From Candidatus Levybacteria bacterium GW2011_GWA1_37_16 (GTDB lineage Bacteria; Patescibacteriota; Microgenomatia; Levybacterales; UBA12049): DNA of 60,447 nt. Both the position numbers and the translations under genes were made by a program. This document shows positions 1 through 60,447 of the stretch, piece by piece. The number at the start of each line of letters is the position of its first letter. The first letter of the stretch is position 1. The notes under the pieces were generated by a model that ran no database searches, had not been told where the DNA came from, and saw only the letters and a program-made list of their open reading frames with translations. The stretch spans positions 1 to 60,447 of the forward strand of contig CALRGR010000005.1 of assembly GCA_943357985.1 (NCBI GenBank), in the 5' to 3' direction.

Positions 1-3000
1 TGAGTAGCTCCTGTATTAGTAAAAGCTCCAATATCAACTCCGGTTCCAGTTCCTGCTCCTGATATTGCCCCAATATTAATGCCTTTATTTGCTGTTGTTC
101 CACTTAATGCTCCAATATCAAGCCCTGTTGAAGTTGCTCCAGTCATGGCGGCAACAGCTAGGCCGTAGTCAGTGGTGGCGCCGGTTGAAACAAAATACCC
201 ACCGTAGTTAGCAGTAGCAGCTCCGGTTACAGAAGAATACACTCCATAGTTAGTTCCTGTTGTTGCAGTATTTGCTATATTAATTCCTCTGTCAGAAGCC
301 GTAGAGGTTGCGATGTCTAATTTGTATCCTGGTGTAGTTGTCCCAATCCCAACATTGCCGGCATCAAATATGGCTGCGTAGTTATTGGTGGCGCCGGTGG
401 CAGTGGCATAGAGACCGACATTTGTGGTGGCAGCTCCCGTGTTGGCAAAGTAACCGGCGTAGTCGGTGCCGATCGTAGCTCCTGTTTGGGAAACGGAAAG
501 GGCTTTGGTATTGGAGGTTGTTGCAGAAGATGTTAGGGAAGTCAGACCATCAGAGACGGTAAGGTTGCCCGCTCCGTCTACAGTTAGTCCTGCAACGGTT
601 GAAGCGGCGTTGCTGTCAAACCCCAATGTTGCCGTTATTAGTCCTGATATTGTTGGAGTTGCAGTCCATGCGGTTCCTGTTACTGTTAAGTTTCCTCCTA
701 AAGAAGTTAAATTACTTCCCGAAACAGTAAACGTATTGCCCAAGGTAGTTGTCCCGGTGACTCCAAGAGTTGATGATAATGTCGTAGCTCCTGAAACGCT
801 CAAGGTCGAACTTAAAGCAGTAGCCCCTGTTGCACCAAAAGTTCCGCCAACTGTAGTATTTCCTGTTACGGCTAAAGTAGAAGAAAGAGTTGTTGCGCCC
901 GTTACTGCAAGCGTTCCTTCAATAGAGAGATTATCGCCTGAATTGGATGGAGCAAGTGTAGTCCCTGTTCTTGTCCACCAGCCTTGTTGTCCGTCGGTTC
1001 CACCCGTCTTTACATTTCTAACGTATAGCGTATCCCATGGAAGTGAGTCAGATCCTAAATCATTAGTTCCTGTAGTAGTAATAGGAATTAGGTTTGAATC
1101 TTGGGCGACTCTGCCATTAAAGGTAATTGTATTTGCGCTTGAAGTTCCTATGAAGGTATTTCCGTTTAGTCTTGCGCTACCTGTGCCTGTGGAAAATGTT
1201 ACATTACCAATTTGAGCAAAATTACCCGTGGTAGTTATTGAGCCTACTTCGAATCTGGAATTCCCGAAGTTGGCATCGGTTAATGTTGAGGCAGAGATAC
1301 GGCTGCCGGTTAAAATGAGGTCGCCAGCAATAGTCGTATTTCCTAGACCGTCAACGGTGAATTTGGCAATCCCGCTGCTACTGGCGCTAATAAGTGGCCC
1401 TGTGTCAGTTTGGTTGATGGTAAGGGCTGATTGTGCACTTGATGAGGCTGTAATAAAGAGGTTATCAGCTATCTCCACTGCTCCTGCTGCTCCTGGGGTG
1501 GTGCTACTGTTTGAGCTATTATATATCTGTTTCTGAATGTCAATTTTTCCCAATCCGTCAGGCGCGAGAATTATGTCACTGTTAGTTCCTGCCACAGTAG
1601 TAAGAAATAGAACATTACCCGAAAGGGAGAATTGGCCTCCAATAGCCTGGAAAGTGGAGGAAACTTTGCCCCCAATTGTTAGATTTCCGGATGAGTCAAG
1701 CGCCAAAACTACATTTTTAGTTCCTGCTTTATTTTGGGTAATAGGCAGCATTCCATCCAGTCTCTGGGAATTTTCCGATAAGGCTACGTTTGTAAGATGC
1801 TCTCTAGGCGTTAGCTCCGGGTCTGATCTTATTGCAATACCCAGCCATAGAGTGTAATTGCGTACAAACATCTCTTGGTAGAGCGGATTTTTGTTGCCTA
1901 AAGCTACAGAGAAAGTTCCATCTGACTTTGGATTTATTGTGTCCGTTTCTGTCCAAAGGGCATTTCCTGTTTTTTTCTCTGCGTCATATATTGTAAATTT
2001 AACCGAACTTGTGCCTGTAATGGGATTGCCTTTTGAATCAGTCAGTTTTCCCTGAAATAAGAGAGCGCGTCTTATACTATTTTCGTCCTGGGCAATCTGA
2101 GTAAATTGACTGCTGTTGGGGCCAAATAGCAGATTTTGGTAGATGAAAAAGCCAAGTAAGGACATTAAGATTACTAGCGCACCAAAGTGTAGATAGTGAA
2201 CAAATGGATGAGAATGATAGTTTTTATACCATTGTGGTCTGGTAAATCTTATATGATGCCAAGTTTTTTGAGGGATAGACATCCCGTTTGTAGAGACGGA
2301 GGAATAGAATTTTTTCTTGATGTTATAGACTTGAATATCTTCACCTTTATTTTTTGAAGTTTCAAACACGGGTTTTCCTTTTATTTTCCAAACAATAAGC
2401 TCCGCGCCTTTTACAATAAGAGCCAATGGTTCTATGAAAATTAGGTCAAAGAGCCAGTCTCCTGCGTAGATTATTTTCTGTACGAGTCTGACAGGTGGGA
2501 CTTTGGAGAATTTTGAAATCTCCTGAGGTTCTTGTTTCGGCTCTTCTGCGGCAGGCGTAGCAAATTGTTGCGGTACGGGAATATAATTTGGTTTTGAGAC
2601 TGGCGTAGCTTGGGGTATTCCTGAGAATATTCCCGTTTCCGTAGTCTTAGGTAATTCCGCAAAGCTTGCGTCTCTTTTTATTAGTCCTTCTTCCTTTGCC
2701 CACGCTATATATTTTCTAAGTGAAGAAAGTTTCCTGTTTATTGAAAGAGGAGAAGAGTGACTTTTAATTAAATGCAGTTTATATTCTTCTACTAGCTTCC
2801 AGTTTAATTTGTCAAAAATGTTTTTGTCGGCAACTTGCCACTCCTTTGCTACGTTAGTTACTTGCTCTGCCCATTGCATGAATTGTCTAGTATCTATGAC
2901 ATAGTTCTTTATAGTAAGAGGCGATGCGCTATGTACATAGAGATAATTTTTGAAATCTTTAAGATGCCATGGATCGGGTTGTTGATTGTTGATTGTTGAT

Positions 3001-3374
3001 TGTTGATTGTCGTCGAACGGACTGGCCGAAGCAATTCCCTCAATTTTTAGAAAATAAAAGAACTTGCGAAGAGCTGAAAGATGTCTTTTAAGGGAGCGAG
3101 GAGAAAGCTGATGCCCTGGTGTTATAACGTCAAGGAGAGTGCTTGACGTATCTCTAATTGAAGCCTTATTTGCTGTTTTATAAAGCTCAATTATTTGAGG
3201 AGTGACAGATGTGGGAGCAAAAGTCTTTTTAAATTCTTTTTCAAACCAGTGAATGAACTGGGTAATATCCGCTTTGTAGTTTTTAACCGTTGCTTTGGAG
3301 AGCTTTTTTTTCTGCCTGCCGGGAGGAAGGTTTTGTAAGTTTAGATATTGGACAAATTGTTCAGGCAGATTCAT
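1..3374 (-). CDS. Giant membrane-spanning surface protein (start complete, 3' end runs off the window; >1,120 aa): two N-terminal tyrosine-recombinase SAM-like/core-binding domains, one TM helix, then G/T/S/A/N-rich tail-fibre/beta-helix-like repeats
   Basis: Absent from the supplied ORF track because there is no stop inside the window. Manual minus-strand translation from ATG at 3374-3372 stays open to position 3; the frame was checked at 3009, 2697, 2217, 1887 and 3. It begins MNLPEQFVQYLNLQNLPPGRQKKKLSKATVKNYKADITQFIHWFEK...SPRSLKRHLSALRKFFYFLKIEG. A second unit reads SPLTIKNYVIDTRQFMQWAE...SPLSINRKLSSLRKYIAWAKEEGLI. The TM helix is FVHYLHFGALVILMSLLGFFIY. The distal part includes FQGKLTDSKGNPITGTSSVKFTIYDAEKKTGNALWTE and NVGIGTTTPGYKLDI. 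The V/P-rich plus-strand ORFs at 466-1857 are its antisense shadow. Confidence 0.8.
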   Translation of the reverse strand, partial: MNLPEQFVQYLNLQNLPPGRQKKKLSKATVKNYKADITQFIHWFEKEFKKTFAPTSVTPQIIELYKTANKASIRDTSSTLLDVITPGHQLSPRSLKRHLSALRKFFYFLKIEGIASASPFDDNQQSTINNQQPDPWHLKDFKNYLYVHSASPLTIKNYVIDTRQFMQWAEQVTNVAKEWQVADKNIFDKLNWKLVEEYKLHLIKSHSSPLSINRKLSSLRKYIAWAKEEGLIKRDASFAELPKTTETGIFSGIPQATPVSKPNYIPVPQQFATPAAEEPKQEPQEISKFSKVPPVRLVQKIIYAGDWLFDLIFIEPLALIVKGAELIVWKIKGKPVFETSKNKGEDIQVYNIKKKFYSSVSTNGMSIPQKTWHHIRFTRPQWYKNYHSHPFVHYLHFGALVILMSLLGFFIYQNLLFGPNSSQFTQIAQDENSIRRALLFQGKLTDSKGNPITGTSSVKFTIYDAEKKTGNALWTETDTINPKSDGTFSVALGNKNPLYQEMFVRNYTLWLGIAIRSDPELTPREHLTNVALSENSQRLDGMLPITQNKAGTKNVVLALDSSGNLTIGGKVSSTFQAIGGQFSLSGNVLFLTTVAGTNSDIILAPDGLGKIDIQKQIYNSSNSSTTPGAAGAVEIADNLFITASSSAQSALTINQTDTGPLISASSSGIAKFTVDGLGNTTIAGDLILTGSRISASTLTDANFGNSRFEVGSITTTGNFAQIGNVTFSTGTGSARLNGNTFIGTSSANTITFNGRVAQDSNLIPITTTGTNDLGSDSLPWDTLYVRNVKTGGTDGQQGWWTRTGTTLAPSNSGDNLSIEGTLAVTGATTLSSTLAVTGNTTVGGTFGATGATALSSTLSVSGATTLSSTLGVTGTTTLGNTFTVSGSNLTSLGGNLTVTGTAWTATPTISGLITATLGFDSNAASTVAGLTVDGAGNLTVSDGLTSLTSSATTSNTKALSVSQTGATIGTDYAGYFANTGAATTNVGLYATATGATNNYAAIFDAGNVGIGTTTPGYKLDIATSTASDRGINIANTATTGTNYGVYSSVTGAATANYGGYFVSTGATTDYGLAVAAMTGATSTGLDIGALSGTTANKGINIGAISGAGTGTGVDIGAFTNTGAT
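2981..3008. repeat. Perfect heptanucleotide tandem repeat GTTGATT x4 inside the giant ORF (encodes NQQSTINNQQ linker between the two SAM-like domains)
   Basis: Read directly: gttgatt gttgatt gttgatt gttgatt. Confidence 0.95.
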
Positions 3375-3900
3375 TGTAATTTAAATAAATACGATTACCG
3401 AATTAACACTTGTGAAAATTTATGCGTACGCACGAAATTATACGGATTATACAGATTATTCACAGAATTTCTAGACATACTACTAGAATAAGTAATATAT
3501 ATATGCGTGTCAATACCCTAGAGTATTTTGGTAAAGCTGAATGGATGTCTTATGATACAGTTTTTAAAACACTTCTCCGCTGTGAAAAATCACGCATAAA
3601 TACCTATTTTGCTATTTTCACAACTTTTATGTATTCGATAATTGTTCGCTATCTGTTCCGTCGTGTCTAGCTCAGAATATATCATCGATAAAAATTGATT
3701 GTTTATAATTTATTATAGATTATTTTAGCTTTTTGGTACTAAAAATTTAATTTCTCTTTCAAATGATTTTAAATAATAGATAGTTAATAATAAATAATAA
3801 ATGTCTTATTATAACTAGAGGCCTATGTTGGCAGGGCTAAGCACCTAGTGATAGGTATTTCAATGGAGAGGTTTAGATTGTTACGACAAGCTATCAATGA

Positions 3901-4872
3901 TTATTTTCTTAGACGGGATTTTAATTTAGCCTTAACTATCAATAACGACGATATAACTATAAGGCTTATAAGTAATATCTGTACCGGAGCTCCAATAAAG
4001 CGGGTGGTTTGGGTCAAGGCTGGGCTATGTTCGTAAAAAGTAAGGATTAATGTGGCTGTATAGGGTCCCAGCAGGAAAGTCTCCGGCCAAGCAGCGGTAA
4101 TAGATCTGGATGTGTTAGCGAGGATATTTGTTTTTTCTAGATCTACCCTGCCTACAGTCTGCCCAAATAGGTTTTTAATAAGAATATATCCTGATGTTGA
4201 TATAAATTGTTCTCCCTGGTTTGAGGTTTTAACCGAAAACTCAATAGGGCCTTTGTCTTTGAAGAATGATGAATTAAATTCGTTTATTTTGACTTGAGGC
4301 TTGGTAATCTGGCCTACGGTAAGAAGTACATTTGTTGCTACTGCAGTAATAATTTGAGATTTGTTCTTCTGAGCAGCATCCGTAGCAGGGGATGATGTGA
4401 ATAATAATGAAAAGTAATAGTCTGATAATGTTTCATCTTGAGTAATGTCTATGCGCAAGCTTAATTCTTTTTGTTGTTTTGGTCCGAGCTCTATAGAAGA
4501 AATTTCTTGATCTTTATCGAATACCTTAATTTTTTGAAATATGAGCGGATCTTTTAGATTAAGTTCACCACTTTTTAAATATCTTACCTGTCCATTCTCA
4601 TTGTCAGATTGAGTGAAGGGCTTAAAGCTAATATTAAAAGTTTCAGTTTGATCTGTTTGATTTTTGATTATAATGGGTGTTTTCAGGCTAACAGGGGCAG
4701 TTGCACGAATTTTGATAATAGGAGGATAAACCCCCAGTGAAAATGCAGATGCGTCTGCTTTCTGTGGAAATACTACCAATACTACCAATATTATCAATAC
4801 CACCAATGCCCCAATTTTAAATTCAAAATTTTTAATTTTTAATGAATTTTTAATGTTTAAATTTTTAGACAT
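3901..4872 (-). CDS. Cell-surface protein of unknown function with N-terminal signal/anchor and C-terminal TM anchor plus basic tail
   Basis: 323-aa ORF. N-terminal hydrophobic segment IGALVVLIILVVLVVF. C-terminus is ...APVQILLISLIVISSLLIVKAKLKSRLRK. The middle is beta-rich with alternating polar/hydrophobic residues. A DUF916/DUF3324-like architecture is only a guess. Confidence 0.55.
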   Translation of the reverse strand: MSKNLNIKNSLKIKNFEFKIGALVVLIILVVLVVFPQKADASAFSLGVYPPIIKIRATAPVSLKTPIIIKNQTDQTETFNISFKPFTQSDNENGQVRYLKSGELNLKDPLIFQKIKVFDKDQEISSIELGPKQQKELSLRIDITQDETLSDYYFSLLFTSSPATDAAQKNKSQIITAVATNVLLTVGQITKPQVKINEFNSSFFKDKGPIEFSVKTSNQGEQFISTSGYILIKNLFGQTVGRVDLEKTNILANTSRSITAAWPETFLLGPYTATLILTFYEHSPALTQTTRFIGAPVQILLISLIVISSLLIVKAKLKSRLRK

Positions 4873-4910
4873 TTTGAATTAAGATTTGATTTTAAATTAG
4901 AAATTAAGAA

Positions 4911-5651
4911 TTAAAAATTCGGAATCGCTATAAATGTTATAGAATTGCTGTAAAACTGCGGTGCTTGGTTTCCTGAGATATTGATTTTATAGCTAATTTG
5001 GGCGCTTGCGGATTGATTTGCTTGTAATATAATCTGTGGTTCGTTTGGCTTTTGGAACTGTCTGTATGAGTTGATATCACTAAATCCTTCTGCGCATGGA
5101 TTTGAAATTGCTTGCCCTGAGCCCGCCGAATGGGCCGAAGGACTTGTCCTGAGCGAAGCCGGAGGATCACATCTATATCCAAATCCATAAGTTAATGGTC
5201 CATTCCATGGTTGAGCGACTGAAGCTGTGCAAATTCCATTATCGCAAGTGGTATCCGGAATAAAGCCTTCTGAAGAATTATGTTTTAGCATATGATCTTC
5301 AAAAGCTTGTACCGAATATCCAAAGGCTGTAGAGGAGGACACCAAAAGATTATTTAGCCTTATTACCGGGTCTGTTGCGGAAAGTTGGCCATAGTCAATA
5401 AAATTCTCCGAAACAGAAAAAGAAAACGGCTGCTCCGAAGAAAAATCTTCAAATCCAACTTGAATACTATAATTTTTTCCGCTAAAAAGGCCGTGAAGTG
5501 TTGATATTGTCTCTTTTGGGACAGGAATGTCATCTTGCGGCTGGGTGACAATACTTCCGTCAATTGTATAATCTTGGGCAAAAGCAAACGGAATAGTGAA
5601 TAGTGAATAGTGAATAGTGAATAGTATGCTAATAATTAAGAGAATCTTCAC
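4911..5651 (-). CDS. Secreted protein of unknown function (signal peptide MKILLIISILFTIHYSLFTIPFAFAQ)
   Basis: 246-aa ORF with a typical signal peptide ending AFA-Q and four Cys in the mature part. It contains the heptamer tract 5591-5625 and the GC-rich element-derived segment PPASLRTSPSAHSAGSGQ (5113-5168). Confidence 0.6.
   Translation of the reverse strand: MKILLIISILFTIHYSLFTIPFAFAQDYTIDGSIVTQPQDDIPVPKETISTLHGLFSGKNYSIQVGFEDFSSEQPFSFSVSENFIDYGQLSATDPVIRLNNLLVSSSTAFGYSVQAFEDHMLKHNSSEGFIPDTTCDNGICTASVAQPWNGPLTYGFGYRCDPPASLRTSPSAHSAGSGQAISNPCAEGFSDINSYRQFQKPNEPQIILQANQSASAQISYKINISGNQAPQFYSNSITFIAIPNF
5591..5625. repeat. Perfect heptanucleotide repeat GAATAGT x5 within the signal-peptide codons of CDS 4911-5651
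   Basis: Read directly: gaatagt x5. On the coding strand this is ACTATTC x5, translated LFTIHYSLFTIP. Confidence 0.95.
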
Positions 5652-5717
5652 AATATAATCCTAGGCAATCGTGCCTTAAAATGCAAGCTGGCATATGCTA
5701 TACTTTGGTTAGAATTT

Positions 5718-8303
5718 ATGAAACCGTATAATCCCTCTGAAGTCGAGAAGAAGTGGCAAAATGTTTGGGAGGAAACAAAAATTTACTCTCCCAACCTTGA
5801 TAGTGCAAAAAAACCTTTTTATAACCTCATGATGTTTCCTTATCCGTCTGCTGAAGGAATGCACGTTGGGAATATGTACGCTTTTACTGGCGCAGATATC
5901 TATGGCAGGTTCCAAAGAATGCAGGGGTATGACGTTTTTGAGCCCATTGGACTTGACGGATTTGGAATTCATTCTGAAAATTATGCAATAAAAGTGGGTA
6001 AGCACCCGGCAGAGCAGGCCAAAATTTCGGAAGAAAACTTCTATCGACAGCTCCGCTCTATTGGAAATTCTTATGAATGGACAAGAACTATTGAAACTTA
6101 TAAACCGGAATATTACAAATGGACGCAATGGCTTTTTATACAACTTTTCAAGGCTGGATTGGCATATAAAAAGAAAGCGCCTGTTAATTTCTGTCCTAAG
6201 GATCTAACAGTTTTGGCTGATGAGCAGGTAATTGATGGTAAATGTGAACGTTGCGGTTCTGTAGTTGAAAAAAGAGAGCTTGAGCAATGGTTTTTCAAGA
6301 TAACTGATTATGCCGAGAAATTGCTTAGTAATATCCCAGAGCTAGATTGGTCAGAAAAGGTCAAAGTTGCGCAGAAGAACTGGATTGGAAAAAGCGAGGG
6401 CGCAAGGATTCGTTTTGTCATCCTGAGTGAAGCGAAGGACCTACCTGCCTCGCAGCAAGGCGGGGATTCTTCGGCCATGCTTCAGAATGACAACTCAATT
6501 GAGGTATTTACAACCCGTCCAGATACTTTGTTTGGTGCGACATTTTTAGTTATTTCACCGGAACTTGCAAAAAAGTGGCTTGATGTTGGTTGGAAAGCTC
6601 CTACAGGGGTTGGGAAATATATCGAGGAGGCTCTTGTAAAAAGAACATTGATAGAAGAAAACACAGATAAAACGGGAGTTTTCTCGGGAATTTACGCAAT
6701 AAATCCTGTAAATCAAGAGAAAATCCCGATTTGGGTAGCTAATTATGTTCTTGCTGGTTATGGAACAGGCGCAATTATGGCAGTTCCTGCGCATGACCCG
6801 CGGGATTTTGAGTTTGCAAAAAAGTTTGATCTGCAAGTAAAGACTGTCATCCTGAGTGAAACGAAGGATCTACCTGCCTCGCAGCAAGGCGGGGATTCTT
6901 CGGCCATGTCTCAGAATGACAAAATGATTGAGGTTTATGTCGGAGAAGGGGAAATTATTAATTCAGGTGATTGGAATGGCTGGAAGACGCCTGAAAGTAT
7001 TTCAAAAGTCATAAAATGGTTGGAAAAGAAGGCAATTGGTAAAAGAGAAGTTAATTACCATTTAAGAGACTGGTTGATATCGCGCCAAAGATATTGGGGG
7101 CCTCCAATTCCAATGATTGATTGTCCAAAGTGCGGTTGGCAGCCAGTTGCCGAAGCTGATCTGCCTGTAGTTTTGCCGGAACTTGAGGACTTTAAGCCGG
7201 AAGGGAATGGAAAGTCTCCGCTTGCAAATATAGACACTTTTATAAATACCAAATGTCCTAATTGTGATGGTCCTGCAAAAAGGGAGACAGACGTCTCCGA
7301 CACCTTTTTGGACAGTGCATGGTACTTTTTCCGCTATGCCTGCACTGATATAGAAAGTAGTGCTTTTGATAGGGAAAGGCTAAAAAAATGGTTGCCGGTG
7401 AATATGTATATTGGCGGAGCAGAACACTCAGTGCTACACCTTTTATATTCACGGTTTATAGCAATGGTACTGGCTGATTTGAAATTTACGGATTTTGAAG
7501 AACCTTTCAAGAGATTCTACGCGCACGGACTGATCGTAAAAGATGGTGCCAAGATGAGCAAAAGCCGCGGAAATGTGATTATTCCGGATAAATACATAGC
7601 TAAATTCGGCGCAGATACACTCAGATGCTACCTAATGTTCCTTGGTCCTTTTTCAGCAGGCGGTGACTTTAGGGACACAGGAATTGAAGGAATGAATAGA
7701 TTTCTAAAAAGGGTTTGGAAGCTTTGCTCGGCGGTATTAAGTAGTAAGTATCAAGTATCAAGTACAGAAAATACTAAAGAGCTTGATACGGCAATGAATA
7801 AGACGATTAAAAAAGTGACAGAAGATATAGAAAATCTTAGATATAATACCGCGCTGGCGACCTTGATGGAGTATTATAACGTGCTTTCCGAGTTTTATAC
7901 TAAATACAAAATACTCGATACTAAATACTGCAAAACTTTTGTTTTGCTTCTGGCTCCTTTTGCCCCGCATATGACAGAAGAGCTGTATCAGCAATTGACA
8001 ATTGACAATTTACAATTTACTAATAAAGGCAAGAAAGATAGTCAATCATTTAATTCTATTCATCTTGAATCTTGGCCGAGTTTTGATGAGAAATCATTAG
8101 AAGAGTCTGAAGTAAATATTGCAGTTTCTGTAAATGGTAAGACACGAGACGTGATAAAGATCGAAAAGTCAAAAGTCGAAAGTCAAAAGTTTGTTGAGCA
8201 GTTGGCCAAAGAGAGTGAGAATGTAAAAAAGCACCTGCAAGGAAAGAAGATTTTAAAGACAGTTTACGTGCAGGGAAAAATAATAAATTTTGTTATAGAT
8301 TAA
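5718..8303 (+). CDS. leuS: Leucine--tRNA ligase
   Basis: 861 aa. Class I motifs are present: PYPSAEGMHVGN (HIGH-type) and KMSKSRGN. The editing-domain motif TTRPDT and overall LeuRS collinearity are also present. Confidence 0.97.
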   Translation: MKPYNPSEVEKKWQNVWEETKIYSPNLDSAKKPFYNLMMFPYPSAEGMHVGNMYAFTGADIYGRFQRMQGYDVFEPIGLDGFGIHSENYAIKVGKHPAEQAKISEENFYRQLRSIGNSYEWTRTIETYKPEYYKWTQWLFIQLFKAGLAYKKKAPVNFCPKDLTVLADEQVIDGKCERCGSVVEKRELEQWFFKITDYAEKLLSNIPELDWSEKVKVAQKNWIGKSEGARIRFVILSEAKDLPASQQGGDSSAMLQNDNSIEVFTTRPDTLFGATFLVISPELAKKWLDVGWKAPTGVGKYIEEALVKRTLIEENTDKTGVFSGIYAINPVNQEKIPIWVANYVLAGYGTGAIMAVPAHDPRDFEFAKKFDLQVKTVILSETKDLPASQQGGDSSAMSQNDKMIEVYVGEGEIINSGDWNGWKTPESISKVIKWLEKKAIGKREVNYHLRDWLISRQRYWGPPIPMIDCPKCGWQPVAEADLPVVLPELEDFKPEGNGKSPLANIDTFINTKCPNCDGPAKRETDVSDTFLDSAWYFFRYACTDIESSAFDRERLKKWLPVNMYIGGAEHSVLHLLYSRFIAMVLADLKFTDFEEPFKRFYAHGLIVKDGAKMSKSRGNVIIPDKYIAKFGADTLRCYLMFLGPFSAGGDFRDTGIEGMNRFLKRVWKLCSAVLSSKYQVSSTENTKELDTAMNKTIKKVTEDIENLRYNTALATLMEYYNVLSEFYTKYKILDTKYCKTFVLLLAPFAPHMTEELYQQLTIDNLQFTNKGKKDSQSFNSIHLESWPSFDEKSLEESEVNIAVSVNGKTRDVIKIEKSKVESQKFVEQLAKESENVKKHLQGKKILKTVYVQGKIINFVID
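6417..6491 (+). repeat. 75-bp GC-rich nested-palindromic element inserted in frame in leuS (copy 1; encodes VILSEAKDLPASQQGGDSSAMLQND)
   Basis: Sequence: gtcatcctgagtgaagcgaaggacctacctgcctcgcagcaaggcggggattcttcggccatgcttcagaatgac. The central hairpin is cctgcc...ggcggg. The outer arms gtcatcctgag / cttcagaatgac are imperfectly inverted. Confidence 0.9.
6846..6920 (+). repeat. 75-bp GC-rich nested-palindromic element inserted in frame in leuS (copy 2; encodes VILSETKDLPASQQGGDSSAMSQND)
   Basis: Differs from copy 1 at 4 of 75 positions by my alignment. It lies 429 bp downstream of copy 1 in the same orientation and frame. Confidence 0.9.
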
Positions 8304-8311
8304 GCTTTTAA

Positions 8312-8950
8312 ATGGAGTACCAGAAGCTAGCTGAAACATATTTTCCTTTTATACGACGTCACTTTTTGCCACTAGCCTTGGGATTTGTTGGAATGATGTT
8401 CTTGAGTTATGGTTTGATATCTTTATTAGCTTCTAAAAATTCACAAAATCAAGTAGTCTTTGAGCCTGGTCCTTCGGAAACCTCAGGATCTTTAGCAAGT
8501 GCTACTTTATCTCAGCAGATTGTCGTAGACATTGAAGGAGCTGTTGAACGACCTGGTGTTTATAAACTTAAGTCTGATGCAAGAATTCAAGATGTTCTTA
8601 TATCTTCCGGCGGACTTTCCGCAAAAGCAGATAGATCTTGGGTAAGTAAGAATCTCAACCTTGCTTCAAAATTAACTGACGGAGCAAAGCTCTATATACC
8701 AACGCAGGGAGAAAATTACACTTCGGGAAGTTCGGTCCTCAGTGCTCAAGCAACTCAAAATTCGAGTGGTCTTATAAACATCAACAATTCCACTGCAGGT
8801 GAATTGGATAGTCTTCCTGGTATAGGAGTGGTTACTGCAGGCAAAATCATAAATGGTAGGCCATATGCGGCCTTAAATGACCTGTTGGAAAAGAAGATAG
8901 TAGGTAGTAAGGTATTTTTACAGATTAAGGATAAAATAAGCATCTATTAA
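8312..8950 (+). CDS. comEA: ComEA-type DNA-binding competence protein (TM anchor, SLBB-like, C-terminal helix-hairpin-helix)
   Basis: VDIEGAVERPGVYKLKSDARIQDVL (SLBB-like) and NINNSTAGELDSLPGIGVVTAGKIINGRPY (HhH). Confidence 0.85.
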   Translation: MEYQKLAETYFPFIRRHFLPLALGFVGMMFLSYGLISLLASKNSQNQVVFEPGPSETSGSLASATLSQQIVVDIEGAVERPGVYKLKSDARIQDVLISSGGLSAKADRSWVSKNLNLASKLTDGAKLYIPTQGENYTSGSSVLSAQATQNSSGLININNSTAGELDSLPGIGVVTAGKIINGRPYAALNDLLEKKIVGSKVFLQIKDKISIY

Positions 8951-10176
8951 TGAACAGAAAGCTGCTCATCTTTTGCGCACTCTTATTTTTTCTTCTCACG
9001 CTTCGCTTCTATTCCTTTTACAGCAGCCGGGAAGTCTATTTTGATAAGCAGCAAATAAGTTTTCACAGCACGCTTCTTTCTGAATCTAAGTTTGTTAGCA
9101 ATCGGCAAAGCCTGACTGCTAATTTACCAAATGGCGAGAAAATTTTTATAACAACAGATGCATATTCGAGCTTCAATTTTGGAGACAAATTGATTATTTC
9201 TGGCACTTTAAATAAGCAATTGCTAAATAATAAAAGAAGTATTTGGATAATGCTTTTTCCAAAAATTGAAATTTTCGGAAACTCACTGGGGCTGCTAAGC
9301 AATTTCCGGAAGAAAGTAATATCTCTTTTTGATAAAACTCTTCCTCAGCCATCCGGAAGCCTTCTTTTGGGAATTGTGTTTGGAATAAAAGAGCAGATGG
9401 ACGCGGATTTCGTCCAAGATTTGAGGAATGTTGGGGTACTCCATGTCATCGCCGCGTCAGGAATGAATGTTGTTATGGTCGGAGGATTTATGAGCAGTTT
9501 ATTTTCGTTCTTCTTCAAAAGGCAACTTGCTTTAGCTCTGAGTATTTTTGGAATTCTATTTTATGCGGTCCTTTCAGGACTTGAGCCTTCAATTATCAGA
9601 GCTAGCATAATGGGAGGATTGGTTTTCTTGTCTCAAATTATAGGCCGGCAAAATTCAGCTTCCTATGCGCTATTTTTAGCAGGTTTTGGAATGCTTTTCC
9701 TTTCTCCGGTTCTTATATCGGATGTTGGATTTCAACTTTCTTTTACCGCAACAGCTGGACTTTTGTATCTTCGTCCGTTGTTTGCAAGAGGAGGAAAAAC
9801 TAAAATACTCATCGAAAAATCGATAATCGGAGAAGATATAGTTACAACAATTTCGGCACAAATTGCAACTTTGCCGATTTTACTTGCCAATTTTGGAATC
9901 TACTCGCTTTGGTCGGTTGTGGTTAATGCTCTGGTTTTGTGGACTGTTCCGCCTCTTATGATTTTAGGAGGAATTGGAGCAATTTTCGGCCTTGTTTTTT
10001 CCTCAATCGGACAAATATTTATTTATCTTTGTCTACCTTTCCTTTTTTATTTTGAGAAAATAGTCTCGATTTTTGGAAGCGGAACAGGACTGCTAAATGT
10101 CCAAGTCTTGCCATGGGAAATAATTGTGGGATATTACTTAATATTGACTGCCATTGTTTTAAGCCGGCATAGATAA
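8950..10176 (+). CDS. comEC: ComEC/Rec2 N-terminal and channel part (OB/DUF4131-like plus competence TM domain), without MBL domain
   Basis: 408 aa, polytopic. Contains the motif LRNVGVLHVIAASGMNVVMVGGF typical of the ComEC competence domain. The ORF stops before any metallo-beta-lactamase domain. Confidence 0.85.
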   Translation: MNRKLLIFCALLFFLLTLRFYSFYSSREVYFDKQQISFHSTLLSESKFVSNRQSLTANLPNGEKIFITTDAYSSFNFGDKLIISGTLNKQLLNNKRSIWIMLFPKIEIFGNSLGLLSNFRKKVISLFDKTLPQPSGSLLLGIVFGIKEQMDADFVQDLRNVGVLHVIAASGMNVVMVGGFMSSLFSFFFKRQLALALSIFGILFYAVLSGLEPSIIRASIMGGLVFLSQIIGRQNSASYALFLAGFGMLFLSPVLISDVGFQLSFTATAGLLYLRPLFARGGKTKILIEKSIIGEDIVTTISAQIATLPILLANFGIYSLWSVVVNALVLWTVPPLMILGGIGAIFGLVFSSIGQIFIYLCLPFLFYFEKIVSIFGSGTGLLNVQVLPWEIIVGYYLILTAIVLSRHR

Positions 10177-10214
10177 TTGGCATTTGTATCTGTTTTTAGG
10201 TATAATCTGCGTTT

Positions 10215-11462
10215 ATGAAGGAAGGAGTAATTCCCGCCGCTGTTGATCAAAGGGTGGTAGACCGTGAAACCGGAGATTGGTACGATTTTCGTGGCAAACT
10301 CCTAAACGATTTAGGCAAAGATCTTCCTTTAATAGGTGGTCAGGCAAATTTTTTGGCTCAATCAGAAAGCCGTGGTTTTCATAATGGAAGAACGTTTGTA
10401 AGCGGGCCGGCAAGACACTGGCTAATGGCTATAGGTATTGATGGAGTTTATGATCGTTTTAAAAAAGGTAAGCCTCTTGGAAAAAGACAGGACAAGGCAT
10501 TAACCGCCTTTTGTTATTACGTGTTTACGGATGCAAGATTTGAGCCGATTGGTAAGATGATGGGCTATACAGCAGGAGTAGTATCGATAAGACTTTATGA
10601 CAGCATTTTAAATGCATTTAATGACTCCGCTTCAGATCAAGTAAGGGCTCGATTACCCTTTAACAAGGACAACTTCAGAAAGGTGGGAGTCAAAATAAAC
10701 ATGCCATCCAGATCCGAAGAGTTTGCTCTAAAGATGTCTGACGTAAAGGGAGGAACTTTGCGCGAAGTTAGGCAATTAATCGATGCAGGAATTACAGATT
10801 CTGCTGTGATTTCAGATTCTTTAAAGATACCCGTGGACAAAGCAGGAAAAGCGATTACACTATTTCGCAGAAGAAAGGTGCTGCCCGAATCCAAGAGAAA
10901 AAGCATGCAAGATTTAGTTCTTGGATTAAAAAAAGCACAAACAGCAAAGGAGGCAAGGGCTCAGTCTGTTGAAGATATCGGTGCGTCTATGGTAAAAAAT
11001 AACCCCGATTTATTTATGGCCATAGGTCGTGTTGTTGCCCTTGCCGGATTTAGCTGCTCTCCCCGTGAGGTCGGTCTTTTTGCTGATGTATTAAGGAGAG
11101 CAGGAATTGATCCGATCACCATAAAACATTCCACGGATCGCCAAAGTCAGCATCTTTTAAAACAAGAGGTTGAAGATGCTTGTCAGATTCTAAAAGACGA
11201 TGTATCTTTAAAATTCTACAAGCCAATAATTATTAGGAAGCAGGTTGCAGGACCGATATTGTTTAGTTTGCCTAATTGGACTCAGGTAAGTGAGGATTAT
11301 TTTGGTATAGCTGAAATTTTAAGAAGGAAAAATATCCCCAGATCCAACATAGGTTCGATACCCGTACCCGTAATTGCATTTCCCAACATGGGTTTTATGA
11401 TATCGAAATCAAACATGAATGTTTTTAATGCTTGGCTGGAAGAATTACCTGCAGTTGTATAA
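10215..11462 (+). CDS. Hypothetical soluble multi-HTH protein sitting between the two ComEC parts
   Basis: 415 aa. The segment LGKRQDKALTAFCYYVFTDARFEPIGKMMGYTAGVVSIRLYDSILNAF resembles a sigma-70 region-4/LuxR-type HTH. Further HTH-like stretches follow (GGTLREVRQLIDAGITDSAVISDSL). It looks more GC-rich than its flanks by eye. TATAAT lies at 10201-10206, 8 nt before the ATG. Confidence 0.5.
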   Translation: MKEGVIPAAVDQRVVDRETGDWYDFRGKLLNDLGKDLPLIGGQANFLAQSESRGFHNGRTFVSGPARHWLMAIGIDGVYDRFKKGKPLGKRQDKALTAFCYYVFTDARFEPIGKMMGYTAGVVSIRLYDSILNAFNDSASDQVRARLPFNKDNFRKVGVKINMPSRSEEFALKMSDVKGGTLREVRQLIDAGITDSAVISDSLKIPVDKAGKAITLFRRRKVLPESKRKSMQDLVLGLKKAQTAKEARAQSVEDIGASMVKNNPDLFMAIGRVVALAGFSCSPREVGLFADVLRRAGIDPITIKHSTDRQSQHLLKQEVEDACQILKDDVSLKFYKPIIIRKQVAGPILFSLPNWTQVSEDYFGIAEILRRKNIPRSNIGSIPVPVIAFPNMGFMISKSNMNVFNAWLEELPAVV

Positions 11463-11464
11463 AA

Positions 11465-12331
11465 ATGAAGAAAATTGTACTACTCATTCTTCTCTCCTCA
11501 CTTTTTCTAGCCGGAATTTTTGTCTATCAGCAAGCAAAATTTAATGACGGGAAACTTCATATTGTTATTTGTAATGTTGGTCAAGGGGATGCCTTATTTA
11601 TCCGTACTCCTTCTGGTCAAGACGTTTTGATAGATGGCGGTCCGGATAAGTCGGTTCTTACTTGTCTTTCCAATCATATGCCATTTTGGGACCGTGACAT
11701 TGAGCTTATGATACTTACTCACCCCCACACAGACCATTTTATCGGACTCGTCTCCGTTTTAAAAAATTATGAAGTGAAAGCTTTTGCAACAGAGGAATTA
11801 AAAAATAAAGCGGCGGGTTTTGATAAGTTGATGAATTTGATTGTGAGTAAATCTATTCCCATCAGGCGTGTTTTAGCAGGAGATAGATTTATTCTAAAAG
11901 ATGGAGTTCGGTTTGAAATAGTGGGTCCAACGGAAGAATTTATCAAAAAAACAAGTCCTGGTGGTTTCATTGGGGAAAGCGGTGAGTTCGCATCGGTAGA
12001 AACTTTACTCCGGTATGGAAAATTTTCGGCGGTGTTTACAGGAGACAGCCAAGCGATCGAACTTAAAGAGGCTATAGACAAGGATATTTTAGGTAATGTT
12101 GTAGTATTGCAAGTGCCGCATCATGGTTCAAAAACAGGGCTCGATTCTCAAGTCTTGGGTATTTTACAGCCAAGTCTTGCCGTTATCTCAGTCGGCGCAA
12201 AAAATAAATATGGTCATCCAAATCCAATAACTTTGGATTTGCTCAAGCAATTTGGTATAAAAACTTTAAGAACAGATCAGAATGGGGAAGTAGAAATAAT
12301 CTCAGATGGAAGCAGTTGGGGAGTTAAGTAA
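11465..12331 (+). CDS. Membrane-anchored MBL-fold hydrolase corresponding to the ComEC C-terminal (beta-lactamase-like) domain, encoded as a separate gene
   Basis: Start moved to ATG 11465 (MKKIVLLILLSSLFLAGIF...), directly after the upstream stop. Contains ICNVGQGDALFIRTPSGQDVLIDGG and LTHPHTDH (HxHxDH). Confidence 0.8.
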   Translation: MKKIVLLILLSSLFLAGIFVYQQAKFNDGKLHIVICNVGQGDALFIRTPSGQDVLIDGGPDKSVLTCLSNHMPFWDRDIELMILTHPHTDHFIGLVSVLKNYEVKAFATEELKNKAAGFDKLMNLIVSKSIPIRRVLAGDRFILKDGVRFEIVGPTEEFIKKTSPGGFIGESGEFASVETLLRYGKFSAVFTGDSQAIELKEAIDKDILGNVVVLQVPHHGSKTGLDSQVLGILQPSLAVISVGAKNKYGHPNPITLDLLKQFGIKTLRTDQNGEVEIISDGSSWGVK

Positions 12332-12345
12332 GCGGAAGAAATAAG

Positions 12346-13134
12346 TTATAAGCCTACGCCCATTTTGTAAGCGCCTCTTTTTTCTGGTGGAAGATGCCTA
12401 GCAATCATAGTCATGGCGTAATCTATCATGGCTTGCTCCGGCATGAATTCAGAAGGGAGATCATATGCACTAAGGAGAGCTTCATTATTTAAGTGATCTA
12501 TGGAAACTCTAAAATGGCCATTTTCAAAATAACTGGCAGCGGTAAATATTTGTATTTCTCTTTTTACGGCAAGAAGCATTAACTTTCCTGCTCTTGGGTC
12601 TCCTTTTTGTAAGTCTTTTTTTTGTACCCCTTCGGGATATAATCCAACGCTTTCACCCCTTTCCCAGGCCTTGAGCAGTTCTCTTACTCCTGAGGTTCCA
12701 TTGCCATTTCCTACAGTTATAGTATTTGTGGCTTGACCTAATGCTTCGTGTATCAGTTCGATAGCTGAGCTTCCTTTTCCTTGCATCCATCTTATTTTTT
12801 CTTCTGCGGCTTGATAGAAAATATAATCAATAAGAAATGTATTTCCGTATCCTCTAAGTGGTCCTTCGACTGAATGATTAGATAAAAGCAGGATTCCTTT
12901 TTGATTTTCTAATAAATCTGTGCCTTCTACCTCATAACTGAAGCCATCAAGTATGCGCATATTATCTAATGGATGTGTTTTTTGTCCAGTTTTTATTTTT
13001 TCTAAGAATCTGTTGAAGTGAATTTTGCCCTCTGGTTTTAAACCATGACCTCTGCCCCAATATTGAGCGAAAAGAGCAGCGCCATCAATTGCGGCCTCAT
13101 TTATGAATGATGGTAATCTTCTATTTTCATGCAT
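12346..13134 (-). CDS. Acyltransferase-like protein (PlsC/LPLAT-like motifs)
   Basis: LLLSNHSVEGP (NHxxxx[D/E]-like) and VGLYPEGVQKKD (PEG motif). The family assignment is tentative. Confidence 0.4.
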   Translation of the reverse strand: MHENRRLPSFINEAAIDGAALFAQYWGRGHGLKPEGKIHFNRFLEKIKTGQKTHPLDNMRILDGFSYEVEGTDLLENQKGILLLSNHSVEGPLRGYGNTFLIDYIFYQAAEEKIRWMQGKGSSAIELIHEALGQATNTITVGNGNGTSGVRELLKAWERGESVGLYPEGVQKKDLQKGDPRAGKLMLLAVKREIQIFTAASYFENGHFRVSIDHLNNEALLSAYDLPSEFMPEQAMIDYAMTMIARHLPPEKRGAYKMGVGL

Positions 13135-13202
13135 TTGCGGATTGTATATTATTTGTTTTTTATCTGCAAGCTGAAAGCAGAGTGTGATAATATTAAGGTT
13201 GC

Positions 13203-14873
13203 ATGTTGCAGGAAGAAATTATCAAGAAAATTAAAAGTTCGCTTGCGGGAATTTCGGAAGCCGATATTAGACTTAGCCGGCCAACGGATTCTTCTCACGG
13301 GGATTTTACAACCAGCGTCGCGCTTGTTGCTTCTAGGAAACTCGGCAAAAACCCTATCGATATCGCCAATGAACTAAAAGATAACCTCGGAAGTATTGAA
13401 GGAATTGAAAAAATTAAAGTTGCACCGCCCGGATTTATTAATTTTTTTGTTGCTAAGGATAATCTCCTGGATAATCTTTCGGAAATCTTAGAAAAAAAAG
13501 AAAAGTATGGAAAATCAAATAAGCTCGTGGGCAAAAAGATATTGATAGAGTTTGCTCATCCCAACACTCACAAGGAATTTCACATAGGACATCTTAGAAA
13601 CATTTCCACGGGAGAGGCAATTGTTAGAATCTTGGATAATCTTGGCGCAACTACAAAAAGAGCTAATTACCAAGGAGATGTTGGGCTTCATGTTGCAAAA
13701 GCTTTGTTTGGAATTGAAAAGCTTGGCAATATTTCCGAATTTGAAGGAAAGTCATTAAAAGAAAAAGCGGAGTTTTTGGGAAAAGCTTATACATTGGGAT
13801 CAAAATATTACGAAGAAGATGAGCATGCTAAGGAAAAAATATCAGAGATTAATAAGAAGATATATGAGAAAGATTCAGAGACAATGCTTTTGTGGGAAAA
13901 AACCCGTTCTTGGAGCCTTGACTACTTCGACTCGATATATAAACGAGTAGATTCTAAGTTTGACCGCCTATATTTTGAAAGTGAAGTTTTTGATGTTGGA
14001 AAGAAACTTGTTCTTTCGCATATAGACGATGGAATCTTTGAAAAAAGCGAAGGGGCAGTAATATTTGACGGAGAAAAATATGGTCTGCACAAAAGAGTTT
14101 TCATAACAACAGAGGGAAATCCAACTTATGAAGGTAAAGAAATGGGACTTGGGCAGTTGGAATATGAAGAGTTTTCTTTTGACGAGGCAGTTCATGTTGT
14201 TGGACCGGAACAGGCAGGATATTTTAAAGTGGTTTTTAAAGCTCTGGAATTAATAAACCAAGCTCTTGCGGGGAAAGAAAAGCATTTATCTTACGGTTTT
14301 GTTAGGTTAAAGGATGGAAAAATGAGCTCCAGAATGGGGAATGTTATTGCGGGGGAGTGGCTTTTAGATGAAGCAAAGAAGAAAATCTCAGAGTCTTTCA
14401 AGGAAATGGATGAGTGGACTTTGGAGATGGTTGCGGTTGGAGCTGTAAAATATTCAATGCTTAAATTTGGAAGAACTTCAGACATTGCGTTTTCATTTGA
14501 AGATTCAATTTCTCTTGAGGGGAATTCCGGGCCATATATTCAATATACTTTTGCTCGCACGCAAAGTGTTTTGGCAAAAAAAGCGGCGACATCGAAAGTT
14601 TCAAATTCAGATCTCGAAAAAGAGGAGCTAGAAATAATTAGAATGCTGACAAAGTTTGGGGAAGTAGCTGAAGAGGCGGGGAATAGTTTTGCGCCAAATA
14701 TTTTGTGCAATTATTTGTTTGAACTTTGCCAAAAATTTAATCTTTTTTACCAAAAACACAAGATAATCGGCGGAGAAGAAGAGGAATTCCGCCTCGTATT
14801 AACAAAAGCAGTTGGACAAGTCATAAAAAACGGCCTTTATCTTCTAGGCATCGAATCTCCGGAGAAAATGTAG
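13203..14873 (+). CDS. argS: Arginine--tRNA ligase
   Basis: 556 aa. Contains FAHPNTHKEFHIGHLRN (HIGH), MSSRMGN (KMSK-equivalent) and an ArgRS anticodon-binding C-terminus. Confidence 0.93.
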   Translation: MLQEEIIKKIKSSLAGISEADIRLSRPTDSSHGDFTTSVALVASRKLGKNPIDIANELKDNLGSIEGIEKIKVAPPGFINFFVAKDNLLDNLSEILEKKEKYGKSNKLVGKKILIEFAHPNTHKEFHIGHLRNISTGEAIVRILDNLGATTKRANYQGDVGLHVAKALFGIEKLGNISEFEGKSLKEKAEFLGKAYTLGSKYYEEDEHAKEKISEINKKIYEKDSETMLLWEKTRSWSLDYFDSIYKRVDSKFDRLYFESEVFDVGKKLVLSHIDDGIFEKSEGAVIFDGEKYGLHKRVFITTEGNPTYEGKEMGLGQLEYEEFSFDEAVHVVGPEQAGYFKVVFKALELINQALAGKEKHLSYGFVRLKDGKMSSRMGNVIAGEWLLDEAKKKISESFKEMDEWTLEMVAVGAVKYSMLKFGRTSDIAFSFEDSISLEGNSGPYIQYTFARTQSVLAKKAATSKVSNSDLEKEELEIIRMLTKFGEVAEEAGNSFAPNILCNYLFELCQKFNLFYQKHKIIGGEEEEFRLVLTKAVGQVIKNGLYLLGIESPEKM

Positions 14874-14939
14874 TATAGCGATATGTATTGATACGGTTTA
14901 AGGCTTGGCAAAGTCTGTTCGACCTGCTAAAATAAGAGA

Positions 14940-16220
14940 ATGAAGTTTAACCGCACAGTTCTCCCGAATGGCCTCAGAGTTTTAACAATCCCCATGCCAT
15001 CACTTGAGTCCGCAACGGTTTTAGTTATGGTCGGAGCAGGAAGCCGCTATGAAAACAGGAAAAACAGTGGAATTTCCCATTTCCTAGAACACATGGCATT
15101 TAAAGGAACAGTAAAAAGGCCAACCGCAATGGACATTTCGGCTTTGATTGACGGAATGGGCGGGGAATTTAACGCTTTTACTGGAAAGGAAATCACTGGA
15201 TTTTATATTAAATCTTCTGCAGACAATGCAGATCTTTCTTTAGACGTTTTATCTGACATGCTTCAAAATTCAAAACTGGACATAATAGAAATTGAAAAAG
15301 AAAAGGGAGTAATTTTAGAGGAGATAAATTTGTATGAGGATAGCCCCTCAAGAAAAATCGGAGATGTTTTTGAAAGTCTTTTATATGGCGATACTCCAAT
15401 GGGATGGGATATAACAGGAGAAAAAGCTGTAATAAAAAGCACAACGCGGCAAGATTTTATTTCTTACATGAAAAGTCTTTACAGCCCAACAAACATGGTT
15501 ATGGTTGTTGCCGGTGGAATGACAACGGATAAAGCAGTTGCGCTTGCTAAGAAATATTTTGGCAAAATGCGTAACTTTGATACAGTAAAATATAATAAGG
15601 TAATTGAAAATCAGAAAAAGCCTGAAGTTTTAATTAAGAATAAAAGAACAGAGCAGGTACATGTGGCAATTGGTTTCAGAACTGTGCCGATTGATCACGT
15701 TGATCAGCATCCGCTTTCCATTTTGGCTGCAATTTTGGGTGGCGGAATGTCGTCTCGTCTTTTCCATGAAGTTAGAGAAAAAAGAGGACTTGCGTATTAC
15801 GTAAGATCTCACTCTGAACACTATGAAGATGCTGGAAATCTTGCAACATATGCAGGAGTTGATCCAAAAAGAGCAGAGGATGCTGTAGGAGTAATAATTG
15901 AGGAATATAGAAAGTTTGCTGCCGGAATTGCAGGAATTACGGAAGGAGAACTTAAAAAAGCAAAAGAATTTCTAAAAGGACATTTGGTTTTAGAGCTTGA
16001 AGATAGCCGTTCTGTTTGTGGATTTTACGGGCAACAGGAGCTTTTGGAGAAAAAAATTAAAAATCCGGATGAAATCATGAAAGAAGTTGACGCCGTAACA
16101 ATAGGGCAGGTTGAAAAGGCCGCAAAGAAATACTTTAAAAATAAAGGATTGAATATGGCTGTAATCGGCAATTTTGAAGCGGCAGCTAGACAAAACCTAG
16201 AAAAATTGTTAAAGTTATAA
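14940..16220 (+). CDS. M16 family zinc peptidase (pitrilysin/insulinase-like)
   Basis: Inverted zinc motif HFLEHMAFKGT (HxxEH); 426 aa, the typical M16 length. Confidence 0.85.
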   Translation: MKFNRTVLPNGLRVLTIPMPSLESATVLVMVGAGSRYENRKNSGISHFLEHMAFKGTVKRPTAMDISALIDGMGGEFNAFTGKEITGFYIKSSADNADLSLDVLSDMLQNSKLDIIEIEKEKGVILEEINLYEDSPSRKIGDVFESLLYGDTPMGWDITGEKAVIKSTTRQDFISYMKSLYSPTNMVMVVAGGMTTDKAVALAKKYFGKMRNFDTVKYNKVIENQKKPEVLIKNKRTEQVHVAIGFRTVPIDHVDQHPLSILAAILGGGMSSRLFHEVREKRGLAYYVRSHSEHYEDAGNLATYAGVDPKRAEDAVGVIIEEYRKFAAGIAGITEGELKKAKEFLKGHLVLELEDSRSVCGFYGQQELLEKKIKNPDEIMKEVDAVTIGQVEKAAKKYFKNKGLNMAVIGNFEAAARQNLEKLLKL

Positions 16221-16305
16221 GTAGTAGGGTATAGGGAATAGCGTTTAGGGTTAAGTTCGAAAAATAACTATACGCTAGACGCTAATTTCTGAACGCTAAA
16301 AAAAT

Positions 16306-16773
16306 ATGGAAAGAACAGTTGTTTTAGTAAAACCGGACGGAGTACAAAGAGCCTTAATCGGCAAGATTATTGACCGGTTTGAGAAAAAGGGCCTTAAATT
16401 AATAGGGCTTAAAATGATTTCTTTAAGTGACGCAATTTTGGATGAATGGTATTCTCATCACAAAGATAAATCCTTTTTTCCATCTCTCAAGTCTTATATG
16501 AAGTCTTTTCCTGTTGTTGCAATGCTTTGGGAAGGCGTTGACTCAGTAGTAACAGTTAGAAAATTAACAGGAATTACGAAGGCAAGAGAAGCAGACCCGG
16601 GGACAATCCGCGGAGACTTTGCAATGAGCCAGCAATATAATCTAATTCATGCTTCGGAGGATTCAGTTGTTGCTAAAAAAGAAGAAGCATTGGTTTTTAC
16701 AGAAGAAGAAATTTTCTCCTGGAAAAAAACAGATATAGGCCACATTTACCTGGACGAAGAACTAAAAAGTTAG
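16306..16773 (+). CDS. ndk: Nucleoside-diphosphate kinase
   Basis: MERTVVLVKPDGVQRALIGKIIDRFEKKGLKLIGLKM...; the catalytic His lies in NLIHASED. Confidence 0.9.
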   Translation: MERTVVLVKPDGVQRALIGKIIDRFEKKGLKLIGLKMISLSDAILDEWYSHHKDKSFFPSLKSYMKSFPVVAMLWEGVDSVVTVRKLTGITKAREADPGTIRGDFAMSQQYNLIHASEDSVVAKKEEALVFTEEEIFSWKKTDIGHIYLDEELKS

Positions 16774-16780
16774 CCTGCCA

Positions 16781-17141
16781 TTATTTTTCATTGTAACTTA
16801 ATGGAGTATATTTGCCATAAAGTGATTTCTTAGCGCTTTTACTTAAAAGTGAATTGAGTTTTGTATCAAGCTGATCAGGGGCTAAGTTTTGGGTAACGCC
16901 AATTACTCCTGCGTCTTTGCTTTGTCTAGCTAATTTTTTGAAATCGCCAATATTATATGTCACGATAATGTGTTTTTCCTCTTTTGCAATTTTATAAACT
17001 TCCTTGTCAGATATCCCGCCCCTATTTAAATCATGCCTTATGTGTTTAAGGTTGTGCCTATTATTTGTTCTATGGAAAATGCTTCTTGGGGTAAAGTCCT
17101 TCGTCTAAAAGAAGTCTATGTTTATGAAATTTGTGAGGCAT
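16781..17141 (-). pseudogene. Frameshifted DUF5615/Mut7-C-like PIN-type toxin gene
   Basis: Begins ATG at 17141: MPHKFHKHRLLLDEGLYPKKHFP then a stop. The family-like sequence continues in the +1 frame: ...NLKHIRHDLNRGGISDKEVYKIAKEEKHIIVTYNIGDFKKLARQSKDAGVIGV. The ORF-track entry 16781-16963 is its tail. Confidence 0.6.
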
Positions 17142-17337
17142 GACTATTGATTATCATCGAGGCTTCTTTTACGGTACCTTTGATTGCAGCTTTAGACACA
17201 TGAGGATATAGCTCATGAATTGCTTCTATAGGAAAGTCATCATTCAAAAGAAATAATATCTGCTAAACAGGAATACGTGTTCCGGCTATTACAGGTTTTC
17301 CGCCTAATATTTCTGGGTCAGAGGTTATGTATCTCAT
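17122..17337 (-). pseudogene. DUF433-type antitoxin gene with an in-frame TAG
   Basis: MRYITSDPEILGGKPVIAGTRIPV-TAG(17263-17265)-QILFLLNDDFPIEAIHELYPHVSKAAIKGTVKEAS. It overlaps the start of the toxin gene, as in intact pairs. Confidence 0.6.
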
Positions 17338-17491
17338 TATTTAATAATTATATTGTAGCATATCTAGTCAGCTAGTTTATGTATTTATTGTCAAGTAGTA
17401 AAAAAGCTCCATTTTAGTCTCAAATTCTTTTATTAAATATATATAAATATAAAGGGTATATAATCCCATAGTTTAAGGAGAAACTTATATT

Positions 17492-17875
17492 ATGTCGCCA
17501 GAATTCATGGTTTATGTGCCAGAAGAAAAAGTTAATGAATTAAGCTTTATTCCAGGATTAAGAATTCTGGGTGTTATTTCCAGAGAAGAAGTTATTTGGA
17601 CTGATAACAGAAGGCGGGTAGGAATATCTGGAGTAAATCATAGCGAAAGAATAATGCTATCGGGAGAAAGAATAAGAGATTTAAGGAAATTGCAAAATTT
17701 GTCGCGAATATATCTAGCACGTAATGCTCAAGTTTCTGAGGGATATGTGTCTTTAATAGAGAATCAGAGACTTAAAGTTGGTTCTAGTCCGGATATTGCC
17801 ATTAAAATTGCAAAAGTTCTAGGAATTCCTCTTGATGGACTTGTTTACGAAGGACAGAGCCACAAGAGAGAATAA
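17492..17875 (+). CDS. XRE-family helix-turn-helix transcriptional regulator
   Basis: LSGERIRDLRKLQNLSRIYLARNAQVSEGYVSLIENQR is an HTH_3 pattern. A canonical AAGGAG lies 8 nt upstream of the ATG. Confidence 0.75.
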   Translation: MSPEFMVYVPEEKVNELSFIPGLRILGVISREEVIWTDNRRRVGISGVNHSERIMLSGERIRDLRKLQNLSRIYLARNAQVSEGYVSLIENQRLKVGSSPDIAIKIAKVLGIPLDGLVYEGQSHKRE

Positions 17876-18002
17876 TCTAATTAAAGAAATTACAACATAG
17901 AGCGTGGAAATGGGTAGGTAGATAAGAAAATTCAATCGTAGAGCTTTCTTGTGGCACTGCGACCGCCCTAAAATTATTGTTAACTCGTGATATAATTGTG
18001 TC

Positions 18003-19208
18003 ATGGATATGCCTCTTGCACAGAGAATGCGCCCAAAAAATTTATTAGACTTTGTAGGTCAGGAACATTTGGTAGGAAAAGATAAGCCGATTAGGCGTAT
18101 GATTGAAAATAAAAAGGTAAGCTCCATGATTTTTTGGGGGCCGCCAGGAGTTGGAAAAACAACACTGGGGCATATTATTGCAAATAGCATTCTGGCAAAT
18201 TTTGTTTTCTTTAGTGCTGTTACAAGCGGAGTAGAGGACGTAAGAAAAGTTATTGTTCAAGCAAAAAAAGATAAAGATAAAGACGAAAAACAAACAGTTT
18301 TATTTGTTGATGAAATTCATAGATTTAACAAAGCCCAGCAGGACGGATTTCTGCCTTTTGTGGAAGACGGAACCATAATTTTAATTGGCGCTACAACAGA
18401 AAATCCCGGGTTTAGAATTAATGCCCCTCTTATTTCAAGAAGCCAGGTTTACAAATTATCAGAACTTGAGGATGAAGACATAGAAAAGCTTGCAAAAAAA
18501 GCTATTAAGTTTTATCCAAAACACAAATGGGCAAAAGAGGCAATTTTGCATATTGTAAAACAGGCCAATGGAGATGGGCGTTCTGCTATAAATGCAGTAG
18601 AGCTTGCCGCAGAAATTGCAAAAAATGTGACTCTTGAGGTTGCGGAGGAGGCAGTACAGCAAAAAGCAATTTATTACGACAAAAAAGGCGATTTTCATTA
18701 CGATACAATCTCTGCCTTCATCAAGTCTATGAGAGGGTCCGACCCTGATGCAGCGCTACATTACCTTGCTAGAATGTTAAAGTCCGGCGAAGACCCTCTT
18801 TTTATTGCCCGAAGAATGGTAATTTTTGCATCAGAAGATATCGGAAACGCTCAACCTACGGCTCTTGTAGTTGCGACTTCCGCTATGCAAGCAGTTCATA
18901 TGATTGGAATGCCGGAAGCACAGCTCATCTTGGCTCAAGCTGCGACTTATCTTGCAAAAGCTAAAAAATCTATTGCTTCAACAGTTGGTATTAGTAAAGC
19001 ATTGTCTGATATAGATGAGGAACGACTCGAACCAATTCCGTTACACCTGAGAAACGCGGCAAATAAGGTAATGAAAAGTTTTGATTATGGCAAAGGCCAT
19101 GTGAGATATCCATGGATGATAGAAAAAGAAAAAGGGGAAAAGGTTAATCAAGAGTATTTACCCAAAACCCTCATGGGCAAAAAGTACTATACAGAAGACT
19201 GGAAATAG
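18003..19208 (+). CDS. rarA: Replication-associated recombination protein A (AAA+ ATPase)
   Basis: [18 protein letters not shown]..., Walker [11 protein letters not shown], Walker [12 protein letters not shown], and MgsA C-terminal motifs ([18 protein letters not shown]). Confidence 0.92.
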
Positions 19209-19302
19209 TTGTCGAAGATCCTGAGTGAGCGAAGTGAGTCGAAGTGTCGGGGCGCTGGCCCGCCTGCCGGCATGTCTGGCGGAGAACCCGTCAAAACTTC
19301 TG

Positions 19303-19374
19303 TCGGGGATGGCAGATTTGAACTGCCGGCCTCACGGTCCCGAACCGTGCGCGCTACCACTGCGCCAATCCCCG
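19303..19374 (-). tRNA. tRNA-Pro (anticodon CGG)
   Basis: The minus strand reads CGGGGAT TG GCGC AGTGGTA GCGC G CACGG TTCGGGA CCGTG AGGCC GGCAG TTCAAAT CTGCC ATCCCCG A. This gives a full cloverleaf with G37. Confidence 0.88.
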
Positions 19375-19467
19375 TCAAGATATTCTTTATAGTTTAAGAT
19401 GATTAGTGCTTGCACTGATGAAACACTCTATAGTGAAGTGCAACGAGCTAAAGTAAGTGAATATCAG

Positions 19468-19539
19468 TGTCCCCGGGCAGAATCGAACTGCCATCAAACC
19501 CTTAGGAAGGGCCTATTCTATCCGTTATACTACGGGGAC
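19468..19539 (-). tRNA. tRNA-Arg (anticodon CCU)
   Basis: The minus strand reads GTCCCCG...GGCCC TTCCTAA GGGTT...GGCAG TTCGATT CTGCC CGGGGAC A. It closely resembles E. coli argW-type tRNA. Confidence 0.85.
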
Positions 19540-19694
19540 TTGTCAAAGCTCGATTTGTTGCCTTCGTCCTTATCCATGCTCGGACTTTGGCTTTTAATCG
19601 GTTTCTCCTCTTTCAAATGCTTCGCATTTGACAAAATGCAAAACAAAATAAGATTGTTTGTATTTTAGCATAAACCAATATAGAATTAAGAAAC

Positions 19695-20432
19695 ATGACA
19701 AAAAAAGAAACTGTCCGCTTTTTGATTCTTAGAACCGTAGGTAATTTCCTCCTTCTCTTTGCAATATTTGGAGTACTTGCAACTTTTGGACCTGCGCTTT
19801 ACTACGAAGCTCTTTTTGGCGTTATGCAGGCAAGAGGAGTGACTTACAAAGTAGCAGCTGCTTCGTCTACTACTATAACTCCTACGTCTGCACTTGGAGA
19901 ACTTTTAAAAAATCAGCAATCTCAACCGTCAAATGTCGTACAAGCTCCTGAATTTGCAACTGTTTTAGCCGGTGCAAAAGAGCAGATATTGATACCTAAA
20001 GATACAGAGTTTGATATTTTGATACCTAAACTTGGAGCAAATGAAAAAGTTTTTTCAAATGTTGACGCATCTTCAGAAAATGAATTTTTGCCGGTTTTAG
20101 CTCAAGGAGTAGCTCACGCAAAAGGAACAGTATTTCCCGGACAAAAAGGAAATATTTACATGTTTGCTCATTCAACAGATAATTTCTGGGATGTTGGTCG
20201 TTATAACGCGGTATTTTATTTAATCAAAAACCTTAATCCTGGAGATGAGATAGTAGTTTTCTTCCAAGGCGTAAGACACAATTACAAAGTTAAAGAATCA
20301 AGAGTTTTTGACGCGCAGGATGTCTCTTTTATTGTAAATGGGCAAAAAGACAAAGAAGTTCTAATTCTTCAGACTTGTTGGCCTCCGGGAACCTCCTGGA
20401 AAAGACTGTTGGTATTCGCCGAACCTAAATAA
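19695..20432 (+). CDS. Sortase family transpeptidase
   Basis: N-terminal TM segment. His-containing FAHS and the catalytic-Cys motif LILQTCWP (TLxTC-like) are both present. Confidence 0.75.
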   Translation: MTKKETVRFLILRTVGNFLLLFAIFGVLATFGPALYYEALFGVMQARGVTYKVAAASSTTITPTSALGELLKNQQSQPSNVVQAPEFATVLAGAKEQILIPKDTEFDILIPKLGANEKVFSNVDASSENEFLPVLAQGVAHAKGTVFPGQKGNIYMFAHSTDNFWDVGRYNAVFYLIKNLNPGDEIVVFFQGVRHNYKVKESRVFDAQDVSFIVNGQKDKEVLILQTCWPPGTSWKRLLVFAEPK

Positions 20433-20454
20433 TAAAGCAACTAGGAACTAGTAG

Positions 20455-21648
20455 TTACTTCAGCCCTATCGTATATAGATTTGGAGGAATTTGCGGGTTG
20501 TTTAAGTTTGTTAGAATTACAATCTTTGAACCGTCAGACCATGGAAATACATAGTTATCTATAAAAGGCCCCGCGTAAATTATTGTGTCATTTGTGCCGT
20601 CAAATTCCATTAAGTGTATTTGAGCATTTGTTATATAGAGAATATGTTTTGAATCCGGAAACCATTTAGCGGAAGCTAATAATTTTTCATTTAAGTTTAT
20701 TTTGTAGTTTTTGTCTTCTTTAATGTCATAGATATAAATAGATCCTTTTTCTATATTTCTTTGTTCCGGTGTTGTCTCAACGCCAAGTAGGCGGGGAATA
20801 ATAATTATAGGAAGACTTGCCGACTGCGACGCAGCGTAAATGATTTTTGTCTCATCTTGTGACCACAAGAGACTTGAAAAATTCTGCTCTACCATCTGTA
20901 TTAGCTTTGGTTTGAGGCCGGTAGTTAATGATTTGTCTTTCTTTGCTTTTTGGCTTGACCACTCTGTTCTTACGTTAAGTATTGTTTCCGTTACATCTTG
21001 CGGGTTTTGATTGAACTGTGACGAGTCTAAAAGGTAGGTAGCGGATAAGCCTGATTGTGCGGATACTGTTGCAAGAAGTTCCGATCCATCTGGGGACCAT
21101 GAAAGCAAAGAAGATGAAAATATGTCCAAGCTGTCATCCGCAATTTGTTTTGAAGAGCTCTGAAGAGTGAGAATTGGAAGAGAAGTCATGTTGAGAATGT
21201 GAATTCCATTTTGCTTGGCGGAGCTTGATGCTTGTGTGAATGCTATTCTTCCTCCTGTTGGATCCATAACAGGCCTCTCAACGCCATCATCTGTTAGATT
21301 TTCAAGTTTTGGTGCGGTTGGGAAAAGAAGCGCGTCAGCTTTTGAGACTACTTCTTTCTCTATCTTTATTGTCTTTTCCCAAGGCAAATATCCTTGTTTT
21401 GTAATTTTTACTTTGTAAGTTCCTGGAGCCAGATTTATTGTACTATCCGTTGCTGTAGTAAGGTGGTCATTTATAAATACCCGGGCTCCATCGGGTTTAC
21501 TGGTTGTAACCAAGAGACCCGTGCCGGAAATTACATTGTCTCCAGGCGAGAAAGACAATCTATAGCCTCGTCCGTACGTTACAACGCCAACAGTTCCAAG
21601 CACCAAAAGGATTAGAACCAAAAGGGGGATAAGAAGTTGTTTCTTCAC
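20455..21648 (-). CDS. PEGA-domain plus beta-propeller (TolB-like) membrane-anchored protein
   Basis: N-terminal TM segment. PEGA-like stretch TSKPDGARVFINDHLTTATDSTINLAPGTYKVKITKQGYLPWEKTI. The C-terminal part has repeated WSPDG/WFPDS-type propeller motifs. Confidence 0.65.
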   Translation of the reverse strand: MKKQLLIPLLVLILLVLGTVGVVTYGRGYRLSFSPGDNVISGTGLLVTTSKPDGARVFINDHLTTATDSTINLAPGTYKVKITKQGYLPWEKTIKIEKEVVSKADALLFPTAPKLENLTDDGVERPVMDPTGGRIAFTQASSSAKQNGIHILNMTSLPILTLQSSSKQIADDSLDIFSSSLLSWSPDGSELLATVSAQSGLSATYLLDSSQFNQNPQDVTETILNVRTEWSSQKAKKDKSLTTGLKPKLIQMVEQNFSSLLWSQDETKIIYAASQSASLPIIIIPRLLGVETTPEQRNIEKGSIYIYDIKEDKNYKINLNEKLLASAKWFPDSKHILYITNAQIHLMEFDGTNDTIIYAGPFIDNYVFPWSDGSKIVILTNLNNPQIPPNLYTIGLK

Positions 21649-21773
21649 CTACGTATTATACAAGGTCAACAATAGTACTTGCAAGATATTGTTGAGCAGA
21701 CTATAATTTTAATGATTGAAGCTATCACTTTATTTTGATAGGTTAAGTGAGTATTTTGATATAGTCTTTTTCT

Positions 21774-22790
21774 ATGATGTCTAAGAGAATTGGTATTGAT
21801 TTGGGAACCGCAAATACGCTTGTTTATCTTGCAGGTGAGGGGGTTGTCTTAAATGAACCCACAGTTGTAGCTGTTACAGCAGAAGATAACAGGGTAGTTG
21901 CGGTTGGAAAAGAAGCAAAGGAAATGCTAGGAAGAACTCCAGGGAATATTGTAGCCATGAGGCCTCTTAAAGATGGGGTAATTGCGGACTATACAATAAC
22001 AGAGGCAATGCTTTCTTATTTTATAGACAAAGCCTGCGGCCGCTCCCGCTTTTTTAAGCCCGAGGTTATGGTTTGTATCCCATCAGGTGTCACGCAGGTT
22101 GAAAGAAGAGCCGTTTTAGACGCAACAATGGCAGCAGGAGCTAAGGTTGCCTATTTAATAGATGAGCCTCTTGCCGCCGCAATTGGAGCTAGAATTCCCA
22201 TTGCTCAAGCTGCAGGGCACATGGTTGTTGATATTGGCGGAGGATCAACAGAGTGCGCAGTAATATCTCTTGGAGGGGTTGTTGTTCATAGCTCGGTTAG
22301 GGTTGGAGGCAACAAAGTTGATGAGGCGATAGCAAATTATACCAAAAAGAAGTTTAACCTTTTTATTGGAGAAAGAACTGCGGAAGAGATCAAAATTGAA
22401 ATTGGAAACGCGCTCATAGAGGATAAAGAAGAAGCAGAGAAGAAGAAAATGGAAATTAGGGGAAGAGATAGCGTAACCGGCTTACCAAGAACAATAGAGT
22501 TAACAGAGACTCAAATAAATGAGGCTATTTCGTCTGTTCTTATGGATATTTTCCAGGCTGTTAAGGGCGTGCTTGAGCAGGCACCACCAGAACTAGCAAG
22601 CGATATTATAGATAAAGGAGTTGTTATGAGTGGAGGAACGTCTCTTCTCAAAAACCTAGACAAATTTATGACTAAAAACACTGGTGTTCCTTGTCATGTG
22701 GCCGAAGATGCGCTTTTGTGCGTAGTTAGGGGTACGGGAGTGGCTTTGGAGAATATAGAGCTCTATAAAAGGAGCATAAGTAGGAAATAG
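21774..22790 (+). CDS. mreB: Rod shape-determining actin homologue MreB (stand-alone copy)
   Basis: IGIDLGTANTLVY, DEPLAAAIGA, VVDIGGGSTE and GVVMSGGTSLLKNLD; 338 aa. Confidence 0.93.
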   Translation: MMSKRIGIDLGTANTLVYLAGEGVVLNEPTVVAVTAEDNRVVAVGKEAKEMLGRTPGNIVAMRPLKDGVIADYTITEAMLSYFIDKACGRSRFFKPEVMVCIPSGVTQVERRAVLDATMAAGAKVAYLIDEPLAAAIGARIPIAQAAGHMVVDIGGGSTECAVISLGGVVVHSSVRVGGNKVDEAIANYTKKKFNLFIGERTAEEIKIEIGNALIEDKEEAEKKKMEIRGRDSVTGLPRTIELTETQINEAISSVLMDIFQAVKGVLEQAPPELASDIIDKGVVMSGGTSLLKNLDKFMTKNTGVPCHVAEDALLCVVRGTGVALENIELYKRSISRK

Positions 22791-23031
22791 GCCATACATA
22801 TCCTATAGTAATTTGCAGTTTATTTTACTTAGGGTAAATAGAACATTAAAATAGTAAATTTTCACGAAGTAGGTAAGTCATAGTATTTTTGTTGTCAGGA
22901 CTTGAAGAACTTATATTTTTTTGGCCTTGCAAGGGTAGGAGTTGGGAGTAAAAGTTGAAAACAATAAGTACTCAAAATATAGATAAAATATGAGTTCACT
23001 AAGTTGTCCAAAAATCTTATAGTAATTTTAT

Positions 23032-23745
23032 ATGTTTAGCAAAAAATATCTTCTTGGCATTGGCTTCACGGACGAAAGTTTATTAGATGTCCTAGAGTAT
23101 ATTTATAAAAGTATCAAAAAAAAGGAAAAAAAGTACTACATTGTTACCCCTAACCCCGAACTTTTGCTGATTTCCAACAAAAATCCTGATTATAAAGCAA
23201 TACTAAATAATGCTGATTTAGCCTTGGTTGATGGGGTAGGTATCATCATTGCCGGCAAGATACTGGGTATACCACTAAAACATAAGATTTCGGGGGTTGA
23301 TTTTGTGAAAAGTGTCTGTAGGTATGTTGCAGAAAAGCCTATAACAGTAGGATTTCTGGGAGCGGGGCCTGGAGTAGCAGAGCAGGCTGCCGAGTGCTTA
23401 AAGAAAGATTATCCGGGTCTTAAGGTGGGATTTACTATGCAAGAGTGGGATGAGGCTAGCCTCAAAAATAATGTTGATATTCTATTTGTTGCTTTTGGGT
23501 CGCCACGACAAGAAATTTGGATAAATGAGCATCTAAGAAATCTGTCTGTGACGGTTGCGGTAGGTGTTGGAGGAGCTTTTGACATGATTAGCGGTAAAGT
23601 ATGGCGTGCACCTGCTCTAGTTCGTCATTTTGGACTTGAGTGGCTTTTCCGTCTCATAATCCAGCCCTGGAGAATAAAGCGTCAGCTTCGGCTTTTGGAA
23701 TTTGTCGGGCTTGTTATTAAGGAAAAGTTTAAAGCCATCGCTTGA
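23032..23745 (+). CDS. WecB/TagA/CpsF family glycosyltransferase
   Basis: 237 aa. Contains VAFGSPRQEIWI, GVGGAFDMISGKVWRAPALVRHFGLEWLFRLIIQPWR. Confidence 0.85.
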   Translation: MFSKKYLLGIGFTDESLLDVLEYIYKSIKKKEKKYYIVTPNPELLLISNKNPDYKAILNNADLALVDGVGIIIAGKILGIPLKHKISGVDFVKSVCRYVAEKPITVGFLGAGPGVAEQAAECLKKDYPGLKVGFTMQEWDEASLKNNVDILFVAFGSPRQEIWINEHLRNLSVTVAVGVGGAFDMISGKVWRAPALVRHFGLEWLFRLIIQPWRIKRQLRLLEFVGLVIKEKFKAIA

Positions 23746-23777
23746 ACTACTTAGTCAAATAAGGTTTAATAAAGGAG

Positions 23778-24671
23778 ATGGATTTTAAATATCTTCAAAA
23801 CCCTCTAACCCGCGGCTGGATTGTGCTTGCACCCAGGCGTGCTAAAAGGCCAGATCAAGCCAAGGGAAGTCTGTCTTATTGTCCTTTTTGTCCCGGTCAG
23901 GAACAATCTGAAGAGGAAGTTTACCGCGTGCCCAATTTAGCCTCCAAAGGCGAGGCCTTGCAAGGATGGCAGATTAGGGTTCTGCCTAATAAATTTCCTT
24001 TTGCGCCCATTCATGAGATAGTAATTCACTCTCCTGATCATCATAAAAACTTTGAAGAACTGCCGGATTCTCAGGTTGAACTTATTTTGCAAACTTTCAG
24101 GCAGCGGTTTCGGGTTCATAAAGATAAAGGGCAGGTTTATATTTTTCATAATCACGGAGAAAAGGCGGGAGAGAGTCTTTCTCATCCACATACCCAGATA
24201 GTCGTGATATCAAATGAAGTTAAGCTTGGTATGCCGCGTTTGGCGATTGGAGAGGAACTTGAAGAGGTTGCAAGAGACCAAGTAGTTAAAGAAACAGCTT
24301 TCTTTCAACTTTTTTGTCCAAAAACAAGTCAATGGCCGGATGAAGTTTGGATTCACCCCAAAGGGGCCTCGTGCTATTTTAGTGAGATATCTGACGAAGA
24401 AATTTCTGACCTTGCAGTTACACTTAAAAGATTAATTCAGATCTTTTCGCTTAGGCATGGAAATGAGTTTCCCTATAACTTCTACATTTATTCTGGCCGG
24501 GATTGGTATTTGAGGTTAATTCCAAGGGATAAAAGTCTTGGTGGTTTTGAAATAGGTACAGGAATTTATATTAACACACAAGATCCAGCAGAAACGATTG
24601 ATTTCATCAAGAAGCATTTTGAGAAAAGTGAAAGTGATATAAGTAGGGCGGAGTATGGAGGAAGCGTCTAA
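23778..24671 (+). CDS. Galactose-1-phosphate uridylyltransferase family (GalT/HIT superfamily) nucleotidyltransferase
   Basis: Zinc-knuckle CPFCPG and active-site SHPHTQIV (HxHxQ). Confidence 0.75.
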   Translation: MDFKYLQNPLTRGWIVLAPRRAKRPDQAKGSLSYCPFCPGQEQSEEEVYRVPNLASKGEALQGWQIRVLPNKFPFAPIHEIVIHSPDHHKNFEELPDSQVELILQTFRQRFRVHKDKGQVYIFHNHGEKAGESLSHPHTQIVVISNEVKLGMPRLAIGEELEEVARDQVVKETAFFQLFCPKTSQWPDEVWIHPKGASCYFSEISDEEISDLAVTLKRLIQIFSLRHGNEFPYNFYIYSGRDWYLRLIPRDKSLGGFEIGTGIYINTQDPAETIDFIKKHFEKSESDISRAEYGGSV

Positions 24672-24674
24672 GAT

Positions 24675-24890
24675 TTAGGCAGTAGGGCTTTTTTGTTGAA
24701 TACCAAGCAGCCACAAAACAGCTTCCTTTTTATATCTTCTGTCGCCTCTTGAATTTATTCTAATTGCAGGAAGTTTTCCTCTTTTACCCCAACGTTTTAT
24801 AGTAAGAGGGGATACTCTTAGGATTTGCGCGACTTCCCGTACGGTTAAAAGATCTGGAAGATTATCTAATGATAGGGTTTGATTGTTCAT
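24675..24890 (-). CDS. Excisionase/MerR-like helix-turn-helix DNA-binding protein
   Basis: LLTVREVAQILRVSPLTIKRWGKRGKLPAIRINSRGDRRY is the typical HTH_17 pattern. Confidence 0.7.
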   Translation of the reverse strand: MNNQTLSLDNLPDLLTVREVAQILRVSPLTIKRWGKRGKLPAIRINSRGDRRYKKEAVLWLLGIQQKSPTA

Positions 24891-25035
24891 ATATTCAAAC
24901 TGTACTTATTATTATCGATGTAACATTAAGATAGTTATAAAGTAACAAAGTATAGCAGTATTGTCAAGCCCCAATTTGTATTTCGAGAAGTTGTATTTGG
25001 CATCAGCCTAAAATTTCTTTACACTAAAACTGAAT

Positions 25036-25389
25036 ATGAGCGGAGAACCAACGCCATCCCAAGACAGTCCTTTTGGTAATCTCAAACGAGTCGATGTACC
25101 AACGCTCGATCAGGAAAGAGCTGCATTCAGGGAAAGAATTGTCGGCCAGGAGGAAGCCGTAGAATCATTTGCCTCTTTATTGGTAAAATTGAGATCCGGA
25201 ATTAGGTCACAAAGTCCCGGACCAATTGACGCAAAATTTTTAGCAGGCCCTATAAAAGAACAAGTAAGAAAAGAATTAACAGCTGAATTAGCTTATGGCG
25301 GAGGCGGTGCGTTTTTGCGTGCTAGAGATATGTACGTTAAGGCAGAGATTGGTACAGTTGAGGAATGGAATCAGTTGCTTAATTCTTGA
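25036..25389 (+). pseudogene. Fragment resembling the start of the second AAA module of a ClpA/ClpB/ClpC ATPase, truncated just before the Walker A loop
   Basis: RERIVGQEEAVESFASLLVKLRSGIRSQSPGPIDAKFLAGP matches the Clp pattern V.GQ..A....A....R.G......P....F.F.GP. The expected TGVGKT does not follow. Confidence 0.4.
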
Positions 25390-25811
25390 TAGAACATAAA
25401 GGCTTTTCCCATCAAAAATCCCGACTACTGGCATCCTGGCAACGAGTTTGCCTTCAGTCTCCGCAAGCCTTCTATAAATACTTGAACACTTAGAATCTTG
25501 GATAGAATTTTGAGTGTGTAGCCCTAGATATAACAGCAGGGAATACGGAATATCTCCAGTGGATTGAATCTACAATAGGCTCATAAGCTAGGAGTTATTT
25601 GTTCTTGTCTTTTACTTTATCTTTGCTTTTCTCGTCGCTTTTGCTTGAGCCTGAGTTGCCTGAACTAGAGTCTGCTGAACTACCGCTAGATTTGCTGTCC
25701 GAACATACCGAGCTACCCGTAGATCCCGATGATCCAGTTATCGCTGAGCTCTTTGATGTAGAGCCTGTGTTTGATGACCCTGAGCCTGAAGAGCCGTTTC
25801 CTACTCCAGTA

Positions 25812-26663
25812 CTACCGGCCAGCTGCATTGCTTGTTCCACCTGATGTGGGTGCGGAAATACTTGGGCCAGTAAATGGTGCGACAGTCTTTCCCCAAGCGT
25901 GATTGAGTGCGTCACAGGCCTCTTTGGTAGTTTGCAGATGCTTTTTATCCGGTCCTATGCAATCACCTTTTGGTACATCTGAACTTTGAGCCTTTGAAAT
26001 AACTTCGGCAAAACTTCCTGAAGCTAGAGAGGCTGAAACTCCAAGATTAAAGGTTACATTGGTTTTGCCCCATGATTTATTGAACGTTTCACAAACTTCT
26101 TTGGATGCGTCAAAATGCTTTTTGTCTGGGCCTATACAGTCTCCGGTAGGCGAATTGTTAGCTTGGGCTATTGATACGGCCTCGGAAAGAGTGACTGGAG
26201 GAGCAATGGGAGAGGCAACGCCTACATTAAACGGCGCAGTGTTCTTTCCCCATGCCTTATTTAAAGCAGTACAGACATCTCCGGTTGTTTGAAAATGCTT
26301 CTTGTCAGGTCCAACGCAATCTCCAGTAGGAGAATTGCCGGTTTGAGATGCTGTAATTGCAGTTGCAACAATAACAGCAGGCGTAGAAGGTGGGGTAGGG
26401 GCGCCAATACTAAAAGCCCCGTTACCTTTGCCCCATGCTTTGTTTAAAGCATCGCAGGTTTCTCTTGTAGTCTGAAAATGTTTTTTATCTGGTCCTACGC
26501 AGTCACCAAGGGGAGAACCACTTGCCTTACTTGTGGAGATAACATCATTTATACTAACAGTAGCAGCGGATGCAACTTTAGGGTAGAGAATAAACAGTAA
26601 TAAGAGAATCGGAAAAATGGACAGTATTTTCTTCATCGATACTATTATGTGAATATTTTTCAC
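25812..26663 (-). CDS. Secreted protein with four ~60-aa tandem repeats, each carrying a conserved Cys pair (SP.GDC[VI]GPDKKH....E.C..[LF]NK[AS]WGK)
   Basis: Signal peptide ILSIFPILLLLFILYPKVASA. The four repeats are visible in the translation. The ORF 25595-25915 in another frame continues as a Ser/Gly-rich, Lys-rich tail. Confidence 0.7.
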   Translation of the reverse strand: MKNIHIIVSMKKILSIFPILLLLFILYPKVASAATVSINDVISTSKASGSPLGDCVGPDKKHFQTTRETCDALNKAWGKGNGAFSIGAPTPPSTPAVIVATAITASQTGNSPTGDCVGPDKKHFQTTGDVCTALNKAWGKNTAPFNVGVASPIAPPVTLSEAVSIAQANNSPTGDCIGPDKKHFDASKEVCETFNKSWGKTNVTFNLGVSASLASGSFAEVISKAQSSDVPKGDCIGPDKKHLQTTKEACDALNHAWGKTVAPFTGPSISAPTSGGTSNAAGR

Positions 26664-26710
26664 AAAATGTCAATATGAAAACTGAGGCTAGAATATAAGA
26701 ATTTAGGTCC

Positions 26711-26742
26711 TGTGAAAACAAAAATCCCGCCAATCGGCGGGA
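26711..26742 (-). terminator. Rho-independent terminator downstream of rplL
   Basis: The minus strand reads TCCCGCC GATT GGCGGGA followed by TTTTTGTTTT. Confidence 0.65.
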
Positions 26743-26814
26743 CCTTTGATAAACTTTAGAAAGAACTACTTAAGTTTAGTTGCTTCCCTCGCTTTCGCTC
26801 GGGACGCTCATGTC

Positions 26815-27207
26815 TTACTTTAGTTCGACACTCGCGCCTGCAGTTGTTAATTTTTCCTTAGCTTCTTCTGCGGTTTTCTTGTTGACTGCTGTCATGATCT
26901 CTTTTGGAGCTGCGTCAACTAAATCTTTAGCATCTTTAAGTCCCAATGTTGGAACTAACTCTCTAAGAGCTTTAATTACACTAATTTTGCTTGATCCGGA
27001 GCTTGCTATAACAACGTTAAAGACTGTTTGTTCTTCTACCGGTTCTCCTGCCTCTGCTGCTTCTTGTCCTGAGTTTGCCGAAGGGGCTGCAGCCATTGCT
27101 GCGGAAACGCCAAACTTTTCTTCCAAAGCTTTTACAAACTCCGAAAGCTGCAGAACTGACATCTCTTCAACTGTTTTTAATAAATCTTCTTGTGATACTT
27201 TTGCCAT
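26815..27207 (-). CDS. rplL: 50S ribosomal protein L7/L12
   Basis: MAKVSQEDLLKTVEEMSVLQLSEFVKALEEKFGV...LKDAKDLVDAAPKEI...; GGAGGGAGG lies upstream. Confidence 0.96.
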   Translation of the reverse strand: MAKVSQEDLLKTVEEMSVLQLSEFVKALEEKFGVSAAMAAAPSANSGQEAAEAGEPVEEQTVFNVVIASSGSSKISVIKALRELVPTLGLKDAKDLVDAAPKEIMTAVNKKTAEEAKEKLTTAGASVELK

Positions 27208-27232
27208 AAATACACCTCCCTCCGATCGGTAA

Positions 27233-27345
27233 TTACTAATTTCAAATTTCTAACCTGCCTCGCGGCAAGGCGGGTCAAATCTAAATGTTCAAAATTTAAA
27301 ACATTAAAAATTGAATAAAAATTAAGAATTAAAAATTATAAATTA
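27233..27345 (+). repeat. Dispersed AT-rich intergenic repeat, copy A (with 21-bp GC hairpin 27254-27274)
   Basis: Sequence: aatttctaa-cctgcctcgcggcaaggcggg-tcaaatctaaatgtt...acattaaaaattgaataaaaattaagaattaaaaattataaatta. It aligns with copies at 31324-31425 and 32546-32659. Confidence 0.85.
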
Positions 27346-27891
27346 TGCTGTTTTCTTTTTTGAAACAGCATCTAGTGTCATGACTAATTTTTGTAAATTC
27401 CAATTTAATGCTCTGTGTAAAGCAAATATTGGAGCTTTAAGTCCACCAACAAGCTTAGCTAAAAGGATTTCACGAGAGGGAAGTGCGGACAATTTTATTA
27501 CGTCTTCTGCACTTGTTATCTTGCCGTCAAGGATTGCAAATTTAATTTTAGGAAGGCTTAGGTCTTTTATTGTTTTTGCAAGCTTTTTAAGAGGTTCTAT
27601 GATGTCTCCGAATAGAAAAAGAGTTCCTGTTGGTCCTTCAAAACCTTTCTCATCTTCTATTTTAAGATTTTTTTGCTCCAAAGCAATCTTTAGAAGCGTG
27701 TTTTTTGTGATTGCAAAGTCGGCATCAAGAGGCTTAATTGCTTTTTTAAGCTCTTCAAGCTGTTTGTGGGTTAATCCCTGGTAGTTTGTAAAGACTACGC
27801 CTTTGGCTTTATCTAATTGCGCAGAAAACTCGGCCACAACAGCCTCTTTTTTAGCTCTATTTTGACTTACTGGTTTTATATCGTCACTCAT
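27343..27891 (-). CDS. rplJ: 50S ribosomal protein L10
   Basis: 182 aa. Contains KKEAVVAEFSAQLDKAKGVVFTNYQGLTHKQLEELKKAIK and sits immediately upstream of rplL. Confidence 0.93.
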   Translation of the reverse strand: MSDDIKPVSQNRAKKEAVVAEFSAQLDKAKGVVFTNYQGLTHKQLEELKKAIKPLDADFAITKNTLLKIALEQKNLKIEDEKGFEGPTGTLFLFGDIIEPLKKLAKTIKDLSLPKIKFAILDGKITSAEDVIKLSALPSREILLAKLVGGLKAPIFALHRALNWNLQKLVMTLDAVSKKKTA

Positions 27892-27921
27892 AAAATAAAA
27901 AACACTTCTACCTAAGAAGTG
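27892..27921 (-). terminator. Hairpin plus U-tract abutting the rplJ start codon (candidate L10-leader attenuator)
   Basis: The minus strand reads ACACTTCT TAGGT AGAAGTGT TTTTTATTTT ATG. Confidence 0.45.
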
Positions 27922-28047
27922 TTCGAATCGGTGGTTGCTAGTTCGCCAAACTTGTCTGCGCTTCGCTTCGCAAGTGAACTCGGCTTCGCCTCCGTTCCTC
28001 GGCGAGATTTATTCTGTATCCAGAACTCGCTATCTTAGGATTAATTC

Positions 28048-28076
28048 ATTCTACATTGAAGTGTGTTTATTGTCAA
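28048..28076 (-). promoter_or_regulatory. Candidate sigma-70-type promoter for rplJL
   Basis: The minus strand has TTGACA (28076-28071), a 17-nt spacer, then TAGAAT (28053-28048). This would give a leader of roughly 150 nt. Confidence 0.5.
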
Positions 28077-28086
28077 CCTCTAAAAA

Positions 28087-28095
28087 TGGTATAAT
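28087..28095 (+). promoter_or_regulatory. Extended -10 element TGGTATAAT for the glycosyltransferase gene
   Basis: TGnTATAAT lies 13 nt before ATG 28109. Confidence 0.45.
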
Positions 28096-28108
28096 TTTAG
28101 TTCGTGCT

Positions 28109-29464
28109 ATGAATCCAAAAGAATCAAGAACTAGAGTTATGATAGTGTCTCCAAATCTGTTAGGTGGCGGGCCTAATGGAGTTGCAGATTTTATTACAGG
28201 GATAACTCCTCATCTTAGAAGCGAGGGAGCTTTTGTTAGATTGGTGGCGCCTGCTAAGAAGATATTTTCCTTACCTGAAAGCACAGACGCTCATTATACA
28301 TTGGGACAAACAGTTGCCTTGTCTCATGATGGCACAAGGCATCAGGCTGCAGTCACTACTAATAACAAGAGGGCAAAAAATCTTCTGCTTCATTTAAGAC
28401 CCGATTTGGTTGTTTTCCACCAGCCGTTGGAGGGGAATTTGGCTCATGCCCTTATGTCTGCTGCCCCAAAAAGAGAAGATGGTCGTCGGTTGCCCGCATT
28501 AATTGGACATTTTCACGCAAATGCAGAAAATTTGGATCCTAAAACAAGAATAGCTTTAGAAATAGGAAAATACATAAGGCGACCTAGACTTGGTAGGTTT
28601 GGAGTTCCATACGGAATGACTCCTGGAGTAATAGGTACAGTAATGGGAGAACTTAATGGAAGAATTGCTGTTTCAAATGCAACGGCAAGGTTCTGGGAAG
28701 GAATATATGAGCAAGAGCAGAAATACGAGGTTATATACAATGGAATTGACACGGAAGAATTAACTCCAGAAGGTCCAAAAATAGAAGCATGGGATGATGG
28801 TAAGAAAACAATTCTCTTTGCGGGCAGGCATGATCCCAGAAAAGGAATAGAGTATCTTTTGGAGGCATATGGATTATTAAGGTTAGGTAGAAATGATATA
28901 AAGTTAAAAATTACAGGAGAAGGTCAGGAGACTGAAGCTTTGAAAAAGATGGTACAGGCTAGGGGATTGCAAGATGTAGAATTTTTAGGAAATTTGCCTC
29001 GTACGGAATTAGTAAAAGCGTATAGGACGGCAGATGTTTTTGTTTCTCCTGCAACAGGAGGAGAGGGGTCTGGTAGAACTAATCCTGAAGCTCTTGCGTG
29101 CGGAACACCAGTAGTTGGAAGTGATATAGATGGTTTTAGGGAAATTATTGGTTCAGATGCAACGGGCGGGAGAGGATTTGCAAGCACAACAATTCCTAAA
29201 GATCCACATGATTTGGCAAGTAAGATAGGAATAATGTTGAATTTGCCTGAGTTGGAAAGAGAAAGACTTAGTAGGGAAGCAGTATCTTATGTCAGAAGCA
29301 ATTTTTCCTGGCCAAGCATAGCTAGGCAAACAATTAATTATTATAATCAGGTTTTAATAGAACATGGAAGACCAAATCTTGAAGATTGGCCGCAAAGAAA
29401 TAGAAAAGAAAAAAGCAGTGGAGTTTTGGCACGATCTGGAGTTTTATTTAGAAGATTTATTTAA
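28109..29464 (+). CDS. GT4-family (GT-B) glycosyltransferase
   Basis: Start trimmed to ATG 28109 (MNPKESRTRVMIVSPNLLGGG...), because the ORF-track N-terminus crosses the rplJ leader and promoter. Contains GRHDPRKGIEYLLEAY and EGSGRTNPEALACGTPVVGSDIDGFRE (EX7E-type region). Confidence 0.8.
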   Translation: MNPKESRTRVMIVSPNLLGGGPNGVADFITGITPHLRSEGAFVRLVAPAKKIFSLPESTDAHYTLGQTVALSHDGTRHQAAVTTNNKRAKNLLLHLRPDLVVFHQPLEGNLAHALMSAAPKREDGRRLPALIGHFHANAENLDPKTRIALEIGKYIRRPRLGRFGVPYGMTPGVIGTVMGELNGRIAVSNATARFWEGIYEQEQKYEVIYNGIDTEELTPEGPKIEAWDDGKKTILFAGRHDPRKGIEYLLEAYGLLRLGRNDIKLKITGEGQETEALKKMVQARGLQDVEFLGNLPRTELVKAYRTADVFVSPATGGEGSGRTNPEALACGTPVVGSDIDGFREIIGSDATGGRGFASTTIPKDPHDLASKIGIMLNLPELERERLSREAVSYVRSNFSWPSIARQTINYYNQVLIEHGRPNLEDWPQRNRKEKSSGVLARSGVLFRRFI

Positions 29465-29466
29465 GC

Positions 29467-30270
29467 TTAAGCTACGTTTATTTTTACACCTTGGCTCATT
29501 GTGGATTTAATTGTTGCTGCCTGAATATTTGTAGCTTTTATTAAATCAATAACTGCTTTAATGTTGTCATTTAATTTTTCTTTTCCGAATGAAATTTTTC
29601 CTACAGAAAGGTGAATAATTGGAAATTTGCCTTCTGTTTTTATAGTAAGCTGTCCTTTTTCAAACTCTTTTGCCGCACTTTCCGGATTTTTTGATATTGT
29701 TCCGTTTTTTGGATTTGGCATAAGTCCACGTGGTCCCAAAACTTTTGCAACACGTGCCAATTTTGTCATCATTTCAGGTTCTGCAAGCAAAATATCAAAA
29801 TTAATTTTCCCTTTTTCAATTTCTGCAATAATTTCATCGTTCGCGATTGCAACTTTAACTTGCTTTCCTGTTCCGTGGGGGAGCATGAGATTTCCAAATT
29901 GTCCTGTTCTTGTAGTATTTATGTGAAGCTCTACGGTTTCGTCAAACTTTGATCTTTTTAATTTCTCCAAAAGATCCAAGGCTTCGGCAATTTTATATTT
30001 GTTTTTTTTGTCAACCAAACTTGCGGTTGCTATGTAGCTTTTTGAGCGTTTTTTCTCTACGGCTTTTACCTTTTTTACCATTTTCTTTTCGGCTTTGGGA
30101 GTTTCTTCAGATGTAGTTTGTTCAGTTGCTATGTCTTCTGATGCATTTTGTGCAAGTTCTTCGCCCTGAGCTTGTCGAAGAGTTTTCTGCTCGCGCTTAA
30201 CGTTTTTCTTTTTTTGATCTTCTTGCTCGGAAACTTCGTCTCCGAATGATTTAATTCTTACTTTTCCCAT
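29467..30270 (-). CDS. rplA: 50S ribosomal protein L1 with a ~70-aa acidic/basic N-terminal extension
   Basis: The core reads KFDETVELHINT...MLPHGTGK...VLGPRGLMPNPKNGT. ATG 30270 sits 1 nt from the rplK stop. The extension contains the element-like TLRQAQGEEL. Alternative internal start: MVKKVKAVEKKRSKSY. Confidence 0.88.
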   Translation of the reverse strand: MGKVRIKSFGDEVSEQEDQKKKNVKREQKTLRQAQGEELAQNASEDIATEQTTSEETPKAEKKMVKKVKAVEKKRSKSYIATASLVDKKNKYKIAEALDLLEKLKRSKFDETVELHINTTRTGQFGNLMLPHGTGKQVKVAIANDEIIAEIEKGKINFDILLAEPEMMTKLARVAKVLGPRGLMPNPKNGTISKNPESAAKEFEKGQLTIKTEGKFPIIHLSVGKISFGKEKLNDNIKAVIDLIKATNIQAATIKSTMSQGVKINVA

Positions 30271-30271
30271 A

Positions 30272-30694
30272 TTATTCCACCTTTATTCCCATGCTTCTTG
30301 CTGTTCCTGCAACTATTTTTACTGCGACTTCTATATCTGTTGTATTTAAATCTTCCATCTTTGCTTCTGCAATTTCTCTGGCTTGTGTCATTGTGAGTGT
30401 TCCTGCGCTTTCTTTGCCTGGTTTCATAGAACCTTTTTCAATATGCATTGTTTTTTTAATCATTTCTGCAACCGGAGGTTTTTTGATGATAAAAGAAAAA
30501 GTTCTATCTTCATAAACCGTAATAACTGCAGGAATAACAGTGCCTTTCATCTCGGCAGTTCTCTCATTAAAAGCCTTAACAAACTCCATAATAGGGAGTC
30601 CGTGCGGTCCAAGTGCTGTTCCAACAGGTGGAGCAGGGGTGGCCTCACCGCCTTTTATATTAATCTTTATGAGTGTTTTGATTTTTTTAGCCAT
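30272..30694 (-). CDS. rplK: 50S ribosomal protein L11
   Basis: IKINIKGGEATPAPPVGTALGPHGLPIMEFVKAFNE. Confidence 0.96.
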   Translation of the reverse strand: MAKKIKTLIKINIKGGEATPAPPVGTALGPHGLPIMEFVKAFNERTAEMKGTVIPAVITVYEDRTFSFIIKKPPVAEMIKKTMHIEKGSMKPGKESAGTLTMTQAREIAEAKMEDLNTTDIEVAVKIVAGTARSMGIKVE

Positions 30695-30741
30695 AATGTT
30701 TATTATCCTTCGACTTGCTTCGCTTACTCAGGATGGCCTCG

Positions 30742-31323
30742 CTAAAGCTTGGCCACCTGTAAAAAGTCTAGCTCAACTGGTGTTTCGCGTCCAAAAATAG
30801 AAACCAGGACTCTGATTTTGCCTTTTGCTTCATCAATATCATCAATTGTTCCTAGGAAATCTGCAAACGGTCCATCAATAATCTTAACGGCCTCGCCTTT
30901 AACAAAAGCTGCCTTATAAAGAGGCTCTTTCATATTCATAAAGGCCTGAATTGCTTCAACTTCTTTGTCTGAAATTGGAGTTGGTTTATTTCCGGCTCCA
31001 ATAAAAGAGGTAACTCCGGATGTAGTTCTGACCAAAAGCCAGGACTCATCATCCAAAATCATCTTAACTAATATATATCCCGGAAAAATTTTCTCTTGTA
31101 CAGTCTCTTTTTTGCCCTGGGAAACTTTGATTGTGTCACGCATTGGGATCATAACATCAAAAATTCTGTCTTCAAATCCCATTGCTTCCACTCTTTGCTT
31201 AAGAGATTTTGCAACTTTTCCTTCATGCCCGGCATAAGTGTGAACTATATACCACTTGCCACTATCACTAGCTTTTCCGACCGCTTCAGTCTGTTTTTCT
31301 TCGATTGATGTTTGCGTATCCAT
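30742..31323 (-). CDS. nusG: Transcription termination/antitermination factor NusG
   Basis: NGN domain WYIVHTYAGHEGKVAKSLKQRV. KOW motif GEAVKIIDGPFADFLGTIDDIDEAKGKIRVLVSIFGRETPVELDF. Confidence 0.93.
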   Translation of the reverse strand: MDTQTSIEEKQTEAVGKASDSGKWYIVHTYAGHEGKVAKSLKQRVEAMGFEDRIFDVMIPMRDTIKVSQGKKETVQEKIFPGYILVKMILDDESWLLVRTTSGVTSFIGAGNKPTPISDKEVEAIQAFMNMKEPLYKAAFVKGEAVKIIDGPFADFLGTIDDIDEAKGKIRVLVSIFGRETPVELDFLQVAKL

Positions 31324-31425
31324 AAGTTAAATTTCTAATTTCTAATTTCTAATCAAATCTAAATGTTTTAAATTAAAATATTAAAAATTGAATAAAAATT
31401 AAGAATTAAAAATTGTAAATTACTT
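31324..31425 (+). repeat. Dispersed AT-rich intergenic repeat, copy B (lacks the GC hairpin; contains AATTTCT x3)
   Basis: Aligns with copies A and C on both sides. The junction ttctaa|tcaaat is exactly where A and C carry cctgcctcgcggcaaggcggg. Confidence 0.85.
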
Positions 31426-31605
31426 TATTACTACCGATAATAATTTTGTTAAGATAAAGTCTATTCCTCCTATGTAAACGCCTACAAGCGCACTTACCAA
31501 AATAACTACTATTGTAAGCCTAACTACCTCTGTTCTTGCTGGCCAGACAACTTTTTTTAGTTCATCGTGAGTTTCACGCAAAAAACTTACAGGTGTCGTA
31601 GCCAT
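31420..31605 (-). CDS. secE: Preprotein translocase subunit SecE
   Basis: MATTPVSFLRETHDELKKVVWPARTEVVRLTIVVILVSALVGVYIGG.... The start was trimmed to the second Met. It sits upstream of nusG. Confidence 0.85.
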   Translation of the reverse strand: MATTPVSFLRETHDELKKVVWPARTEVVRLTIVVILVSALVGVYIGGIDFILTKLLSVVIK

Positions 31606-31666
31606 AAACGATATATTACCAAATCTGGGTTGACATGTAAAGAACAAAAAGGGTAAACTTTAAATT

Positions 31667-32545
31667 ATGAATAAAATTCGTAAAGCCGTAATACCCGCTG
31701 CCGGATTTGGAACCAGATTTCTTCCTCAAACAAAAGCAATGCCTAAAGAAATGCTTCCGATAGTTGATAAGCCAGTTATTCAATATGTTGTTGAAGAAGT
31801 TGTTGCATCAGGAATTAAAGATATAATTGTTGTAACGGGAGCTAACAAAAGAGCTATTGAGGACCACTTTGATACACCAAATGAAGATCTGGTGCAAAAT
31901 CTTCTTGCAGGGGACAAACAAAAACTTCTTGATGCAATTAGAGACCTTGCAGAAATGGCTAATTTTATTTATGTTCGCCAAAAGGGTGCTTACGGAAACG
32001 GAACGCCGGTACTTTCTGCTGAGCCTGTAATAGAAAATGAACCTTTTGCTGTTATTTGGGGAGATGAGTTTATTTATTCAGAGCCGCCAAGGTTAAAGCA
32101 AATGATTGATGTGCATGAGAAATACGGAGGAGTTGTAATCTCAGGAGTAAAAATTGAAAACAAAGCTGACTTAAGCAGGTATGGAATTGCAGATATTTCG
32201 CCTGTTGAGGGAAATGTCTATAAAATTAATGCAATTGTAGAAAAGCCTAAGCCTGAAGATGCACCTTCAAATCTTGCAACCCATGGTGCTTACATTTTGC
32301 CGCCTGATATATTCCCTGCCCTAAAGAATTTAAAACCCGGAAGGGGTGGGGAAATATGGTTGACCGACGCAATAAATCTACTAAGGGAGCAGGGAGTTCC
32401 AATTTACGCGGTTGAAATTGAAAACGGAAAATACTACGACACGGGGAATAAGATTGAATATATGAAAACAGTTGTAGAACTTGCGTTAAAACATCCGGAA
32501 ATAAATGGCGAATTTAGAGAATTCCTCAAAGGGTTAGAGCTTTAA
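31667..32545 (+). CDS. galU: UTP--glucose-1-phosphate uridylyltransferase
   Basis: KAVIPAAGFGTRFLPQTKAMPKEMLPIVDKPVIQYVVEE and VEKPKPEDAPSNLATHGAYIL. Confidence 0.92.
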   Translation: MNKIRKAVIPAAGFGTRFLPQTKAMPKEMLPIVDKPVIQYVVEEVVASGIKDIIVVTGANKRAIEDHFDTPNEDLVQNLLAGDKQKLLDAIRDLAEMANFIYVRQKGAYGNGTPVLSAEPVIENEPFAVIWGDEFIYSEPPRLKQMIDVHEKYGGVVISGVKIENKADLSRYGIADISPVEGNVYKINAIVEKPKPEDAPSNLATHGAYILPPDIFPALKNLKPGRGGEIWLTDAINLLREQGVPIYAVEIENGKYYDTGNKIEYMKTVVELALKHPEINGEFREFLKGLEL

Positions 32546-32659
32546 TTTCTAATTTCTAACCTGCCTCGCGGCAAGGCGGGTCAAATTCAAATGTTTAAAC
32601 ATTTAGAAATTAAAACATTAAAAATTCATTAAAAATTGAAAATTAAGAATTTTAAATTT
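32546..32659 (+). repeat. Dispersed AT-rich intergenic repeat, copy C (with GC hairpin 32560-32580)
   Basis: Sequence: taatttctaatttctaa-cctgcctcgcggcaaggcggg-tcaaattcaaatgttt...aaaattgaaaattaagaatt. Confidence 0.85.
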
Positions 32660-33286
32660 ATGAGAAATAAAATCTATTTAATATTACTCGGGACTTTTAT
32701 TTTCATAGCGTTTGTCCTTTTTTCCTATCTTGTGCACAAAGACCTTTTTCTTTATTTTGATTTTGACACTACAGTCAGAATACAAGACAAAATGCCGCGC
32801 AGGTTTGATGAATTACTCTCCTCGTTATCTTTATTTGGAAGTTTTGAGATAACTACGGTAATACTTTTGGCGCTTTTAGTTGTTACGCGTAAATTAAAAA
32901 GTATCTTGGTAATGGGGGGTTATGTCGCTTTTCATATTTTTGAGCTTTATGGAAAAATATTCGTAAATCATCCCGGCCCTCCATATCTTTTTTTCCGCTA
33001 TGATATTCCGTTTATGTTTCCAAGTTCTTATGTCCAGCCCGGATCATCTTATCCTTCCGGCCATTCAGGGCGTACTGCCTTTATTTCTGTAATTTTGATG
33101 TTCTTGGTTGGGCGGTCAAAGCGGTTAAAACCGATGCACAAGGTTATAGTTTGGAGTATTATTTTATCTTTTGATATAGCCATGTTTGTAAGCAGAGTTT
33201 ATCTTGGAGAACATTGGATATCTGATGTAATTGGGGGAGCGCTGCTTGGACTGGCTCTTGCAATTGCCTCATTAATCTTTTTTTAG
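32660..33286 (+). CDS. PAP2-family membrane phosphatase
   Basis: Start trimmed to ATG 32660, because the TTG at 32636 lies inside the repeat. Contains motifs YPSGHSGRT and SRVYLGEHWISDVIGG. Confidence 0.8.
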   Translation: MRNKIYLILLGTFIFIAFVLFSYLVHKDLFLYFDFDTTVRIQDKMPRRFDELLSSLSLFGSFEITTVILLALLVVTRKLKSILVMGGYVAFHIFELYGKIFVNHPGPPYLFFRYDIPFMFPSSYVQPGSSYPSGHSGRTAFISVILMFLVGRSKRLKPMHKVIVWSIILSFDIAMFVSRVYLGEHWISDVIGGALLGLALAIASLIFF

Positions 33287-33300
33287 TATACTCTCCACCT

Positions 33301-33741
33301 ATGACAGCAGAAAACCAGGCGGAAAAGCGGGGGACAATAGAGTTTCCTAATCTTAGGGTGGGAAGAATAGATCTTTATGTCTCTGATTTAGATGCGGAAG
33401 TTATAGGAAGGGATGGGAAAATACTAAAGCCTTCTAATTTATCAGAGCCTAACATTCAAGAAAAAATAAGAAATCTTTTGGAATCACCACAATACAAAGG
33501 TTTTGTTGAGGGAATAGAATCGGGAGAAAAGATGGCCTTTGCTGCATTCAAAGCACATAGAATATTATCTATTTTTGTAATTTCCGTGGGTGTAACTGCT
33601 GCTGTGGCGGCTTATGAATTTGGAATAAGACATGGAGAAGATGTTAGGAAGGTTATAAATATTTTTAAACCTAAAGAAGAGACAAAGCCAACAAATGCAG
33701 ATATATTAGTAGTAATCGGAAAAGATTTAGTGGGTAAATAA
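33301..33741 (+). CDS. Hypothetical protein with one TM segment
   Basis: 146-aa ORF. Hydrophobic stretch ILSIFVISVGVTAAVAAY. TATACT lies 8 nt before the ATG. Confidence 0.5.
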   Translation: MTAENQAEKRGTIEFPNLRVGRIDLYVSDLDAEVIGRDGKILKPSNLSEPNIQEKIRNLLESPQYKGFVEGIESGEKMAFAAFKAHRILSIFVISVGVTAAVAAYEFGIRHGEDVRKVINIFKPKEETKPTNADILVVIGKDLVGK

Positions 33742-33752
33742 TTCCTCAGCTC

Positions 33753-33781
33753 TTGACAATAAATTCTAGTTTTGCAATACT
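33753..33781 (+). promoter_or_regulatory. Candidate promoter in the long spacer upstream of the tRNA cluster
   Basis: TTGACA (33753-33758), a 17-nt spacer, then AATACT (33776-33781). Confidence 0.35.
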
Positions 33782-34058
33782 TTAACTAGCTCTTTGGTAT
33801 TAGAGAAAGTTGGATGCTTTTTCTCTACAATTTCACAGAATTTGAGGTAAGTCTGCCACGGCGGATGACAGAGCAAATTGTTTTTGACTGTGGTCAAAAA
33901 CGCGAGCTCACCTAATTTACAAATCTGGGAAAATACCAACTAAATTATCGGTACCAAAGTGCGAATTTATCTCTCCGCCGGCTGGCGGATATCCCCGGGT
34001 CTGTGAATAGGTCTTTCCTACGAAGCTCACTTCTGATAAAATAATCAAGTCATTTCAT

Positions 34059-34130
34059 GCCGACATAGCTCAGTGGTAGAGCAACACTTTTGTAAAGTGA
34101 AGATCGGGGGTTCAAATCCCTCTGTCGGCT
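34059..34130 (+). tRNA. tRNA-Thr (anticodon UGU)
   Basis: GCCGACA TA GCTC AGTGGTA GAGC A ACACT TTTGTAA AGTGA AGATC GGGGG TTCAAAT CCCTC TGTCGGC T. Confidence 0.85.
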
Positions 34131-34149
34131 CATAAAAGAATCAAGACAA

Positions 34150-34233
34150 GCTGGATTCGCATAGTGGCAATTGCACCTGACTGTAGATCAGGTGGCCGTA
34201 AGGCCTACGGGGGTTCGAGTCCCTCATCCAGCA
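34150..34233 (+). tRNA. tRNA-Tyr (anticodon GUA, long variable arm)
   Basis: GCTGGAT...CCTGA CTGTAGA TCAGG TGGCCGTAAGGCCTAC GGGGG TTCGAGT CCCTC ATCCAGC A. Confidence 0.88.
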
Positions 34234-34256
34234 CACAAATGACTTCAATTTGGCGA

Positions 34257-34328
34257 GCCTCGGTGGCTCAGTGGTAGAGCAAGTCATTGGTAATGACTAG
34301 ATCGTGGGTTCGATTCCCACTCGAGGCT
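34257..34328 (+). tRNA. tRNA-Thr (anticodon GGU)
   Basis: GCCTCGG TG GCTC AGTGGTA GAGC A AGTCA TTGGTAA TGACT AGATC GTGGG TTCGATT CCCAC TCGAGGC T. Confidence 0.88.
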
Positions 34329-34359
34329 CATGATATAATAGCGGAAGGAGGTTAAAGAT

Positions 34360-34536
34360 ATGGCAAAAAAAGGTGATCATAGAATAACAGTTGGGCTTAC
34401 TTGCGCTGTTTGTAAAAACAGGAATTATGTAACACAACGAAATAAAATTAATACAGAGGCAAAACTTTTGCTTTCTAAATTCTGCGCTACTTGCAGGAAA
34501 AAGACAGAGCACCGTGAGACAGAGAAGTTAAAATAA
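34360..34536 (+). CDS. rpmG: 50S ribosomal protein L33
   Basis: Not in the ORF track because it is only 58 aa: MAKKGDHRITVGLTCAVCKNRNYVTQRNKINTEAKLLLSKFCATCRKKTEHRETEKLK. GGAAGGAGG lies 8 nt upstream. Confidence 0.92.
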   Translation: MAKKGDHRITVGLTCAVCKNRNYVTQRNKINTEAKLLLSKFCATCRKKTEHRETEKLK

Positions 34537-34803
34537 AAGTCACATGCCGAAACAGCTAGGCGATAGAAAATAGAGAGTAGAAAGTAGTACTTTGAAAATA
34601 GAAACTGGAAGGTAGATTTTTTCTAGCTTCTATCTTCCAACATCCAATACTATCTTCAATCATCTATCATCTACCGTCTATTAATTAGGCCAATAGTTAA
34701 ATGGAGCGGACGAGTGAAACGAGGAGCTCGCCATGCAAGCGAAGCCAAGTCTGACTTGGCGAAGCGCAGACAGGCGTGGGAAGGAGTCTCTCCACCGACA
34801 CAA

Positions 34804-34877
34804 AGGGTTGTGGTGAAATGGTATCACGGCAGTCTCCAAAACTGCTTTTCTCAGTTCGAATCTGAGCAACCCTGCCA
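34804..34877 (+). tRNA. tRNA-Trp (anticodon CCA) with encoded 3' CCA
   Basis: AGGGTTG TG GTGA AATGGTA TCAC G GCAGT CTCCAAA ACTGC TTTT CTCAG TTCGAAT CTGAG CAACCCT G CCA. The ORFs at 34681-34945 overlapping it are spurious. Confidence 0.9.
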
Positions 34878-34939
34878 CTGTTATGACCTAGTTTGTCCTT
34901 TTGAAAAAGGTAAGTTATTACCGCCATAATAAGTATCCT

Positions 34940-35280
34940 ATGCAAAAAACAGACTTAGATCAAATCGGAAAACTAGTCCGTAAAATTGTCAGAGAAGAAG
35001 TTGAAACAGAAGTAAAAGATTAAACCCGGACAATAGAAAGTCAGATAAGACTGTCCCGTATGCAAGTTCAAAATGAAATAAATGAACTTGATGGCCGAAT
35101 GAAAAATGTGGAAGTGAGTGTTAATGGTGTGGCTAAAGATGTCAAAGATGTTAGAAAGAGAGCCGGAAAAATAGAAAAAAAACGGTTGATATAATTGCTA
35201 GAAATTATGATGAAGGAGATGTTGTGCTTGCAATAAGAGTAAAAAGAATTGAAGCTCACCTCAGCCTTCCCCAAATTTAA
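34940..35280 (+). pseudogene. Decayed small coiled-coil protein gene (in-frame TAA plus frameshift in an A8 run)
   Basis: MQKTDLDQIGKLVRKIVREEVETEVKD-TAA(35021-35023)-TRTIESQIRLSRMQVQNEINELDGRMKNVEVSVNGVAKDVKDVRKRAGKIEKK. The frame then shifts at A8 (35175-35182) to TVDIIARNYDEGDVVLAIRVKRIEAHLSLPQI. Confidence 0.5.
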
Positions 35281-35353
35281 CACTAGATTCCATCTTCTAT
35301 CTTCAAAACGCTATCTTCTATACGCTGAATTTATGGCGCTAATTCCTTCCAGA

Positions 35354-35769
35354 CGTAGCTTGGGTGCTTTATAAACTCCGGAGCGTTAAGCACAAAAGAC
35401 GGAATTTCTAAATTAATGAAGCAAATAACTAATGCCTACACGATATATTTTAACGAAAAATATGATAGGGTGGGCGGTTTGGTTCAGGGGAGATTCAAGG
35501 CTGTAAGAATAGAAAAAGAAGATGTTCTTTTGCATGTTTCAAGATATATTCATCTTAATCCGGTAGTTTCTGGAATAGTTTCTAATACAAAATACTATAA
35601 GTGGTCAAGTTACAGTTTTTACTTGGGTAGGGGAGGTTCTCTTTCTTGTTCTACTGATGACGTATTATCTAGGTTTTCTAAAATCGGAGATTATGAAAAA
35701 TTTGTTTTGGATCAAAAAGATTATGCTTTGAAACTTGAAAAATTAAAACACCTTATCCTGGAGGACTAA
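35354..35769 (+). pseudogene. 5'-truncated REP-associated tyrosine transposase (RayT / IS200-like Y1 transposase) fragment
   Basis: ...LSTKDGISKLMKQITNAYTIYFNEKYDRVGGLVQGRFKAVRIEKEDVLLHVSRYIHLNPVVSGIV..YKWSSYSFYLG matches the C-terminal half of COG1943-type transposases. The HUH-containing N-terminal half is missing, and a TAG lies in frame at about 35353. Confidence 0.6.
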
Positions 35770-35865
35770 TTTAGGGGTTGAACCCCTAAAAGAAAGGTAA
35801 AGGAGTTTTGGGAGTTTCGAGCTTTGTAATTTTTTTTCATGGTCATCGGCTGTTTCCCGAATTGC

Positions 35866-36084
35866 TTATGTTTGACTGGCTCCAATCTCCCTATCTAACC
35901 TTGCATTTTCAATCTCTGCAATTACAGGATCTAGTTTTGTTGAGATATCGTCATGGTATTTTTTAGCGTTTTCATCAATCTGGCTAAATCTTTTATCGAG
36001 TTTTTCTTCTAAATCTAATATAGCAATTGTAATAGCAACTTTAAGGTCGGTTTTTGTAATAGGTGACGGATTTGATTGTTTCAT
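35866..36084 (-). CDS. Small hypothetical coiled-coil protein
   Basis: 72-aa ORF with a heptad-like pattern (LDLEEKLDKRFSQIDENAKKYHDDISTKLDPVIAEIENARL). Confidence 0.4.
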   Translation of the reverse strand: MKQSNPSPITKTDLKVAITIAILDLEEKLDKRFSQIDENAKKYHDDISTKLDPVIAEIENARLDREIGASQT

Positions 36085-36169
36085 ATTCTAAGTATAGCAT
36101 TGCCAAAAAGAAACCTGTAAATAATACAAATTGTGTCAACCTTTCGGTTTCATTCAAGTTCACTCAGGA

Positions 36170-36787
36170 TTAGCGGGTTGCCGGGAGAGTTACAGAGGGA
36201 GTTATTGTGGTTTTAGTGCTTTGTAAGACGAAAAAGCCACTAATAAGGTTATTGTTTGATAGGTCTTCAATGGTTTTATTTGTTCCGCCCATTTTTGAGG
36301 CAATAGATATAACTGTCGCGTCAAAAAAGACAGACGGAGCAGGGCCTGTTAAAAGTGTGTCTGGTAAGTAAACTGTTATAACTACGGCATCTCTTTCATA
36401 AAGCAAGCTATAGGAAAATACGATATTACCCTTGTCATCTTTTTGCTCGATTGTCTGCTTTTTGTCTGTTAGGAAAATAAGAACAGTGTTAAGCGGTATT
36501 GTATCTTTACCCTTGTATGTTTTGCCCCAAACTTTAAGGTAATCAAGCATTTCTTTAAAGCCTTTTTCATTGGCAAGCGTAAGGCTGTAATCTGGTCTTT
36601 GGGTTGCAGCGACAATGGTGAGCTTTACATTTGGAGAAATAGAAATACTTGGTGTTTGACTAGTGCCGGGAATGTTTGGTTGCAAAGAAGGAAGTTTGGT
36701 AGGAAAGAATGAGTAGAAGGAAATTGCTAAAGTTATAGCAGCCAAGATTGAAAGAACTATTATGGGATGATTAGAAATTTTTTGCAC
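36170..36787 (-). CDS. N-terminally anchored extracytoplasmic hypothetical protein
   Basis: 205 aa with TM segment HPIIVLSILAAITLAISFYSFF. Confidence 0.55.
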   Translation of the reverse strand: MQKISNHPIIVLSILAAITLAISFYSFFPTKLPSLQPNIPGTSQTPSISISPNVKLTIVAATQRPDYSLTLANEKGFKEMLDYLKVWGKTYKGKDTIPLNTVLIFLTDKKQTIEQKDDKGNIVFSYSLLYERDAVVITVYLPDTLLTGPAPSVFFDATVISIASKMGGTNKTIEDLSNNNLISGFFVLQSTKTTITPSVTLPATR

Positions 36788-36819
36788 TAACTTATGTTAG
36801 GGGATGAGTTCTTGCTTTG

Positions 36820-37434
36820 TCAAATCCCAATGAGTTTTTCAGCAAAGCTGAGGAGGCTATAAATGAAGTTACCCAGAGAAAATCCCGCAAATGGGAAAAG
36901 AAGTAGGAAGAAGATTATAAGCATTCCAACACTCCCCAAAGATAAATAAGCATTTGCTTCTTTTTCCGGCAAGATTAAGGAAAACACTTTTGAACCGTCC
37001 AGAGGCGGAATCGGCATTAAATTAAAAATGGCAAGAAGAAGATTTATTCTTGCTGCTGCAAAAAGTATGTCGGATATGGCTGATGTGCCGGAAAAACGTA
37101 AAAGTACGCTTGCCAGAATTGCCAAAAGAACATTTGTCATTGGTCCGGCAAGTGCAACAAGAGCCATGTCCCTGCGTCCTTCGCGAAGGTTGAACGGATC
37201 TACAGGTACGGGTTTTGCCGCGCCAAAAATAACAGGGGAGCCGGAAATTATAAGAAGTAAGGGAAGCGCAATGCTCATTATGGGGTCAATGTGATTTCTG
37301 GGATTAAGAGTTAGTCTTCCCATAAGTCTTGCGGTCGGGTCACCAAGCCGTTCTGCAACATAACCGTGAGCAATTTCATGCAAAATTGCCGAGAAAATAA
37401 GAATTCCAAGAGTTATCAGTGCGCCGATTATCAT
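36820..37434 (-). CDS. Site-2 protease family (M50) intramembrane metalloprotease
   Basis: HEIAHG (HExxH) lies in a TM segment. NLMPIPPLDGSKV provides the LDG motif. Confidence 0.85.
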   Translation of the reverse strand: MIIGALITLGILIFSAILHEIAHGYVAERLGDPTARLMGRLTLNPRNHIDPIMSIALPLLLIISGSPVIFGAAKPVPVDPFNLREGRRDMALVALAGPMTNVLLAILASVLLRFSGTSAISDILFAAARINLLLAIFNLMPIPPLDGSKVFSLILPEKEANAYLSLGSVGMLIIFFLLLFPFAGFSLGNFIYSLLSFAEKLIGI

Positions 37435-37558
37435 ATATTTATAAAATCTTAATATCTAATTCAAAATTCAAAGGTCAAGATTGAGTTTACAATAAATTTC
37501 TTACTTTGACAATCAATTTTTCTCTCTTCTTTTGCATCGGCAAAAGAAGCAAAAGCTC

Positions 37559-37690
37559 GCAAGCAGGTGAAAGGTCGCTATATTTTCTCGTTCGCTGATC
37601 GGGTAATTTCACCCCTTCCTCAACAAGTTTGTGAGGAATTCCCCTGATAGCTCGCTCGAAAATACTTAACGCGCTGCTTTCAATGCTTGC
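37559..37690. repeat. ~132-bp imperfect palindrome (two ~60-bp inverted arms) in the spacer between the M50 protease gene and rpmB; preceded by a perfect 10-bp-stem hairpin at 37526-37549
   Basis: The left arm gcaagcaggtgaaaggtcgc.tatattttctcgttcgctgatcgggtaatttcacc aligns with the reverse complement of the right arm, gcaagcattgaaagcagcgcgttaagtattttcgagcgagctatcaggggaattcc. The upstream hairpin is CTTCTTTTGC atcg GCAAAAGAAG. Confidence 0.7.
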
Positions 37691-37761
37691 ATTTTAATGT
37701 ATGGCTTGAATTTTAACTTACCACTGGAAATATTGAGGGTTTTTTAGTATACTACACTCCT

Positions 37762-37989
37762 ATGGCAATGAAATGTGAGAACTGCGGAAAAGGCATTATG
37801 ATAGGTCATAATGTTTCACACGCAAAAAACAGAACAAGAAAAATTTTTAAACCAAACCTTCACAGTACCAAAACTTTGATAAATGGTGTTTCAAGGCGCA
37901 TAAAACTCTGCACAAAATGCTTAAGAACATATAAAAAGGGAGTAATTAAGGAAGCTGTCTCAGAAGTCCCACAGCAAGCCTCAGTTTAG
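37762..37989 (+). CDS. rpmB: 50S ribosomal protein L28
   Basis: MAMKCENCGKGIMIGHNVSHAKNRTRKIFKPNLH.... TATACT lies 8 nt before the ATG. Confidence 0.9.
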   Translation: MAMKCENCGKGIMIGHNVSHAKNRTRKIFKPNLHSTKTLINGVSRRIKLCTKCLRTYKKGVIKEAVSEVPQQASV

Positions 37990-37991
37990 CC

Positions 37992-38180
37992 ATGAATAAA
38001 GCAGAAAGAATAAGAAGAATGGCAGCAGCTGTGGGGATTGGGTTTGCTTCAGCTTTTGTTACAGACAGAGTAGTAAATAATCAGGTATCAATTCCAGTCC
38101 ATCTGGAAACTCCGGTTGCTACTCTGCCAGAAAAAACGGTTCTTATTTTTTCTTCGAGAGATAAAAGATTTAGTAGATAG
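37992..38180 (+). CDS. Small hypothetical membrane protein
   Basis: 62-aa ORF with hydrophobic AAAVGIGFASAFV, tightly following rpmB. Confidence 0.35.
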   Translation: MNKAERIRRMAAAVGIGFASAFVTDRVVNNQVSIPVHLETPVATLPEKTVLIFSSRDKRFSR

Positions 38181-38181
38181 G

Positions 38182-39048
38182 TTAATATAGGTTTAGTTTT
38201 TGTAGAATTTCTTTACCTTCAGGATAACCATTTAGGAAGTCTTTGTAGGACATTGGTTTGCCGCCCTCGACTTGAACTTTATTGTCCGGCAAAAGTTTTA
38301 TAATTTTATTGTTTAGGCTAGATTCTTCGCCTTTCTCAGAATTACAAACGAGCCAAACTCCGGGCCAAAGGGAGTAGGCGCGGATCATGTGATGCAATTG
38401 ATTATTGATTATTGATTGTTGATTGTTCAAGTCTATAAATCCTGAGTCGCGGGTTAAGGTTTTTGTGAAATTTGCTTTTGAATGGTCTTGTTCGGTTGGC
38501 TTTAATTCGCCACATAAATACATGGGAAGAGATTTAGCAAGCATTTGTGAGCCAATTTTGAATAGTCGTTCATAAAGAGTACTCGCCGTATCGTTTGGTA
38601 ATATTTCTACTTTCTCCTGAACTAGAATTGGTCCATGGTCTACTTCTTTGTCTAATTTTATAATTGTTACTCCTGTTTTTGTATCGCCGTTTAGAATAGC
38701 GGTTTGTCCCGGAGTTGGTCCGCGGTATTTTGGTAAAAGTGACGGATGAATATTTATAATGCCTTTTGGAAAAATATCTAAGACTTCTTGTGGAATTATT
38801 AGTCCAAAATTTGCAAGAACGCCCGCAGTAGCGGCAGTATTTTGTATTAAGTATTTTGTATTATGGTCAAATTTCGAAACAGATATGCATTTGATACCAT
38901 TCTTCTTACAAAATTTCGACACTGGCTCGATATCGTTTTTTTCGGTAGTTAATACTAAAACAAGTTCAAAATCAGATTTCAAAACTTCCAAAATCGGCAA
39001 AACATAATTTCCAGTTCCAAAAAAAACAATTCGTAATTCGTAATTCAT
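38182..39048 (-). CDS. fmt: Methionyl-tRNA formyltransferase
   Basis: IVFFGTGNY..., NIHPSLLPKYRGPTPGQTAILNGDTKTGVTIIKLDKEVDHGPIL. It contains the heptamer tract 38398-38425, which encodes NNQQSIINNQ. Confidence 0.9.
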   Translation of the reverse strand: MNYELRIVFFGTGNYVLPILEVLKSDFELVLVLTTEKNDIEPVSKFCKKNGIKCISVSKFDHNTKYLIQNTAATAGVLANFGLIIPQEVLDIFPKGIINIHPSLLPKYRGPTPGQTAILNGDTKTGVTIIKLDKEVDHGPILVQEKVEILPNDTASTLYERLFKIGSQMLAKSLPMYLCGELKPTEQDHSKANFTKTLTRDSGFIDLNNQQSIINNQLHHMIRAYSLWPGVWLVCNSEKGEESSLNNKIIKLLPDNKVQVEGGKPMSYKDFLNGYPEGKEILQKLNLY

Positions 39049-39059
39049 AAATCGTAATT

Positions 39060-39641
39060 CTATATCTTGAGTTCTTCGAAGACGTCTTCGCCGTCTTTGT
39101 CCTTTTCTGACTTATACAATGTTCCTTTTTGTTCCAAGACTCTTTTTGGGAAAAGAATTCCGTCTAAATGGTCAATCTCATGCTGAATAACTATTGCCAT
39201 AAATCCCTTAAAATTTCTGATATGAGTTTTCCCGTTTTCATCTAAGAAGCTTACTGTGATATTTTTATTTCTTATAACTTCACCCCAAATATTCGGTAAA
39301 GAAAGGCAGCCCTCAAGCATTTTCCCCTGACTCTTTTTTGGTTTCCTAGCTTCAATTTTTTTGGAGTTTGAGATATGCGGAATTTCCTTTTCCCCGGAAC
39401 TAGAAATAATCTTAGGGTTTAAAAAAACCTGAACTTCCGATTTGGTGGTGGGTTTTGCAATAAAAATTCTAACAGATTTTCCTATTTGTGGCGCAGCAAG
39501 TCCAACCCCAACAGGATCTTTTGCGAAAAGAATCGCCTCTTTCATTTGGGAAAGTAAATCTTTTACTCCGCCATCAACTTTTTCAACAGAGCTTGAAACT
39601 TCTGAAAGAACTGGATTGGGAGCCGTAACAATTTTTATCAT
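39060..39641 (-). CDS. def: Peptide deformylase
   Basis: GVGLAAPQIG, EGCLSLP and QHEIDHLDG. There is a ~20-aa basic insert before the EGCLS motif. Confidence 0.92.
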   Translation of the reverse strand: MIKIVTAPNPVLSEVSSSVEKVDGGVKDLLSQMKEAILFAKDPVGVGLAAPQIGKSVRIFIAKPTTKSEVQVFLNPKIISSSGEKEIPHISNSKKIEARKPKKSQGKMLEGCLSLPNIWGEVIRNKNITVSFLDENGKTHIRNFKGFMAIVIQHEIDHLDGILFPKRVLEQKGTLYKSEKDKDGEDVFEELKI

Positions 39642-39664
39642 CCGAGGCTATTATAGCAAAAACT

Positions 39665-40045
39665 CTAATTAGGCGCGTTTATTCCACTGAATGTAAAATA
39701 TCTTCTGCCTGATTTTCCTAATCTTACGGATATTTCTCCAGAAGATATTCCGGGATTGATAATTTGTCTTGTTGCTGTGTTTGATATTCCAAGAATCTTG
39801 GCAATAGACGCAGCAGTTAGACTATCTGGTTTATCTTTGATATGTTCTATTGCTATTTTATATTTTTCTACGGGTGTAGATTGTTTATGTGGAGATGTAT
39901 TTGTGTACGCATTCAATAGATCTGCATATATATCATGTCCTGAGTGGGAATAAGTTGCTATCTCGTTTATTTCCTCAACAGCAGATGAATCATCTGCCCA
40001 TGCTAGTAACGGCATAATTACTTGTTTGGGAAATTTTTCCCTCAC
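39665..40045 (-). CDS. Hypothetical protein with C-terminal HTH/winged-helix-like segment
   Basis: SLTAASIAKILGISNTATRQIINPG. Confidence 0.4.
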   Translation of the reverse strand: MREKFPKQVIMPLLAWADDSSAVEEINEIATYSHSGHDIYADLLNAYTNTSPHKQSTPVEKYKIAIEHIKDKPDSLTAASIAKILGISNTATRQIINPGISSGEISVRLGKSGRRYFTFSGINAPN

Positions 40046-40379
40046 TATCTTTTTATTACTCCAATACTCACTTTAAGTCAACCCTTTTTAGAAAAATTTT
40101 CTAATGAAGTCAAATTTGGAGTTAATGTCTTAGTTTGCGTGGGCGAGGTTGTAGTGTTGGGAGAGTGTCTTTAATTTGTCTTAATATTGAATTTGTGTCG
40201 ACTGGTGTTCCTTCGGGAAGAAGAGTAGTATTCATATTCGGTAATCTAGCTGTGTTAGGGAGGCGGTTGATTCCATGTCTCTTCTCTTTATCTCCCATAA
40301 CTTTAATACTAATAAATTCTAATTTCCTTGTCAAGAAAAGTTATTGACGATTCTTATTTTATGATGTAATATCCCTATT

Positions 40380-40733
40380 ATGGTAGGTCCAGAGTCCAGG
40401 GGACAAGTTACAATTCAGCATGAGCTTGCAAGAAATGAACTTCCTCTTGTTCAAATAGCTGCTCAGGGCTTAGGGGAAGCAGGATTAGGTGATTTTTCCT
40501 ATGCAGTTGTTGAAGACAATGGTGGACCAAGCGTAACTGTAAATTACTCTGGACAAAAAGACCGCAGTCTTGTTTGGAGGGTTATTGCTGGAAGGAAGTT
40601 AGATAATCCAGAAGAATTACCTGTTATTCAAGAGGATATAGCAAGAAGAATAGAAATAGAGGTTGAGTTAAGGGAAAAGTTCTCTAAATTTGCACGACCT
40701 TCCGGAAGTTCTATAAGGCACCCCAGATTTTGA
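40380..40733 (+). CDS. Hypothetical protein
   Basis: 117-aa ORF with no recognisable motif. Its 3' end overlaps the 3' end of the convergent 40711-43086 gene. Confidence 0.35.
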   Translation: MVGPESRGQVTIQHELARNELPLVQIAAQGLGEAGLGDFSYAVVEDNGGPSVTVNYSGQKDRSLVWRVIAGRKLDNPEELPVIQEDIARRIEIEVELREKFSKFARPSGSSIRHPRF

Positions 40734-43086
40734 GGGCGGCTTTGGCTTGGTCGTCATTTGGGTCAATTTTCTCAAGGATATATTTTATTTGCTTGATTGC
40801 TTTTTGTTCTAAAGCTTCATCAATTACTTTTCCTGTTTTATCTACTGCTTGCTGATGATAAAAAAGTGCCAATCCAAAATGTGCGTCTCCATAAGCTGGT
40901 CTAAGTTTTACCGTGTTTTCAAGTGTTTTAACCGCTGCGCTAAAGTCTCCGCTTTGTCCTTGTAAAATTCCAAGGTTGTAAGAAATTGTTGCGTCAGTTG
41001 GCGCAAGTGTTTGGGCTTTTTTAATTGCCTCAAGCGTAAAGGGAAGATATTTGGGGTAAACTTGAGAAAGTGTGTAAAAAAGCCTTACTCTACTTTTCCA
41101 GAAAGTAACATTGTTTGGGTGTTCTGTTGTAACTTTATCACTTGTTTGAATTGCGCTTTGAAGAAGTGCTGTAATAATCGGCTCGTCCTTGGCAGCTTCC
41201 GAAGCTTGCTTAATTTGATTAGCGCTAATAATAGATGCTGCCAGCACCCCATTGTTTATGGAGAACTCATCAAGAAAGACCGGCTCATCTTTTCTCTGTG
41301 TAATTGCACTAGTAAGATATGTATATGCAGGTTCGAATTGTTGAGCGCGGTCTAAATTATACCCCATATAATATGCCTTGTCGGCATTCCAATATTTAAA
41401 AAGTTGTAATAGAAGATAGAGAGCCAGAACTACCAAAGCTATAATTATTGCTTTTTGCGCTAGGGTTTTCTGTGCGCCCATCTTATTTGTTTGTGGAAAT
41501 GCTAATACTTTTTCATTGTCAATTAAATCTAGAGTTAGAAGCGCAAACGCTGGGATAAGGAAAAAGTAAATATTAATAACAACAACGGAGAATCCAACGA
41601 CGTTTGTAACAAGAATACTTACATATCCTGCAAGAAGAGCAAGGGTAAGCCATTGACCATTGACCATTGACAATTGACCATTTTTGAGTAAAGCTCGGAA
41701 GGAAATATAGAGAAAATAGAAAATCATCCCTATGTAAGACAAAAATCCAAAAAGGCCGGTGGTTGCTAGGAAATTAAGATATTCATTGTGGGCTTTGTTA
41801 TATAGGAAATTCCATTCGGACGTAAGGTTATGTTCCTGTGGGCGGTATTGGTAGTAAGAGTATGCAAAAGTTTCAACTCCGGATCCAAAAATTGGATTAT
41901 GTTTCCATATTTGAAAAACACCTTTCCATACGACCAAACGGATATCCCAAGAACTTGTTATATTTAGCTCAAGTGCTGGAATTGCGGCAGGAGTACTAGT
42001 TTTAGTAGCAGTCTGTTTGGATATCTTTGAAGAAATCCCCGGATATGTAATAGCGTTTAATTTATCAAATGGGAAACCGACAAAAAATACAGTTAAGAGG
42101 AAAATGAAAAGGGAAGCAAGCAAAAGTTTGTTGGTCTTTTTTTCTATAATCTCGGAGAAGACATTCTTGTTTATAATTTTAATACTTGTTGGGAATGGAA
42201 TTCTGAGAAACGGGTGGCGATAGTAGATGCTGACCCATTTAATTGAGGCTGCTTCTCTTATTTTATATATTGGTGTAAGCATAATTAAAAATGCTGCAAT
42301 AAAACCTAAGAATCCTGACTGAGATTTTGTGTAAAGAAGATCCAAGAAAAAGAGAGTAGCAAGTAGCAAGTAGCAAGTAGCAAGTATAAATTCCTTTTGC
42401 AATACATAATACTTAATACTTGATACATTATACTTTCCTCGTAAGTTCGCAAGCTTTGAAAAATAGGAAATAGAAAAGCTTAAAGAAATCGGCAGTAATA
42501 TTGCAAGAAATGCGGCCAGCCAATTGGGTTGTCCAAGGGTTGAAAAAATTCTAAGTTTTGGTTGAAAATCTACTGTCCAGCATGAAACATCAAAAGTTCC
42601 CCGGAAAAGTAGGCAAGTTGGGTCGTATCCAAAATGGGACGGAAGTCCCCAAAGTGCAACAATTGCGCCGGACAAAAGACCTAAGACAAGAAGTTTTTTT
42701 ACCATCTTTAAAGTTAAAAGATTTGAAGCAAATGCGTAGTAAAGAAGAATGTAGGAAATAATTGATAGTAGGCCGCCGTTAAATCTTGAATAATATCCCC
42801 ACAAAGAAGTGTGAGGGTCAAGCGAAATTATAGTTGAGATAATTTGGGAGGCAAGAAAAAGCGCAATTGGAATATCCAGCGGAGTTCTTTGAATAAAAAA
42901 TCTTTTCTGCGCAACCATTTTTACAGCCCAAGAAGCTGTAATTATTATTGTTAGGGCAAAAGTGGCCCACATTTTATTAAATTCAAAAAGCTCGCTTGTA
43001 TTATTAGCAAATAGAAGCGGAACAAGAAGGAAGAGGAGGTAAAAAGAGTATTTAATAAAGCTATCTGCCCATTTAATTACTTTCAT
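40711..43086 (-). CDS. Polytopic O-antigen-ligase-like (Wzy_C) membrane protein with C-terminal TPR repeats
   Basis: 791 aa with more than 10 TM segments. Contains AHNEYLNFLATTGLFGFLSY (O-antigen ligase signature region). The C-terminal TPR-like repeats include AISYNLGILQGQSGDFSAAVKTLENTVKLRPAYGDAHFGLALFY. Confidence 0.75.
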   Translation of the reverse strand: MKVIKWADSFIKYSFYLLFLLVPLLFANNTSELFEFNKMWATFALTIIITASWAVKMVAQKRFFIQRTPLDIPIALFLASQIISTIISLDPHTSLWGYYSRFNGGLLSIISYILLYYAFASNLLTLKMVKKLLVLGLLSGAIVALWGLPSHFGYDPTCLLFRGTFDVSCWTVDFQPKLRIFSTLGQPNWLAAFLAILLPISLSFSISYFSKLANLRGKYNVSSIKYYVLQKEFILATCYLLLATLFFLDLLYTKSQSGFLGFIAAFLIMLTPIYKIREAASIKWVSIYYRHPFLRIPFPTSIKIINKNVFSEIIEKKTNKLLLASLFIFLLTVFFVGFPFDKLNAITYPGISSKISKQTATKTSTPAAIPALELNITSSWDIRLVVWKGVFQIWKHNPIFGSGVETFAYSYYQYRPQEHNLTSEWNFLYNKAHNEYLNFLATTGLFGFLSYIGMIFYFLYISFRALLKNGQLSMVNGQWLTLALLAGYVSILVTNVVGFSVVVINIYFFLIPAFALLTLDLIDNEKVLAFPQTNKMGAQKTLAQKAIIIALVVLALYLLLQLFKYWNADKAYYMGYNLDRAQQFEPAYTYLTSAITQRKDEPVFLDEFSINNGVLAASIISANQIKQASEAAKDEPIITALLQSAIQTSDKVTTEHPNNVTFWKSRVRLFYTLSQVYPKYLPFTLEAIKKAQTLAPTDATISYNLGILQGQSGDFSAAVKTLENTVKLRPAYGDAHFGLALFYHQQAVDKTGKVIDEALEQKAIKQIKYILEKIDPNDDQAKAALKIWGAL
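42356..42383. repeat. Perfect heptanucleotide repeat GTAGCAA x4 inside CDS 40711-43086 (a second tract, CCATTGA x3 plus 2 degenerate, lies at 41650-41684)
   Basis: Read directly. Confidence 0.95.
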
Positions 43087-43172
43087 GACAATTTTCCTAT
43101 CGTAGCATATTGGAAAATCCTCATCAAGGTGTTAAACTAGCTACTAGCCACTAGTTACTAGTTGCTATCTTT

Positions 43173-44354
43173 ATGTTTGATAAATTCTTTAGTATGTTTT
43201 CGTACGATATTGGCATTGACTTGGGTACTTCAAACACGCTCGTTTATGTTAGAGGAAAAGGAATTGTAATACGGGAGCCGTCCGTTGTTGCAATGCATAA
43301 AAAAACTAAAAAAATTGTGGCAATTGGAACAGAGGCAAAAAAAATGGTGGGAAAAACTCCTGCAACAATTATTACGATAAGACCACTAAGAGGTGGAGTA
43401 ATTTCTGATTTTGATGCAACAACAGCCATGATTGCTCATTATATTCAGGCAGTTCATGAAGTCTCAAATGTAATTCCGGTGCGTTTTGCAAAGCCTAAAG
43501 TTGTTGTAGGAATTCCATCATCTGTTACAGAAGTTGAAAGACGAGCGGTTTGGGAGTCAGCACTCAATTCGGGAGCGCGTGCCGCTTATTTAATTGAAGA
43601 ACCAATGGCGGCAGCAATTGGAGAAGGAGTTTCTGTATTTGCTCCAACTGGCGTTATGATTGTGGATATTGGCGGTGGGACTACGGAAATTGCAATTATT
43701 TCTTTGGGCGGAATTGTAATAAGTAAAAGTCTTAAGGTTGCCGGAGATGACATGGATGCTGCAATTGTTCACTACATAAGACTACGTCATGGGCTTTTAA
43801 TTGGGGAAAGAACTGCAGAAGATTTAAAGATTACAATTGGCAGTGCATATGAAAGTAAGTCAAAAACCAAAAGTTCCTCCTTCGCTAAAGCTTCGAAGGA
43901 CGAGCAAAAGTTAAAAGTTTCGGAAATTCTGGACGAAAAAGTTTTAGAAGAGGACGGGTTTGTTACTATTGAAGACCTGCCTGCCGGCAGGCAGGATAAG
44001 ATGGCGGTTGTTCGCGGTCGTGATATAGAAACGGGACTTCCAAAAAGTTTAAGAGTAACGGAGATTGAAATAAGAGAGGCATTGTCTCCTGTATTGTCGC
44101 AAATTATTCAGGGAATTGTGGAAGTTTTGGAAGAAGCGCCACCGGAACTTACATCTGATATTTTGGAGCACGGAATTTTACTAACAGGTGGTGGTTCAAT
44201 GTTGCCGGGATTTAATCATTTAATAGTTGATAGAACAAAAATCCCAGTCATAAAATCTGAGGATCCTCTAACTTCCGTTGCGCGTGGAACAGGAAAAGTT
44301 TTGGAAGACGATGCGCTGCTCCAAAGAGTCAAAGTCATCGGCGGCCTCAGGTAA
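43173..44354 (+). CDS. mreB: MreB paralogue heading the mreBCD-mrdA operon, with a ~50-aa insertion
   Basis: IGIDLGTSNTLVY, EEPMAAAIGEG, IVDIGGGTTE and GILLTGGGSMLPGF. It is 393 aa against 338 aa for the other copy. The extra segment is ESKSKTKSSSFAKASKDEQKLKVSEILDEKVLEEDGFVTIEDLPAGRQDKMAV. Confidence 0.9.
   Translation: MFDKFFSMFSYDIGIDLGTSNTLVYVRGKGIVIREPSVVAMHKKTKKIVAIGTEAKKMVGKTPATIITIRPLRGGVISDFDATTAMIAHYIQAVHEVSNVIPVRFAKPKVVVGIPSSVTEVERRAVWESALNSGARAAYLIEEPMAAAIGEGVSVFAPTGVMIVDIGGGTTEIAIISLGGIVISKSLKVAGDDMDAAIVHYIRLRHGLLIGERTAEDLKITIGSAYESKSKTKSSSFAKASKDEQKLKVSEILDEKVLEEDGFVTIEDLPAGRQDKMAVVRGRDIETGLPKSLRVTEIEIREALSPVLSQIIQGIVEVLEEAPPELTSDILEHGILLTGGGSMLPGFNHLIVDRTKIPVIKSEDPLTSVARGTGKVLEDDALLQRVKVIGGLR
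43976..43995. repeat. Perfect 20-bp palindrome CCTGCCTGCCGGCAGGCAGG inside the mreB insertion
   Basis: The sequence is its own reverse complement. A second hairpin, TCCTTCG ctaaagctt CGAAGGA, lies at 43878-43900. Confidence 0.95.
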
Positions 44355-44400
44355 ATCCTCGGAGCTTGCCAAAGGAAACTTAGAAGTCTAAAATGGCTGT

Positions 44401-45198
44401 ATGCCAAAAAGAAGTTTTTTTCCTTCATTTTTCATTTTCATAATTTTGTCAGTTTTATTTATTTTCTTGTCAAAAACCGGAATATTAAATGGACCTGCTA
44501 GTCTAATTGCAAAAATTGCAAGTCCTATTGAAAAAATAAGTTTTGGTTTCTCTTCGTCCACCAATAAAGATAATTCCATTGTTGCAGAGAATAAACAGCT
44601 TATTAAAAAATTGGTTGATTTTCAAAAAATGGCTACGGAAAACTCGGCGCTGCGCGATCAATTTGAGACAACGAGTCCCGCAAGCCAAAACCTTCTTCCT
44701 GCAAATGTTGTTTCTGCTTCAAGTTTTATCCCCGGCATTTCATCACCTGAATATTTAGTTATAGATAAAGGTAAAAAGGATGGAATAAAAACTGGAATGG
44801 CGGTTGTTTTTAAAGATAATCTTTTAGGTAAAATTACAGAAATTTCCGACTCGCTTTCCAGAGTTATACTTGTTTCAAATCCTTCAATTTCTTTTTCTGC
44901 CAAAACAATTTCTATAAAAGGGGAACCCGGTGCCAGCGCTTTGGGAATTATTTCCGGAATGGGTGGACAGGATATGATTTTGGGTAATGTTTTGCTTTCT
45001 GATACGCTTGCCGTTGGTGATTATGTGACAACAAAAGGTGATTTGCAGGTAGACAATGCTGGTTTTCCGCCAAGTATTATTATTGGAAAAATTACATCAG
45101 TTGAAAAAAAAGCGAGTGATTTATTCCAACGCGCAAAAGTAAAAAGTCTGTTAGATTTTTCAAAATTAAGCACAGTTTTTGTAGTTTTAAGCCAATGA
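44401..45198 (+). CDS. mreC: Rod shape-determining protein MreC
   Basis: N-terminal TM segment, a coiled-coil (ENKQLIKKLVDFQKMATENSALRDQ), then beta-rich domains. It sits immediately after mreB. Confidence 0.8.
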   Translation: MPKRSFFPSFFIFIILSVLFIFLSKTGILNGPASLIAKIASPIEKISFGFSSSTNKDNSIVAENKQLIKKLVDFQKMATENSALRDQFETTSPASQNLLPANVVSASSFIPGISSPEYLVIDKGKKDGIKTGMAVVFKDNLLGKITEISDSLSRVILVSNPSISFSAKTISIKGEPGASALGIISGMGGQDMILGNVLLSDTLAVGDYVTTKGDLQVDNAGFPPSIIIGKITSVEKKASDLFQRAKVKSLLDFSKLSTVFVVLSQ

Positions 45199-45608
45199 GA
45201 GAAAAAATCTTTCCAATTTTATTTATCATACTCGTCACTTTTCTTGAAATAACAGTAACAACTCTGCCGCTAATTATTGGAACTTTTATTTTATTAACTG
45301 TTGTTTTTAGACAGAATTGGATTTTTGTCGCAGCGTTTTTAACTGGAATAATTTTTGATATTTTAACTATCAGAACTATTGGTACGACAAGTACATTTCT
45401 TGTCTTTATGGTTTTTTTGATTTTTCTATATCAGAATAAATTTGAAATTCAAACTATTCATTTTGTTTTTGTTTCAACAACTATAGCCAGTGTTTTATTT
45501 TTAGTTTTCTTAGGTTTTTCAAGCGTGATTTTACAAGCCCTTTTGGTTGGAGTTGTAACTACAGTCCTTTTTGGTTTATTATCTTTCTATCTTAAGTCCT
45601 CGTTATGA
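45195..45608 (+). CDS. mreD: Rod shape-determining protein MreD
   Basis: 137-aa polytopic membrane protein. It overlaps mreC and mrdA by 4 nt (ATGA); the call rests on operon position. Confidence 0.65.
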   Translation: MREKIFPILFIILVTFLEITVTTLPLIIGTFILLTVVFRQNWIFVAAFLTGIIFDILTIRTIGTTSTFLVFMVFLIFLYQNKFEIQTIHFVFVSTTIASVLFLVFLGFSSVILQALLVGVVTTVLFGLLSFYLKSSL

Positions 45609-47404
45609 AGAAATTAAAAATAGGAGCCGCATTTGCCGATTACATAATTACAGAAGATTATACCGGTTCAAAAAAACATTTTGATGGCGGAAGAAGTAAT
45701 GACATTAGGTGGTTTTTCCTGCCACTTATTGCCGGAATTATTATTGTATTTTTGCTGGTAAAACTTTTTTCATTGCAAATTTTAAACGGTTCTTACTACA
45801 AAAAACTGGCAGATAATAACAGAACAAAAACTGTTTTAATTCATGCACCCCGTGGAATTATTTTTGACCGCAATGGTGTCCCGTTGGTTTTTAATATTCC
45901 CGGTTTTAGAACTTCAAAAAATGGAAAAATTCATCTTTTGACACAAGAAGATGCCTTACCGTTTCTTGCCCAAAAAAATAATAATTTAGAAATTGATTCC
46001 CTGCGTCAATATCCATACAAGGATTCCTTTTCTCACGCGCTAGGTTACATTGGGCAAATATCGCAGCAGCAGTTAAAAAATCCGCAATTTTCAAATTATA
46101 GCGGAGGGGATTTGATTGGGAAAACGGGAATTGAACAGCGCTATGAACAGACACTTAAAGGTACGGATGGGAAAAAACTTGTGGAGGTGGATAGCCAAGG
46201 GAGAGAAGTTAGGGGGCTTGGTGAAACAGATCCTACTTCCGGGCGGGACATAACATTAACACTAGACGCAGGACTACAAAAAGCTACTTATGAAGCCATG
46301 AAGGGAGTTAAAAAAGGAGCAGCAATAGTTTCAACTCCAAAGGGAGAAATTTTAGCAATAGTTTCAAATCCTTCTTTTGATCCAAATCTTTTTACATTAG
46401 GTAAAGATTATAAGAGCGCAACAGACAGCGTTTATCAAAATATTTCATCGATTCTTTTAGACTCTCAAAGTCAGCCGCTTTTAGACAGAGCAATTTCTGG
46501 GACTTATCCGCCCGGGTCTACATTTAAGCTTATTACTGCTGCCGCGGGTCTTGAAAACCGGATAATTGATGAAAATTATATAGTTTCGGATAACGGAACT
46601 CTAAGATTGGGAGAATTTTCATTTTCCAACTGGTATTTTACACAGTATGGAAAAACAGAAGGGGATGTGGATGTTGTTAAAGCAATTAAGCGCTCAAATG
46701 ATATTTTTTTCTACACACTGGCCGGAAAAGTTGGAGTGGATAAAATTTCTGAGATGGCAGCAAAATTTGGAATAGGAAAAGCTTTCGGGCTTGATTTAAA
46801 TGGAGAAGCAAATGGAATACTTCCCACAACGGCATGGAAAGAAAAAGTAATCGGAGAGCAATGGTACACGGGAGACACCTATCATTATGGAATTGGTCAG
46901 GGATATTTGCTGACAACTCCGCTTCAGGTAAACGGTTGGACACAGGTAATTGCAAATAGCGGAACACTGTATCAGCCGCATATGATCAAAGAGACTAAGC
47001 CTAATATTCTGACTCCTAATTTTTTGTCTGAAAAAACAGTTTCCCTAATTCGGCAAGGAATGATTGAATCATGCAGTGAGGGTGGGGTTGCCTGGCCTAT
47101 TTTTAATTACCAAATTAAGAATTCAAAATTACGAATTGATGGGAAGAATTTTTTAGAAGTATCTGAATCGACTACTTCTGTGGCTTTTAAAGACTTCAGA
47201 AAAATTTCGATTGCATGTAAAACTGGAACCGCTCAACACGGAGGAGAAGAGACGCTTCCGCATGCATGGATAACGCTTTTTGCCCCCGCATATAATCCTG
47301 AAATCGTTGTAACAGTTCTTAATGAAAGTTCCGGAGAGGGAAGCAACATGGCTGCACCAATCGCAAAGAAGATTCTAGAGGCCTATTTTGCAAATAAAAA
47401 CTAA
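45605..47404 (+). CDS. mrdA: Penicillin-binding protein 2 (elongasome D,D-transpeptidase)
   Basis: The STFK (PGSTFKLITAAAG), SxN (RSNDIFF) and KTGT (CKTGTAQ) motifs are all present. Confidence 0.9.
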   Translation: MKKLKIGAAFADYIITEDYTGSKKHFDGGRSNDIRWFFLPLIAGIIIVFLLVKLFSLQILNGSYYKKLADNNRTKTVLIHAPRGIIFDRNGVPLVFNIPGFRTSKNGKIHLLTQEDALPFLAQKNNNLEIDSLRQYPYKDSFSHALGYIGQISQQQLKNPQFSNYSGGDLIGKTGIEQRYEQTLKGTDGKKLVEVDSQGREVRGLGETDPTSGRDITLTLDAGLQKATYEAMKGVKKGAAIVSTPKGEILAIVSNPSFDPNLFTLGKDYKSATDSVYQNISSILLDSQSQPLLDRAISGTYPPGSTFKLITAAAGLENRIIDENYIVSDNGTLRLGEFSFSNWYFTQYGKTEGDVDVVKAIKRSNDIFFYTLAGKVGVDKISEMAAKFGIGKAFGLDLNGEANGILPTTAWKEKVIGEQWYTGDTYHYGIGQGYLLTTPLQVNGWTQVIANSGTLYQPHMIKETKPNILTPNFLSEKTVSLIRQGMIESCSEGGVAWPIFNYQIKNSKLRIDGKNFLEVSESTTSVAFKDFRKISIACKTGTAQHGGEETLPHAWITLFAPAYNPEIVVTVLNESSGEGSNMAAPIAKKILEAYFANKN

Positions 47405-47425
47405 AAGGACTATAATTTTTTGTTA

Positions 47426-48022
47426 ATGACAACTGTTGAGTCGGGAACAAGTCGTAGTTCTGAGGTTGTTCGATTGTCTAGTTTAGTCGCCGATACCGTC
47501 GGTGATGCTTCATACTCGCATAAAGTAGAAGAAATTATTAAACTTTCCAGGAAAAAAGGGTTAATGTTTCATGGTGTTAAAAGAGCAGATGCTGTTTCTG
47601 AAATTGCTGTTCGCGGAGTTGCTCCTCTTACTCCAGAATCAGGGTTTGTTAGTTTTTGGTCATCTGGTCTTTCTCTTTTTTTTGGCGAAAGAAATCCCGG
47701 CTTTGCACAAATGCGGGATTCATCTTTTTTTGATTATGGGCATACAGACAAATCGTCAATGACAATAGTTGTAACAAGTAGACAAGCAGTAGCAGAAAAA
47801 ACAGGAGTAAATATATTAATTGGAGAAGATTCCCAAATAACTGTTCCATGTCATATTCCACGTGGTGCAATATCTATTGTTACAGTTCAAGGAAATAATA
47901 CTACGGCATCCAGGACTAGTGGTGCACTTCTTGAGCGGACAATGTTGGATGCTTTGCATAGGTTTGCCACAGGAGGAGAAATAGGTAGGGATTATAGAGT
48001 TGCTATTAGACAGAAGCAGTAG
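47426..48022 (+). CDS. Hypothetical soluble protein
   Basis: ATG 47426 is preferred over TTG 47420 because TATAAT lies 9 nt upstream. There is no secure motif. The pattern FHGV...GVAPL...GFVSFWSSG faintly resembles an ADP-ribosyltransferase/Tpt1-type core, but this is very speculative. Confidence 0.45.
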   Translation: MTTVESGTSRSSEVVRLSSLVADTVGDASYSHKVEEIIKLSRKKGLMFHGVKRADAVSEIAVRGVAPLTPESGFVSFWSSGLSLFFGERNPGFAQMRDSSFFDYGHTDKSSMTIVVTSRQAVAEKTGVNILIGEDSQITVPCHIPRGAISIVTVQGNNTTASRTSGALLERTMLDALHRFATGGEIGRDYRVAIRQKQ

Positions 48023-48035
48023 GGAGTAAGCACCG

Positions 48036-48707
48036 CTATATTGTTTTTAGAATATTTGCCAATGCTCTTACTTCTGTTCTCACGGAGTCTATTGAATCAC
48101 TTCCATGAACTGCATTGTTGGGTAATCCTTGAGCGTGTCTTGCTCTTATTGAGTCCGGGTTTTCATCTCTTGCTCTTTGGGGATTGGTTGATCCCATTTT
48201 TTCTCTCCACCATTCTACCGCATCGCCTTGGGGTCTATAAATCAAAACAAAAGTTAGAGGGGCAGAAGATGTAAACCGCGAAACAGATTCCCAAACGGTT
48301 ATGCTTGGGTCGGCAGAGTCAGTCATTACTTCCTGGATTCTTTTATTGGGTCTATAGAAAGCTTCCGCTTGTTGTCTTGTTAATTTTAAAGACAAAGAGA
48401 AGATAACATTTTCTTCTCCTATTTCCCCAAGGATAGATTGCGCTGCTTGATCATCATCAGGACTTAAATCTCTTCCTTCATTTGCCTTAGGTTTTATGAT
48501 ACCGAGGGTTATTTTGCCTTCATTTATTAATGATTCTAACTCCGGATGAATAAGAACATCTGAAATTCTTGAAATTTTTTCTTTTTCCAGTTCAGCTATT
48601 GTTTTTTCTCCATCAAAAAATTCTCCTGCTTTAGCTCTTGAGCTAAACATTTCAGGAATTTGTAAGTCTGATAAATGGTCAACAATTCTTGTTTCTGCTG
48701 TTGTCAT
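48036..48707 (-). CDS. Divergent nucleoside-diphosphate-kinase-like protein with ~65-aa N-terminal extension
   Basis: ITLGIIKPKA..., AEAFYRP, MGSTNPQRARDENPDSIRARHA and NNAVHGSDSIDSVRTEV (catalytic His context). Confidence 0.7.
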   Translation of the reverse strand: MTTAETRIVDHLSDLQIPEMFSSRAKAGEFFDGEKTIAELEKEKISRISDVLIHPELESLINEGKITLGIIKPKANEGRDLSPDDDQAAQSILGEIGEENVIFSLSLKLTRQQAEAFYRPNKRIQEVMTDSADPSITVWESVSRFTSSAPLTFVLIYRPQGDAVEWWREKMGSTNPQRARDENPDSIRARHAQGLPNNAVHGSDSIDSVRTEVRALANILKTI

Positions 48708-48868
48708 AATAATTTTATACTTTTGCTTTATTTTTCTTTTCCTTTGAGCGCATATTTAGAAACAAAAGAAATGAATCTAGCTTTGAAATATCCTTTAACA
48801 ATCTCTGTTTTTTCTTCATGCGTCCATATTATAGGATACTGTTATGAAATAATCAACTCAAAGAGGAT

Positions 48869-49540
48869 TTATTGAGTGAATTTGAAGGTGGAGAGAATTT
48901 GGTTAAAGAGGGCTAATCCAATATTATTTTTTGAAGTTCCAGAGCCATAAATAATCATATACGCGTTCCCTAGGTGCTCTATGGGACCGACTTGAACTAA
49001 TGTCTCGTCGATAGAAACTGTTTTATTGACGGTTTGGTTAGCCAACTGTATTGTTGTTATCGGCTGGGACTGAAGATTGAACTCTAGCTTTGAATTAACA
49101 CCTTCCTTATACGAAAATATTTGTACTCCATATGATGGTTGACCGAGAAGTGACCATTCATCTACATTTACCGATCCACCAATTCCTTGATAAGTCCTGC
49201 TGTCTTGTTGGAGAGCAGGAGTTATATCTATTGGATATTTAATTGAATAACCAAAATTCGGACTGATGTAGGTTTTCCAGTTGGCGGTTGGGTCAATTGT
49301 TGGTGTTGGGGTTGCTGTCTCTTGAACTGTTGAGATTTGCTGGTTTGAGATAGTAGCTTTATTTCTACCCGAAACTAGAAAATATCCTATAAAGGCTATT
49401 GCTGTGCAAAACGAAACAATACCCATTCCAATTCCAATTGTTTTCCAAAAACTTCTATTAGAATTTTCAGGAGCAATCGGCGGAACTTGAGCCGGTTGTT
49501 GTTCGGTCTCAATATTTTGCGGTGGGATTTGGTCTTCCAT
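48869..49540 (-). CDS. N-terminally anchored extracytoplasmic hypothetical protein
   Basis: TM segment IGIGMGIVSFCTAIAFIGYFLV. The motif ANWKTYISPNFGYSIKYP also occurs in CDS 53739-54284 as [18 protein letters not shown]. Confidence 0.55.
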   Translation of the reverse strand: MEDQIPPQNIETEQQPAQVPPIAPENSNRSFWKTIGIGMGIVSFCTAIAFIGYFLVSGRNKATISNQQISTVQETATPTPTIDPTANWKTYISPNFGYSIKYPIDITPALQQDSRTYQGIGGSVNVDEWSLLGQPSYGVQIFSYKEGVNSKLEFNLQSQPITTIQLANQTVNKTVSIDETLVQVGPIEHLGNAYMIIYGSGTSKNNIGLALFNQILSTFKFTQ

Positions 49541-49560
49541 AACTTAAGTATACTATAATT

Positions 49561-50649
49561 ATGATTATGCAAGAGAGGAATTATTATTTGGGGTTTGCGA
49601 TGGCTAATGGAATAGGGCCGAAGACGTTTGCATCGCTTCTGGAAAATTTTAACTCTGCGGGAAAAGCATGGAACGCCACTCAGTCAGACCTCGAACCAAT
49701 ACTAAAGCCCGCACTTACTTCTAAATTTATAAATTTCCGCAAGGAGTTTGATTTTGAAAAATATAAAACCCAGCTGGAAAAACAGAAAATTTCTTTTGTC
49801 GCCTTGTCGGATAAAGGATACCTACAACTTCTAAGACAAATTCCAAACCCACCAATTGTGTTGTATGTTAAAGGCAATGCTGATTTGTTAAGTTCGAAAC
49901 TCAACAAAATTGCAATTGTAGGGACAAGACATATCACAAGTTACGGGCGGCAAATAACAGAAATGTTCGCAAGGGATTTGGCTGGGTCTGGACTTATAAT
50001 AGTATCCGGTATGGCGCTTGGTGTAGACGGCGTAGCACACCAATCAACTATCAATGTAGGCGGAAAAACTATTGCAGTTTTGGGCAATGGCGTGGATTTG
50101 CCATATCCATATGAAAATCAAAAACTTTATGAAGAAATTTTGGATAGTGGTGGAGCCATTATCTCTGAATTTCCTCCTGGAATGCCGCCAAATGTCGGAT
50201 CTTTTCCGGCAAGAAACAGAATAGTTGCAGGAATGTCTCTGGGCGTTCTGGTCACAGAAGGAGCAAGTGATAGTGGTTCACTTATTACAGCAAAGCTTGC
50301 TTTGGGCTTTGGTCGTCCGGTTTTTGCAGTTCCTGGACCAATTACATCACAATTATCAAAAGCGCCGTTGGATCTAATCCGCAAAGGTGCAAAACTTGTA
50401 ACATCTGCTGCAGATATTTTGGAGGAGCTAAATGTTAAAAGTTCACCCTCAAAAAACAAATCTTCGGCAAAAGGCGAGACAAAGGAAGAAAATTTAATTC
50501 TTAAAATTTTAGAAAATGAGAGTTTGGGGTTTGATGAAATCTCGCGTCTTGCCAAAATTGATTCTTCGAAACTCGCAGGCATTTTATCCATGATGGAAAT
50601 AAAAGGAATAATTAAGGATTCGGGCGGAAGATTTTCCATCTCCTCTTGA
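49561..50649 (+). CDS. dprA: DNA-processing protein DprA (Smf)
   Basis: IAIVGTRHITSYG, SGMALGVDGVAHQ and AVLGNGVDLPYPYEN, with a C-terminal winged-helix segment. Confidence 0.92.
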   Translation: MIMQERNYYLGFAMANGIGPKTFASLLENFNSAGKAWNATQSDLEPILKPALTSKFINFRKEFDFEKYKTQLEKQKISFVALSDKGYLQLLRQIPNPPIVLYVKGNADLLSSKLNKIAIVGTRHITSYGRQITEMFARDLAGSGLIIVSGMALGVDGVAHQSTINVGGKTIAVLGNGVDLPYPYENQKLYEEILDSGGAIISEFPPGMPPNVGSFPARNRIVAGMSLGVLVTEGASDSGSLITAKLALGFGRPVFAVPGPITSQLSKAPLDLIRKGAKLVTSAADILEELNVKSSPSKNKSSAKGETKEENLILKILENESLGFDEISRLAKIDSSKLAGILSMMEIKGIIKDSGGRFSISS

Positions 50650-50683
50650 CACGACCAGTATAATAAAACACAATGGGTAAATT

Positions 50684-52693
50684 ATGAAATTACTAATAGT
50701 AGAATCACCAACAAAAGCCAGAACTATTGGCAGATTTTTAGGAAAGGATTATTCAATAGTTGCCTCCATGGGGCATATTATGGATTTGCCAAAAAGTAAG
50801 CTTGGGGTGGATACGGAGCATGATTTCAAGCCTGCATTTGAAGTGGTTGGGGATAAGAAACAGATTTTGGCAGAACTTAAAAGAGAAGCCAAAAAAGCAG
50901 ATGGAATATTTTTTGCAACTGATCCTGACCGCGAAGGAGAAGCAATTGCAGCTCATGTTAAAGAGGCTTTGGGAGTAAAGGGAAAAGTTGAAAGAATTGT
51001 TTTCCATGAAATTACAAAAGAAGCAATTGAAGAAGCTTTTAAAAATCCCCGTGATATAGATGAGAATTTGGTTGATGCGCAAACCGCAAGGCGGGTGCTT
51101 GACAGGTTGGTCGGTTACAAGCTTTCTCCTCTTCTTTGGCAAAAAGTTAGACGCGGTTTGTCTGCGGGCCGTGTTCAATCAGTTGCCTTGCGTTTGATAG
51201 TTGAAAGAGAAAGGGAAATTGAGAAATTTAAAAAAACTCTTTATTTTACAATTGAGGCAAATCTTAAAAAAGATAAAGATGAAGTTACTTTTGAACTTGC
51301 AGAAATAAATAATGTAAAAATTGAAAAACAGGAAAAGTTTGCACTTTATGACGGTGACTACACTATTACAAAAACTGTTATCGATAATGAAATTAAAGCT
51401 CAGGAAATTTTAGATGACATAAAAGGAAAAACATTTAAAGTATCAGACGTTGTGCAAAAAGAAATGCGTCGTTCTCCTTTAGCTCCATATACAACATCAA
51501 CCCTTCAGCAGGATGCATCAAGAAGATTAGGTCTTGCTGGAAGACGCACAATGAGTCTTGCGCAAAAACTTTACGAAGAAGGACTTATTACTTATCACAG
51601 AACAGATTCTGTTGTTATGGCAAAGTCTGCGCAATTTTCAATAATTGATTTTGTAAAAAAACAGTTCGGTGAAAAATATGTGCCGGATAAGCCGCGCTTT
51701 TATGCTACAAAACAAAAGCTGGCACAAGAAGCACATGAGGCAATTAGACCTACAAAGGTTGGGGTTTCCGCGGCGCAAGTAGCAGTGGATTTAGGTGGAC
51801 AGTATTCAAAACTTTATGATTTGATTTGGAAAAGGGCAGTAGCATCACAAATGGCAGATGCGATTACTGAGTCTACGGTTGTGCTCGTTAAGACTTCGGG
51901 TTCTCAAAAATCTTATCTATTTAAGGCAAATGGCTCGGTTCTTGTTTTTGAAGGTTTTCTAAAAGTAAATCCGCAAGCATTGCAGGATAATAAGTTACCT
52001 CAGTTTGCCACGGGAGAAGAGTTGGATCTGGCGAGTGCGGATAAAGAGTTTCATGAAACTCCACCCCCACCGCGTTATAATGACGCCTCGCTTATAAAAG
52101 TGTTGGAAGAAAAGGGAATTGGTAGGCCGTCAACCTATGCAACAATTGTTGGCACAATTGAAGCTCGCCAGTACATAGAAAGAAAAGAAGGTAGGTTTAC
52201 TCCCACATATGTTGGAATTGCGGTAAATGACTTTTTGGTTTCAAATTTTTCAAGTATTGATGACATTCCATTTACCGCCGGAATGGAAGATGATTTGGAT
52301 GCAGTGGCAACAGGGGAGAAAAAATGGACACCTATGATTGCAGATTTTTATAGACCTTTTGAGAAAAAACTTGAGGAGGTTAAGGGAGCGGAGCGGGTTA
52401 AAATTGCTACCGAAAAAACAGATCAGAAGTGTCCAAAAGACGGGGGATTTTTGGTAATTAGGGTTGGGAAGTTTGGTAAATTTTTATCCTGCGAAAACTT
52501 TCCAAAGTGTAATTTTAGCAAGCCATTTGTTGAAGAAACGCAATTTAAGTGTCCAAAAGATGGAGCAATAATTGTGGTCAAAAAGACTAGAAAAGGCCGT
52601 ACCTTCTATGGTTGCAGTAGTTACCCCGCCTGCACATTTGCGGCTTGGAAGTTGACAGATTTAAAGAAAGAGCAACTCACTCAAAAAATTTGA
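50684..52693 (+). CDS. topA: DNA topoisomerase I
   Basis: TOPRIM MKLLIVESPTKA...ATDPDREGEAIA. The active-site region is GLITYHRTDS. There are two C-terminal C4 zinc ribbons (CPKDG...C..FPKC and CPKDG...GCSSYPAC). Confidence 0.96.
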   Translation: MKLLIVESPTKARTIGRFLGKDYSIVASMGHIMDLPKSKLGVDTEHDFKPAFEVVGDKKQILAELKREAKKADGIFFATDPDREGEAIAAHVKEALGVKGKVERIVFHEITKEAIEEAFKNPRDIDENLVDAQTARRVLDRLVGYKLSPLLWQKVRRGLSAGRVQSVALRLIVEREREIEKFKKTLYFTIEANLKKDKDEVTFELAEINNVKIEKQEKFALYDGDYTITKTVIDNEIKAQEILDDIKGKTFKVSDVVQKEMRRSPLAPYTTSTLQQDASRRLGLAGRRTMSLAQKLYEEGLITYHRTDSVVMAKSAQFSIIDFVKKQFGEKYVPDKPRFYATKQKLAQEAHEAIRPTKVGVSAAQVAVDLGGQYSKLYDLIWKRAVASQMADAITESTVVLVKTSGSQKSYLFKANGSVLVFEGFLKVNPQALQDNKLPQFATGEELDLASADKEFHETPPPPRYNDASLIKVLEEKGIGRPSTYATIVGTIEARQYIERKEGRFTPTYVGIAVNDFLVSNFSSIDDIPFTAGMEDDLDAVATGEKKWTPMIADFYRPFEKKLEEVKGAERVKIATEKTDQKCPKDGGFLVIRVGKFGKFLSCENFPKCNFSKPFVEETQFKCPKDGAIIVVKKTRKGRTFYGCSSYPACTFAAWKLTDLKKEQLTQKI

Positions 52694-52725
52694 CTTGAAG
52701 CCTGAGCAGCGCTCTAGCGGGCAGG

Positions 52726-52796
52726 CCAAAATGTGATTTTCCGTATGGAAGATTGAAGATATTAAGAAATTCACTTCAAAATATCCCGCATCGTAA
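52726..52796 (+). pseudogene. Decayed extra copy (A) of the topA C-terminal zinc-ribbon tail
   Basis: ccaaaatgtgatttt is identical to 15 nt of copy B. With a 1-nt frameshift it reads PKCDF..VWKIEDIKKFTSKYPAS-stop. Confidence 0.6.
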
Positions 52797-52843
52797 TTAC
52801 TATAATTGCACTTGATAATCCATTTATCTGTATAATCTAGGAC

Positions 52844-53578
52844 ATGAAAGAATCTATGTGCAATGTCCCGGCTGTCATTCTTGCTGGAGGAATGGGAAAA
52901 AGATTGGGTTCTTTAACTGCAGAAACTCCAAAGCCTCTTATTAGAGTTGCTAATTCTCCAATTATCGTACGTCAGTTGGCAGAGTTAAGATTAGCTGGTG
53001 TGAATACTATCTTGGTATCAACTGGTTATAGGGCAGAACTTTTAATGGAAGAGCTTTTGGATGGATCAAATTTTGGCGTTGATATTTATTATTCTCATGA
53101 GGATACTCCGCTTGGTCGTGGGGGAGGAATTAAAAAAGCACTCTCTGGGATTGGTGGAAATTGGGAGTATGCAATAGTTAGAAATGGAGACAATTTAACA
53201 TTTAATCTTGATTTTGAAAATCTTCTGGAATTCCACAAGAAAAACAATGCATTAGTTACCGCTGTTGTTGCAAGAAGAAGCGCAGCGGAAAGTTTAGGTT
53301 ATGGATTGATAGAAACGGATGAGAATCTTAGAATCAAAAGTTTTAAAGAAAAACCCAAAAGCATAGAAGGAGATTCTAGCGTTTTAATAAATGCTGGTAT
53401 TTATATTATCTCAAGAAAAGTAGTTGGTTTATTTCCAGATATTGGAGATCATGAGGTTGGACTTTTTCCAAGTCTTGCATCAGATGGGAATCTTTATGGT
53501 TATCCAATTGAGGAATGGTTAACTGTTGATACTCCTGAAGATTTAGAGCGAGCAGAAGATATCATTAAGCGTAAATAG
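52844..53578 (+). CDS. Sugar-phosphate nucleotidyltransferase (NTP_transferase family)
   Basis: AVILAGGMGKRLGSLTAETPKPLIRV and INAGIYII; 244 aa. TGTATAAT lies 7 nt before the ATG. Confidence 0.8.
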   Translation: MKESMCNVPAVILAGGMGKRLGSLTAETPKPLIRVANSPIIVRQLAELRLAGVNTILVSTGYRAELLMEELLDGSNFGVDIYYSHEDTPLGRGGGIKKALSGIGGNWEYAIVRNGDNLTFNLDFENLLEFHKKNNALVTAVVARRSAAESLGYGLIETDENLRIKSFKEKPKSIEGDSSVLINAGIYIISRKVVGLFPDIGDHEVGLFPSLASDGNLYGYPIEEWLTVDTPEDLERAEDIIKRK

Positions 53579-53624
53579 TTTACTTCGTAAGCTTTATAGT
53601 TGAAAGAATTTAATCAAAAGTCTT

Positions 53625-53768
53625 GTCGGAAAGAGCAGGAAAGGCCGAACCTTCTATGGTTGCAGTAATTACCCAAAATGTGATTTTGCCGCTTGGAATT
53701 TAAAAGACCTAAAAAAAGAGGATCTCAAAAAACCTACTTCAGGGGTTAGTAAAGTTAATAGTAGATAA
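53625..53768 (+). pseudogene. Extra copy (B) of the topA 3' end
   Basis: It translates as ..[47 protein letters not shown]-stop, against the topA end [37 protein letters not shown]. The 35-nt stretch aaaggccg.accttctatggttgcagta.ttaccc has 2 mismatches. Confidence 0.75.
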
Positions 53769-54284
53769 CACCGCTTTAACAGTTTGCGAGTTTTTATTGG
53801 CCGGTTTATATGCTTTAGCTAGGACAACTTCTGTAATACTATCATCCTTTGCTCCATTGCTGAAAGGAGCCCATATTTCATCTCCGTTATCCTCTACTAT
53901 ATTGCAGATATCATAGTTTTTTTCTTGTATCTTGAACGTTTTGTGATACTTTGGGTCACAGCCTCCACCAAATCCCATCGGACCCCATTCTATAGTAATT
54001 TCTCCCTCTTTGCCGCTCAGAACTGCTGTGTTAATCTCTTTTGGATTATCAACGACTCGATTGTTTAAGGTATGACTTTCTTTGACGGTCCAAGTGGGTG
54101 GGTATTGTATGGTGACGGATTTTATGGGATTTGTATACGTTTTCCAGTTTGTGGTAGAGATGGGAGGTTGAGAAAAAGTCAAAAATAAGAGCAAAAGACC
54201 CACTAGAGCAATGGCAGAAAGGAAAATAAATTTAAAGAACCAATCATTTCTTGGATGAATTTTTCTTTTGGACTTTGTCTTCAT
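53739..54284 (-). CDS. N-terminally anchored extracytoplasmic hypothetical protein
   Basis: 181 aa with TM segment [21 protein letters not shown] and the TNWKTYTNP...IQYPPTW motif. Confidence 0.55.
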
Positions 54285-54324
54285 ACATTTACTATTTCAA
54301 AAATGACAACTGTTGTCAATGAGC

Positions 54325-54774
54325 CTAAAATATCTTAGCTAGAACTACTAGTAGGGCGATGATTGCTATTTGGTTAATAATTCCCCAAGGTTTATCAAGT
54401 CTATGCTCAATTTTCTTTTGAAATTTATAAGACCACACAAAAGGCGCGAACTTTATTTTAAAGAAATAATATGGGGCTGCTATCCAGTCAAGAAGCTGAG
54501 AAGCTATAATAATAGTGAAAGCATAGAATATATTAACTTGCGGAAAAAGTAATTGGATTAATATATAACTTAATGCAAATCCTAAAACCACATCAAAAAA
54601 GGCTTCTCTTGTAACCTGCTTTATCCCTTTATCTTTCCTATTGGTTGCCGGATCCCAATGAGGAAAGGAATCAGCTAAAGCATGAGAAGCAATTGCCAGT
54701 GGGATTGCAAGCGCTGGGTTTCCAATTTTTGCGGCAATGACGGTCCCTATCACCGCGTGTCCGGTTGCAGTCAT
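54325..54774 (-). CDS. Small polytopic membrane protein (possibly YdjM/DUF457-like metal-dependent hydrolase)
   Basis: MTATGHAVIGTVIAAKIG...ASHALADSFPHWDP. The family guess is weak. Confidence 0.35.
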   Translation of the reverse strand: MTATGHAVIGTVIAAKIGNPALAIPLAIASHALADSFPHWDPATNRKDKGIKQVTREAFFDVVLGFALSYILIQLLFPQVNIFYAFTIIIASQLLDWIAAPYYFFKIKFAPFVWSYKFQKKIEHRLDKPWGIINQIAIIALLVVLAKIF

Positions 54775-54879
54775 ACTTCGAATACCTCAGTATGATCCTT
54801 AATGTTTTTGTGAAGGGTCATAAACTATATAATAGCACAGCTCTTGACAAATGAATTTGGATGTGGGCACAATAATATT

Positions 54880-55887
54880 GTGAGTAGAGGAAAAATTTCA
54901 ATAAGTATATCTTCGGCGTTATTTTTAGTCTTGTTTCTGGTTCTTCCAGCTTCTGTTTCTGCCCATCATAAAGAAGCTGTTTTAGGAGAAGCAACTGCCT
55001 CCTCCGAACTCGTTTTTCCTCCTGTTACATCCGGATCCGGATTTATTCTGCCGGACAGTCCGCTTTTCTTTCTTGACCAGTTTTCCCAGACGGTAAAACT
55101 TTTGTTTGCTTTTTCTTCCGAGCAAAGAGCAAAAGTTAGAGCGCAAATAGCAGGAGAAAGACTTGCGGAGCTTAGGATAATGCTTGAAAGACAAAATTCC
55201 CAAGGAATCAATGTTGCACTTTCACAATTAACAAAAGAAGTAGGATTTGCAGCAAAAGACCTTTCCGATGCAGCTGCCAAGGGAACGGATGTTAAGCTTT
55301 TGGCAAAACAAATAAACGAAGATATTAAATTCCAAAGAAAACTTCTTAATCTTGTGGCAGAGCAAGCAAGCGGATCTCTCAAGCGTCAGTTAAAAGCCGC
55401 AAGACAAGCTCTAAAGGAAGCAAAGGTTGAAGTTGAGGATGAGCTACCCAAAGATGAGTTGGAAAATGAAATAGAAGAGGGTCTTTTAGATGAGGTTGAT
55501 AATGAGGTTGATGAAGCATCCGATTCTGTCACAAAAGTAGAAAAAGATTTAATTAAGATTCAGGCAGAAGCAGAAAAATCATCTAAAAAAGCTTTGGAAA
55601 GAAGAGAAGAGGCTTTAGAAAAAGCAATTGAGAAAAGAAAAGAAGGATTAGGGAAAGTCGAAGTGACTCTTCTTACTGCAGAGAAAAGAAAGCAGGAGAG
55701 TCTTTTGAAAGCTCAAAAAAGAACTTCGGAGCAAGCTAAGGAAGCTGTAGGAAAAGCAAGGGAAGCAACAGTAAAATTTAAGGAAGCTAGTCAGATAGTA
55801 GCAGGGATTAAAAATACTTCGGTAGGAGGAGAATCGAATACTTCCGGTAACTCAACCTCGGGCTCAGGCAAAAGTGACAATGATTGA
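54880..55887 (+). CDS. Secreted/anchored coiled-coil protein, DUF5667-like N-terminal domain
   Basis: GTG 54880 is preferred (VSRGKISISISSALFLVLFLVLPASVSA). Contains LPDSPLFFLDQFSQTVKLLFAFSSEQRAKVRAQIAGERLAEL and a long E/K-rich coiled coil. The start codon is uncertain (TTG 54844 is possible). Confidence 0.6.
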   Translation: MSRGKISISISSALFLVLFLVLPASVSAHHKEAVLGEATASSELVFPPVTSGSGFILPDSPLFFLDQFSQTVKLLFAFSSEQRAKVRAQIAGERLAELRIMLERQNSQGINVALSQLTKEVGFAAKDLSDAAAKGTDVKLLAKQINEDIKFQRKLLNLVAEQASGSLKRQLKAARQALKEAKVEVEDELPKDELENEIEEGLLDEVDNEVDEASDSVTKVEKDLIKIQAEAEKSSKKALERREEALEKAIEKRKEGLGKVEVTLLTAEKRKQESLLKAQKRTSEQAKEAVGKAREATVKFKEASQIVAGIKNTSVGGESNTSGNSTSGSGKSDND

Positions 55888-55919
55888 TTTAAATTCTCAT
55901 TTTCCCCTATAATACCTCG

Positions 55920-56453
55920 ATGATTAAGTTAAAAGCTAAAGAGCTTAGGAATGCAAAACCGAAAGAACAGGATCTGAAAAATATAAAAAAGAATCCAATT
56001 TATATAGTTTTGGATAATGTTTTAGATACTTATAATGTGGGTGCAATATTCCGCTTGGCCGATGCAGTTGCAGCGGAAAAAGTAATTTTGTGCAGACAGA
56101 CAGAAACTCCGCCAAATACAAGAATAAAAAAAGCCTCTATTAACACAACGGAATGGGTGGCTTGGGAATATTCAGAAACTACGATTGAAGCTCTCGAAAG
56201 TTTGAGAAAAACAGTTTCAGATATTCAAATAGTGGCAGTCGAACAAGATAAAAAGAGTATCCCGTATGACAAATGCGAATACAAATTTCCAATAGCTTTA
56301 GTTGTAGGGCATGAAACAACAGGTGTATCGAAAGAAGTTTTAGATATTTGCGACGCAATTGTTGAAATTCCAATGTTTGGTGTTAACATAAGTCTTAATG
56401 TGATGGTAAGCTTAGGAATTGTTCTGTACGAAGTTGTAAAGAGAATTGATTGA
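55920..56453 (+). CDS. SpoU/TrmH-family RNA 2'-O-methyltransferase
   Basis: VLDNVLDTYNVGAIFRLADA and VVGHETTGVSKEVLDICDAIVEIPMFGVNISLNVMVSLGIVLYE. Confidence 0.85.
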   Translation: MIKLKAKELRNAKPKEQDLKNIKKNPIYIVLDNVLDTYNVGAIFRLADAVAAEKVILCRQTETPPNTRIKKASINTTEWVAWEYSETTIEALESLRKTVSDIQIVAVEQDKKSIPYDKCEYKFPIALVVGHETTGVSKEVLDICDAIVEIPMFGVNISLNVMVSLGIVLYEVVKRID

Positions 56454-56484
56454 CATATTGTATTGTTTTGACTAAATTGAATGC

Positions 56485-57300
56485 ATGGATGAAGTCGTAC
56501 AAGTGCCTGTGGAAATCCCACAAGCTCCAGTAGATTTACAAACCAAAAGACCATTTATCATAAAAAGATTTTTGGATGTTGGAAGTTGGGCTGCACTTTT
56601 TATACTAACTCCATTTTTCTTTATAGCTTTTCTCTCACAAAACAGCTTTCCTGGAGATTTTCTTTATCCCGTAAAGCGGGGAATAGAGAACTCACTTCTA
56701 GCAGCAGCTTCTGTAAGCCCAACAACTAAAGCCTTCTTCCAGACAGATATTGCAGATAGAAGATTTACGGAAGCTGAAACGCTTTTACTATCCCAGGCAA
56801 ATACTGAGCCTTTGAATGATCTTGTTGCACAGGTTGAAAGTACTCAAGTAGCTATTGAAAATGTTTCTGATCCGGTAAAACAGGAAGAATTAACCACAAA
56901 AGTAATTGCTCAAATAGATGCTTACCAAGCAAAATTAACAAATACAGCAGCACAAATTCAAAGTAGTACTGCGCCATTTGCTCAAGCTCCGACTCAGATC
57001 CAGACTAACAATACTGTCCAAATCTCACCTTCTCCCACTCAAGTTGTGACAATAGTCCAAATCATAACTTCAACTCCTATACCAACTCAGCTGCAATTGC
57101 CTCCCGCTATTGTGACTCCGCCAGCAGCAACCCCCCTGATAGAAGTACAAAAAAAGCAAGTTGAAGAAGCGGTTAATGTTACAAAAATAAGGCTTGAAAA
57201 AATAAAAAAGGATCTTGAAGAAAAGTCAAAACAAAGAGAAGACGCCGTCCAGAGGACTCTGCCCGACGGGAAAAATAAAGATAATAATTTCTCTAGGTAA
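56485..57300 (+). CDS. Membrane-anchored DUF5667-like protein
   Basis: TM segment GSWAALFILTPFFFIAFL followed by PGDFLYPVKRGIENSLL...DIADRRFTEAETLL. It is a paralogue in style of CDS 54880-55887. Confidence 0.55.
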   Translation: MDEVVQVPVEIPQAPVDLQTKRPFIIKRFLDVGSWAALFILTPFFFIAFLSQNSFPGDFLYPVKRGIENSLLAAASVSPTTKAFFQTDIADRRFTEAETLLLSQANTEPLNDLVAQVESTQVAIENVSDPVKQEELTTKVIAQIDAYQAKLTNTAAQIQSSTAPFAQAPTQIQTNNTVQISPSPTQVVTIVQIITSTPIPTQLQLPPAIVTPPAATPLIEVQKKQVEEAVNVTKIRLEKIKKDLEEKSKQREDAVQRTLPDGKNKDNNFSR

Positions 57301-57363
57301 AATAAAACTCCACATTGACCCATTCGACTCCGCTAAGGGTCAACCCTGAATGTAATTGAAGGG

Positions 57364-57392
57364 TTGACAAAAATTCTCTAGGTTTATATAAT
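57364..57392 (+). promoter_or_regulatory. Consensus sigma-70 promoter upstream of the 16S rRNA gene
   Basis: TTGACA (57364-57369), an exact 17-nt spacer, then TATAAT (57387-57392). Confidence 0.7.
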
Positions 57393-57405
57393 GATTGTTG
57401 GTATG

Positions 57406-57475
57406 TAAAGACTTTTGTCTGAAGCGAATGGGAGACGCCCGCTTTAGGCGGGTTTTTTTGGTCTTTACGACACTT
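57406..57475 (+). promoter_or_regulatory. Structured rRNA-leader domain: 8-bp closing stem, inner GC hairpin plus U7, then boxA-like GGTCTTTACGA
   Basis: GTAAAGAC (57406-57413) pairs with GTCTTTAC (57461-57468). The inner hairpin CCCGC tttag GCGGG (57438-57452) is followed by T7. The boxA resemblance to TGCTCTTTAACA was judged by eye. Confidence 0.4.
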
Positions 57476-57636
57476 TGAATTTCATAAACTCAGCATAAAA
57501 TGAGTGAAGTCAAATAGCACATTAAAATCAAAATACAGGATTAGTTCTAATTAGCAAATTAGGACTGTTTTTTTAAGCAAGCGTTAGTAGCGCTTGATAA
57601 TCAAAATCGAGCCCATGGGTTCACGGGTTCGACAAT

Positions 57637-57652
57637 CAGAAAGTGGTAGGAA
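57637..57652 (+). other. 5' strand of the 16S processing stem
   Basis: CAGAAAGTGGTAGGAA is perfectly complementary to 59276-59291. Confidence 0.75.
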
Positions 57653-57684
57653 ATCTGTTTCCATTTATTTGGAAACAGAAATTT

Positions 57685-59146
<1,462 letters not shown>

Positions 59147-59275
59147 CTTAAAAAAAGGAGAGGATACGGCAACTTGTATAAATAGTCGTAAGATTATTTA
59201 CCTACAAGGATAGTATAAACACCCAAGTGTTGATAACTACTTGGTGTCGGCTCAACCGACATGAATTGTTATTTG

Positions 59276-59291
59276 TTCCTACCACTTTCTG
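59276..59291 (+). other. 3' strand of the 16S processing stem
   Basis: TTCCTACCACTTTCTG is the reverse complement of 57637-57652 (16/16). Confidence 0.75.
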
Positions 59292-59303
59292 GTTGCTTAA
59301 CTT

Positions 59304-60035
59304 ATGAAAAAAAGAGTAACAGCTATAGTGCCTGCGTATAACGAAGAAAAATATATCAAAGAAGTTCTGCTTCCTCTTGTTAATTCTCCCTATATAGACG
59401 AAGTCATCTGCGTAGATGATGGATCTACTGACTCAACTCTTGAAGTCTTAAAGAATTTCCGCGGAATTGAAGTTTTAAATTATACAAAAAACCATGGAAA
59501 AGCTTTTGCGATCGCAAGAGGCCTGGAAAAGGCAACGGGAGATATTGTTCTTTTCTTTGATGCCGATATTCACGGATTAACTGACGTGCATATAAAAAAG
59601 TTAATTTCACCTCTTTCCGGTGGGAAATATGATCTTTCAATAGGTTACCGTTCCAGCAAAATGGAGTCTTCTGTTGGAGTGCCTTTTAGTGGAGAGAGGG
59701 CATATTTTAGAAAAGATTTATTGCCTCACATCAAAAAGTTTGAGAATAAGGGTTATGGACTGGAGCTTTATCTTAATTTCCATTTTAAAAATAAGAGAAA
59801 AAAGATATTTAAGATGAATGGCGTATTAAGTTATGCCAAAAGCAATAAAGTTTCCAAAGTTAAGGCAATTAAGCTTCATAGCGACGAAACTTTTGAAATA
59901 ATCCAGGAGATTGTTAAAAGAAAAAACATGGTCTCTTATTTTCTTAACGCGTATTTGGTTTACGTTTATGTTAATGATCAAAGCATTAGTAAATATTTAT
60001 CCTACAGATCTTTCATAGAATACATTCAAAAATAA
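59304..60035 (+). CDS. GT2-family glycosyltransferase
   Basis: VTAIVPAYNEEKYIKEVLLPL, VICVDDGSTDST and LFFDADI (DxD). Confidence 0.85.
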   Translation: MKKRVTAIVPAYNEEKYIKEVLLPLVNSPYIDEVICVDDGSTDSTLEVLKNFRGIEVLNYTKNHGKAFAIARGLEKATGDIVLFFDADIHGLTDVHIKKLISPLSGGKYDLSIGYRSSKMESSVGVPFSGERAYFRKDLLPHIKKFENKGYGLELYLNFHFKNKRKKIFKMNGVLSYAKSNKVSKVKAIKLHSDETFEIIQEIVKRKNMVSYFLNAYLVYVYVNDQSISKYLSYRSFIEYIQK

Positions 60036-60098
60036 TCTCCTTAATGGATTTTTTGTGCCCATTTATGCTAAGCTCATATAGTAATTGGATAGATATTT

Positions 60099-60170
60099 GG
60101 CGCGGTGGCGAAGAGGTAACGCAGGAGTTTGCAAAACTTCCATGCAGGGGTTCGATTCCCCTCCGCGCCT
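60099..60170 (+). tRNA. tRNA-Cys (anticodon GCA)
   Basis: GGCGCGG TG GCGA AGAGGTAA CGC A GGAGT TTGCAAA ACTTC CATGC AGGGG TTCGATT CCCCT CCGCGCC T. Confidence 0.88.
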
Positions 60171-60179
60171 CTAGTTTTT

Positions 60180-60386
60180 ATGAGTACCTTAGAATCGTTT
60201 AATCAAACCCATAGATTACTTCAAGTAGAGGGGATTGCTGTTACAGGATTTGCGGCTTTTTATGGAGAAGCGGTTACTCAACAAGGACCTCTAGCTGGAA
60301 TTATAGTAGCAGCAGTTGTGGGTACGGTAAACGCAACGCTAGAGATTTATAAATATAGAAAGTTCGAGAGAAATATCAAGCGATGA
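60180..60386 (+). CDS. Small hypothetical membrane protein
   Basis: Start trimmed to ATG 60180, because the ORF-track start lies inside tRNA-Cys. Hydrophobic stretches GIAVTGFAAFYG and LAGIIVAAVVGTV. Confidence 0.4.
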   Translation: MSTLESFNQTHRLLQVEGIAVTGFAAFYGEAVTQQGPLAGIIVAAVVGTVNATLEIYKYRKFERNIKR

Positions 60387-60447
60387 AAAATCCGGAATAT
60401 GAAAGAGAGTCTGCCGAAACTGATGATGGTTACTCGGAAAAACAGCT

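Follow-up and report, generated by a model that had tools for sequence, protein, structure and literature searches.

An ultra-small (CPR) bacterium encodes a giant, membrane-anchored, phage-tail-fibre-like surface protein whose predicted cytoplasmic end carries two recombinase-type core-binding (CB) domains with no recombinase enzyme attached. This design is undescribed and may link a host-contact fibre directly to DNA. The window analyzed here is a 60,447-nt stretch from Candidatus Levybacteria bacterium GW2011_GWA1_37_16 (contig CALRGR010000005.1). Translation of positions 1 to 3374 on the minus strand gave 1,124 codons with no stop, open from ATG 3374 to the window edge. There is an in-frame stop three codons upstream of ATG 3374, and homologues start at the same Met. 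The gene was absent from the ORF list used in the original prediction because that list omits ORFs that run off the window. It continues beyond the window edge, and a near-identical contig shows at least 1,334 aa.

Profile searches confirmed that the N-terminal part contains two Xer-type CB (SAM-like) domains. Pfam PF02899 Phage_int_SAM_1 matched in two stretches with E = 7.5e-16 (58.6 bits, against a cut-off of 22.3), and PF13102 and PF13495 were also significant. The first domain, CB1, spans aa 1-111 (3042..3374, minus strand), and the second, CB2, spans aa 138-230 (2685..2963, minus strand), which is the best PF02899 stretch and covers positions 1-83 of the 83 in the model. The XerD NCBIfam model matched aa 22-135 with its positions 10-103, and the XerC model matched aa 140-236 with its positions 2-90. 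The AF2 model shows CB1 as a helical bundle with pLDDT above 90, apart from a low-confidence loop around aa 71-90, and CB2 with pLDDT mostly above 90. XerD (PDB 1A0P) is a Foldseek match at a probability of 1.00. CB1 and CB2 are paralogues, with 30% identity (E = 5e-8), and both units match the CB profiles over their full length and keep the hallmark helix-B and helix-D motifs, xxKNYxxDxxxFxxW and RxLSSLRKFFxFL (compare R.LSALRSF in Xer). Unlike the Xer recombinases, however, the protein has two CB domains in tandem, no catalytic domain, no arm-binding domain and no mobile-element context, and the CB pair is followed by a TM helix and a giant ectodomain.

Although NCBI names relatives of this protein 'site-specific integrase, partial', it is not an integrase. 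There is no PF00589 catalytic domain in the window ORF, in 6 complete relatives or in 31 homologues, and the Xer models match only their first ~100 positions, at about 60-70 bits against cut-offs of 330-335. Furthermore, the flanking genes are housekeeping genes. Nor is the fusion an artefact. At least 190 species genomes, mostly Levybacteria, encode collinear relatives, and the fusion is collinear in 49 complete ORFs of 1,273-3,854 aa from independent assemblies, so it is not a frameshift or a chimera. The protein is conserved in Levybacteria and is also found in Collierbacteria.

The CB pair is followed by a variable, disordered, Pro/Lys-rich cytoplasmic linker at aa 240-287 (2514..2657, minus strand), which has pLDDT below 50 and varies in length and sequence in the alignment. 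The next region, aa 288-389 (2208..2513, minus strand), is a conserved juxtamembrane segment with the motifs YSxFPPxRLxQK, a long amphipathic helix, GKPVF, FYAPLxIS and WHHLRxTRPxWYKxYHS, and it has no match in any family library. AF2 predicts helices at 293-332 and 367-388. The single transmembrane helix, a signal anchor with N-in/C-out topology, is at aa 390-417 (2124..2207, minus strand), where the Kyte-Doolittle hydropathy peaks at 2.03 at aa ~399 and AF2 also gives a helix. The helix at aa 293-332 is a second, weaker hydrophobic one (peak 1.8), but it is amphipathic and never reaches TM level in 77 relatives. A family-wide charge bias agrees with the topology, since the N-terminal part has a median net charge of +19 and 14.3% K+R, while the ectodomain has 5.0% K+R.

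The ectodomain has a predicted Ig-like beta-sandwich base domain at aa 434-530 (1785..2075, minus strand), marked by LLFQGKLTDS in the window, PPRILSFQGRLTD in the family consensus, and ...ELTPR. Its pLDDT is ~68 rising to 86-93, and Foldseek matched it to a Big-1 domain, to phage minor tail proteins and to the lambda tail-tip chain 9e7m_Ta. The domain is shared with P0032, a protein which has a signal peptide and Peptidase_S74. The remainder, aa 531-1124 (3..1784, minus strand), is a tail-fibre-like shaft, rich in T, G, S, A and N, with degenerate 12-residue repeats of the beta-helix type and the NVGIGTTTPGYKLDI motif. Over aa 801-1124 the composition is 23% T, 16% G, 14% A and 10% S. The repeats are protein repeats, and there are no DNA tandem repeats in this part.

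The shaft has 525 homologues, many with PF13884 Peptidase_S74. The window copy lacks the part that would carry an intramolecular-chaperone module, but complete relatives continue into PF11962 (Peptidase_G2) or PF13884 modules and a conserved FNWLIVN end domain. PF11962 was found in 4 of 6 complete relatives, and the S74 site CPSDVRLKKNI is present in the CB-headed protein P0037. The Collierbacteria member, KKT43999.1, is named 'Phage related tail fiber protein'. These modules are of the kind seen in phage tail fibres and tailspikes (endosialidase-type Peptidase_S74 and phi29 gp12-type Peptidase_G2), and their presence implies a trimeric, self-processing fibre, although trimerization and self-cleavage are inferred from family knowledge. 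In contrast with the phage proteins, the gene is chromosomal and cellular, the protein is anchored in the cytoplasmic membrane by an N-terminal signal anchor with a cytoplasmic head, and the chaperone module is internal, followed by about 450 more residues, inferred to include a stalk, and the conserved end domain. A PHROG search of the ectodomain gave no hit. The structural claims of the original prediction, namely two recombinase-type CB domains without an R-H-R-Y domain, one TM helix and a tail-fibre-like ectodomain, are all supported.

The gene is the third conserved member of a Pam-type pilus/surface cluster, and in many relatives a Wzy_C/TPR membrane protein follows it. Immediately upstream is o323 (3901..4872, minus strand), an envelope protein with two Ig-like domains, an N-terminal signal/TM helix and a C-terminal TM helix, which resembles PamC/D/R and WxLIP and is found upstream on the same strand in 65 of 80 loci. 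Its AF2 model has a pLDDT of 89, and Foldseek matched it to E. faecium WxLIP (9i1y and 9i25, E about 2e-11), RbmA (7e-11) and CsuC/CfaA/FimC/Caf1M (about 1e-8 to 1e-7). Next is o246 (4911..5651, minus strand), a secreted Pam-type (PamT-like) pilin, present in 59 of 80 loci. It matched NF058581 CPR_Pam_pilin_C over 2-148/148 with E = 3.8e-5, which is below the cut-off, and the L007 orthologue matched NF058579 PamT over 8-241/241 at E = 1.4e-11. The study of the Pam pilus (Troman et al., bioRxiv 10.64898/2026.03.03.709456) reports a 'tail fibre-like protein' as a central node in pamA neighbourhoods, and conserved neighbouring ATP synthase genes, but does not describe the architecture of the fibre protein, any DNA-binding head or any cis-element. 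Note that the Levybacteria cluster is minimal, that its pilin hits are below the NCBIfam cut-offs, and that the giant protein itself matches no Pam model, so its membership of the pilus system is by neighbourhood only. The WxL/WxLIP (DUF916-DUF3324) clusters of Enterococcus and Lactobacillus also combine a membrane-anchored WxLIP, a small secreted protein and a large surface protein that the WxLIP binds (PMC10599100). However, no WxL domain was detected in o246 or in the giant protein, PF06030 is below its cut-off (21.9 against 27.3 bits), and the large protein here is anchored by its own N-terminal TM helix.

The original prediction also suggested that the protein might couple surface attachment or DNA uptake to DNA binding. 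ComEA, ComEC and the MBL domain gene do lie within 8 kb in the window and in 23-34 of 80 loci. However, they are divergently transcribed, separated from the cluster by LeuRS, and as conserved in position as LeuRS itself, which looks like lineage-wide synteny. Furthermore, HTH-headed equivalents (see below) sit next to ATP synthase instead, and the head is cytoplasmic and tethered, so it could only meet DNA after import. A link to DNA uptake has no specific support, and we consider it very unlikely.

What, then, is the function of the CB pair? In Daviesbacteria and other CPR lineages, we found the same design of a single TM helix and a giant fibre, but with an unrelated MerR/excisionase HTH (HTH_17) head, sometimes in tandem, in the position of the CB pair. 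About 38 of the 50 long representatives among the top 150 hits have this design, and they reach 5,310 aa. HTH-headed fibre genes lie right after the ATP synthase operon. The independent replacement of the head by a different DNA-binding fold is hard to explain unless nucleic-acid binding is the selected property. The CB motifs RxLSSLRKF and KNYxxD are also invariant across proteins that are only ~37% identical.

Each head class has its own repeated DNA boxes at its own promoter. In the leader of the CB-headed gene there are three tandem boxes at a 9-bp period, GAATAATC-T-GTATAATC-C-GTATAAT (3437..3461, minus strand), which are a gene-specific conserved cis-element and a candidate operator for the CB-CB head. 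They follow a near-consensus sigma-70-type promoter, TTGACA-N17-TATTCT (3485..3513, minus strand), preceded by a conserved ACTCTAGG. The promoter is present in 60 of 64 loci, ending a median 33 nt upstream of the tandem boxes. Tandem GTATAAT-NN-GTATAAT occurs in 64 of 72 loci with an invariant 9-bp period, and 73 of 74 occurrences in 1.24 Mb of locus DNA lie at this gene. The extended 20-mer has 60 exact hits in 596 Gbp, one per genome, and 51 of these lie a median 67 nt upstream of a CB-CB ORF. There is no conserved RNA structure. A second repeated motif, TTTTCACA/TGTGAAAA, has three boxes in the region 3411..3622 of the minus strand (3411-3418, 3581-3588 and 3615-3622) and is about 15-fold enriched upstream of the gene across loci. 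By contrast, the HTH-headed genes have different boxes (AATCTATGCA), which abut or overlap the core promoter, are about 40-fold enriched and number 3-5 per locus, and none of 42 has the CB-type element. The CB-headed gene of a second order (Collierbacteria) has a related tandem GTCTAAT pair in the same place. However, the association between head type and box type rests on three lineages, so lineage-specific promoter evolution is a confounder.

It is also possible, although we consider it unlikely, that the CB pair no longer binds DNA and is an exapted helical module for protein-protein contacts or retention, for example for cytoplasmic partners, oligomerization or controlling the insertion of a giant signal-anchored protein. 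The leader boxes would then serve RNA polymerase or an elongation factor, either by sigma-dependent promoter-proximal pausing or by loading an RfaH/LoaP-like antiterminator, and they might even be tandem -10 boxes. The -10-like TATAAT boxes do lie in the early transcribed region, about 26-40 nt after the -10 hexamer, and the gene is very long (4-12 kb) and encodes a surface structure, probably the class that uses conserved ops leader elements and RfaH in other bacteria, which is a functional analogy only. Isolated CB domains of tyrosine recombinases also tend to bind DNA weakly without the catalytic domain. Against this, besides the replacement of the head, the boxes of the HTH-class genes sit in or next to the core promoter rather than in the leader, and the flanking G and C and the fixed 9-bp period of the CB-class boxes are conserved beyond what a -10-like pause element needs.

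Two other roles for a DNA-binding head appear less likely than regulation at the membrane. The heads of a trimeric fibre (up to six CB domains) could tether the nucleoid or a specific locus to the membrane at the site of the host-contact fibre, with a structural or segregational role. This would be analogous in function to B. subtilis RacA, which appears to use a MerR-type wHTH, the fold found in the alternative heads, to anchor the chromosome to the pole, although RacA has no sequence relationship to this protein and is not a membrane or surface protein. The tandem heads and the inferred trimer would give avidity, and the cytoplasmic part is strongly basic. However, the only conserved candidate site is single-copy and lies in the gene's own leader, which fits autoregulation better than a centromere-like array. 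In addition, small HTH-TM proteins with no fibre exist next to Wzy_C/TPR genes, so the head-plus-TM module can function without a fibre. Alternatively, and still more doubtfully, tension or binding at the fibre might trigger cleavage at the membrane and release the CB-CB head as a soluble transcription factor, in the manner of Notch or of anti-sigma/RseP pathways. The highly conserved juxtamembrane region and the self-processing modules in the ectodomains of relatives are in favour of this, and one HTH-headed gene lies next to a Peptidase_M50 site-2 protease. However, that adjacency follows the housekeeping rpsB-tsf-frr block, so it is probably incidental, no protease is conserved in the Levybacteria cluster, and no cleavage motif was identified.

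Our preferred model, which is inferred and remains tentative (neither an experiment nor a DNA-protein model shows that the CB pair binds DNA at all), is that the protein is a bitopic, probably trimeric fibre for host contact or adhesion, whose cytoplasmic head binds DNA at the inner face of the membrane. This fits the suggestion in the original prediction of an exapted, membrane-tethered regulator. The inferred arrangement recalls bitopic transcription regulators of the ToxR, TcpP and CadC type, with a cytoplasmic N-terminal DNA-binding domain, a single TM helix in N-in orientation, an extracytoplasmic C-terminal part and candidate operator boxes at the gene's own promoter. However, the DNA-binding fold is a recombinase CB pair, or a MerR/excisionase HTH in the sister class, rather than an OmpR-type wHTH, and the outside part is a structural fibre of 1,000-5,000 aa rather than a small sensor domain. 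The most likely target is the single-copy tandem GTATAAT boxes in the gene's own leader, although a 9-bp period is out of helical phase. The protein would then be a membrane-tethered autoregulator that couples the amount or state of the fibre to transcription of its own gene. The nascent head may even act in cis, because a giant co-translationally inserted protein is made next to its own gene.

Translation of positions 1-3374 of the window on the minus strand gave 1,124 codons with no stop. An in-frame stop lies three codons upstream of the ATG at 3374, and homologues begin at the same methionine. The gene had been missing from the ORF list, as the original prediction noted, because that list omits ORFs that run off the window. 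It is the largest gene in the window, the next largest being LeuRS at 861 aa. ORFs on the plus strand within the gene (466-1215, 1228-1536, and 1537-1857) were treated as shadow ORFs. A Pfam search found Phage_int_SAM_1 (PF02899) at E=7.5e-16 in two stretches, together with PF13102 and PF13495. The NCBIfam XerC and XerD equivalogs match only their first ~90-103 positions, at about 60-70 bits against cut-offs of 330-335. Thus, there are two core-binding (CB) domains and no catalytic domain. CB1 and CB2 are paralogues, with 30% identity (E=5e-8). Hydropathy analysis gave one strong TM segment at aa ~399 (Kyte-Doolittle 2.03) and a weaker segment at aa ~311 (1.8). The distal 700 aa are T/G/S/A/N-rich but contain no DNA-level tandem repeats, and the only array is TTGTTGA x4.6 in the CB1-CB2 linker.

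Relatives of this protein are named 'site-specific integrase, partial' by NCBI. A search with aa 1-547 found 31 of them, nearly all from Candidatus Levybacteria or other Patescibacteria and nearly all truncated at contig ends. The N-terminal core-binding domain of a tyrosine recombinase is present. However, the catalytic domain (PF00589), with its R-K-H-R-H/W-Y active site, was not found in the window ORF, in 6 complete relatives, or in the precomputed domains of the 31 homologues. A genuine XerC hits the window only at the CB regions, the window has no genuine Xer gene, and the neighbours are housekeeping genes in a 38.7% GC genome. We conclude that the protein is not a member of the tyrosine recombinases. 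The alignment of the relatives is collinear throughout, with CB1, CB2, a variable linker, a conserved juxtamembrane region (YSxFPPxRLxQK, amphipathic helix, GKPVF, FYAPLxIS, WHHLRxTRPxWYKxYHS), the TM helix, and a PPRILSFQGRLTD ectodomain.

A scan of one genome per GTDB species found at least 190 loci that encode a relative, and 80 of these were fetched. Forty-nine loci hold complete ORFs of 1,273-3,854 aa, with a main length class of 1,350-1,600 aa, and all but one (locus L066) end in the conserved module ...SLIYITP...YLxRQ...SFTVGI...FNWLIVN. The six complete relatives have the two CB domains, and four of them have a partial Peptidase_G2 (PF11962) match at aa ~800-940 (positions 32-99 of 228, E 1e-7 to 4e-9). 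A 99%-identical neighbour protein led to a near-identical 14-kb ENA contig with the same gene order, which shows that the gene of this organism is at least 1,334 aa long and is again cut by the contig end. Many of the MAGs among the fetched loci (L002-L220) that carry this Levybacteria-type locus are titled 'uncultured Gammaproteobacteria bacterium (binchicken...)' or Sulfotelmatobacter, Eisenbacteria, or Methylomirabilota (SMAG). Their gene content and synteny indicate that they are Patescibacteria, so these public taxonomy labels appear to be wrong.

An AF2 model of aa 1-547, built from 30 sequences, has a mean pLDDT of 75. It shows two confident helical bundles (aa 3-111 and 138-228), a disordered linker (aa 240-287), a long helix (aa 293-332) and short helices (aa 367-388), a TM helix (aa 390-417), and a beta-sandwich (aa 438-527, pLDDT mostly 86-93). 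Foldseek matched the head to XerD 1A0P and a phage XerC integrase at probability 1.00, and the sandwich to Ig-like (Big-1) domains, phage minor tail proteins, and a lambda tail-tip chain. The E-values are weak because the query has several domains (best 0.012 against the PDB and 9e-4 against BFVD), so these matches are useful only as support. A single-sequence search of the PDB with aa 1-240 gave only noise, but the CB profile of the family finds only Xer-type N-terminal domains in the PDB. One of these hits was chain 14 of PDB 9i5v (E=1e-8), a 401-aa chain deposited as 'ribosome-associated translation inhibitor RaiA', which raised the possibility that the CB domains had been exapted for ribosome or RNA binding. 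However, a genuine XerC aligns to residues 12-290 of that chain, so it contains a complete Xer recombinase, as a Xer-RaiA fusion or a mis-joined gene model, and we rejected this idea.

Across 77 members, there is one TM-grade helix (median 1.95), and the upstream helix never reaches 1.9 (median 1.16). The N-terminal part has a median net charge of +19 (14.3% K+R), while the ectodomain has 5.0% K+R. This gives N-in/C-out topology by the positive-inside rule. The order of a cytoplasmic N-terminal domain, a single TM helix, and an extracytoplasmic C-terminal domain is that of bitopic membrane-tethered transcription regulators of the ToxR/CadC type, although the DNA-binding nature of the head is by homology only.

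The ectodomain is tail-fibre-like. It has 525 homologues on its own, and many of them carry PF13884 (Peptidase_S74). P0037 is a CB-CB-TM-fibre protein with an S74 site (CPSDVRLKKNI), P0039 has the G2-type module (ADFAEYF...GVTSERPAFLGG...), and P0032 has a signal peptide, the same base domain, NVGIGT motifs, and S74. The Collierbacteria member KKT43999.1 is named 'Phage related tail fiber protein'. In a Collierbacteria locus (L165, 736-4410 and 4466-5824), the fibre is split into a 1,224-aa CB-CB-TM-fibre gene and a separate 452-aa Peptidase_S74 gene immediately downstream, whereas in other cluster members the same region is one 1,695-aa protein. This is either a real split or an assembly frameshift. 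Searches of PHROGs and NCBIfam gave no hit for the ectodomain, and Pfam gave nothing for the juxtamembrane region or the C-terminal FNWLIVN module. The window ORF ends before the expected position of a chaperone module, and trimer formation and self-cleavage are inferred from what is known about these chaperone families.

The two genes upstream on the same strand are conserved in 59 and 65 of 80 loci. The first, o246 (4911-5651), encodes a secreted protein that matches NCBIfam CPR_Pam_pilin_C (NF058581) over the full model, although at E=3.8e-5 and 23.8 bits it is below the cut-off of 55. Its orthologue in locus L007 matches PamT (NF058579) end to end (8-241/241, E=1.4e-11), at 44 bits against a cut-off of 240. 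The second, o323 (3901-4872), models with pLDDT 89 as a signal/TM helix, two beta-sandwich domains, and a C-terminal TM helix (297-322). It matches WxLIP (2e-11), RbmA (7e-11), and chaperone-usher chaperones such as CsuC, CfaA, FimC, and Caf1M (about 1e-8 to 1e-7), all at probability 1.00. This is the description of PamC/D/R in the 2026 preprint on the CPR-specific Pam pilus (bioRxiv 10.64898/2026.03.03.709456), which also reports a 'tail fibre-like protein' and ATP synthase genes as central, conserved neighbours of pamA. The giant protein itself is not a recognised Pam component, since no NCBIfam Pam model hit the window ectodomain or the ectodomain of a complete relative, and the link is by conserved neighbourhood only. 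The best fold match of o323 is the WxLIP of WxL cell-surface clusters, while its PF06030 (DUF916) match, E=1.9e-4, is below the cut-off, and no WxL domain was found in o246 or the giant protein.

Other conserved members of the cluster are a ~208-aa polytopic protein upstream (40 loci; absent from the window), further Pam-type pilins (15 loci), and a ~717-aa Wzy_C-like/TPR membrane protein directly downstream (29 loci, median gap 142 bp), which would lie beyond the window edge. A 791-aa Wzy_C (O-antigen-ligase-like, E=1e-13) plus TPR membrane protein of the same family is encoded elsewhere in the window (40711-43086, minus strand). It is speculation, but the Thr/Ser-rich fibre might be O-glycosylated by such enzymes. 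LeuRS, ComEA, ComEC, and the MBL gene form a divergent syntenic block, which we read as lineage synteny and not as a functional link. In this block, ComEC appears to be split (8950-10176, 10215-11462, and 11432-12331, plus strand), with a Competence-domain gene (408 aa) and a metallo-beta-lactamase-domain gene (299 aa) separated by a 415-aa ORF with no Pfam hit. The 415-aa ORF has no counterpart in the related loci (0 of 80), whereas the two ComEC parts do. Near the other end of the window, the 16S rRNA gene (57683-59146, plus strand) spans only 1,464 nt while matching the full 1-1533 model. It is followed by a family-2 glycosyltransferase gene (243 aa; 59304-60035, plus strand) and then a tRNA (60099-60170, plus strand), not by a contiguous rRNA operon.

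Is the CB pair the only head found on this kind of fibre? Two ectodomain homologues, P0119 (Parcubacteria) and P0122 (Daviesbacteria), are CPR proteins annotated as MerR-family regulators. They have a MerR/HTH_17 domain, a linker, one TM helix, and the same fibre, and the ...TFTVSGNNLTSLGGNLTVSGTAWTATPTISGLITAT of P0119 is almost identical to that of the window protein. An exhaustive HMMER search with P0122 aa 1-279 gave 240 representatives at E<=1e-10, and fifty of the top 150 are at least 600 aa long. About 38 of those have an N-terminal HTH (sometimes two in tandem), one TM helix at aa 110-340, and a T/G/S/A/N-rich (50-60%), K/R-poor ectodomain of up to 5,310 aa. In GTDB genomes, the best matches are Daviesbacteria, other Microgenomates, and Patescibacteria, and in about 35 loci the gene lies directly after the ATP synthase operon. 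In a Parcubacteria contig (L082, 8767-9906 and 10001-11284), the HTH-headed fibre gene directly follows a Peptidase_M50 (site-2 protease) gene. This could hint at regulated intramembrane proteolysis, but it follows the housekeeping rpsB-tsf-frr block and may be incidental. Furthermore, small HTH-TM proteins (about 210-260 aa; 384 aa in L139), with a MerR/excisionase HTH, a C-terminal TM helix, and no fibre, lie within about 2 kb of Wzy_C/TPR homologues in Woesebacteria and other CPR (loci L132, L133, L139, L140, L146, L151, and L154). This suggests that the head-plus-TM module also exists on its own and has a recurrent link to that membrane protein. The independent use of two unrelated DNA-binding folds in the same position argues, by inference, that nucleic-acid binding is the selected property of the head.

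The DNA upstream of the giant gene was then examined for repeated motifs. In the 350 bp upstream of the Levybacteria genes, GTATAATC occurs in 62 of 76 loci and TGTGAAAA/TTTTCACA in 58 of 76, while shuffled sequences give at most 27. The layout is ACTCTAGG..TTGACA-N17-TATTCT, then about 33 nt, then RATAAT-NN-GTATAAT-NN-GTATAAT, then yTCGnGGCTAA, with TTTTCACA boxes on both sides. The tandem element has an invariant 9-bp period in 64 of 72 loci, and in the window, it occurs only at 3437-3461. An 82-aa ORF on the opposite strand (3422-3670, plus strand) overlaps this conserved promoter/leader region and is called as a gene in related contigs, but it has no Pfam hit and is found in only one related locus, so it is probably a spurious call over a regulatory region. 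A generic promoter element was rejected because 73 of 74 occurrences of the tandem element in 1.24 Mb of locus DNA lie at this gene, and the extended 20-mer, GTATAATCYGTATAATYTCG, has 60 exact hits in 596 Gbp, one per genome. Fifty-one of these lie a median 67 nt upstream of a CB-CB ORF, and three are at contig ends. The other six are in Acidobacteriota MAGs of the Pyrinomonadaceae/Blastocatellaceae type (L175, L194, L202, L213, L215, and L218) with no CB ORF downstream. In L202, the one inspected, the 20-mer lies inside a cyanophycinase-like coding region next to a cyanophycin-synthetase-like gene. It is apparently a conserved coding sequence there, and we treat these six hits, which look like coincidences, as unrelated. 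A structured RNA leader or riboswitch was also not supported, since RNAalifold found 0 pairs over 28 leaders and Rfam found nothing there.

By contrast, the HTH-headed genes carry AATCTATGCA/AATCTATGTA boxes that abut the -35 hexamer and fill the spacer, plus a third direct copy and an inverted copy. These boxes are about 40-fold enriched, with 3-5 per locus, and none of 42 loci has the CB-type element. The CB-headed gene of Collierbacteria has TTGACT-N17-TATATT...GTCTAATG-TT-GTCTAATT-TGAACCTAATCA, plus five TTT(T)CCGCA boxes. This pattern fits head-specific operators and autoregulation. However, it is correlative, it rests on three lineages, and the boxes, which are only candidate operators, could instead be sites of sigma-dependent pausing, an ops-like antitermination site, or tandem -10 boxes.

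We regard the protein as a bitopic, membrane-tethered, predicted DNA-binding protein, which differs from known proteins of this kind in its head, a tandem pair of recombinase CB domains, and in its outside part, a giant tail-fibre-like fibre, both of which appear to be unprecedented. We found no description of this architecture in the searchable literature, and a preprint on giant genes does not mention it. A broader reading, which we offer only tentatively, is that CPR (Patescibacteria) bacteria have a widespread, undescribed class of giant, probably trimeric surface fibres with interchangeable cytoplasmic DNA-binding heads at their N-termini. The head would be a tandem pair of Xer-type CB domains in Levybacteria and Collierbacteria, and one or two MerR/excisionase HTH domains in Daviesbacteria and others, each recognising its own repeated boxes at its own promoter. 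A single polypeptide would therefore span from chromosomal DNA to the host-contact surface and wire fibre assembly, occupancy, or tension directly to transcription, and the nascent head might even act in cis on the gene being transcribed. This would also be the first case of a tyrosine-recombinase CB domain recruited as a stand-alone operator-binding module.

The naming of hundreds of these genes as "site-specific integrase" inflates the counts of mobile elements in CPR genomes, and the gene also breaks assemblies repeatedly. The family appears to add an unnoticed conserved partner, linked by neighbourhood only, to the newly described Pam pilus system, and it shows a recombinase DNA-binding domain being reused outside recombination and replaced in sister lineages by an unrelated HTH. 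CPR bacteria make up a large share of bacterial diversity and live attached to host cells, yet they have very few recognisable regulators, and how they sense and respond to host contact is an open question. A protein that reaches from DNA to the tip of a surface fibre would be a minimal trans-envelope signalling or feedback device, and it gives that question a concrete, testable target in a defined protein head and a defined 25-bp DNA element.

Follow-up and report, generated by a model that had tools for sequence, protein, structure and literature searches.

Palindromic sites in the window

The window analysed here, a stretch of 60,447 nucleotides from a small genome of Candidatus Levybacteria (Patescibacteria), carries short palindromes in leuS, mreB2, fmt and other reading frames as well as in spacers next to ribosomal protein and tRNA genes (Table 1). 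A sequence-only reading had described 15 sites as one family with about 15 copies in 60 kb, and every sequence that it quoted was recovered at its position. The sites belong, however, to at least two families, A and B. Because status differs from site to site, the tally becomes at least two families with about 10-14 copies of very unequal quality, plus three or four unrelated hairpins. The solo unit in fmt and the core motifs at 8470-8488 (-) and 27068-27083 had been overlooked.

Table 1 Elements of families A and B and related sites in the window (CM, covariance model for family A)
Feature	Positions	Strand	Context and details
Possible decayed B variant	3311..3330	+	giant ORF (3-3380, minus), read as LPPGRQ; 17/20 matches to mreB palindrome
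Two tandem degenerate A-type cores	5113..5168	+	inside 246-aa ORF (4911-5651, minus); core match 5116-5140
Family A inverted heterodimer 1, 75 nt	6417..6491	+	leuS, read as VILSEAKDLPASQQGGDSSAMLQND, LeuRS residues 234-258; B nested at 6444-6464
Family A inverted heterodimer 2, 75 nt	6846..6920	+	leuS, LeuRS residues 377-401; B nested at 6873-6893
A core TCCTGAG-GTTTC-CGAAGGA	8470..8488	-	inside comEA; core-motif match; CM E = 0.48
Degenerate A core, 14-nt loop	19219..19246	+	between rarA and tRNA-Pro; partial CM match, E = 5.3
Hairpin B (CCTGCCTCGCGGCAAGGCGGG)	27254..27274	+	rplJ-rplL spacer, adjoining AATTTCT-type heptamers; fold z = -2.2
A core CCTGAGCTTGTCGAAG	30165..30180	+	73-codon N-terminal extension (or leader) of uL1; core-motif match
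Degenerate A core	30705..30734	-	directly upstream of rplK start codon; partial CM match, E = 0.85; fold not significant
Empty paralogous B site	31345..31360	+	ATTTCTAA followed by TCAAATCT, junction 31352/31353
Hairpin B	32560..32580	+	spacer after NTP-transferase gene (31667-32545)
Solo family A unit	38316..38349	-	inside fmt (ORF 38182-39048, minus), read as CNSEKGEESS; CM 27.3 bits, E = 9e-5
30-nt palindromic insert (TCCTTCG..CGAAGGA)	43875..43904	+	mreB2, read as SSFAKASKDE; contains listed 43878-43900
B-variant perfect palindrome CCTGCCTGCCGGCAGGCAGG, 20 nt	43976..43995	+	mreB2, read as DLPAGRQ; fold z = -4.0

The family A unit is about 27 nt long and reads TGTC-ATYCT-GA-GC(GNA)GC-GA-AGRAT-CT, with Y and R covarying. 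An unpaired TGTC tag is followed by a hairpin with a 5-bp stem that begins A-T, T-A, above which lie two tandem G.A pairs; the apex is the GCGNAGC mini-hairpin, a GNA triloop closed by two G-C pairs. Ahead of GTC stands T in 81% of units and C in 13%; at the 3' end the tail consists of CT and one further, variable base, and loops can exceed 20 nt by nesting. A unit may stand alone or pair with another as an inverted heterodimer whose tags point outward (41 of 60 dimers were heterodimers); dimers can fold as a single long hairpin, as REP dimers or REPINs do, and end in 11-bp terminal inverted repeats (GTCATYCTGAG..CTCAGRATGAC). At 143 loci, the stem Y and R formed Watson-Crick pairs, of five types, in 312 of 320 units, and since the database search patterns had left Y and R unlinked, this covariation was not imposed by the search. 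An alignment of 75 sequences had 97.7% of its cells paired, against 18-45% in slid controls, and 49 cells changed on both sides, against 12.8 in shuffles (none of 500 shuffles reached 49). The family spans about 20 phylum-level lineages and also occurs in viral contigs of 34-65% GC. A covariance model trained exclusively on unrelated genomes matched all four half-units of the leuS dimers (E = 9e-9 to 3e-4; 9e-9 and 9e-5 for the halves of dimer 2).

Family B is a 21-nt hairpin, CCTGCCTCGCRGCAAGGCGGG, a 20-21-nt GC palindrome with four copies in the window, two within the leuS dimers and two intergenic. The intergenic 21-mers are identical, and the leuS centres lie one mismatch away (four matches, 0.00 expected). 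Metagenome contigs with the exact 21-mer number at least 120; they range over 29-66% GC, and the flanks of the hairpin are unrelated. Variants intermediate between B and the mreB palindrome co-occur with B at metagenome loci. None of the six frames of B contains a stop codon. The encoded peptide varies among hosts for B (PASRQGG, LPRGKAG and others, in T9SS sorting domains, MnmA, AlaRS and RF2), and A is translated as VILSEAKDL, CHPERSEGS or ILRFAQND; as the same element yields differing peptides, constraint would appear to act on the DNA and not on the protein.

The remaining sites are of lower quality. The core CCTGAG-N3-16-CGAAG matched nine times at eight sites in the window, compared with 0.17 expected, and none of 100 shuffles reached nine. 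At 5113-5168, 19209-19295, 30151-30186 and 30700-30741 the likeness to family A is at motif level only, the full model giving E of 0.85 or worse, or no match. The string ATCCTGAGTRAGCGAAGYRAGTCGAAG is common to 19219-19246 and 30705-30734 (-), and the 16-mer in the uL1 ORF, where L1 homology begins only at residue 74, is also part of a genuine unit on an unrelated viral contig (L020). A B-like fragment follows the 19219-19246 core at about 19258-19285. The site 26775-26812 has a similar GA-hairpin build but a weak match to the model (E = 1.9), the 30-nt mreB2 insert is only loosely related to family A, via its CGAAGGA arms, and the comEA core, where the sister has substitutions and no clean indel, is probably a decayed copy or a chance match. 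Folding supported part of the hairpins that had been proposed: the leuS dimers (z = -2.5 and -3.6 for the DNA of dimers 1 and 2), B and the mreB palindrome are stable, whereas the four sites with degenerate A cores fold no better than shuffles. The sequence at 3311-3330 showed no hairpin stability (z = -0.4) and is at best a decayed copy.

Three listed sites were rejected as members. The segment 27940-28010 falls within 27887..28057 (-), which matches Rfam RF00557 over its full length at 35.6 bits (E = 0.003), below the gathering threshold of 44, and is a probable ribosomal protein L10 leader. Upstream of tRNA-Thr, 33974..33989 (+), TCCGCCGGCTGGCGGA, is a simple perfect hairpin (z = -3.9) that matches neither family model nor motifs, and 34744..34760 (+), GCCAAGTCTGACTTGGC, between rpmG and tRNA-Trp, is a simple hairpin unrelated in sequence to either family.

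Filled and empty sites

Both families are gained or lost as discrete units over species-divergence time. The proposal of a mobile or recombinogenic sequence is supported by sites that are occupied in one sequence and empty in another, among them a paralogous site in the window that is cleanly empty; from these we infer the spread itself, and, from few relatives and without a tree, the polarity of gain versus loss. When the four AT-rich spacer repeats were aligned, the copy at 31345-31360 lacked exactly the 21 nt of B, and B at 27254-27274 is a discrete indel within this four-copy repeat. At the other intergenic copy, a TAATTTC array identified by TRF (32543-32559) directly adjoins the hairpin on its 5' side.

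In close relatives the second leuS dimer, the solo unit of fmt, the two mreB inserts and the segment at 5113-5168 are missing. P0002/L001, the closest LeuRS, has nothing at the site of leuS dimer 2, and the same holds for P0003, P0004 and P0007; the sister's empty site has GTTAT at its left boundary and ATTGA at its right. At the site of dimer 1, the sister L001 carries an older dimer without the B centre, and its leuS has a GC palindrome of its own at another position. In fmt, whose ORF encodes a formyltransferase (Pfam), the close relative L265 lacks an in-frame stretch of 24 nt (38325-38348), and L268 too is without the unit. Both genomes likewise lack the mreB palindrome and have a clean gap in place of the 30-nt mreB2 insert, which sits in phase between heptamer units; L265 reads (TCAAAAG)x3 there. 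The topA gene of L265 has its own GC palindrome. Relatives with 92-93% identical MreB are without the mreB palindrome, and it is absent from P0122-P0125 and P0127-P0135. P0126, which is more distant, has it at this very position, while P0125, marked by a shared RPKAGRP insert as the nearest listed relative of P0126, does not. Presence of DLPAGRQ differs within two separate MreB pairs. The 246-aa protein at 5113-5168 is 11 residues longer than its sister orthologue. In public runs, available as contigs, no polymorphism was found, the elements being monomorphic.

All intragenic indels are multiples of 3 nt, and only one of the six reading frames of the leuS dimers is open, the frame used. The leuS inserts align to gaps in solved LeuRS, dimer 1 opposite a gap in T. 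thermophilus LeuRS, and in the AlphaFold model of LeuRS pLDDT is below 50 at residues 239-258 (insert 1) and 382-404 (insert 2), most of each insert. Together with their absence in close relatives, these observations agree with the suggestion that proteins tolerate the copies as loop insertions; the inserts persist in essential genes as in-frame protein loops that, judged by the structural prediction, are apparently disordered.

Proposed spread of the hairpins and alternative accounts

We consider it likely that the window holds members of at least two old REP-type families, that is, short non-coding self-complementary DNA repeats, both of which extend beyond Levybacteria. In a genome with almost no spacer DNA many copies would end up in genes, where survivors would be stop-free multiples of 3 nt in surface loops or linkers, carried by their hosts as disordered peptides (LeuRS CP1 hinges, the MreB loop, Fmt and the 246-aa protein). 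New copies may originate at replication or repair intermediates, in the form of single-stranded hairpins. An existing copy would serve as the template, with microhomology bounding the copied stretch, or else an unlinked nuclease would act in trans. The two leuS copies share 91% identity across a 90-nt stretch that takes in 14 nt of the 3' flank, which supports copying from an existing copy; the microhomology argument comes from one site only, at about 71% nucleotide identity.

As landing places, the hairpins may favour junctions in tandem arrays of heptamers or the loops of hairpins already present. The flanks of B are repeated at k = 7 in 16 of 112 cases, compared with 1.0 in controls, and a further count of hairpins in phase between heptamers gave 6.6% versus 0.5%. 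There are roughly 27 period-7 arrays in the window, and cyanobacterial STRR repeats form comparable heptamer arrays inside and between genes. Similar arrays of four to five heptamers, inside and between genes, are described for Geobacter metallireducens in the passages of PMC2700814 available to us; there, each family has one consensus heptamer, whereas here the heptamer varies by locus, and those passages mention no link between arrays and the landing of GC hairpins.

An alternative that we regard as unlikely holds that selection acts on the hairpins where they stand, for a regulatory role of the nucleic-acid structure (as terminator or attenuator, mRNA stabiliser, Shine-Dalgarno-sequestering hairpin or protein-binding site), their spread being secondary. 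Across genomes, spacers are favoured (A in long open frames 16% versus 69% in controls, B 38% versus 66%), and near-identical 21-27-nt sequences in many phyla, ill-suited to neutral selfish decay, suggest constraint or function. In the window, one intergenic B copy occupies the rplJ-rplL spacer and the other follows an operon, and the 30705-30734 (-) copy pairs the likely rplK Shine-Dalgarno sequence, which its 3' arm AAGGAU overlaps; REPs are reported to influence mRNA fate (PMC3733652). However, a T-run after B is absent on both strands, the two intergenic B copies are oppositely oriented relative to transcription, no Rfam family matches the elements, paralogous and orthologous sites do without them with no visible consequence, and the intragenic copies in essential genes cannot serve as terminators.

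We give little credence to classical IS-derived MITEs with terminal inverted repeats and target-site duplications, mobilised by a transposase encoded elsewhere in the genome. The terminal inverted repeats of the A dimers and the repeated 7-nt flanks of B would fit such an origin, and our view is limited to 60 kb of the genome. Yet no target-site duplications were found at A dimers and no flanking duplications at the B copies of the window itself, an element of 21 nt falls below the length of known MITEs, none of about 50 window ORFs has a transposase domain, RAYT (Y1 transposase) included, and no protein family recurred beside the element at the 143 loci. The 7-nt flanks are better explained as pre-existing heptamer arrays, such as the one seen at the L265 empty site. 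No MITE-like trait was found for family A, with neither target-site duplications nor, among neighbouring genes, a parent IS or a recurrent transposase.

That GC-rich Gly, Ala, Pro and Arg linker codons and chance palindromes produced all sites with no repeat family behind them is highly improbable: among the 15 listed sites, four or five prove unrelated or insignificant, and most of the 108 GC-rich 20-mer islands in the window are ordinary, but the exact 21-mers and the core motif far exceed expectation, a model trained on other phyla recovers window copies, and the same DNA lies in spacers and several reading frames, so that this account is refuted for the core copies and holds for 33974, 34744 and 27940-28010.

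Comparison with known repeats

As REP-type families in a small Patescibacteria genome, these elements are an instructive case of a type of selfish or structural repeat that is already known, and not a new system. Ogata et al. in 2000 reportedly found Rickettsia palindromic elements inserted in frame into genes whose function is known, the host genome being small and the inserts tolerated as additional peptide segments at the surface. By this description the palindromic repeats here, also in frame inside genes, are alike. RPE-1, however, is 100-150 bp long and confined to one genus, whereas the elements here measure 21-75 nt and come from families in many phyla. GC clusters of yeast and fungal mitochondrial DNA are short GC-rich palindromes in AT-rich DNA. 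They lie in spacers, sometimes also in coding sequence, are polymorphic for presence or absence and, in some classes, have TAG target duplications; no mobilising activity is known for them. They belong to organellar genomes and are unrelated in sequence, so the likeness is an analogy only.

REPIN sequences are generally lineage-specific, in contrast to the family A unit, which is nearly identical across about 20 phylum-level lineages. As in the REPIN-RAYT systems of Bertels & Rainey 2011 (PMC3116915), family A forms non-autonomous inverted doublets of short palindromes with a spacer; unlike there, the tag is TGTC and not GTAG, and no RAYT accompanies it among the window ORFs. REPINs are described as vertically inherited.

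In its architecture family A agrees with a published superfamily of REPs that carry a CGTC or TGTC tag (Di Nocera, De Gregorio & Rocco 2013, PMC3733652) and that include Neisseria dRS3 and Rickettsia RPE-4 and RPE-6. Family A differs from these REPs in the two conserved tandem G.A mismatches of its stem and its GCGNAGC apex, in loops that reach more than 20 nt by nesting, in a tail of CT plus a variable base where the published REP tail is CCA, and in a Patescibacterium host in whose window the strongly supported A units are all intragenic. It shares with them the unpaired terminal tag, TGTC or less often CGTC, a stem of about 8-9 positions beginning A-T, T-A with a short loop, a prevalence of inverted pairs, often heterodimers foldable into one long hairpin, and an occurrence in several phyla with in-frame intragenic copies and without an associated transposase. 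The REP-like character that the sequence-only reading had proposed thus agrees with this superfamily (PMC3733652) in unit architecture, inverted dimers and intragenic copies.

Two hairpin families in the window

The GC-rich hairpin sequences of the window, which the sequence-only reading had taken for one REP/MITE-like family, have a real and statistically solid core, but that reading merged two families and a few unrelated hairpins. Family A is a TGTC-tagged hairpin unit of about 27 nt, solo or as an inverted dimer, and family B a 21-nt GC hairpin. The strings it quoted are present where it placed them. A census of GC-rich 20-mers identified 108 islands in the window, the majority in ordinary coding sequence or RNA genes, and GC richness alone is therefore uninformative. 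Over-represented words in the window resolved into two distinct motifs, CCTGCCTCGC/GCAAGGCGGG and CGAAGGAC/TCCTGAGTG. Exact and near-exact searches of the window returned four copies of CCTGCCTCGCRGCAAGGCGGG (0.00 expected), two of TCCTGAGNGAAGCGAAGGA (0.05 expected), and two of CCTGCCTGCCGGCAGGCAGG, one perfect and the other with 3 mismatches; the core CCTGAG-N3-16-CGAAG gave nine matches at eight sites (0.17 expected). A single family was rejected, since the models and patterns for A and B select different sites and B is also found alone.

A covariance model built from foreign units only detected five significant A units in the window, four of them half-units of the two leuS dimers. Four further sites carry the core only and are individually insignificant; they look like decayed A copies, and an unrelated viral contig has a bona fide A unit whose core matches the 16-mer at 30165 exactly. 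A core at 8470 in comEA showed no clean indel relative to the sister locus and is kept as doubtful, while the sites at 33974 and 34744 proved to be plain hairpins. The site at 27940-28010 lies inside a full-length but sub-threshold match to the L10 leader (RF00557; E = 0.003, with 35.6 bits where the gathering score is 44), upstream of rplJ as expected. Rfam returned nothing at gathering score in the window except rRNA and tRNAs, and no match with E < 0.6 over both leuS dimers. Thermodynamic folding carried no information on the membership of solo units, since tandem G.A pairs receive no credit in nearest-neighbour models. In the fmt gene (38182-39048, minus strand) three segments of different kinds derive from repeats: NTKYLIQNT, from an AT-rich repeat that leuS also contains as YTKYKILDTKY; NNQQSIINNQ, from a heptamer array; and CNSEKGEESS, from the A unit.

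Positions of repeat elements and related features (window coordinates unless a locus is named)
Feature	Position	Strand	Remark
A dimer, leuS copy 1	6417-6491		75 nt
A dimer, leuS copy 2	6846-6920		75 nt
Solo A unit in fmt	38316-38349	-	covariance model; overlooked by the sequence-only reading
A core only	5113-5168
A core only	19209-19295
A core only	30151-30186
A core only	30700-30741
B 21-mer in spacer	27254
B 21-mer in spacer	32560
mreB palindrome	43976-43995		reads DLPAGRQ
mreB 30-mer insert	43875-43904
AT-rich repeat, about 110 nt	27215-27350		intergenic
AT-rich repeat, about 110 nt	32521-32665		intergenic
AT-rich repeat, about 110 nt	31310-31425		intergenic
AT-rich repeat, about 110 nt	4805-4935	reverse	intergenic
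L10 leader match (RF00557)	27887-28057	-
rplL terminator hairpin	26724-26746		T-run on minus strand
Tandem A-dimer array	L013, 8546-8969		viral contig
Tandem A-dimer array	L018, 8921-9480		viral contig
Nested B	L174, L185, L243, L151/L183/L224, L199/L219/L229		foreign loci
Heptamer array	2979-3010
Heptamer array	5591-5625
Heptamer array	7734-7764
Heptamer array	7897-7929
Heptamer array	7992-8017
Heptamer array	8164-8190
Heptamer array	31330-31353
Heptamer array	34564-34681
Heptamer array	38397-38424
Heptamer array	39028-39060
Heptamer array	41650-41682
Heptamer array	42355-42386
Heptamer array	42401-42435
Heptamer array	43136-43161

Viral contigs were searched for the outer termini GTCATYCTGAG..CTCAGRATGAC alone, and a collection with one genome for each species was searched for the unit, which together yielded 143 loci with 320 occurrences of 301 distinct unit sequences. 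The unit reads (T/C)GTC-ATYCT-GA-G-C-[GNA]-G-C-GA-AGRAT-CT, with T 5' of GTC in 258 of the 320 units and C in 43; in the window the tag is TGTC four times and TGTA once. Per half-unit, the Y/R pairs were TT/AA (156), TC/GA (139), CC/GG (8), TG/CA (6) and CT/AG (3), with 8 non-pairs. In an alignment of 75 A sequences, 97.7% of cells are paired and both sides have changed in 49 cells, compared to 12.8 in shuffles (0/500 reached this), and pairing falls to 18-45% when the 3' partner is slid. The genome pattern left Y and R independent and the viral pattern contained no inner arm, so the covariation is an independent result. It affects four pairs of a nine-position helix in which position 1 is A-U in 75/75 and position 2 U-A in 69/75 sequences, and positions 6 and 7 are conserved non-Watson-Crick G.A/A.G pairs. 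These two tandem G.A pairs lie below the apex GCGNAGC, a sequence of the type of the d(GCGAAGC) mini-hairpin, which is very stable. Of the 320 units, 150 have the 25-nt form, whose centre is the 5-nt CGNAG (a loop of 3 nt counting the G-C pair), and about one third have centres of 9-24 nt, often with nested hairpins. Units end in a conserved C, mostly followed by T and then a variable base. Among 60 distinct dimers 41 are heterodimers, and both leuS copies are TC/TT heterodimers. A hammerhead or kink-turn reading of CUGAG..CGAAG was rejected, since it has neither the CUGAUGA core nor the 3-nt bulge. Dimers of A were detected in 23 viral contigs, and the plasmid collection gave a single partial match, in Planktothrix. 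Among the carriers of A is the isolate Lacinutrix jangbogonensis PAMC 27137 (locus L028). Some viral contigs have tandem arrays of 4-5 dimer copies at about 80-90 nt spacing near their ends.

Family B and the heptamer arrays

The B 21-mer stands alone in two spacers and at the centre of both leuS dimers. Both spacers belong to the four-copy AT-rich repeat, whose orientation to the flanking genes varies and which may contain promoter-like TTGAAT..TAAAAT strings; another copy of the repeat offers an empty site, where exactly 21 nt are absent at the aligned junction 31352/31353. The exact 21-mer was found in at least 120 metagenome contigs with a GC content of 29-66% and unrelated flanks. Among the contigs listed, 38% of B copies fall in long open frames vs 66% of random positions. 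All six frames of its 21 nt are free of stops, its peptides include PASRQGG and LPRGKAG, and its hosts T9SS sorting domains, MnmA, AlaRS and RF2. In these contigs B is accompanied by intermediate variants such as CCTGCCTGCCGRYAGGCAGG, which link the mreB palindrome to family B; the copy at 3311 could at most be a decayed relative of B. B was not found in viral contigs, so its carriage by phages is unsupported. As an intrinsic terminator B was rejected, since the sequence 3' of the hairpin (plus strand TCAAAT, minus strand TTAGAAA) contains no T-run on either strand; the rplL terminator is a separate hairpin. B is repeatedly seen inserted into other hairpins, TGTC-tagged or GC, at their loops or stems, giving a nested hairpin-in-hairpin arrangement.

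The commonest tandem repeat in the window, with about 27 of 54 TRF rows, consists of arrays of about 4-5 heptamers, located inside ORFs (leuS, fmt, a wzy-like gene and the giant ORF) and in spacers, with a unit sequence that varies by locus. Comparable elements of four to five heptanucleotides, intragenic and intergenic, are described for Geobacter metallireducens (PMC2700814).

In three independent settings GC hairpins stand between units of a heptamer array and in phase with them. The mreB 30-mer is placed in this way, and L265, the closer relative by MreB, reads (TCAAAAG)x3 there, while a 24-nt leuS insert of the sister locus L001 has AAAATAC on its flanks. Among the metagenome contigs listed, 6.6% of B copies adjoin a period-7 array vs 0.5% of random positions, and 16/112 (14%) have identical 7-nt flanks vs 1.0 in controls, at k = 7 only, an identity attributable to the heptamer arrays. 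The hairpin-between-heptamers pattern is a concrete lead to how such elements pick their sites.

Host genes, gain and loss, and mode of spread

The window (38.7% GC) encodes a housekeeping set typical of a Patescibacterium: leuS, comEA/comEC, argS, rarA, two mreB paralogues, mreC, a PBP2-type transpeptidase, the nusG-rplKAJL cluster, fmt, def, dprA, topA, seven tRNAs and one 16S rRNA gene. For LeuRS and MreB, the nearest homologues with a name come from Candidatus Levybacteria. The MreB paralogues (21774-22790 and 43173-44354) are 42% identical, and in all Levybacteria relatives the second has one loop with a variable insert of 20-60 residues. The giant ORF (3-3380, minus strand; >1124 codons) extends past the window edge and matches phage-integrase SAM-like domains at residues 138-236, near its N-terminus, the remainder giving no Pfam match. 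The uL1 ORF of rplA (29467-30270, minus strand) has a 73-residue K/E-rich N-terminal extension; since homology to solved L1 proteins begins at residue 74 and an internal Met is present at residue 64, the true start codon may lie downstream, leaving a rplK-rplA spacer of 190 nt. A 33-nt inverted repeat (57620-57652/59276-59308) flanks the 16S rRNA gene on both sides and is probably a processing stem; 3' of this gene are a glycosyltransferase gene and tRNA-Cys, with no 23S gene there. The ORF at 25812-26663 (minus strand), without Pfam match, contains four tandem copies within 25868-26507 (about 180 nt apart, 65-70% identical) that look like an internal protein repeat.

Relative to T. thermophilus LeuRS, the two LeuRS inserts align to gaps at the entry to and the exit from the CP1 editing domain. 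In the AlphaFold2 model (mean pLDDT 70.5) they fall below 50 at residues 239-258 and 382-404, between confident strands, as does a heptamer-derived insert at 764-776. Only one frame of six is open in the leuS dimers, and both copies use it. Across the host proteins, predicted insert peptides include VILSEAKDLPASQQGGDSSAMLQND, DLPAGRQ and CNSEKGEESS. The view that the elements are REP-like and tolerated as loop insertions was essentially right. Among relatives LeuRS varies in length between 760 and 1108 aa, and the alignment has VIL..QND or ..RND peptides at three sites in different lineages; at these three sites the extra segments are repeat-derived and the sites recurrent. Repeats account for part of the length variation in conserved Levybacteria proteins and are relevant to annotation, structure prediction and alignment-based phylogeny of the Candidate Phyla Radiation.

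In the nearest LeuRS (P0002, encoded at L001; 71% nucleotide identity), site 1 holds a dimer without the B centre and site 2 is empty. L265 (MreB 93% identical) shares its gene order with the window over the latter's stretch of about 36.8-54.8 kb and has neither the 24-nt fmt unit nor the mreB 30-mer or palindrome; its topA carries its own 42-nt in-frame palindrome (79% GC). All indels of at least 9 nt inside genes shared by the window and L265 are multiples of 3 nt. In L265 a 23S_rRNA_IVP-family gene absent from the window lies between fmt and def (2835-3243), adjoined by a TTGATTG-type heptamer run. At 5113-5168, the sister orthologue of a 246-aa protein is 11 residues shorter. Both the window and a more distant MreB homologue, P0126, have DLPAGRQ, which is absent from P0123, a close relative of the window's, and from P0125, which a common RPKAGRP insert ties to P0126; at least two separate hits or clearances of this one MreB site are therefore implied. 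The leuS region is identical in five freshwater runs, as represented by assembled contigs, which break at repeats. The elements are discrete units, gained and lost recurrently, constrained at the DNA level and surviving in frame in loops; how they spread, we infer.

The proposal of a classical MITE did not hold. A dimers have terminal inverted repeats, but no target-site duplication above control for any k from 2 to 9, and no enzyme gene travels with them: among 1882 clustered ORFs at the 143 loci, no recurrent candidate enzyme stood out, the top clusters resembling, by eye, sensors, phage proteins and ATPases of the ABC type. The evidence here is neutral on a trans-acting nuclease. Cut-and-paste transfer of leuS copy 2 appears less suited than templated, microhomology-bounded copying from copy 1, because the resemblance of copy 2 to copy 1 covers 90 nt, of which 14 are 3' flank, and the sister's empty site 2 already has GTTAT at its left and ATTGA at its right; copying would fit this single case, of modest identity, better. 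Since hairpins stand in phase between heptamers and B lies inside the loops of other hairpins, we favour insertion at single-stranded or slipped structures, which would arise during replication or repair. It is conceivable, though we hold it to be improbable, that A, B and the heptamer arrays are footprints of one unrecognised, transposase-free insertion process acting in many bacterial phyla. Such a process might take the form of hairpin-primed or template-switch copying at stalled forks, aimed at heptamer-array junctions and the loops of other hairpins, and would introduce identical sequences of 21-75 nt, in frame, into essential proteins. If so, near-identity across phyla would reflect a mechanistic requirement of insertion, not common descent or function.

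Comparison with known repeat systems

REPIN-RAYT identity for A was rejected: the REP tag of those systems is 5' GTAG, whereas A has TGTC or CGTC, and the RAYT (a Y1/HUH transposase) is flanked by repeats, whereas no transposase or RAYT domain was found among about 50 ORFs scanned in the window and none recurs in the 143 loci; nor is A lineage-specific. Literature searches for either sequence or peptide returned no relevant paper (one chance match was an unrelated nanoparticle paper), and none linking Patescibacteria with REP, REPIN, RAYT or MITE. The in-frame lifestyle of A and B parallels that of Rickettsia palindromic elements and, by analogy, that of mitochondrial GC clusters.

The A unit fits most features of the CGTC/TGTC-tagged REPs, compared by their published description. 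According to Di Nocera et al. (PMC3733652), the unpaired terminal tag of these repeats is CGTC, often changed to TGTC or CCTC, the stem has 8-9 bp with complementary A-T residues at the first and second positions, units are mostly inverted dimers with heterodimers common, and copies occur in several phyla, intragenically and without a transposase, all as in A. The published loop is 4-5 nt and the short unpaired 3' tail has the consensus CCA; A differs in its tail, which has no CCA consensus, in its conserved G.A pairs and in loops that are at times long and nested. The strings GTCAT, CTGAG and CGAAG were not found in its text or supplements. The interest of the window lies in near-identical sequence across many phyla without a known mobilising enzyme and in the link to heptamers. 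Clean pairs of filled and empty sites are now available for two hairpin families, and tagged REP-type repeats are hereby extended to Patescibacteria.

Follow-up and report, generated by a model that had tools for sequence, protein, structure and literature searches.

Palindromic REP-type elements read in frame within the leucyl-tRNA synthetase gene of a Levybacteria-like genome

The leuS gene and its two palindromic copies

The window, which is the whole stretch of 60,447 nt analysed here, carries a leuS gene whose product keeps the signature motifs of leucyl-tRNA synthetase (LeuRS) intact, namely the HIGH-type motif (HVGN), KMSKS and TTRPDT, and matches the LeuRS of T. thermophilus (1H3N) with E = 1.4e-210. 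The initial annotation had described two near-identical 75-bp elements set in frame in this gene, and this description holds: the two copies (Table 1) are identical at 71/75 positions (94.7%), and they are read in frame as 25 residues each, VILSEAKDLPASQQGGDSSAMLQND in copy 1 and VILSETKDLPASQQGGDSSAMSQND in copy 2, with 3 of the 4 nucleotide differences altering the amino acid. Their GC content (57% in copy 1 and 55% in copy 2) is well above that of the remaining leuS (39%), and on the sense strand they fold with -28.8 kcal/mol (copy 1, z = -2.4) and -34.1 kcal/mol (copy 2, z = -4.6). Shuffles of the window gave zero matches to either the arm or the 21-nt core described below, and the Rfam search for the element returned no family at gathering thresholds, with chance-level matches alone at E up to 10. 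The same 861-aa product is recorded on four contigs, and the inserts are therefore not an artefact of assembly.

Table 1. Positions of leuS, the palindromic elements and their modules in the window
Feature	Position	Strand	Details
leuS ORF, host gene	5718..8303	+	861 aa LeuRS
Composite palindromic element, copy 1	6417..6491	+	75 nt, 25 codons, residues 234-258
5' REP unit, copy 1	6417..6443	+	tag (T)GTC, hairpin ATCCTGAGT-GAA-GCGAAGGAC, tail CTA
Nested 21-nt hairpin, copy 1	6444..6464	+	CCTGCCTCGCAGCAAGGCGGG, dimer spacer
3' REP unit, copy 1, inverted	6465..6491	+	reverse complement GTC-ATTCTGAAGC-ATG-GCCGAAGAAT-CC
Composite palindromic element, copy 2	6846..6920	+	75 nt, residues 377-401
5' REP unit, copy 2	6846..6872	+	GTC-ATCCTGAGT-GAA-ACGAAGGAT-CTA
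Nested 21-nt hairpin, copy 2	6873..6893	+	
3' REP unit, copy 2, inverted	6894..6920	+	
Free-standing intergenic 21-nt hairpin	27254..27274	+	loop G in place of A; one mismatch
Second intergenic 21-nt hairpin	32560..32580	+	inside repeat 32543-32624; one mismatch

Anatomy of the elements

Each copy is a composite, in which a pair of TGTC-tagged REP-type hairpins, inverted relative to each other, encloses a spacer that is itself a hairpin of 21 nt, in agreement with the first reading of a central hairpin within inverted arms. The tags of both REP units point outward (T-GTC at the 5' end and GAC-A at the 3' end of both window copies), and the GC hairpin lies between the two tails, which are CTA and CCC in the window, C-T/C-N in the wider family, and CCA in the published CGTC REP consensus. 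The 5' unit follows the pattern TGTC + ATCCTGAGY-GAA-RCGAAGGAT, and the 3' unit the reverse complement of GTC + ATTCTGARRC-loop-GCCGAAGAAT. The stem of the 5' hairpin has nine positions and starts with A-T and T-A; a tandem G.A occupies two of these positions, and the other seven form Watson-Crick or wobble pairs. The first stem pair of copy 1 is A.C, and the 5' hairpin is better paired in copy 2 than in copy 1. The loops measure 3 nt, GAA in the 5' unit and ATG in the 3' unit, and 4 nt in the copy of the relative P0010.

As the 5' and 3' arms are heterologous to each other, a strict scan for arm-versus-arm complementarity missed true copies, and a scan for single-unit hairpins was used instead. 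The window 75-mer equals a 54-nt dimer found in leuS of another relative, P0040, plus exactly 21 nt, and since the hairpin corresponds precisely to the 21 nt absent from that dimer, it can be regarded as a nested spacer module. A weaker similarity that continues for ~15 nt on the 3' side (attgaggt/ATTGAG..), first attributed to the element, turned out to be native LeuRS sequence, present at the empty sites of relatives.

The 21-nt hairpin as a separate module

Related cores had also been pointed out in intergenic DNA of the window. What recurs at these two sites is the 21-nt hairpin alone, but not the REP arms. The first of these hairpins is embedded in an AT-rich intergenic repeat of 82 nt (27237-27318), and the repeat that holds the second follows directly upon the stop codon of an ORF at 31667-32545. 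Beyond the window, the hairpin occurs unchanged in >120 metagenome contigs and >117 genome contigs of many phyla. It is stop-free in all six frames, and it forms clean insertions of seven codons, as in SecA, where the gap against PDB 3JUX is exactly 7 residues. The hairpin is a module in its own right, as are the REP arms, and each is found in many phyla.

As a separate observation, direct repeats of 5-12 nt flank the 21-nt hairpin in 30 of 120 cases, as compared with 3.9 expected.

The REP arm across bacteria

The REP arm is present, base for base, in >120 genome contigs of many phyla, in the form of dimers with variable centres, and the 3' arm variant is spread as widely as the 5' arm. The arm also occurs in non-coding DNA and in unrelated proteins elsewhere. 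Among 122 arms, the base 5' of GTC is mostly T (101), followed by C (17), G (3) and A (1), and an inverted partner exists for 52 of them, which defines elements of 55-148 nt (median 79) whose interiors differ even inside one genome. None of these 52 dimers is flanked by direct repeats of 2-5 nt of the kind left by target-site duplication, and their lengths modulo 3 (19/18/15) reveal no bias in the family at large. The length of stop-free stretches, an unreliable coding test in high-GC genomes, was dropped for these pan-bacterial arms.

The hairpin of the arm is kept by compensation. In a sample of 36 partner arms, free of constraint by the search pattern, double changes preserve the pairs 5-23, 6-22 (C-G 19, T-A 9, G-C 3), 8-20 (T-A 26, C-G 6) and 11-17 (G-C 28, A-T 6), and the tandem G.A is invariant in 34/36 and 33/36 arms. 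An autonomous parent, sought as inverted arms 0.3-6 kb apart, was represented by few pairs, none of them convincing. Phages as the main vector find no support either: among 2.9 million viral contigs, 32 contain the arm and none the 21-nt hairpin.

A purely selfish model restricted to one lineage does not account for an arm conserved to the base across phyla. The 60-kb window holds only two dimers, both inside leuS, and in ~65 kb of relatives' contigs the REP hairpins lie almost exclusively in leuS. Such a concentration is not what a REP family of high copy number would show, and it could reflect targeting or selection instead of neutral survival.

Place in the protein and translation

Alignment with 1H3N places both inserts in the CP1 editing domain, where they take the place of turns or loops; site 2 corresponds to residues 363-375 of the T. 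thermophilus enzyme. The assignment of the inserts to variable LeuRS loops in the initial annotation is thereby borne out, but not its placement of the second one at the exit of the editing domain, since site 2 lies inside it. AlphaFold gives pLDDT <50 at residues 239-257 and 391-398, between confident strands, and both inserts are predicted to form disordered surface loops.

All six leuS elements that were checked in DNA have a length that is a multiple of three and are stop-free in the frame of the host, and for 5/6 this placement is the only stop-free one of the six possible, the other five meeting stop codons. Survivorship accordingly accounts for their common frame and orientation. The same numbers bear on whether the elements are translated at all. 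In yeast mitochondria, GC-rich "byp" hairpins are associated with programmed translational bypass, and a GC-rich palindrome in an AT-rich gene may recall them by analogy. However, that the leuS elements are removed or skipped as an intein, an intron or a bypassed segment is scarcely believable, because the constraints on length, frame and stop codons, which contrast with the unbiased lengths of the family at large, are expected only for translated sequence, and the 75 nt contain no intein, endonuclease or intron features and have no Rfam match. A mere error of assembly is just as hard to credit, given the identical protein on four contigs and the related inserts in independent assemblies.

History of the insertions in LeuRS

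The inserts are lineage-specific, as the comparison of LeuRS orthologs proposed at the outset makes clear. P0003 and P0004, among the closest homologs at 72% and 71% identity, are free of both of them, and P0002 (75% identity) has a diverged copy at site 1 only, site 2 being empty in all three. Against P0003, a few native codons are missing at each site, so that neither is a pure insertion. Related dimers, confirmed in DNA, sit at the same two loops in other Levybacteria-like leuS genes, including dimers without the 21-nt hairpin at site 2 of P0010 and P0040, and both loops are also occupied by other GC-rich elements, even by whole domains. Overall, the inserts are scattered across the LeuRS tree, with empty sites in sister taxa.

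This scattering counts against the reading of the 25-residue segments as an ancient LeuRS feature of the clade, vertically inherited and not derived from mobile DNA. Peptides of the V-I-L...Q-N-D type do occur at the same positions in relatives, and at site 1 the element and its P0002 counterpart differ to nearly the same degree as the two genes do (79% and 78% identity, respectively). However, a single site can hold different REP subfamilies (VIL.., VIA.., VILNS..), and intergenic regions in many phyla contain the same palindrome at the nucleotide level. Moreover, copies 1 and 2 of the window agree at 95% of positions, and some elements have the nested 21-nt module while others lack it. Common ancestry of the peptides is already largely refuted, and we regard it as exceedingly improbable.

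We propose a sequence of insertions. Since the identity of the site-1 elements is close to that of the genes, a REP dimer would have entered site 1 before the lineages of the window and of P0002 split; the 21-nt hairpin would have been inserted afterwards into the spacer of this dimer; and recently a copy of the composite would have reached site 2, or the composite would have been homogenised with an older dimer at that site. The high identity of the window copies, together with the loop base that they share (A in both leuS copies, G in both intergenic hairpins), points to this recent last step. Site 2 probably received its element from site 1 not long ago, and not by an independent arrival. 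Movement itself would probably proceed through single-stranded hairpin DNA, in a REP/REPIN-like process of the HUH type, or by recombination or gene conversion.

Whether site 2 was filled from site 1 by conversion or template switching within the gene, possibly overwriting an older dimer in a case of concerted evolution, concerns the mechanism alone, and this possibility is a variant of the main explanation to which we give somewhat less than an even chance. The window copies resemble each other far more than the site-1 element resembles its P0002 ortholog, they have the loop base in common, and they are the only dimers in 60 kb; moreover, the hairpin-less dimers of P0010 and P0040 offer arms as possible anchors for conversion, and the empty site 2 is flanked by the native microhomologies GTCAT and ATTGAG. 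On the other hand, with site 2 empty in the three closest relatives, an older dimer is not documented in this lineage, and the 6 nt between GAC and ATTGAG differ from one site to the other. A master copy elsewhere in the genome is also possible; none was found in species representatives, where an exact search for the spacer plus the 3' arm gave 0 matches.

Passengers or functional inserts

Taken with the absence from close orthologs, the non-coding occurrences and the tolerated, predicted disordered loops, these results support the RPE-like behaviour that had been proposed for the element. We consider it likely that the 75-nt element is a selfish palindromic repeat that landed or was copied in leuS and survives because it is read through as 25 harmless residues, the insert peptides being probably neutral passengers.

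The inserts might instead have been kept for a function, either in the protein, through movement of the CP1 editing domain or contact with the tRNA, or in the mRNA, as a strong hairpin that makes ribosomes pause where domains meet, or as a site for RNase III or for regulation. In this respect, the same two loops of Levybacteria-like LeuRS have been filled repeatedly by REP dimers, other GC-rich elements and whole domains, the REP hairpins are concentrated in leuS within the DNA examined, the hairpins are strong (-29 to -34 kcal/mol), and the arms are identical in nucleotide sequence between LeuRS genes whose proteins are only 56-63% identical. Recurrence, however, is the expected outcome of permissive loops and survivorship; the LeuRS of the closest relatives functions without the inserts, the peptides vary widely between lineages and are predicted to be disordered, three of the four substitutions that separate the copies alter the encoded residue, and the same modules are found in unrelated proteins and in intergenic DNA. 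A retained function thus seems improbable to us, and neutral passage remains the preferred reading.

Relationship to known palindromic repeats

The CGTC-tagged REP superfamily was defined by Di Nocera, De Gregorio & Rocco (2013, BMC Genomics 14:522; PMC3733652). Its members have an unpaired CGTC tag (often TGTC, also CCTC), a stem that begins with A-T and T-A, 8-9 Watson-Crick pairs, loops of 4-5 nt (atypical in some families) and a short tail of ~3 nt, and they occur mostly as inverted dimers with variable, sometimes structured spacers of 20-100 bp, without target-site duplication and with no dedicated transposase known (PMC3733652). Some intragenic dimers encode 20-30 aa, including those in GlyRS-beta and IleRS of E. 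litoralis, and RPE-4 and RPE-6 of R. conorii were assigned to the superfamily (PMC3733652). The leuS elements share the TGTC tag, the start of the stem, the compensatory pairing, the inverted dimers and the stem-loop spacer. Their arms have the CGTC/TGTC-tagged REP architecture, and the comparison with Rickettsia goes beyond analogy. They depart from the published CGTC REPs in the invariant tandem G.A of the stem, the 3-nt loop, the second, independent 21-nt hairpin nested in the spacer, the low copy number in the window (two dimers in 60 kb) and the outward-facing tags. The survey behind the superfamily (PMC3733652) did not cover CPR/Patescibacteria, the group to which the present, Levybacteria-like host belongs.

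In-frame insertion of palindromic elements was first seen in Rickettsia, according to the summaries of Ogata et al. (2000 and 2002) given in PMC10969869 and PMC3733652. As in the RPEs summarised there, the leuS elements are palindromic repeats lying in frame in a housekeeping gene of a reduced genome, absent from orthologs, and add surface peptides that appear compatible with the fold, in the leuS case by prediction. The peptides are different, SFLRKQES..DSRFRGND and WIPWSNHGMT for CGTC-1/CGTC-4 of R. conorii (PMC3733652, supplement file 4) as opposed to VILSEAKD..DSSA.QND for leuS, and by this comparison, made between peptides and not against an RPE nucleotide consensus, the leuS elements and the R. 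conorii RPEs have at most a superfamily, and not a family, in common. RPE-1 is also longer (~150 bp against 75 nt) and belongs to another lineage, and, unlike RPEs, the leuS elements have struck the same two loops of one protein family repeatedly.

Like the REPINs of Bertels & Rainey (2011), the leuS elements consist of two inverted REPs around a less conserved spacer, able to form one long hairpin, and the combination of conserved arms and variable centre suggests a mobile unit that moves through single-stranded DNA. REPINs, however, have GTAG tags, are lineage-specific and flank a single-copy RAYT gene (TnpA-REP, a Y1 HUH transposase), whereas the arms described here are identical across phyla, and their TGTC tag alone excludes a GTAG-type REPIN. 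Bacterial MITEs such as the QMITE of Coxiella and ERIC are likewise small and non-autonomous; they are built of inverted repeats and in some cases lengthen or disrupt an ORF in frame, and they have terminal inverted repeats, target-site duplications and a conserved interior (PMC5896051, PMC10969869). As candidates they were rejected: the inverted arms are present, but no duplication flanks the dimers (0/52), and what lies between the arms either varies or is a module of its own.

Implications

The class of phenomenon is already known. That the Levybacteria-like case is undescribed, as the initial annotation supposed, fits our literature searches, in which neither CPR combined with palindromic-element or in-frame terms nor the strings of the arm, the hairpin and their peptides retrieved anything relevant. 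Rickettsia and a few Proteobacteria were known to harbour selfish palindromic DNA in essential genes. A Levybacteria-like member of the Candidate Phyla Radiation now joins them, with a very small genome from which one might expect such elements to be purged. The recurrently filled CP1 loops of LeuRS provide a natural experiment for studying the entry of new peptide segments into an ancient enzyme.

The conservation to the base of a 25-nt arm and a 21-nt hairpin in more than ten phyla is a puzzle. In a bolder version, which is possible although we would bet against it, both would be ultra-small modules spread or regenerated across phyla by a process not yet recognised, operating without a transposase or through a universal host function that acts on single-stranded hairpins, and systematically adding to the loops of essential proteins across streamlined CPR genomes; on this view the two CP1 loops of LeuRS would be true targets, chosen through native GTCAT-like motifs, and not merely permissive sites. 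If so, the 21-nt hairpin, with exactly seven codons, would be among the smallest mobile insertions known.

In metagenomic protein catalogues, these modules give rise to spurious peptide "families" and to variation in length, and annotation should recognise them. One example of a predicted insert peptide is SEAKDLPASQQGGDSSAMLQNDNSIEVFTTR.

Two REP-type elements in the leuS gene

The two 75-nt elements in leuS are best regarded as selfish REP-type DNA that an essential enzyme tolerates in permissive loops, a reading that would extend the behavior of the Rickettsia palindromic elements (RPEs) to a new lineage, with an additional nested module. The host gene encodes a LeuRS that matches the T. 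thermophilus enzyme (1H3N) with E = 1.4e-210, keeps its catalytic and editing motifs intact, and has its nearest named relatives among Levybacteria and other Patescibacteria. The initial annotation had described two near-identical in-frame copies, and this is confirmed, with 71 of 75 positions shared between 6417-6491 and 6846-6920. Their GC content (57% in copy 1, 55% in copy 2, vs 39% in the remainder of leuS) sets them apart, their sense strands fold with -28.8 and -34.1 kcal/mol, and shuffles of the window gave zero matches to either arm or core. The same 861-aa protein has been recorded on four contigs, so the copies are not an assembly accident.

Each copy is made up of a 5′ unit, (T)GTC + ATCCTGAGT-GAA-RCGAAGGAY + CTA, a central hairpin of 21 nt, CCTGCCTCGCAGCAAGGCGGG, and an inverted 3′ unit, whose reverse complement is GTC + ATTCTGARRC-ATG-GCCGAAGAAT + CC. 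The arms are thus distinct small hairpins, inverted relative to each other, and not simple mutual complements, which is why a strict arm-versus-arm scan was unsuccessful. Alignment makes the nesting directly visible: the 54-nt element of the relative P0040 reads GTCATCCTGAATGAAACGAAGGATCTA joined to GATTCTTCGGCAGAGCCTCAGAATGAC, and the window copies share this architecture, with exactly 21 additional nt at the junction.

Features of the window and DNA-checked leuS elements of LeuRS relatives (site 1 and site 2 are the two loops holding copies 1 and 2)
Feature	Position	Strand	Description
leuS ORF	5718-8303	+	861-aa LeuRS
Element copy 1	6417-6491	+	75 nt, in frame, residues 234-258
Element copy 2	6846-6920	+	75 nt, in frame, residues 377-401
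AT-rich intergenic repeat	27237-27318, 32543-32624, 4850-4912, 31359-31421	either	~80 nt
P0002 element	site 1		72 nt
P0010 element	site 2		57 nt
P0040 element	site 2		54 nt
P0055 element	site 1, plus two more elsewhere		72 nt

Relation to known repeats

CGTC-tagged REPs combine an unpaired tag (CGTC or TGTC) with a stem beginning A-T, T-A and a short tail, and occur without a dedicated transposase, mostly as inverted dimers around 20-100-bp spacers, some with their own stem-loops (Di Nocera et al. 2013, PMC3733652). Intragenic dimers add 20-30 aa, R. conorii RPE-6 and RPE-4 correspond to CGTC-1 and CGTC-4, and CGTC-1 dimers lie within the E. litoralis GlyRS-beta and IleRS genes (PMC3733652 and its supplement). 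The window arms match this architecture, although they deviate by a 3-nt loop and a tandem G.A in the stem. The proposed likeness to RPEs is therefore well founded, with both groups of elements probably belonging to one superfamily; the interpretation built on it is supported, with some corrections. As had been supposed, these elements seem undescribed in this lineage: a literature search found no paper on them in Candidate Phyla Radiation bacteria and none with these sequences, and Rfam holds no family for them. Their importance lies in the new lineage, the recurrent LeuRS hot spots and the pan-bacterial nested modules.

Insertion sites and their occupancy

Site 1 takes the place of the tight turn EGKE (T. 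thermophilus residues 237-240), between the strands ILFPV and VRIPVFTTRPDT, where the CP1 editing domain begins. Site 2 corresponds to the loop of residues 363-375, which belongs to CP1 itself and does not lie at the editing-domain exit as had been stated. The AlphaFold model (mean pLDDT 81.7) falls below 50 at residues 239-257 and 391-398, with confident strands flanking the former (225-236 and 260-265).

An alignment of 60, later 120, Levybacteria-like LeuRS sequences bears out that the segments are lineage-specific insertions and not ancestral. In two close relatives (P0003, 72% identity; P0004, 71%) both sites hold short native loops, and in the sister sequence P0002 (75%) site 1 carries a diverged element (VILREAKELDSSPLQDLRAEPQND) while site 2 is empty. 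Without an insert, site 2 reads GTC ATT AAG GGT GGG AAT ATT GAG; hence a native GTCAT was already there, and the ATTGAG that follows the element also belongs to the native sequence, so the ~15-bp 3′ extension (attgaggt) once attributed to the element does not hold. Further homologs bear related elements in these two loops, occupancy is scattered over the neighbor-joining ordering, and different REP subfamilies (VIL..QND, VIA..RND, VILNS..RHD) can use one site, among ~8 insertion hot spots in the LeuRS of this clade. Within ~125 kb of Levybacteria-like DNA, REP hairpins are concentrated in leuS. Nucleotide identity between the window and P0002 is 77.7% in the leuS core and 78.9% in the site-1 elements, consistent with a single insertion before their split. 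The window copies, 94.7% identical, share loop base A (G in the two intergenic hairpins), a sign that recently one was copied from the other or the two sites underwent gene conversion.

A second GC-rich repeat-peptide family, TGPVVAPPPS..ARRGSPSASHP and GPAAPHPHPSSSSSLR.., occurs at the same loops (site 2: P0045, P0099, P0105, P0111, P0113; site 1: P0099, P0023, P0030), which suggests that more element families behave likewise. Whole extra domains also occupy them: at site 1 an alpha/beta-hydrolase-like insert of ~185 aa (PF12697/PF00561/PF06821; P0005, P0024, P0034, P0036, P0062, P0080, P0085, P0119), and at site 2 inserts of 100-200 aa, NUDIX (PF00293) among them (P0060, P0072, P0094, P0017/P0058, P0027/P0033/P0065, P0063/P0077/P0107).

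Every DNA-checked leuS element was translated in six placements, and all but the observed one (GTC ATC ... AAT GAC) contain stops, except in P0010, where the reverse orientation is open too. The other two forward frames stop in an arm, at the TGA of CCTGAG or of GAATGAC. Survivorship under translation explains the common frame and orientation. Bypass or splicing is argued against by the lengths, all six multiples of 3, and by the open observed placement; the family at large shows no such restriction of length.

The REP arm and the nested hairpin across bacteria

The arm pattern GTCATCCTGAGNGAANCGAAGGA was found in more than 120 genome contigs among the matches listed, which include Acidobacteriota, Bacteroidota, Chloroflexota, Verrucomicrobiota, Firmicutes, Gemmatimonadota, Nitrospirota, Rickettsiales, Patescibacteria, and isolates (e.g., Mucilaginibacter, Hymenobacter). 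Just as widespread is the 3′ unit variant, GATTCTTCGGC(N3-4)CCTCAGAATGAC, present for instance in Sedimentibacter saalensis DSM 13558. An inverted partner usually lies 20-70 nt away, around a variable center that often prolongs the stem; solo arms are also common. GTC is preceded by T in 101 of 122 arms and by C in 17, and GAC is followed by A in 47 of 52 dimers. None of these 52 dimers shows a target-site duplication, and their lengths (55-148 nt) fall without bias into the three mod-3 classes (19/18/15). In 36 partner arms unconstrained by the search pattern, pairs 6-22 (C-G 19, T-A 9, G-C 3), 8-20 (T-A 26, C-G 6) and 11-17 (G-C 28, A-T 6) co-vary within the arm alongside an invariant tandem G.A/A.G, and therefore the single hairpin unit is the conserved entity.

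The nested 21-nt hairpin also exists independently of the arms. ACCTGCCTCGCNGCAAGGCGGG appears in more than 120 metagenome and more than 117 genome contigs among the matches listed, the latter from many Patescibacteria classes, Bacteroidota, Ignavibacteria, Gammaproteobacteria MAGs and one Ascidiimonas isolate. It resides in AT-rich short tandem repeats, tandem arrays, coding regions and other REPs, where it forms the loop or spacer of GTCAT...ATGAC units (contigs L147, L158, L178, L232, L237). Both modules are identical to the base across phyla, and their carriage by phages was negligible in the viral contigs searched. Read by eye, the 21-mer and its reverse complement are stop-free in all six frames, and 69 of 125 distinct contexts lie where 200 or more codons run without a stop. 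In one SecA gene it matches an exact 7-residue gap relative to T. maritima SecA (PDB 3JUX). It is flanked by direct repeats (5 nt or longer) in 30 of 120 contexts (vs 3.9 expected), though not in SecA or leuS.

Arrays with a 35-nt period and AATTACG-type heptamer spacers occur in L215 (2600-3000) and L217 (3600-3830), and a doublet in L132 (11718-11768). In low-GC contigs (L155, L157, L177, L191, L223, L242) the hairpin is read in frame as PASRQGG, between NYPNPFNP..INYKL and QITNYVSLKIYD; the segment as a whole looks like a C-terminal sorting domain of type IX secretion.

The related intergenic cores reported at 27254 and 32560 do contain the 21-nt hairpin, but as this separate module: both lie free within an 82-nt AT-rich repeat, two copies of which start with it. 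Because it sits between genes in either orientation, this repeat might serve as a terminator or promoter.

Other repeat-related spots in the window

On the minus strand, a GC-rich island at 5110-5165 (GATCCTCCGGCTTCGCTCAGGAC AAGTCCTTCGGCCCATTCGGCGGGCTCAGGGCAAGC) looks like a degenerate REP arm; its in-frame translation, DPPASLRTSPSAHSAGSGQA, is part of the hypothetical protein encoded upstream of leuS (ORF 4911-5651). At the 5′ end of this ORF, also on the minus strand, GAATAGTGAATAGT is perfectly duplicated in tandem (5591-5618). At 19218-19290, next to a tRNA gene (19303-19374), a GC hairpin (CCGCCTGCCGGCATGTCTGGCGG) comes after the REP-arm-like stretch GATCCTGAGTGAGCGAAGTGAGTCGAAG.
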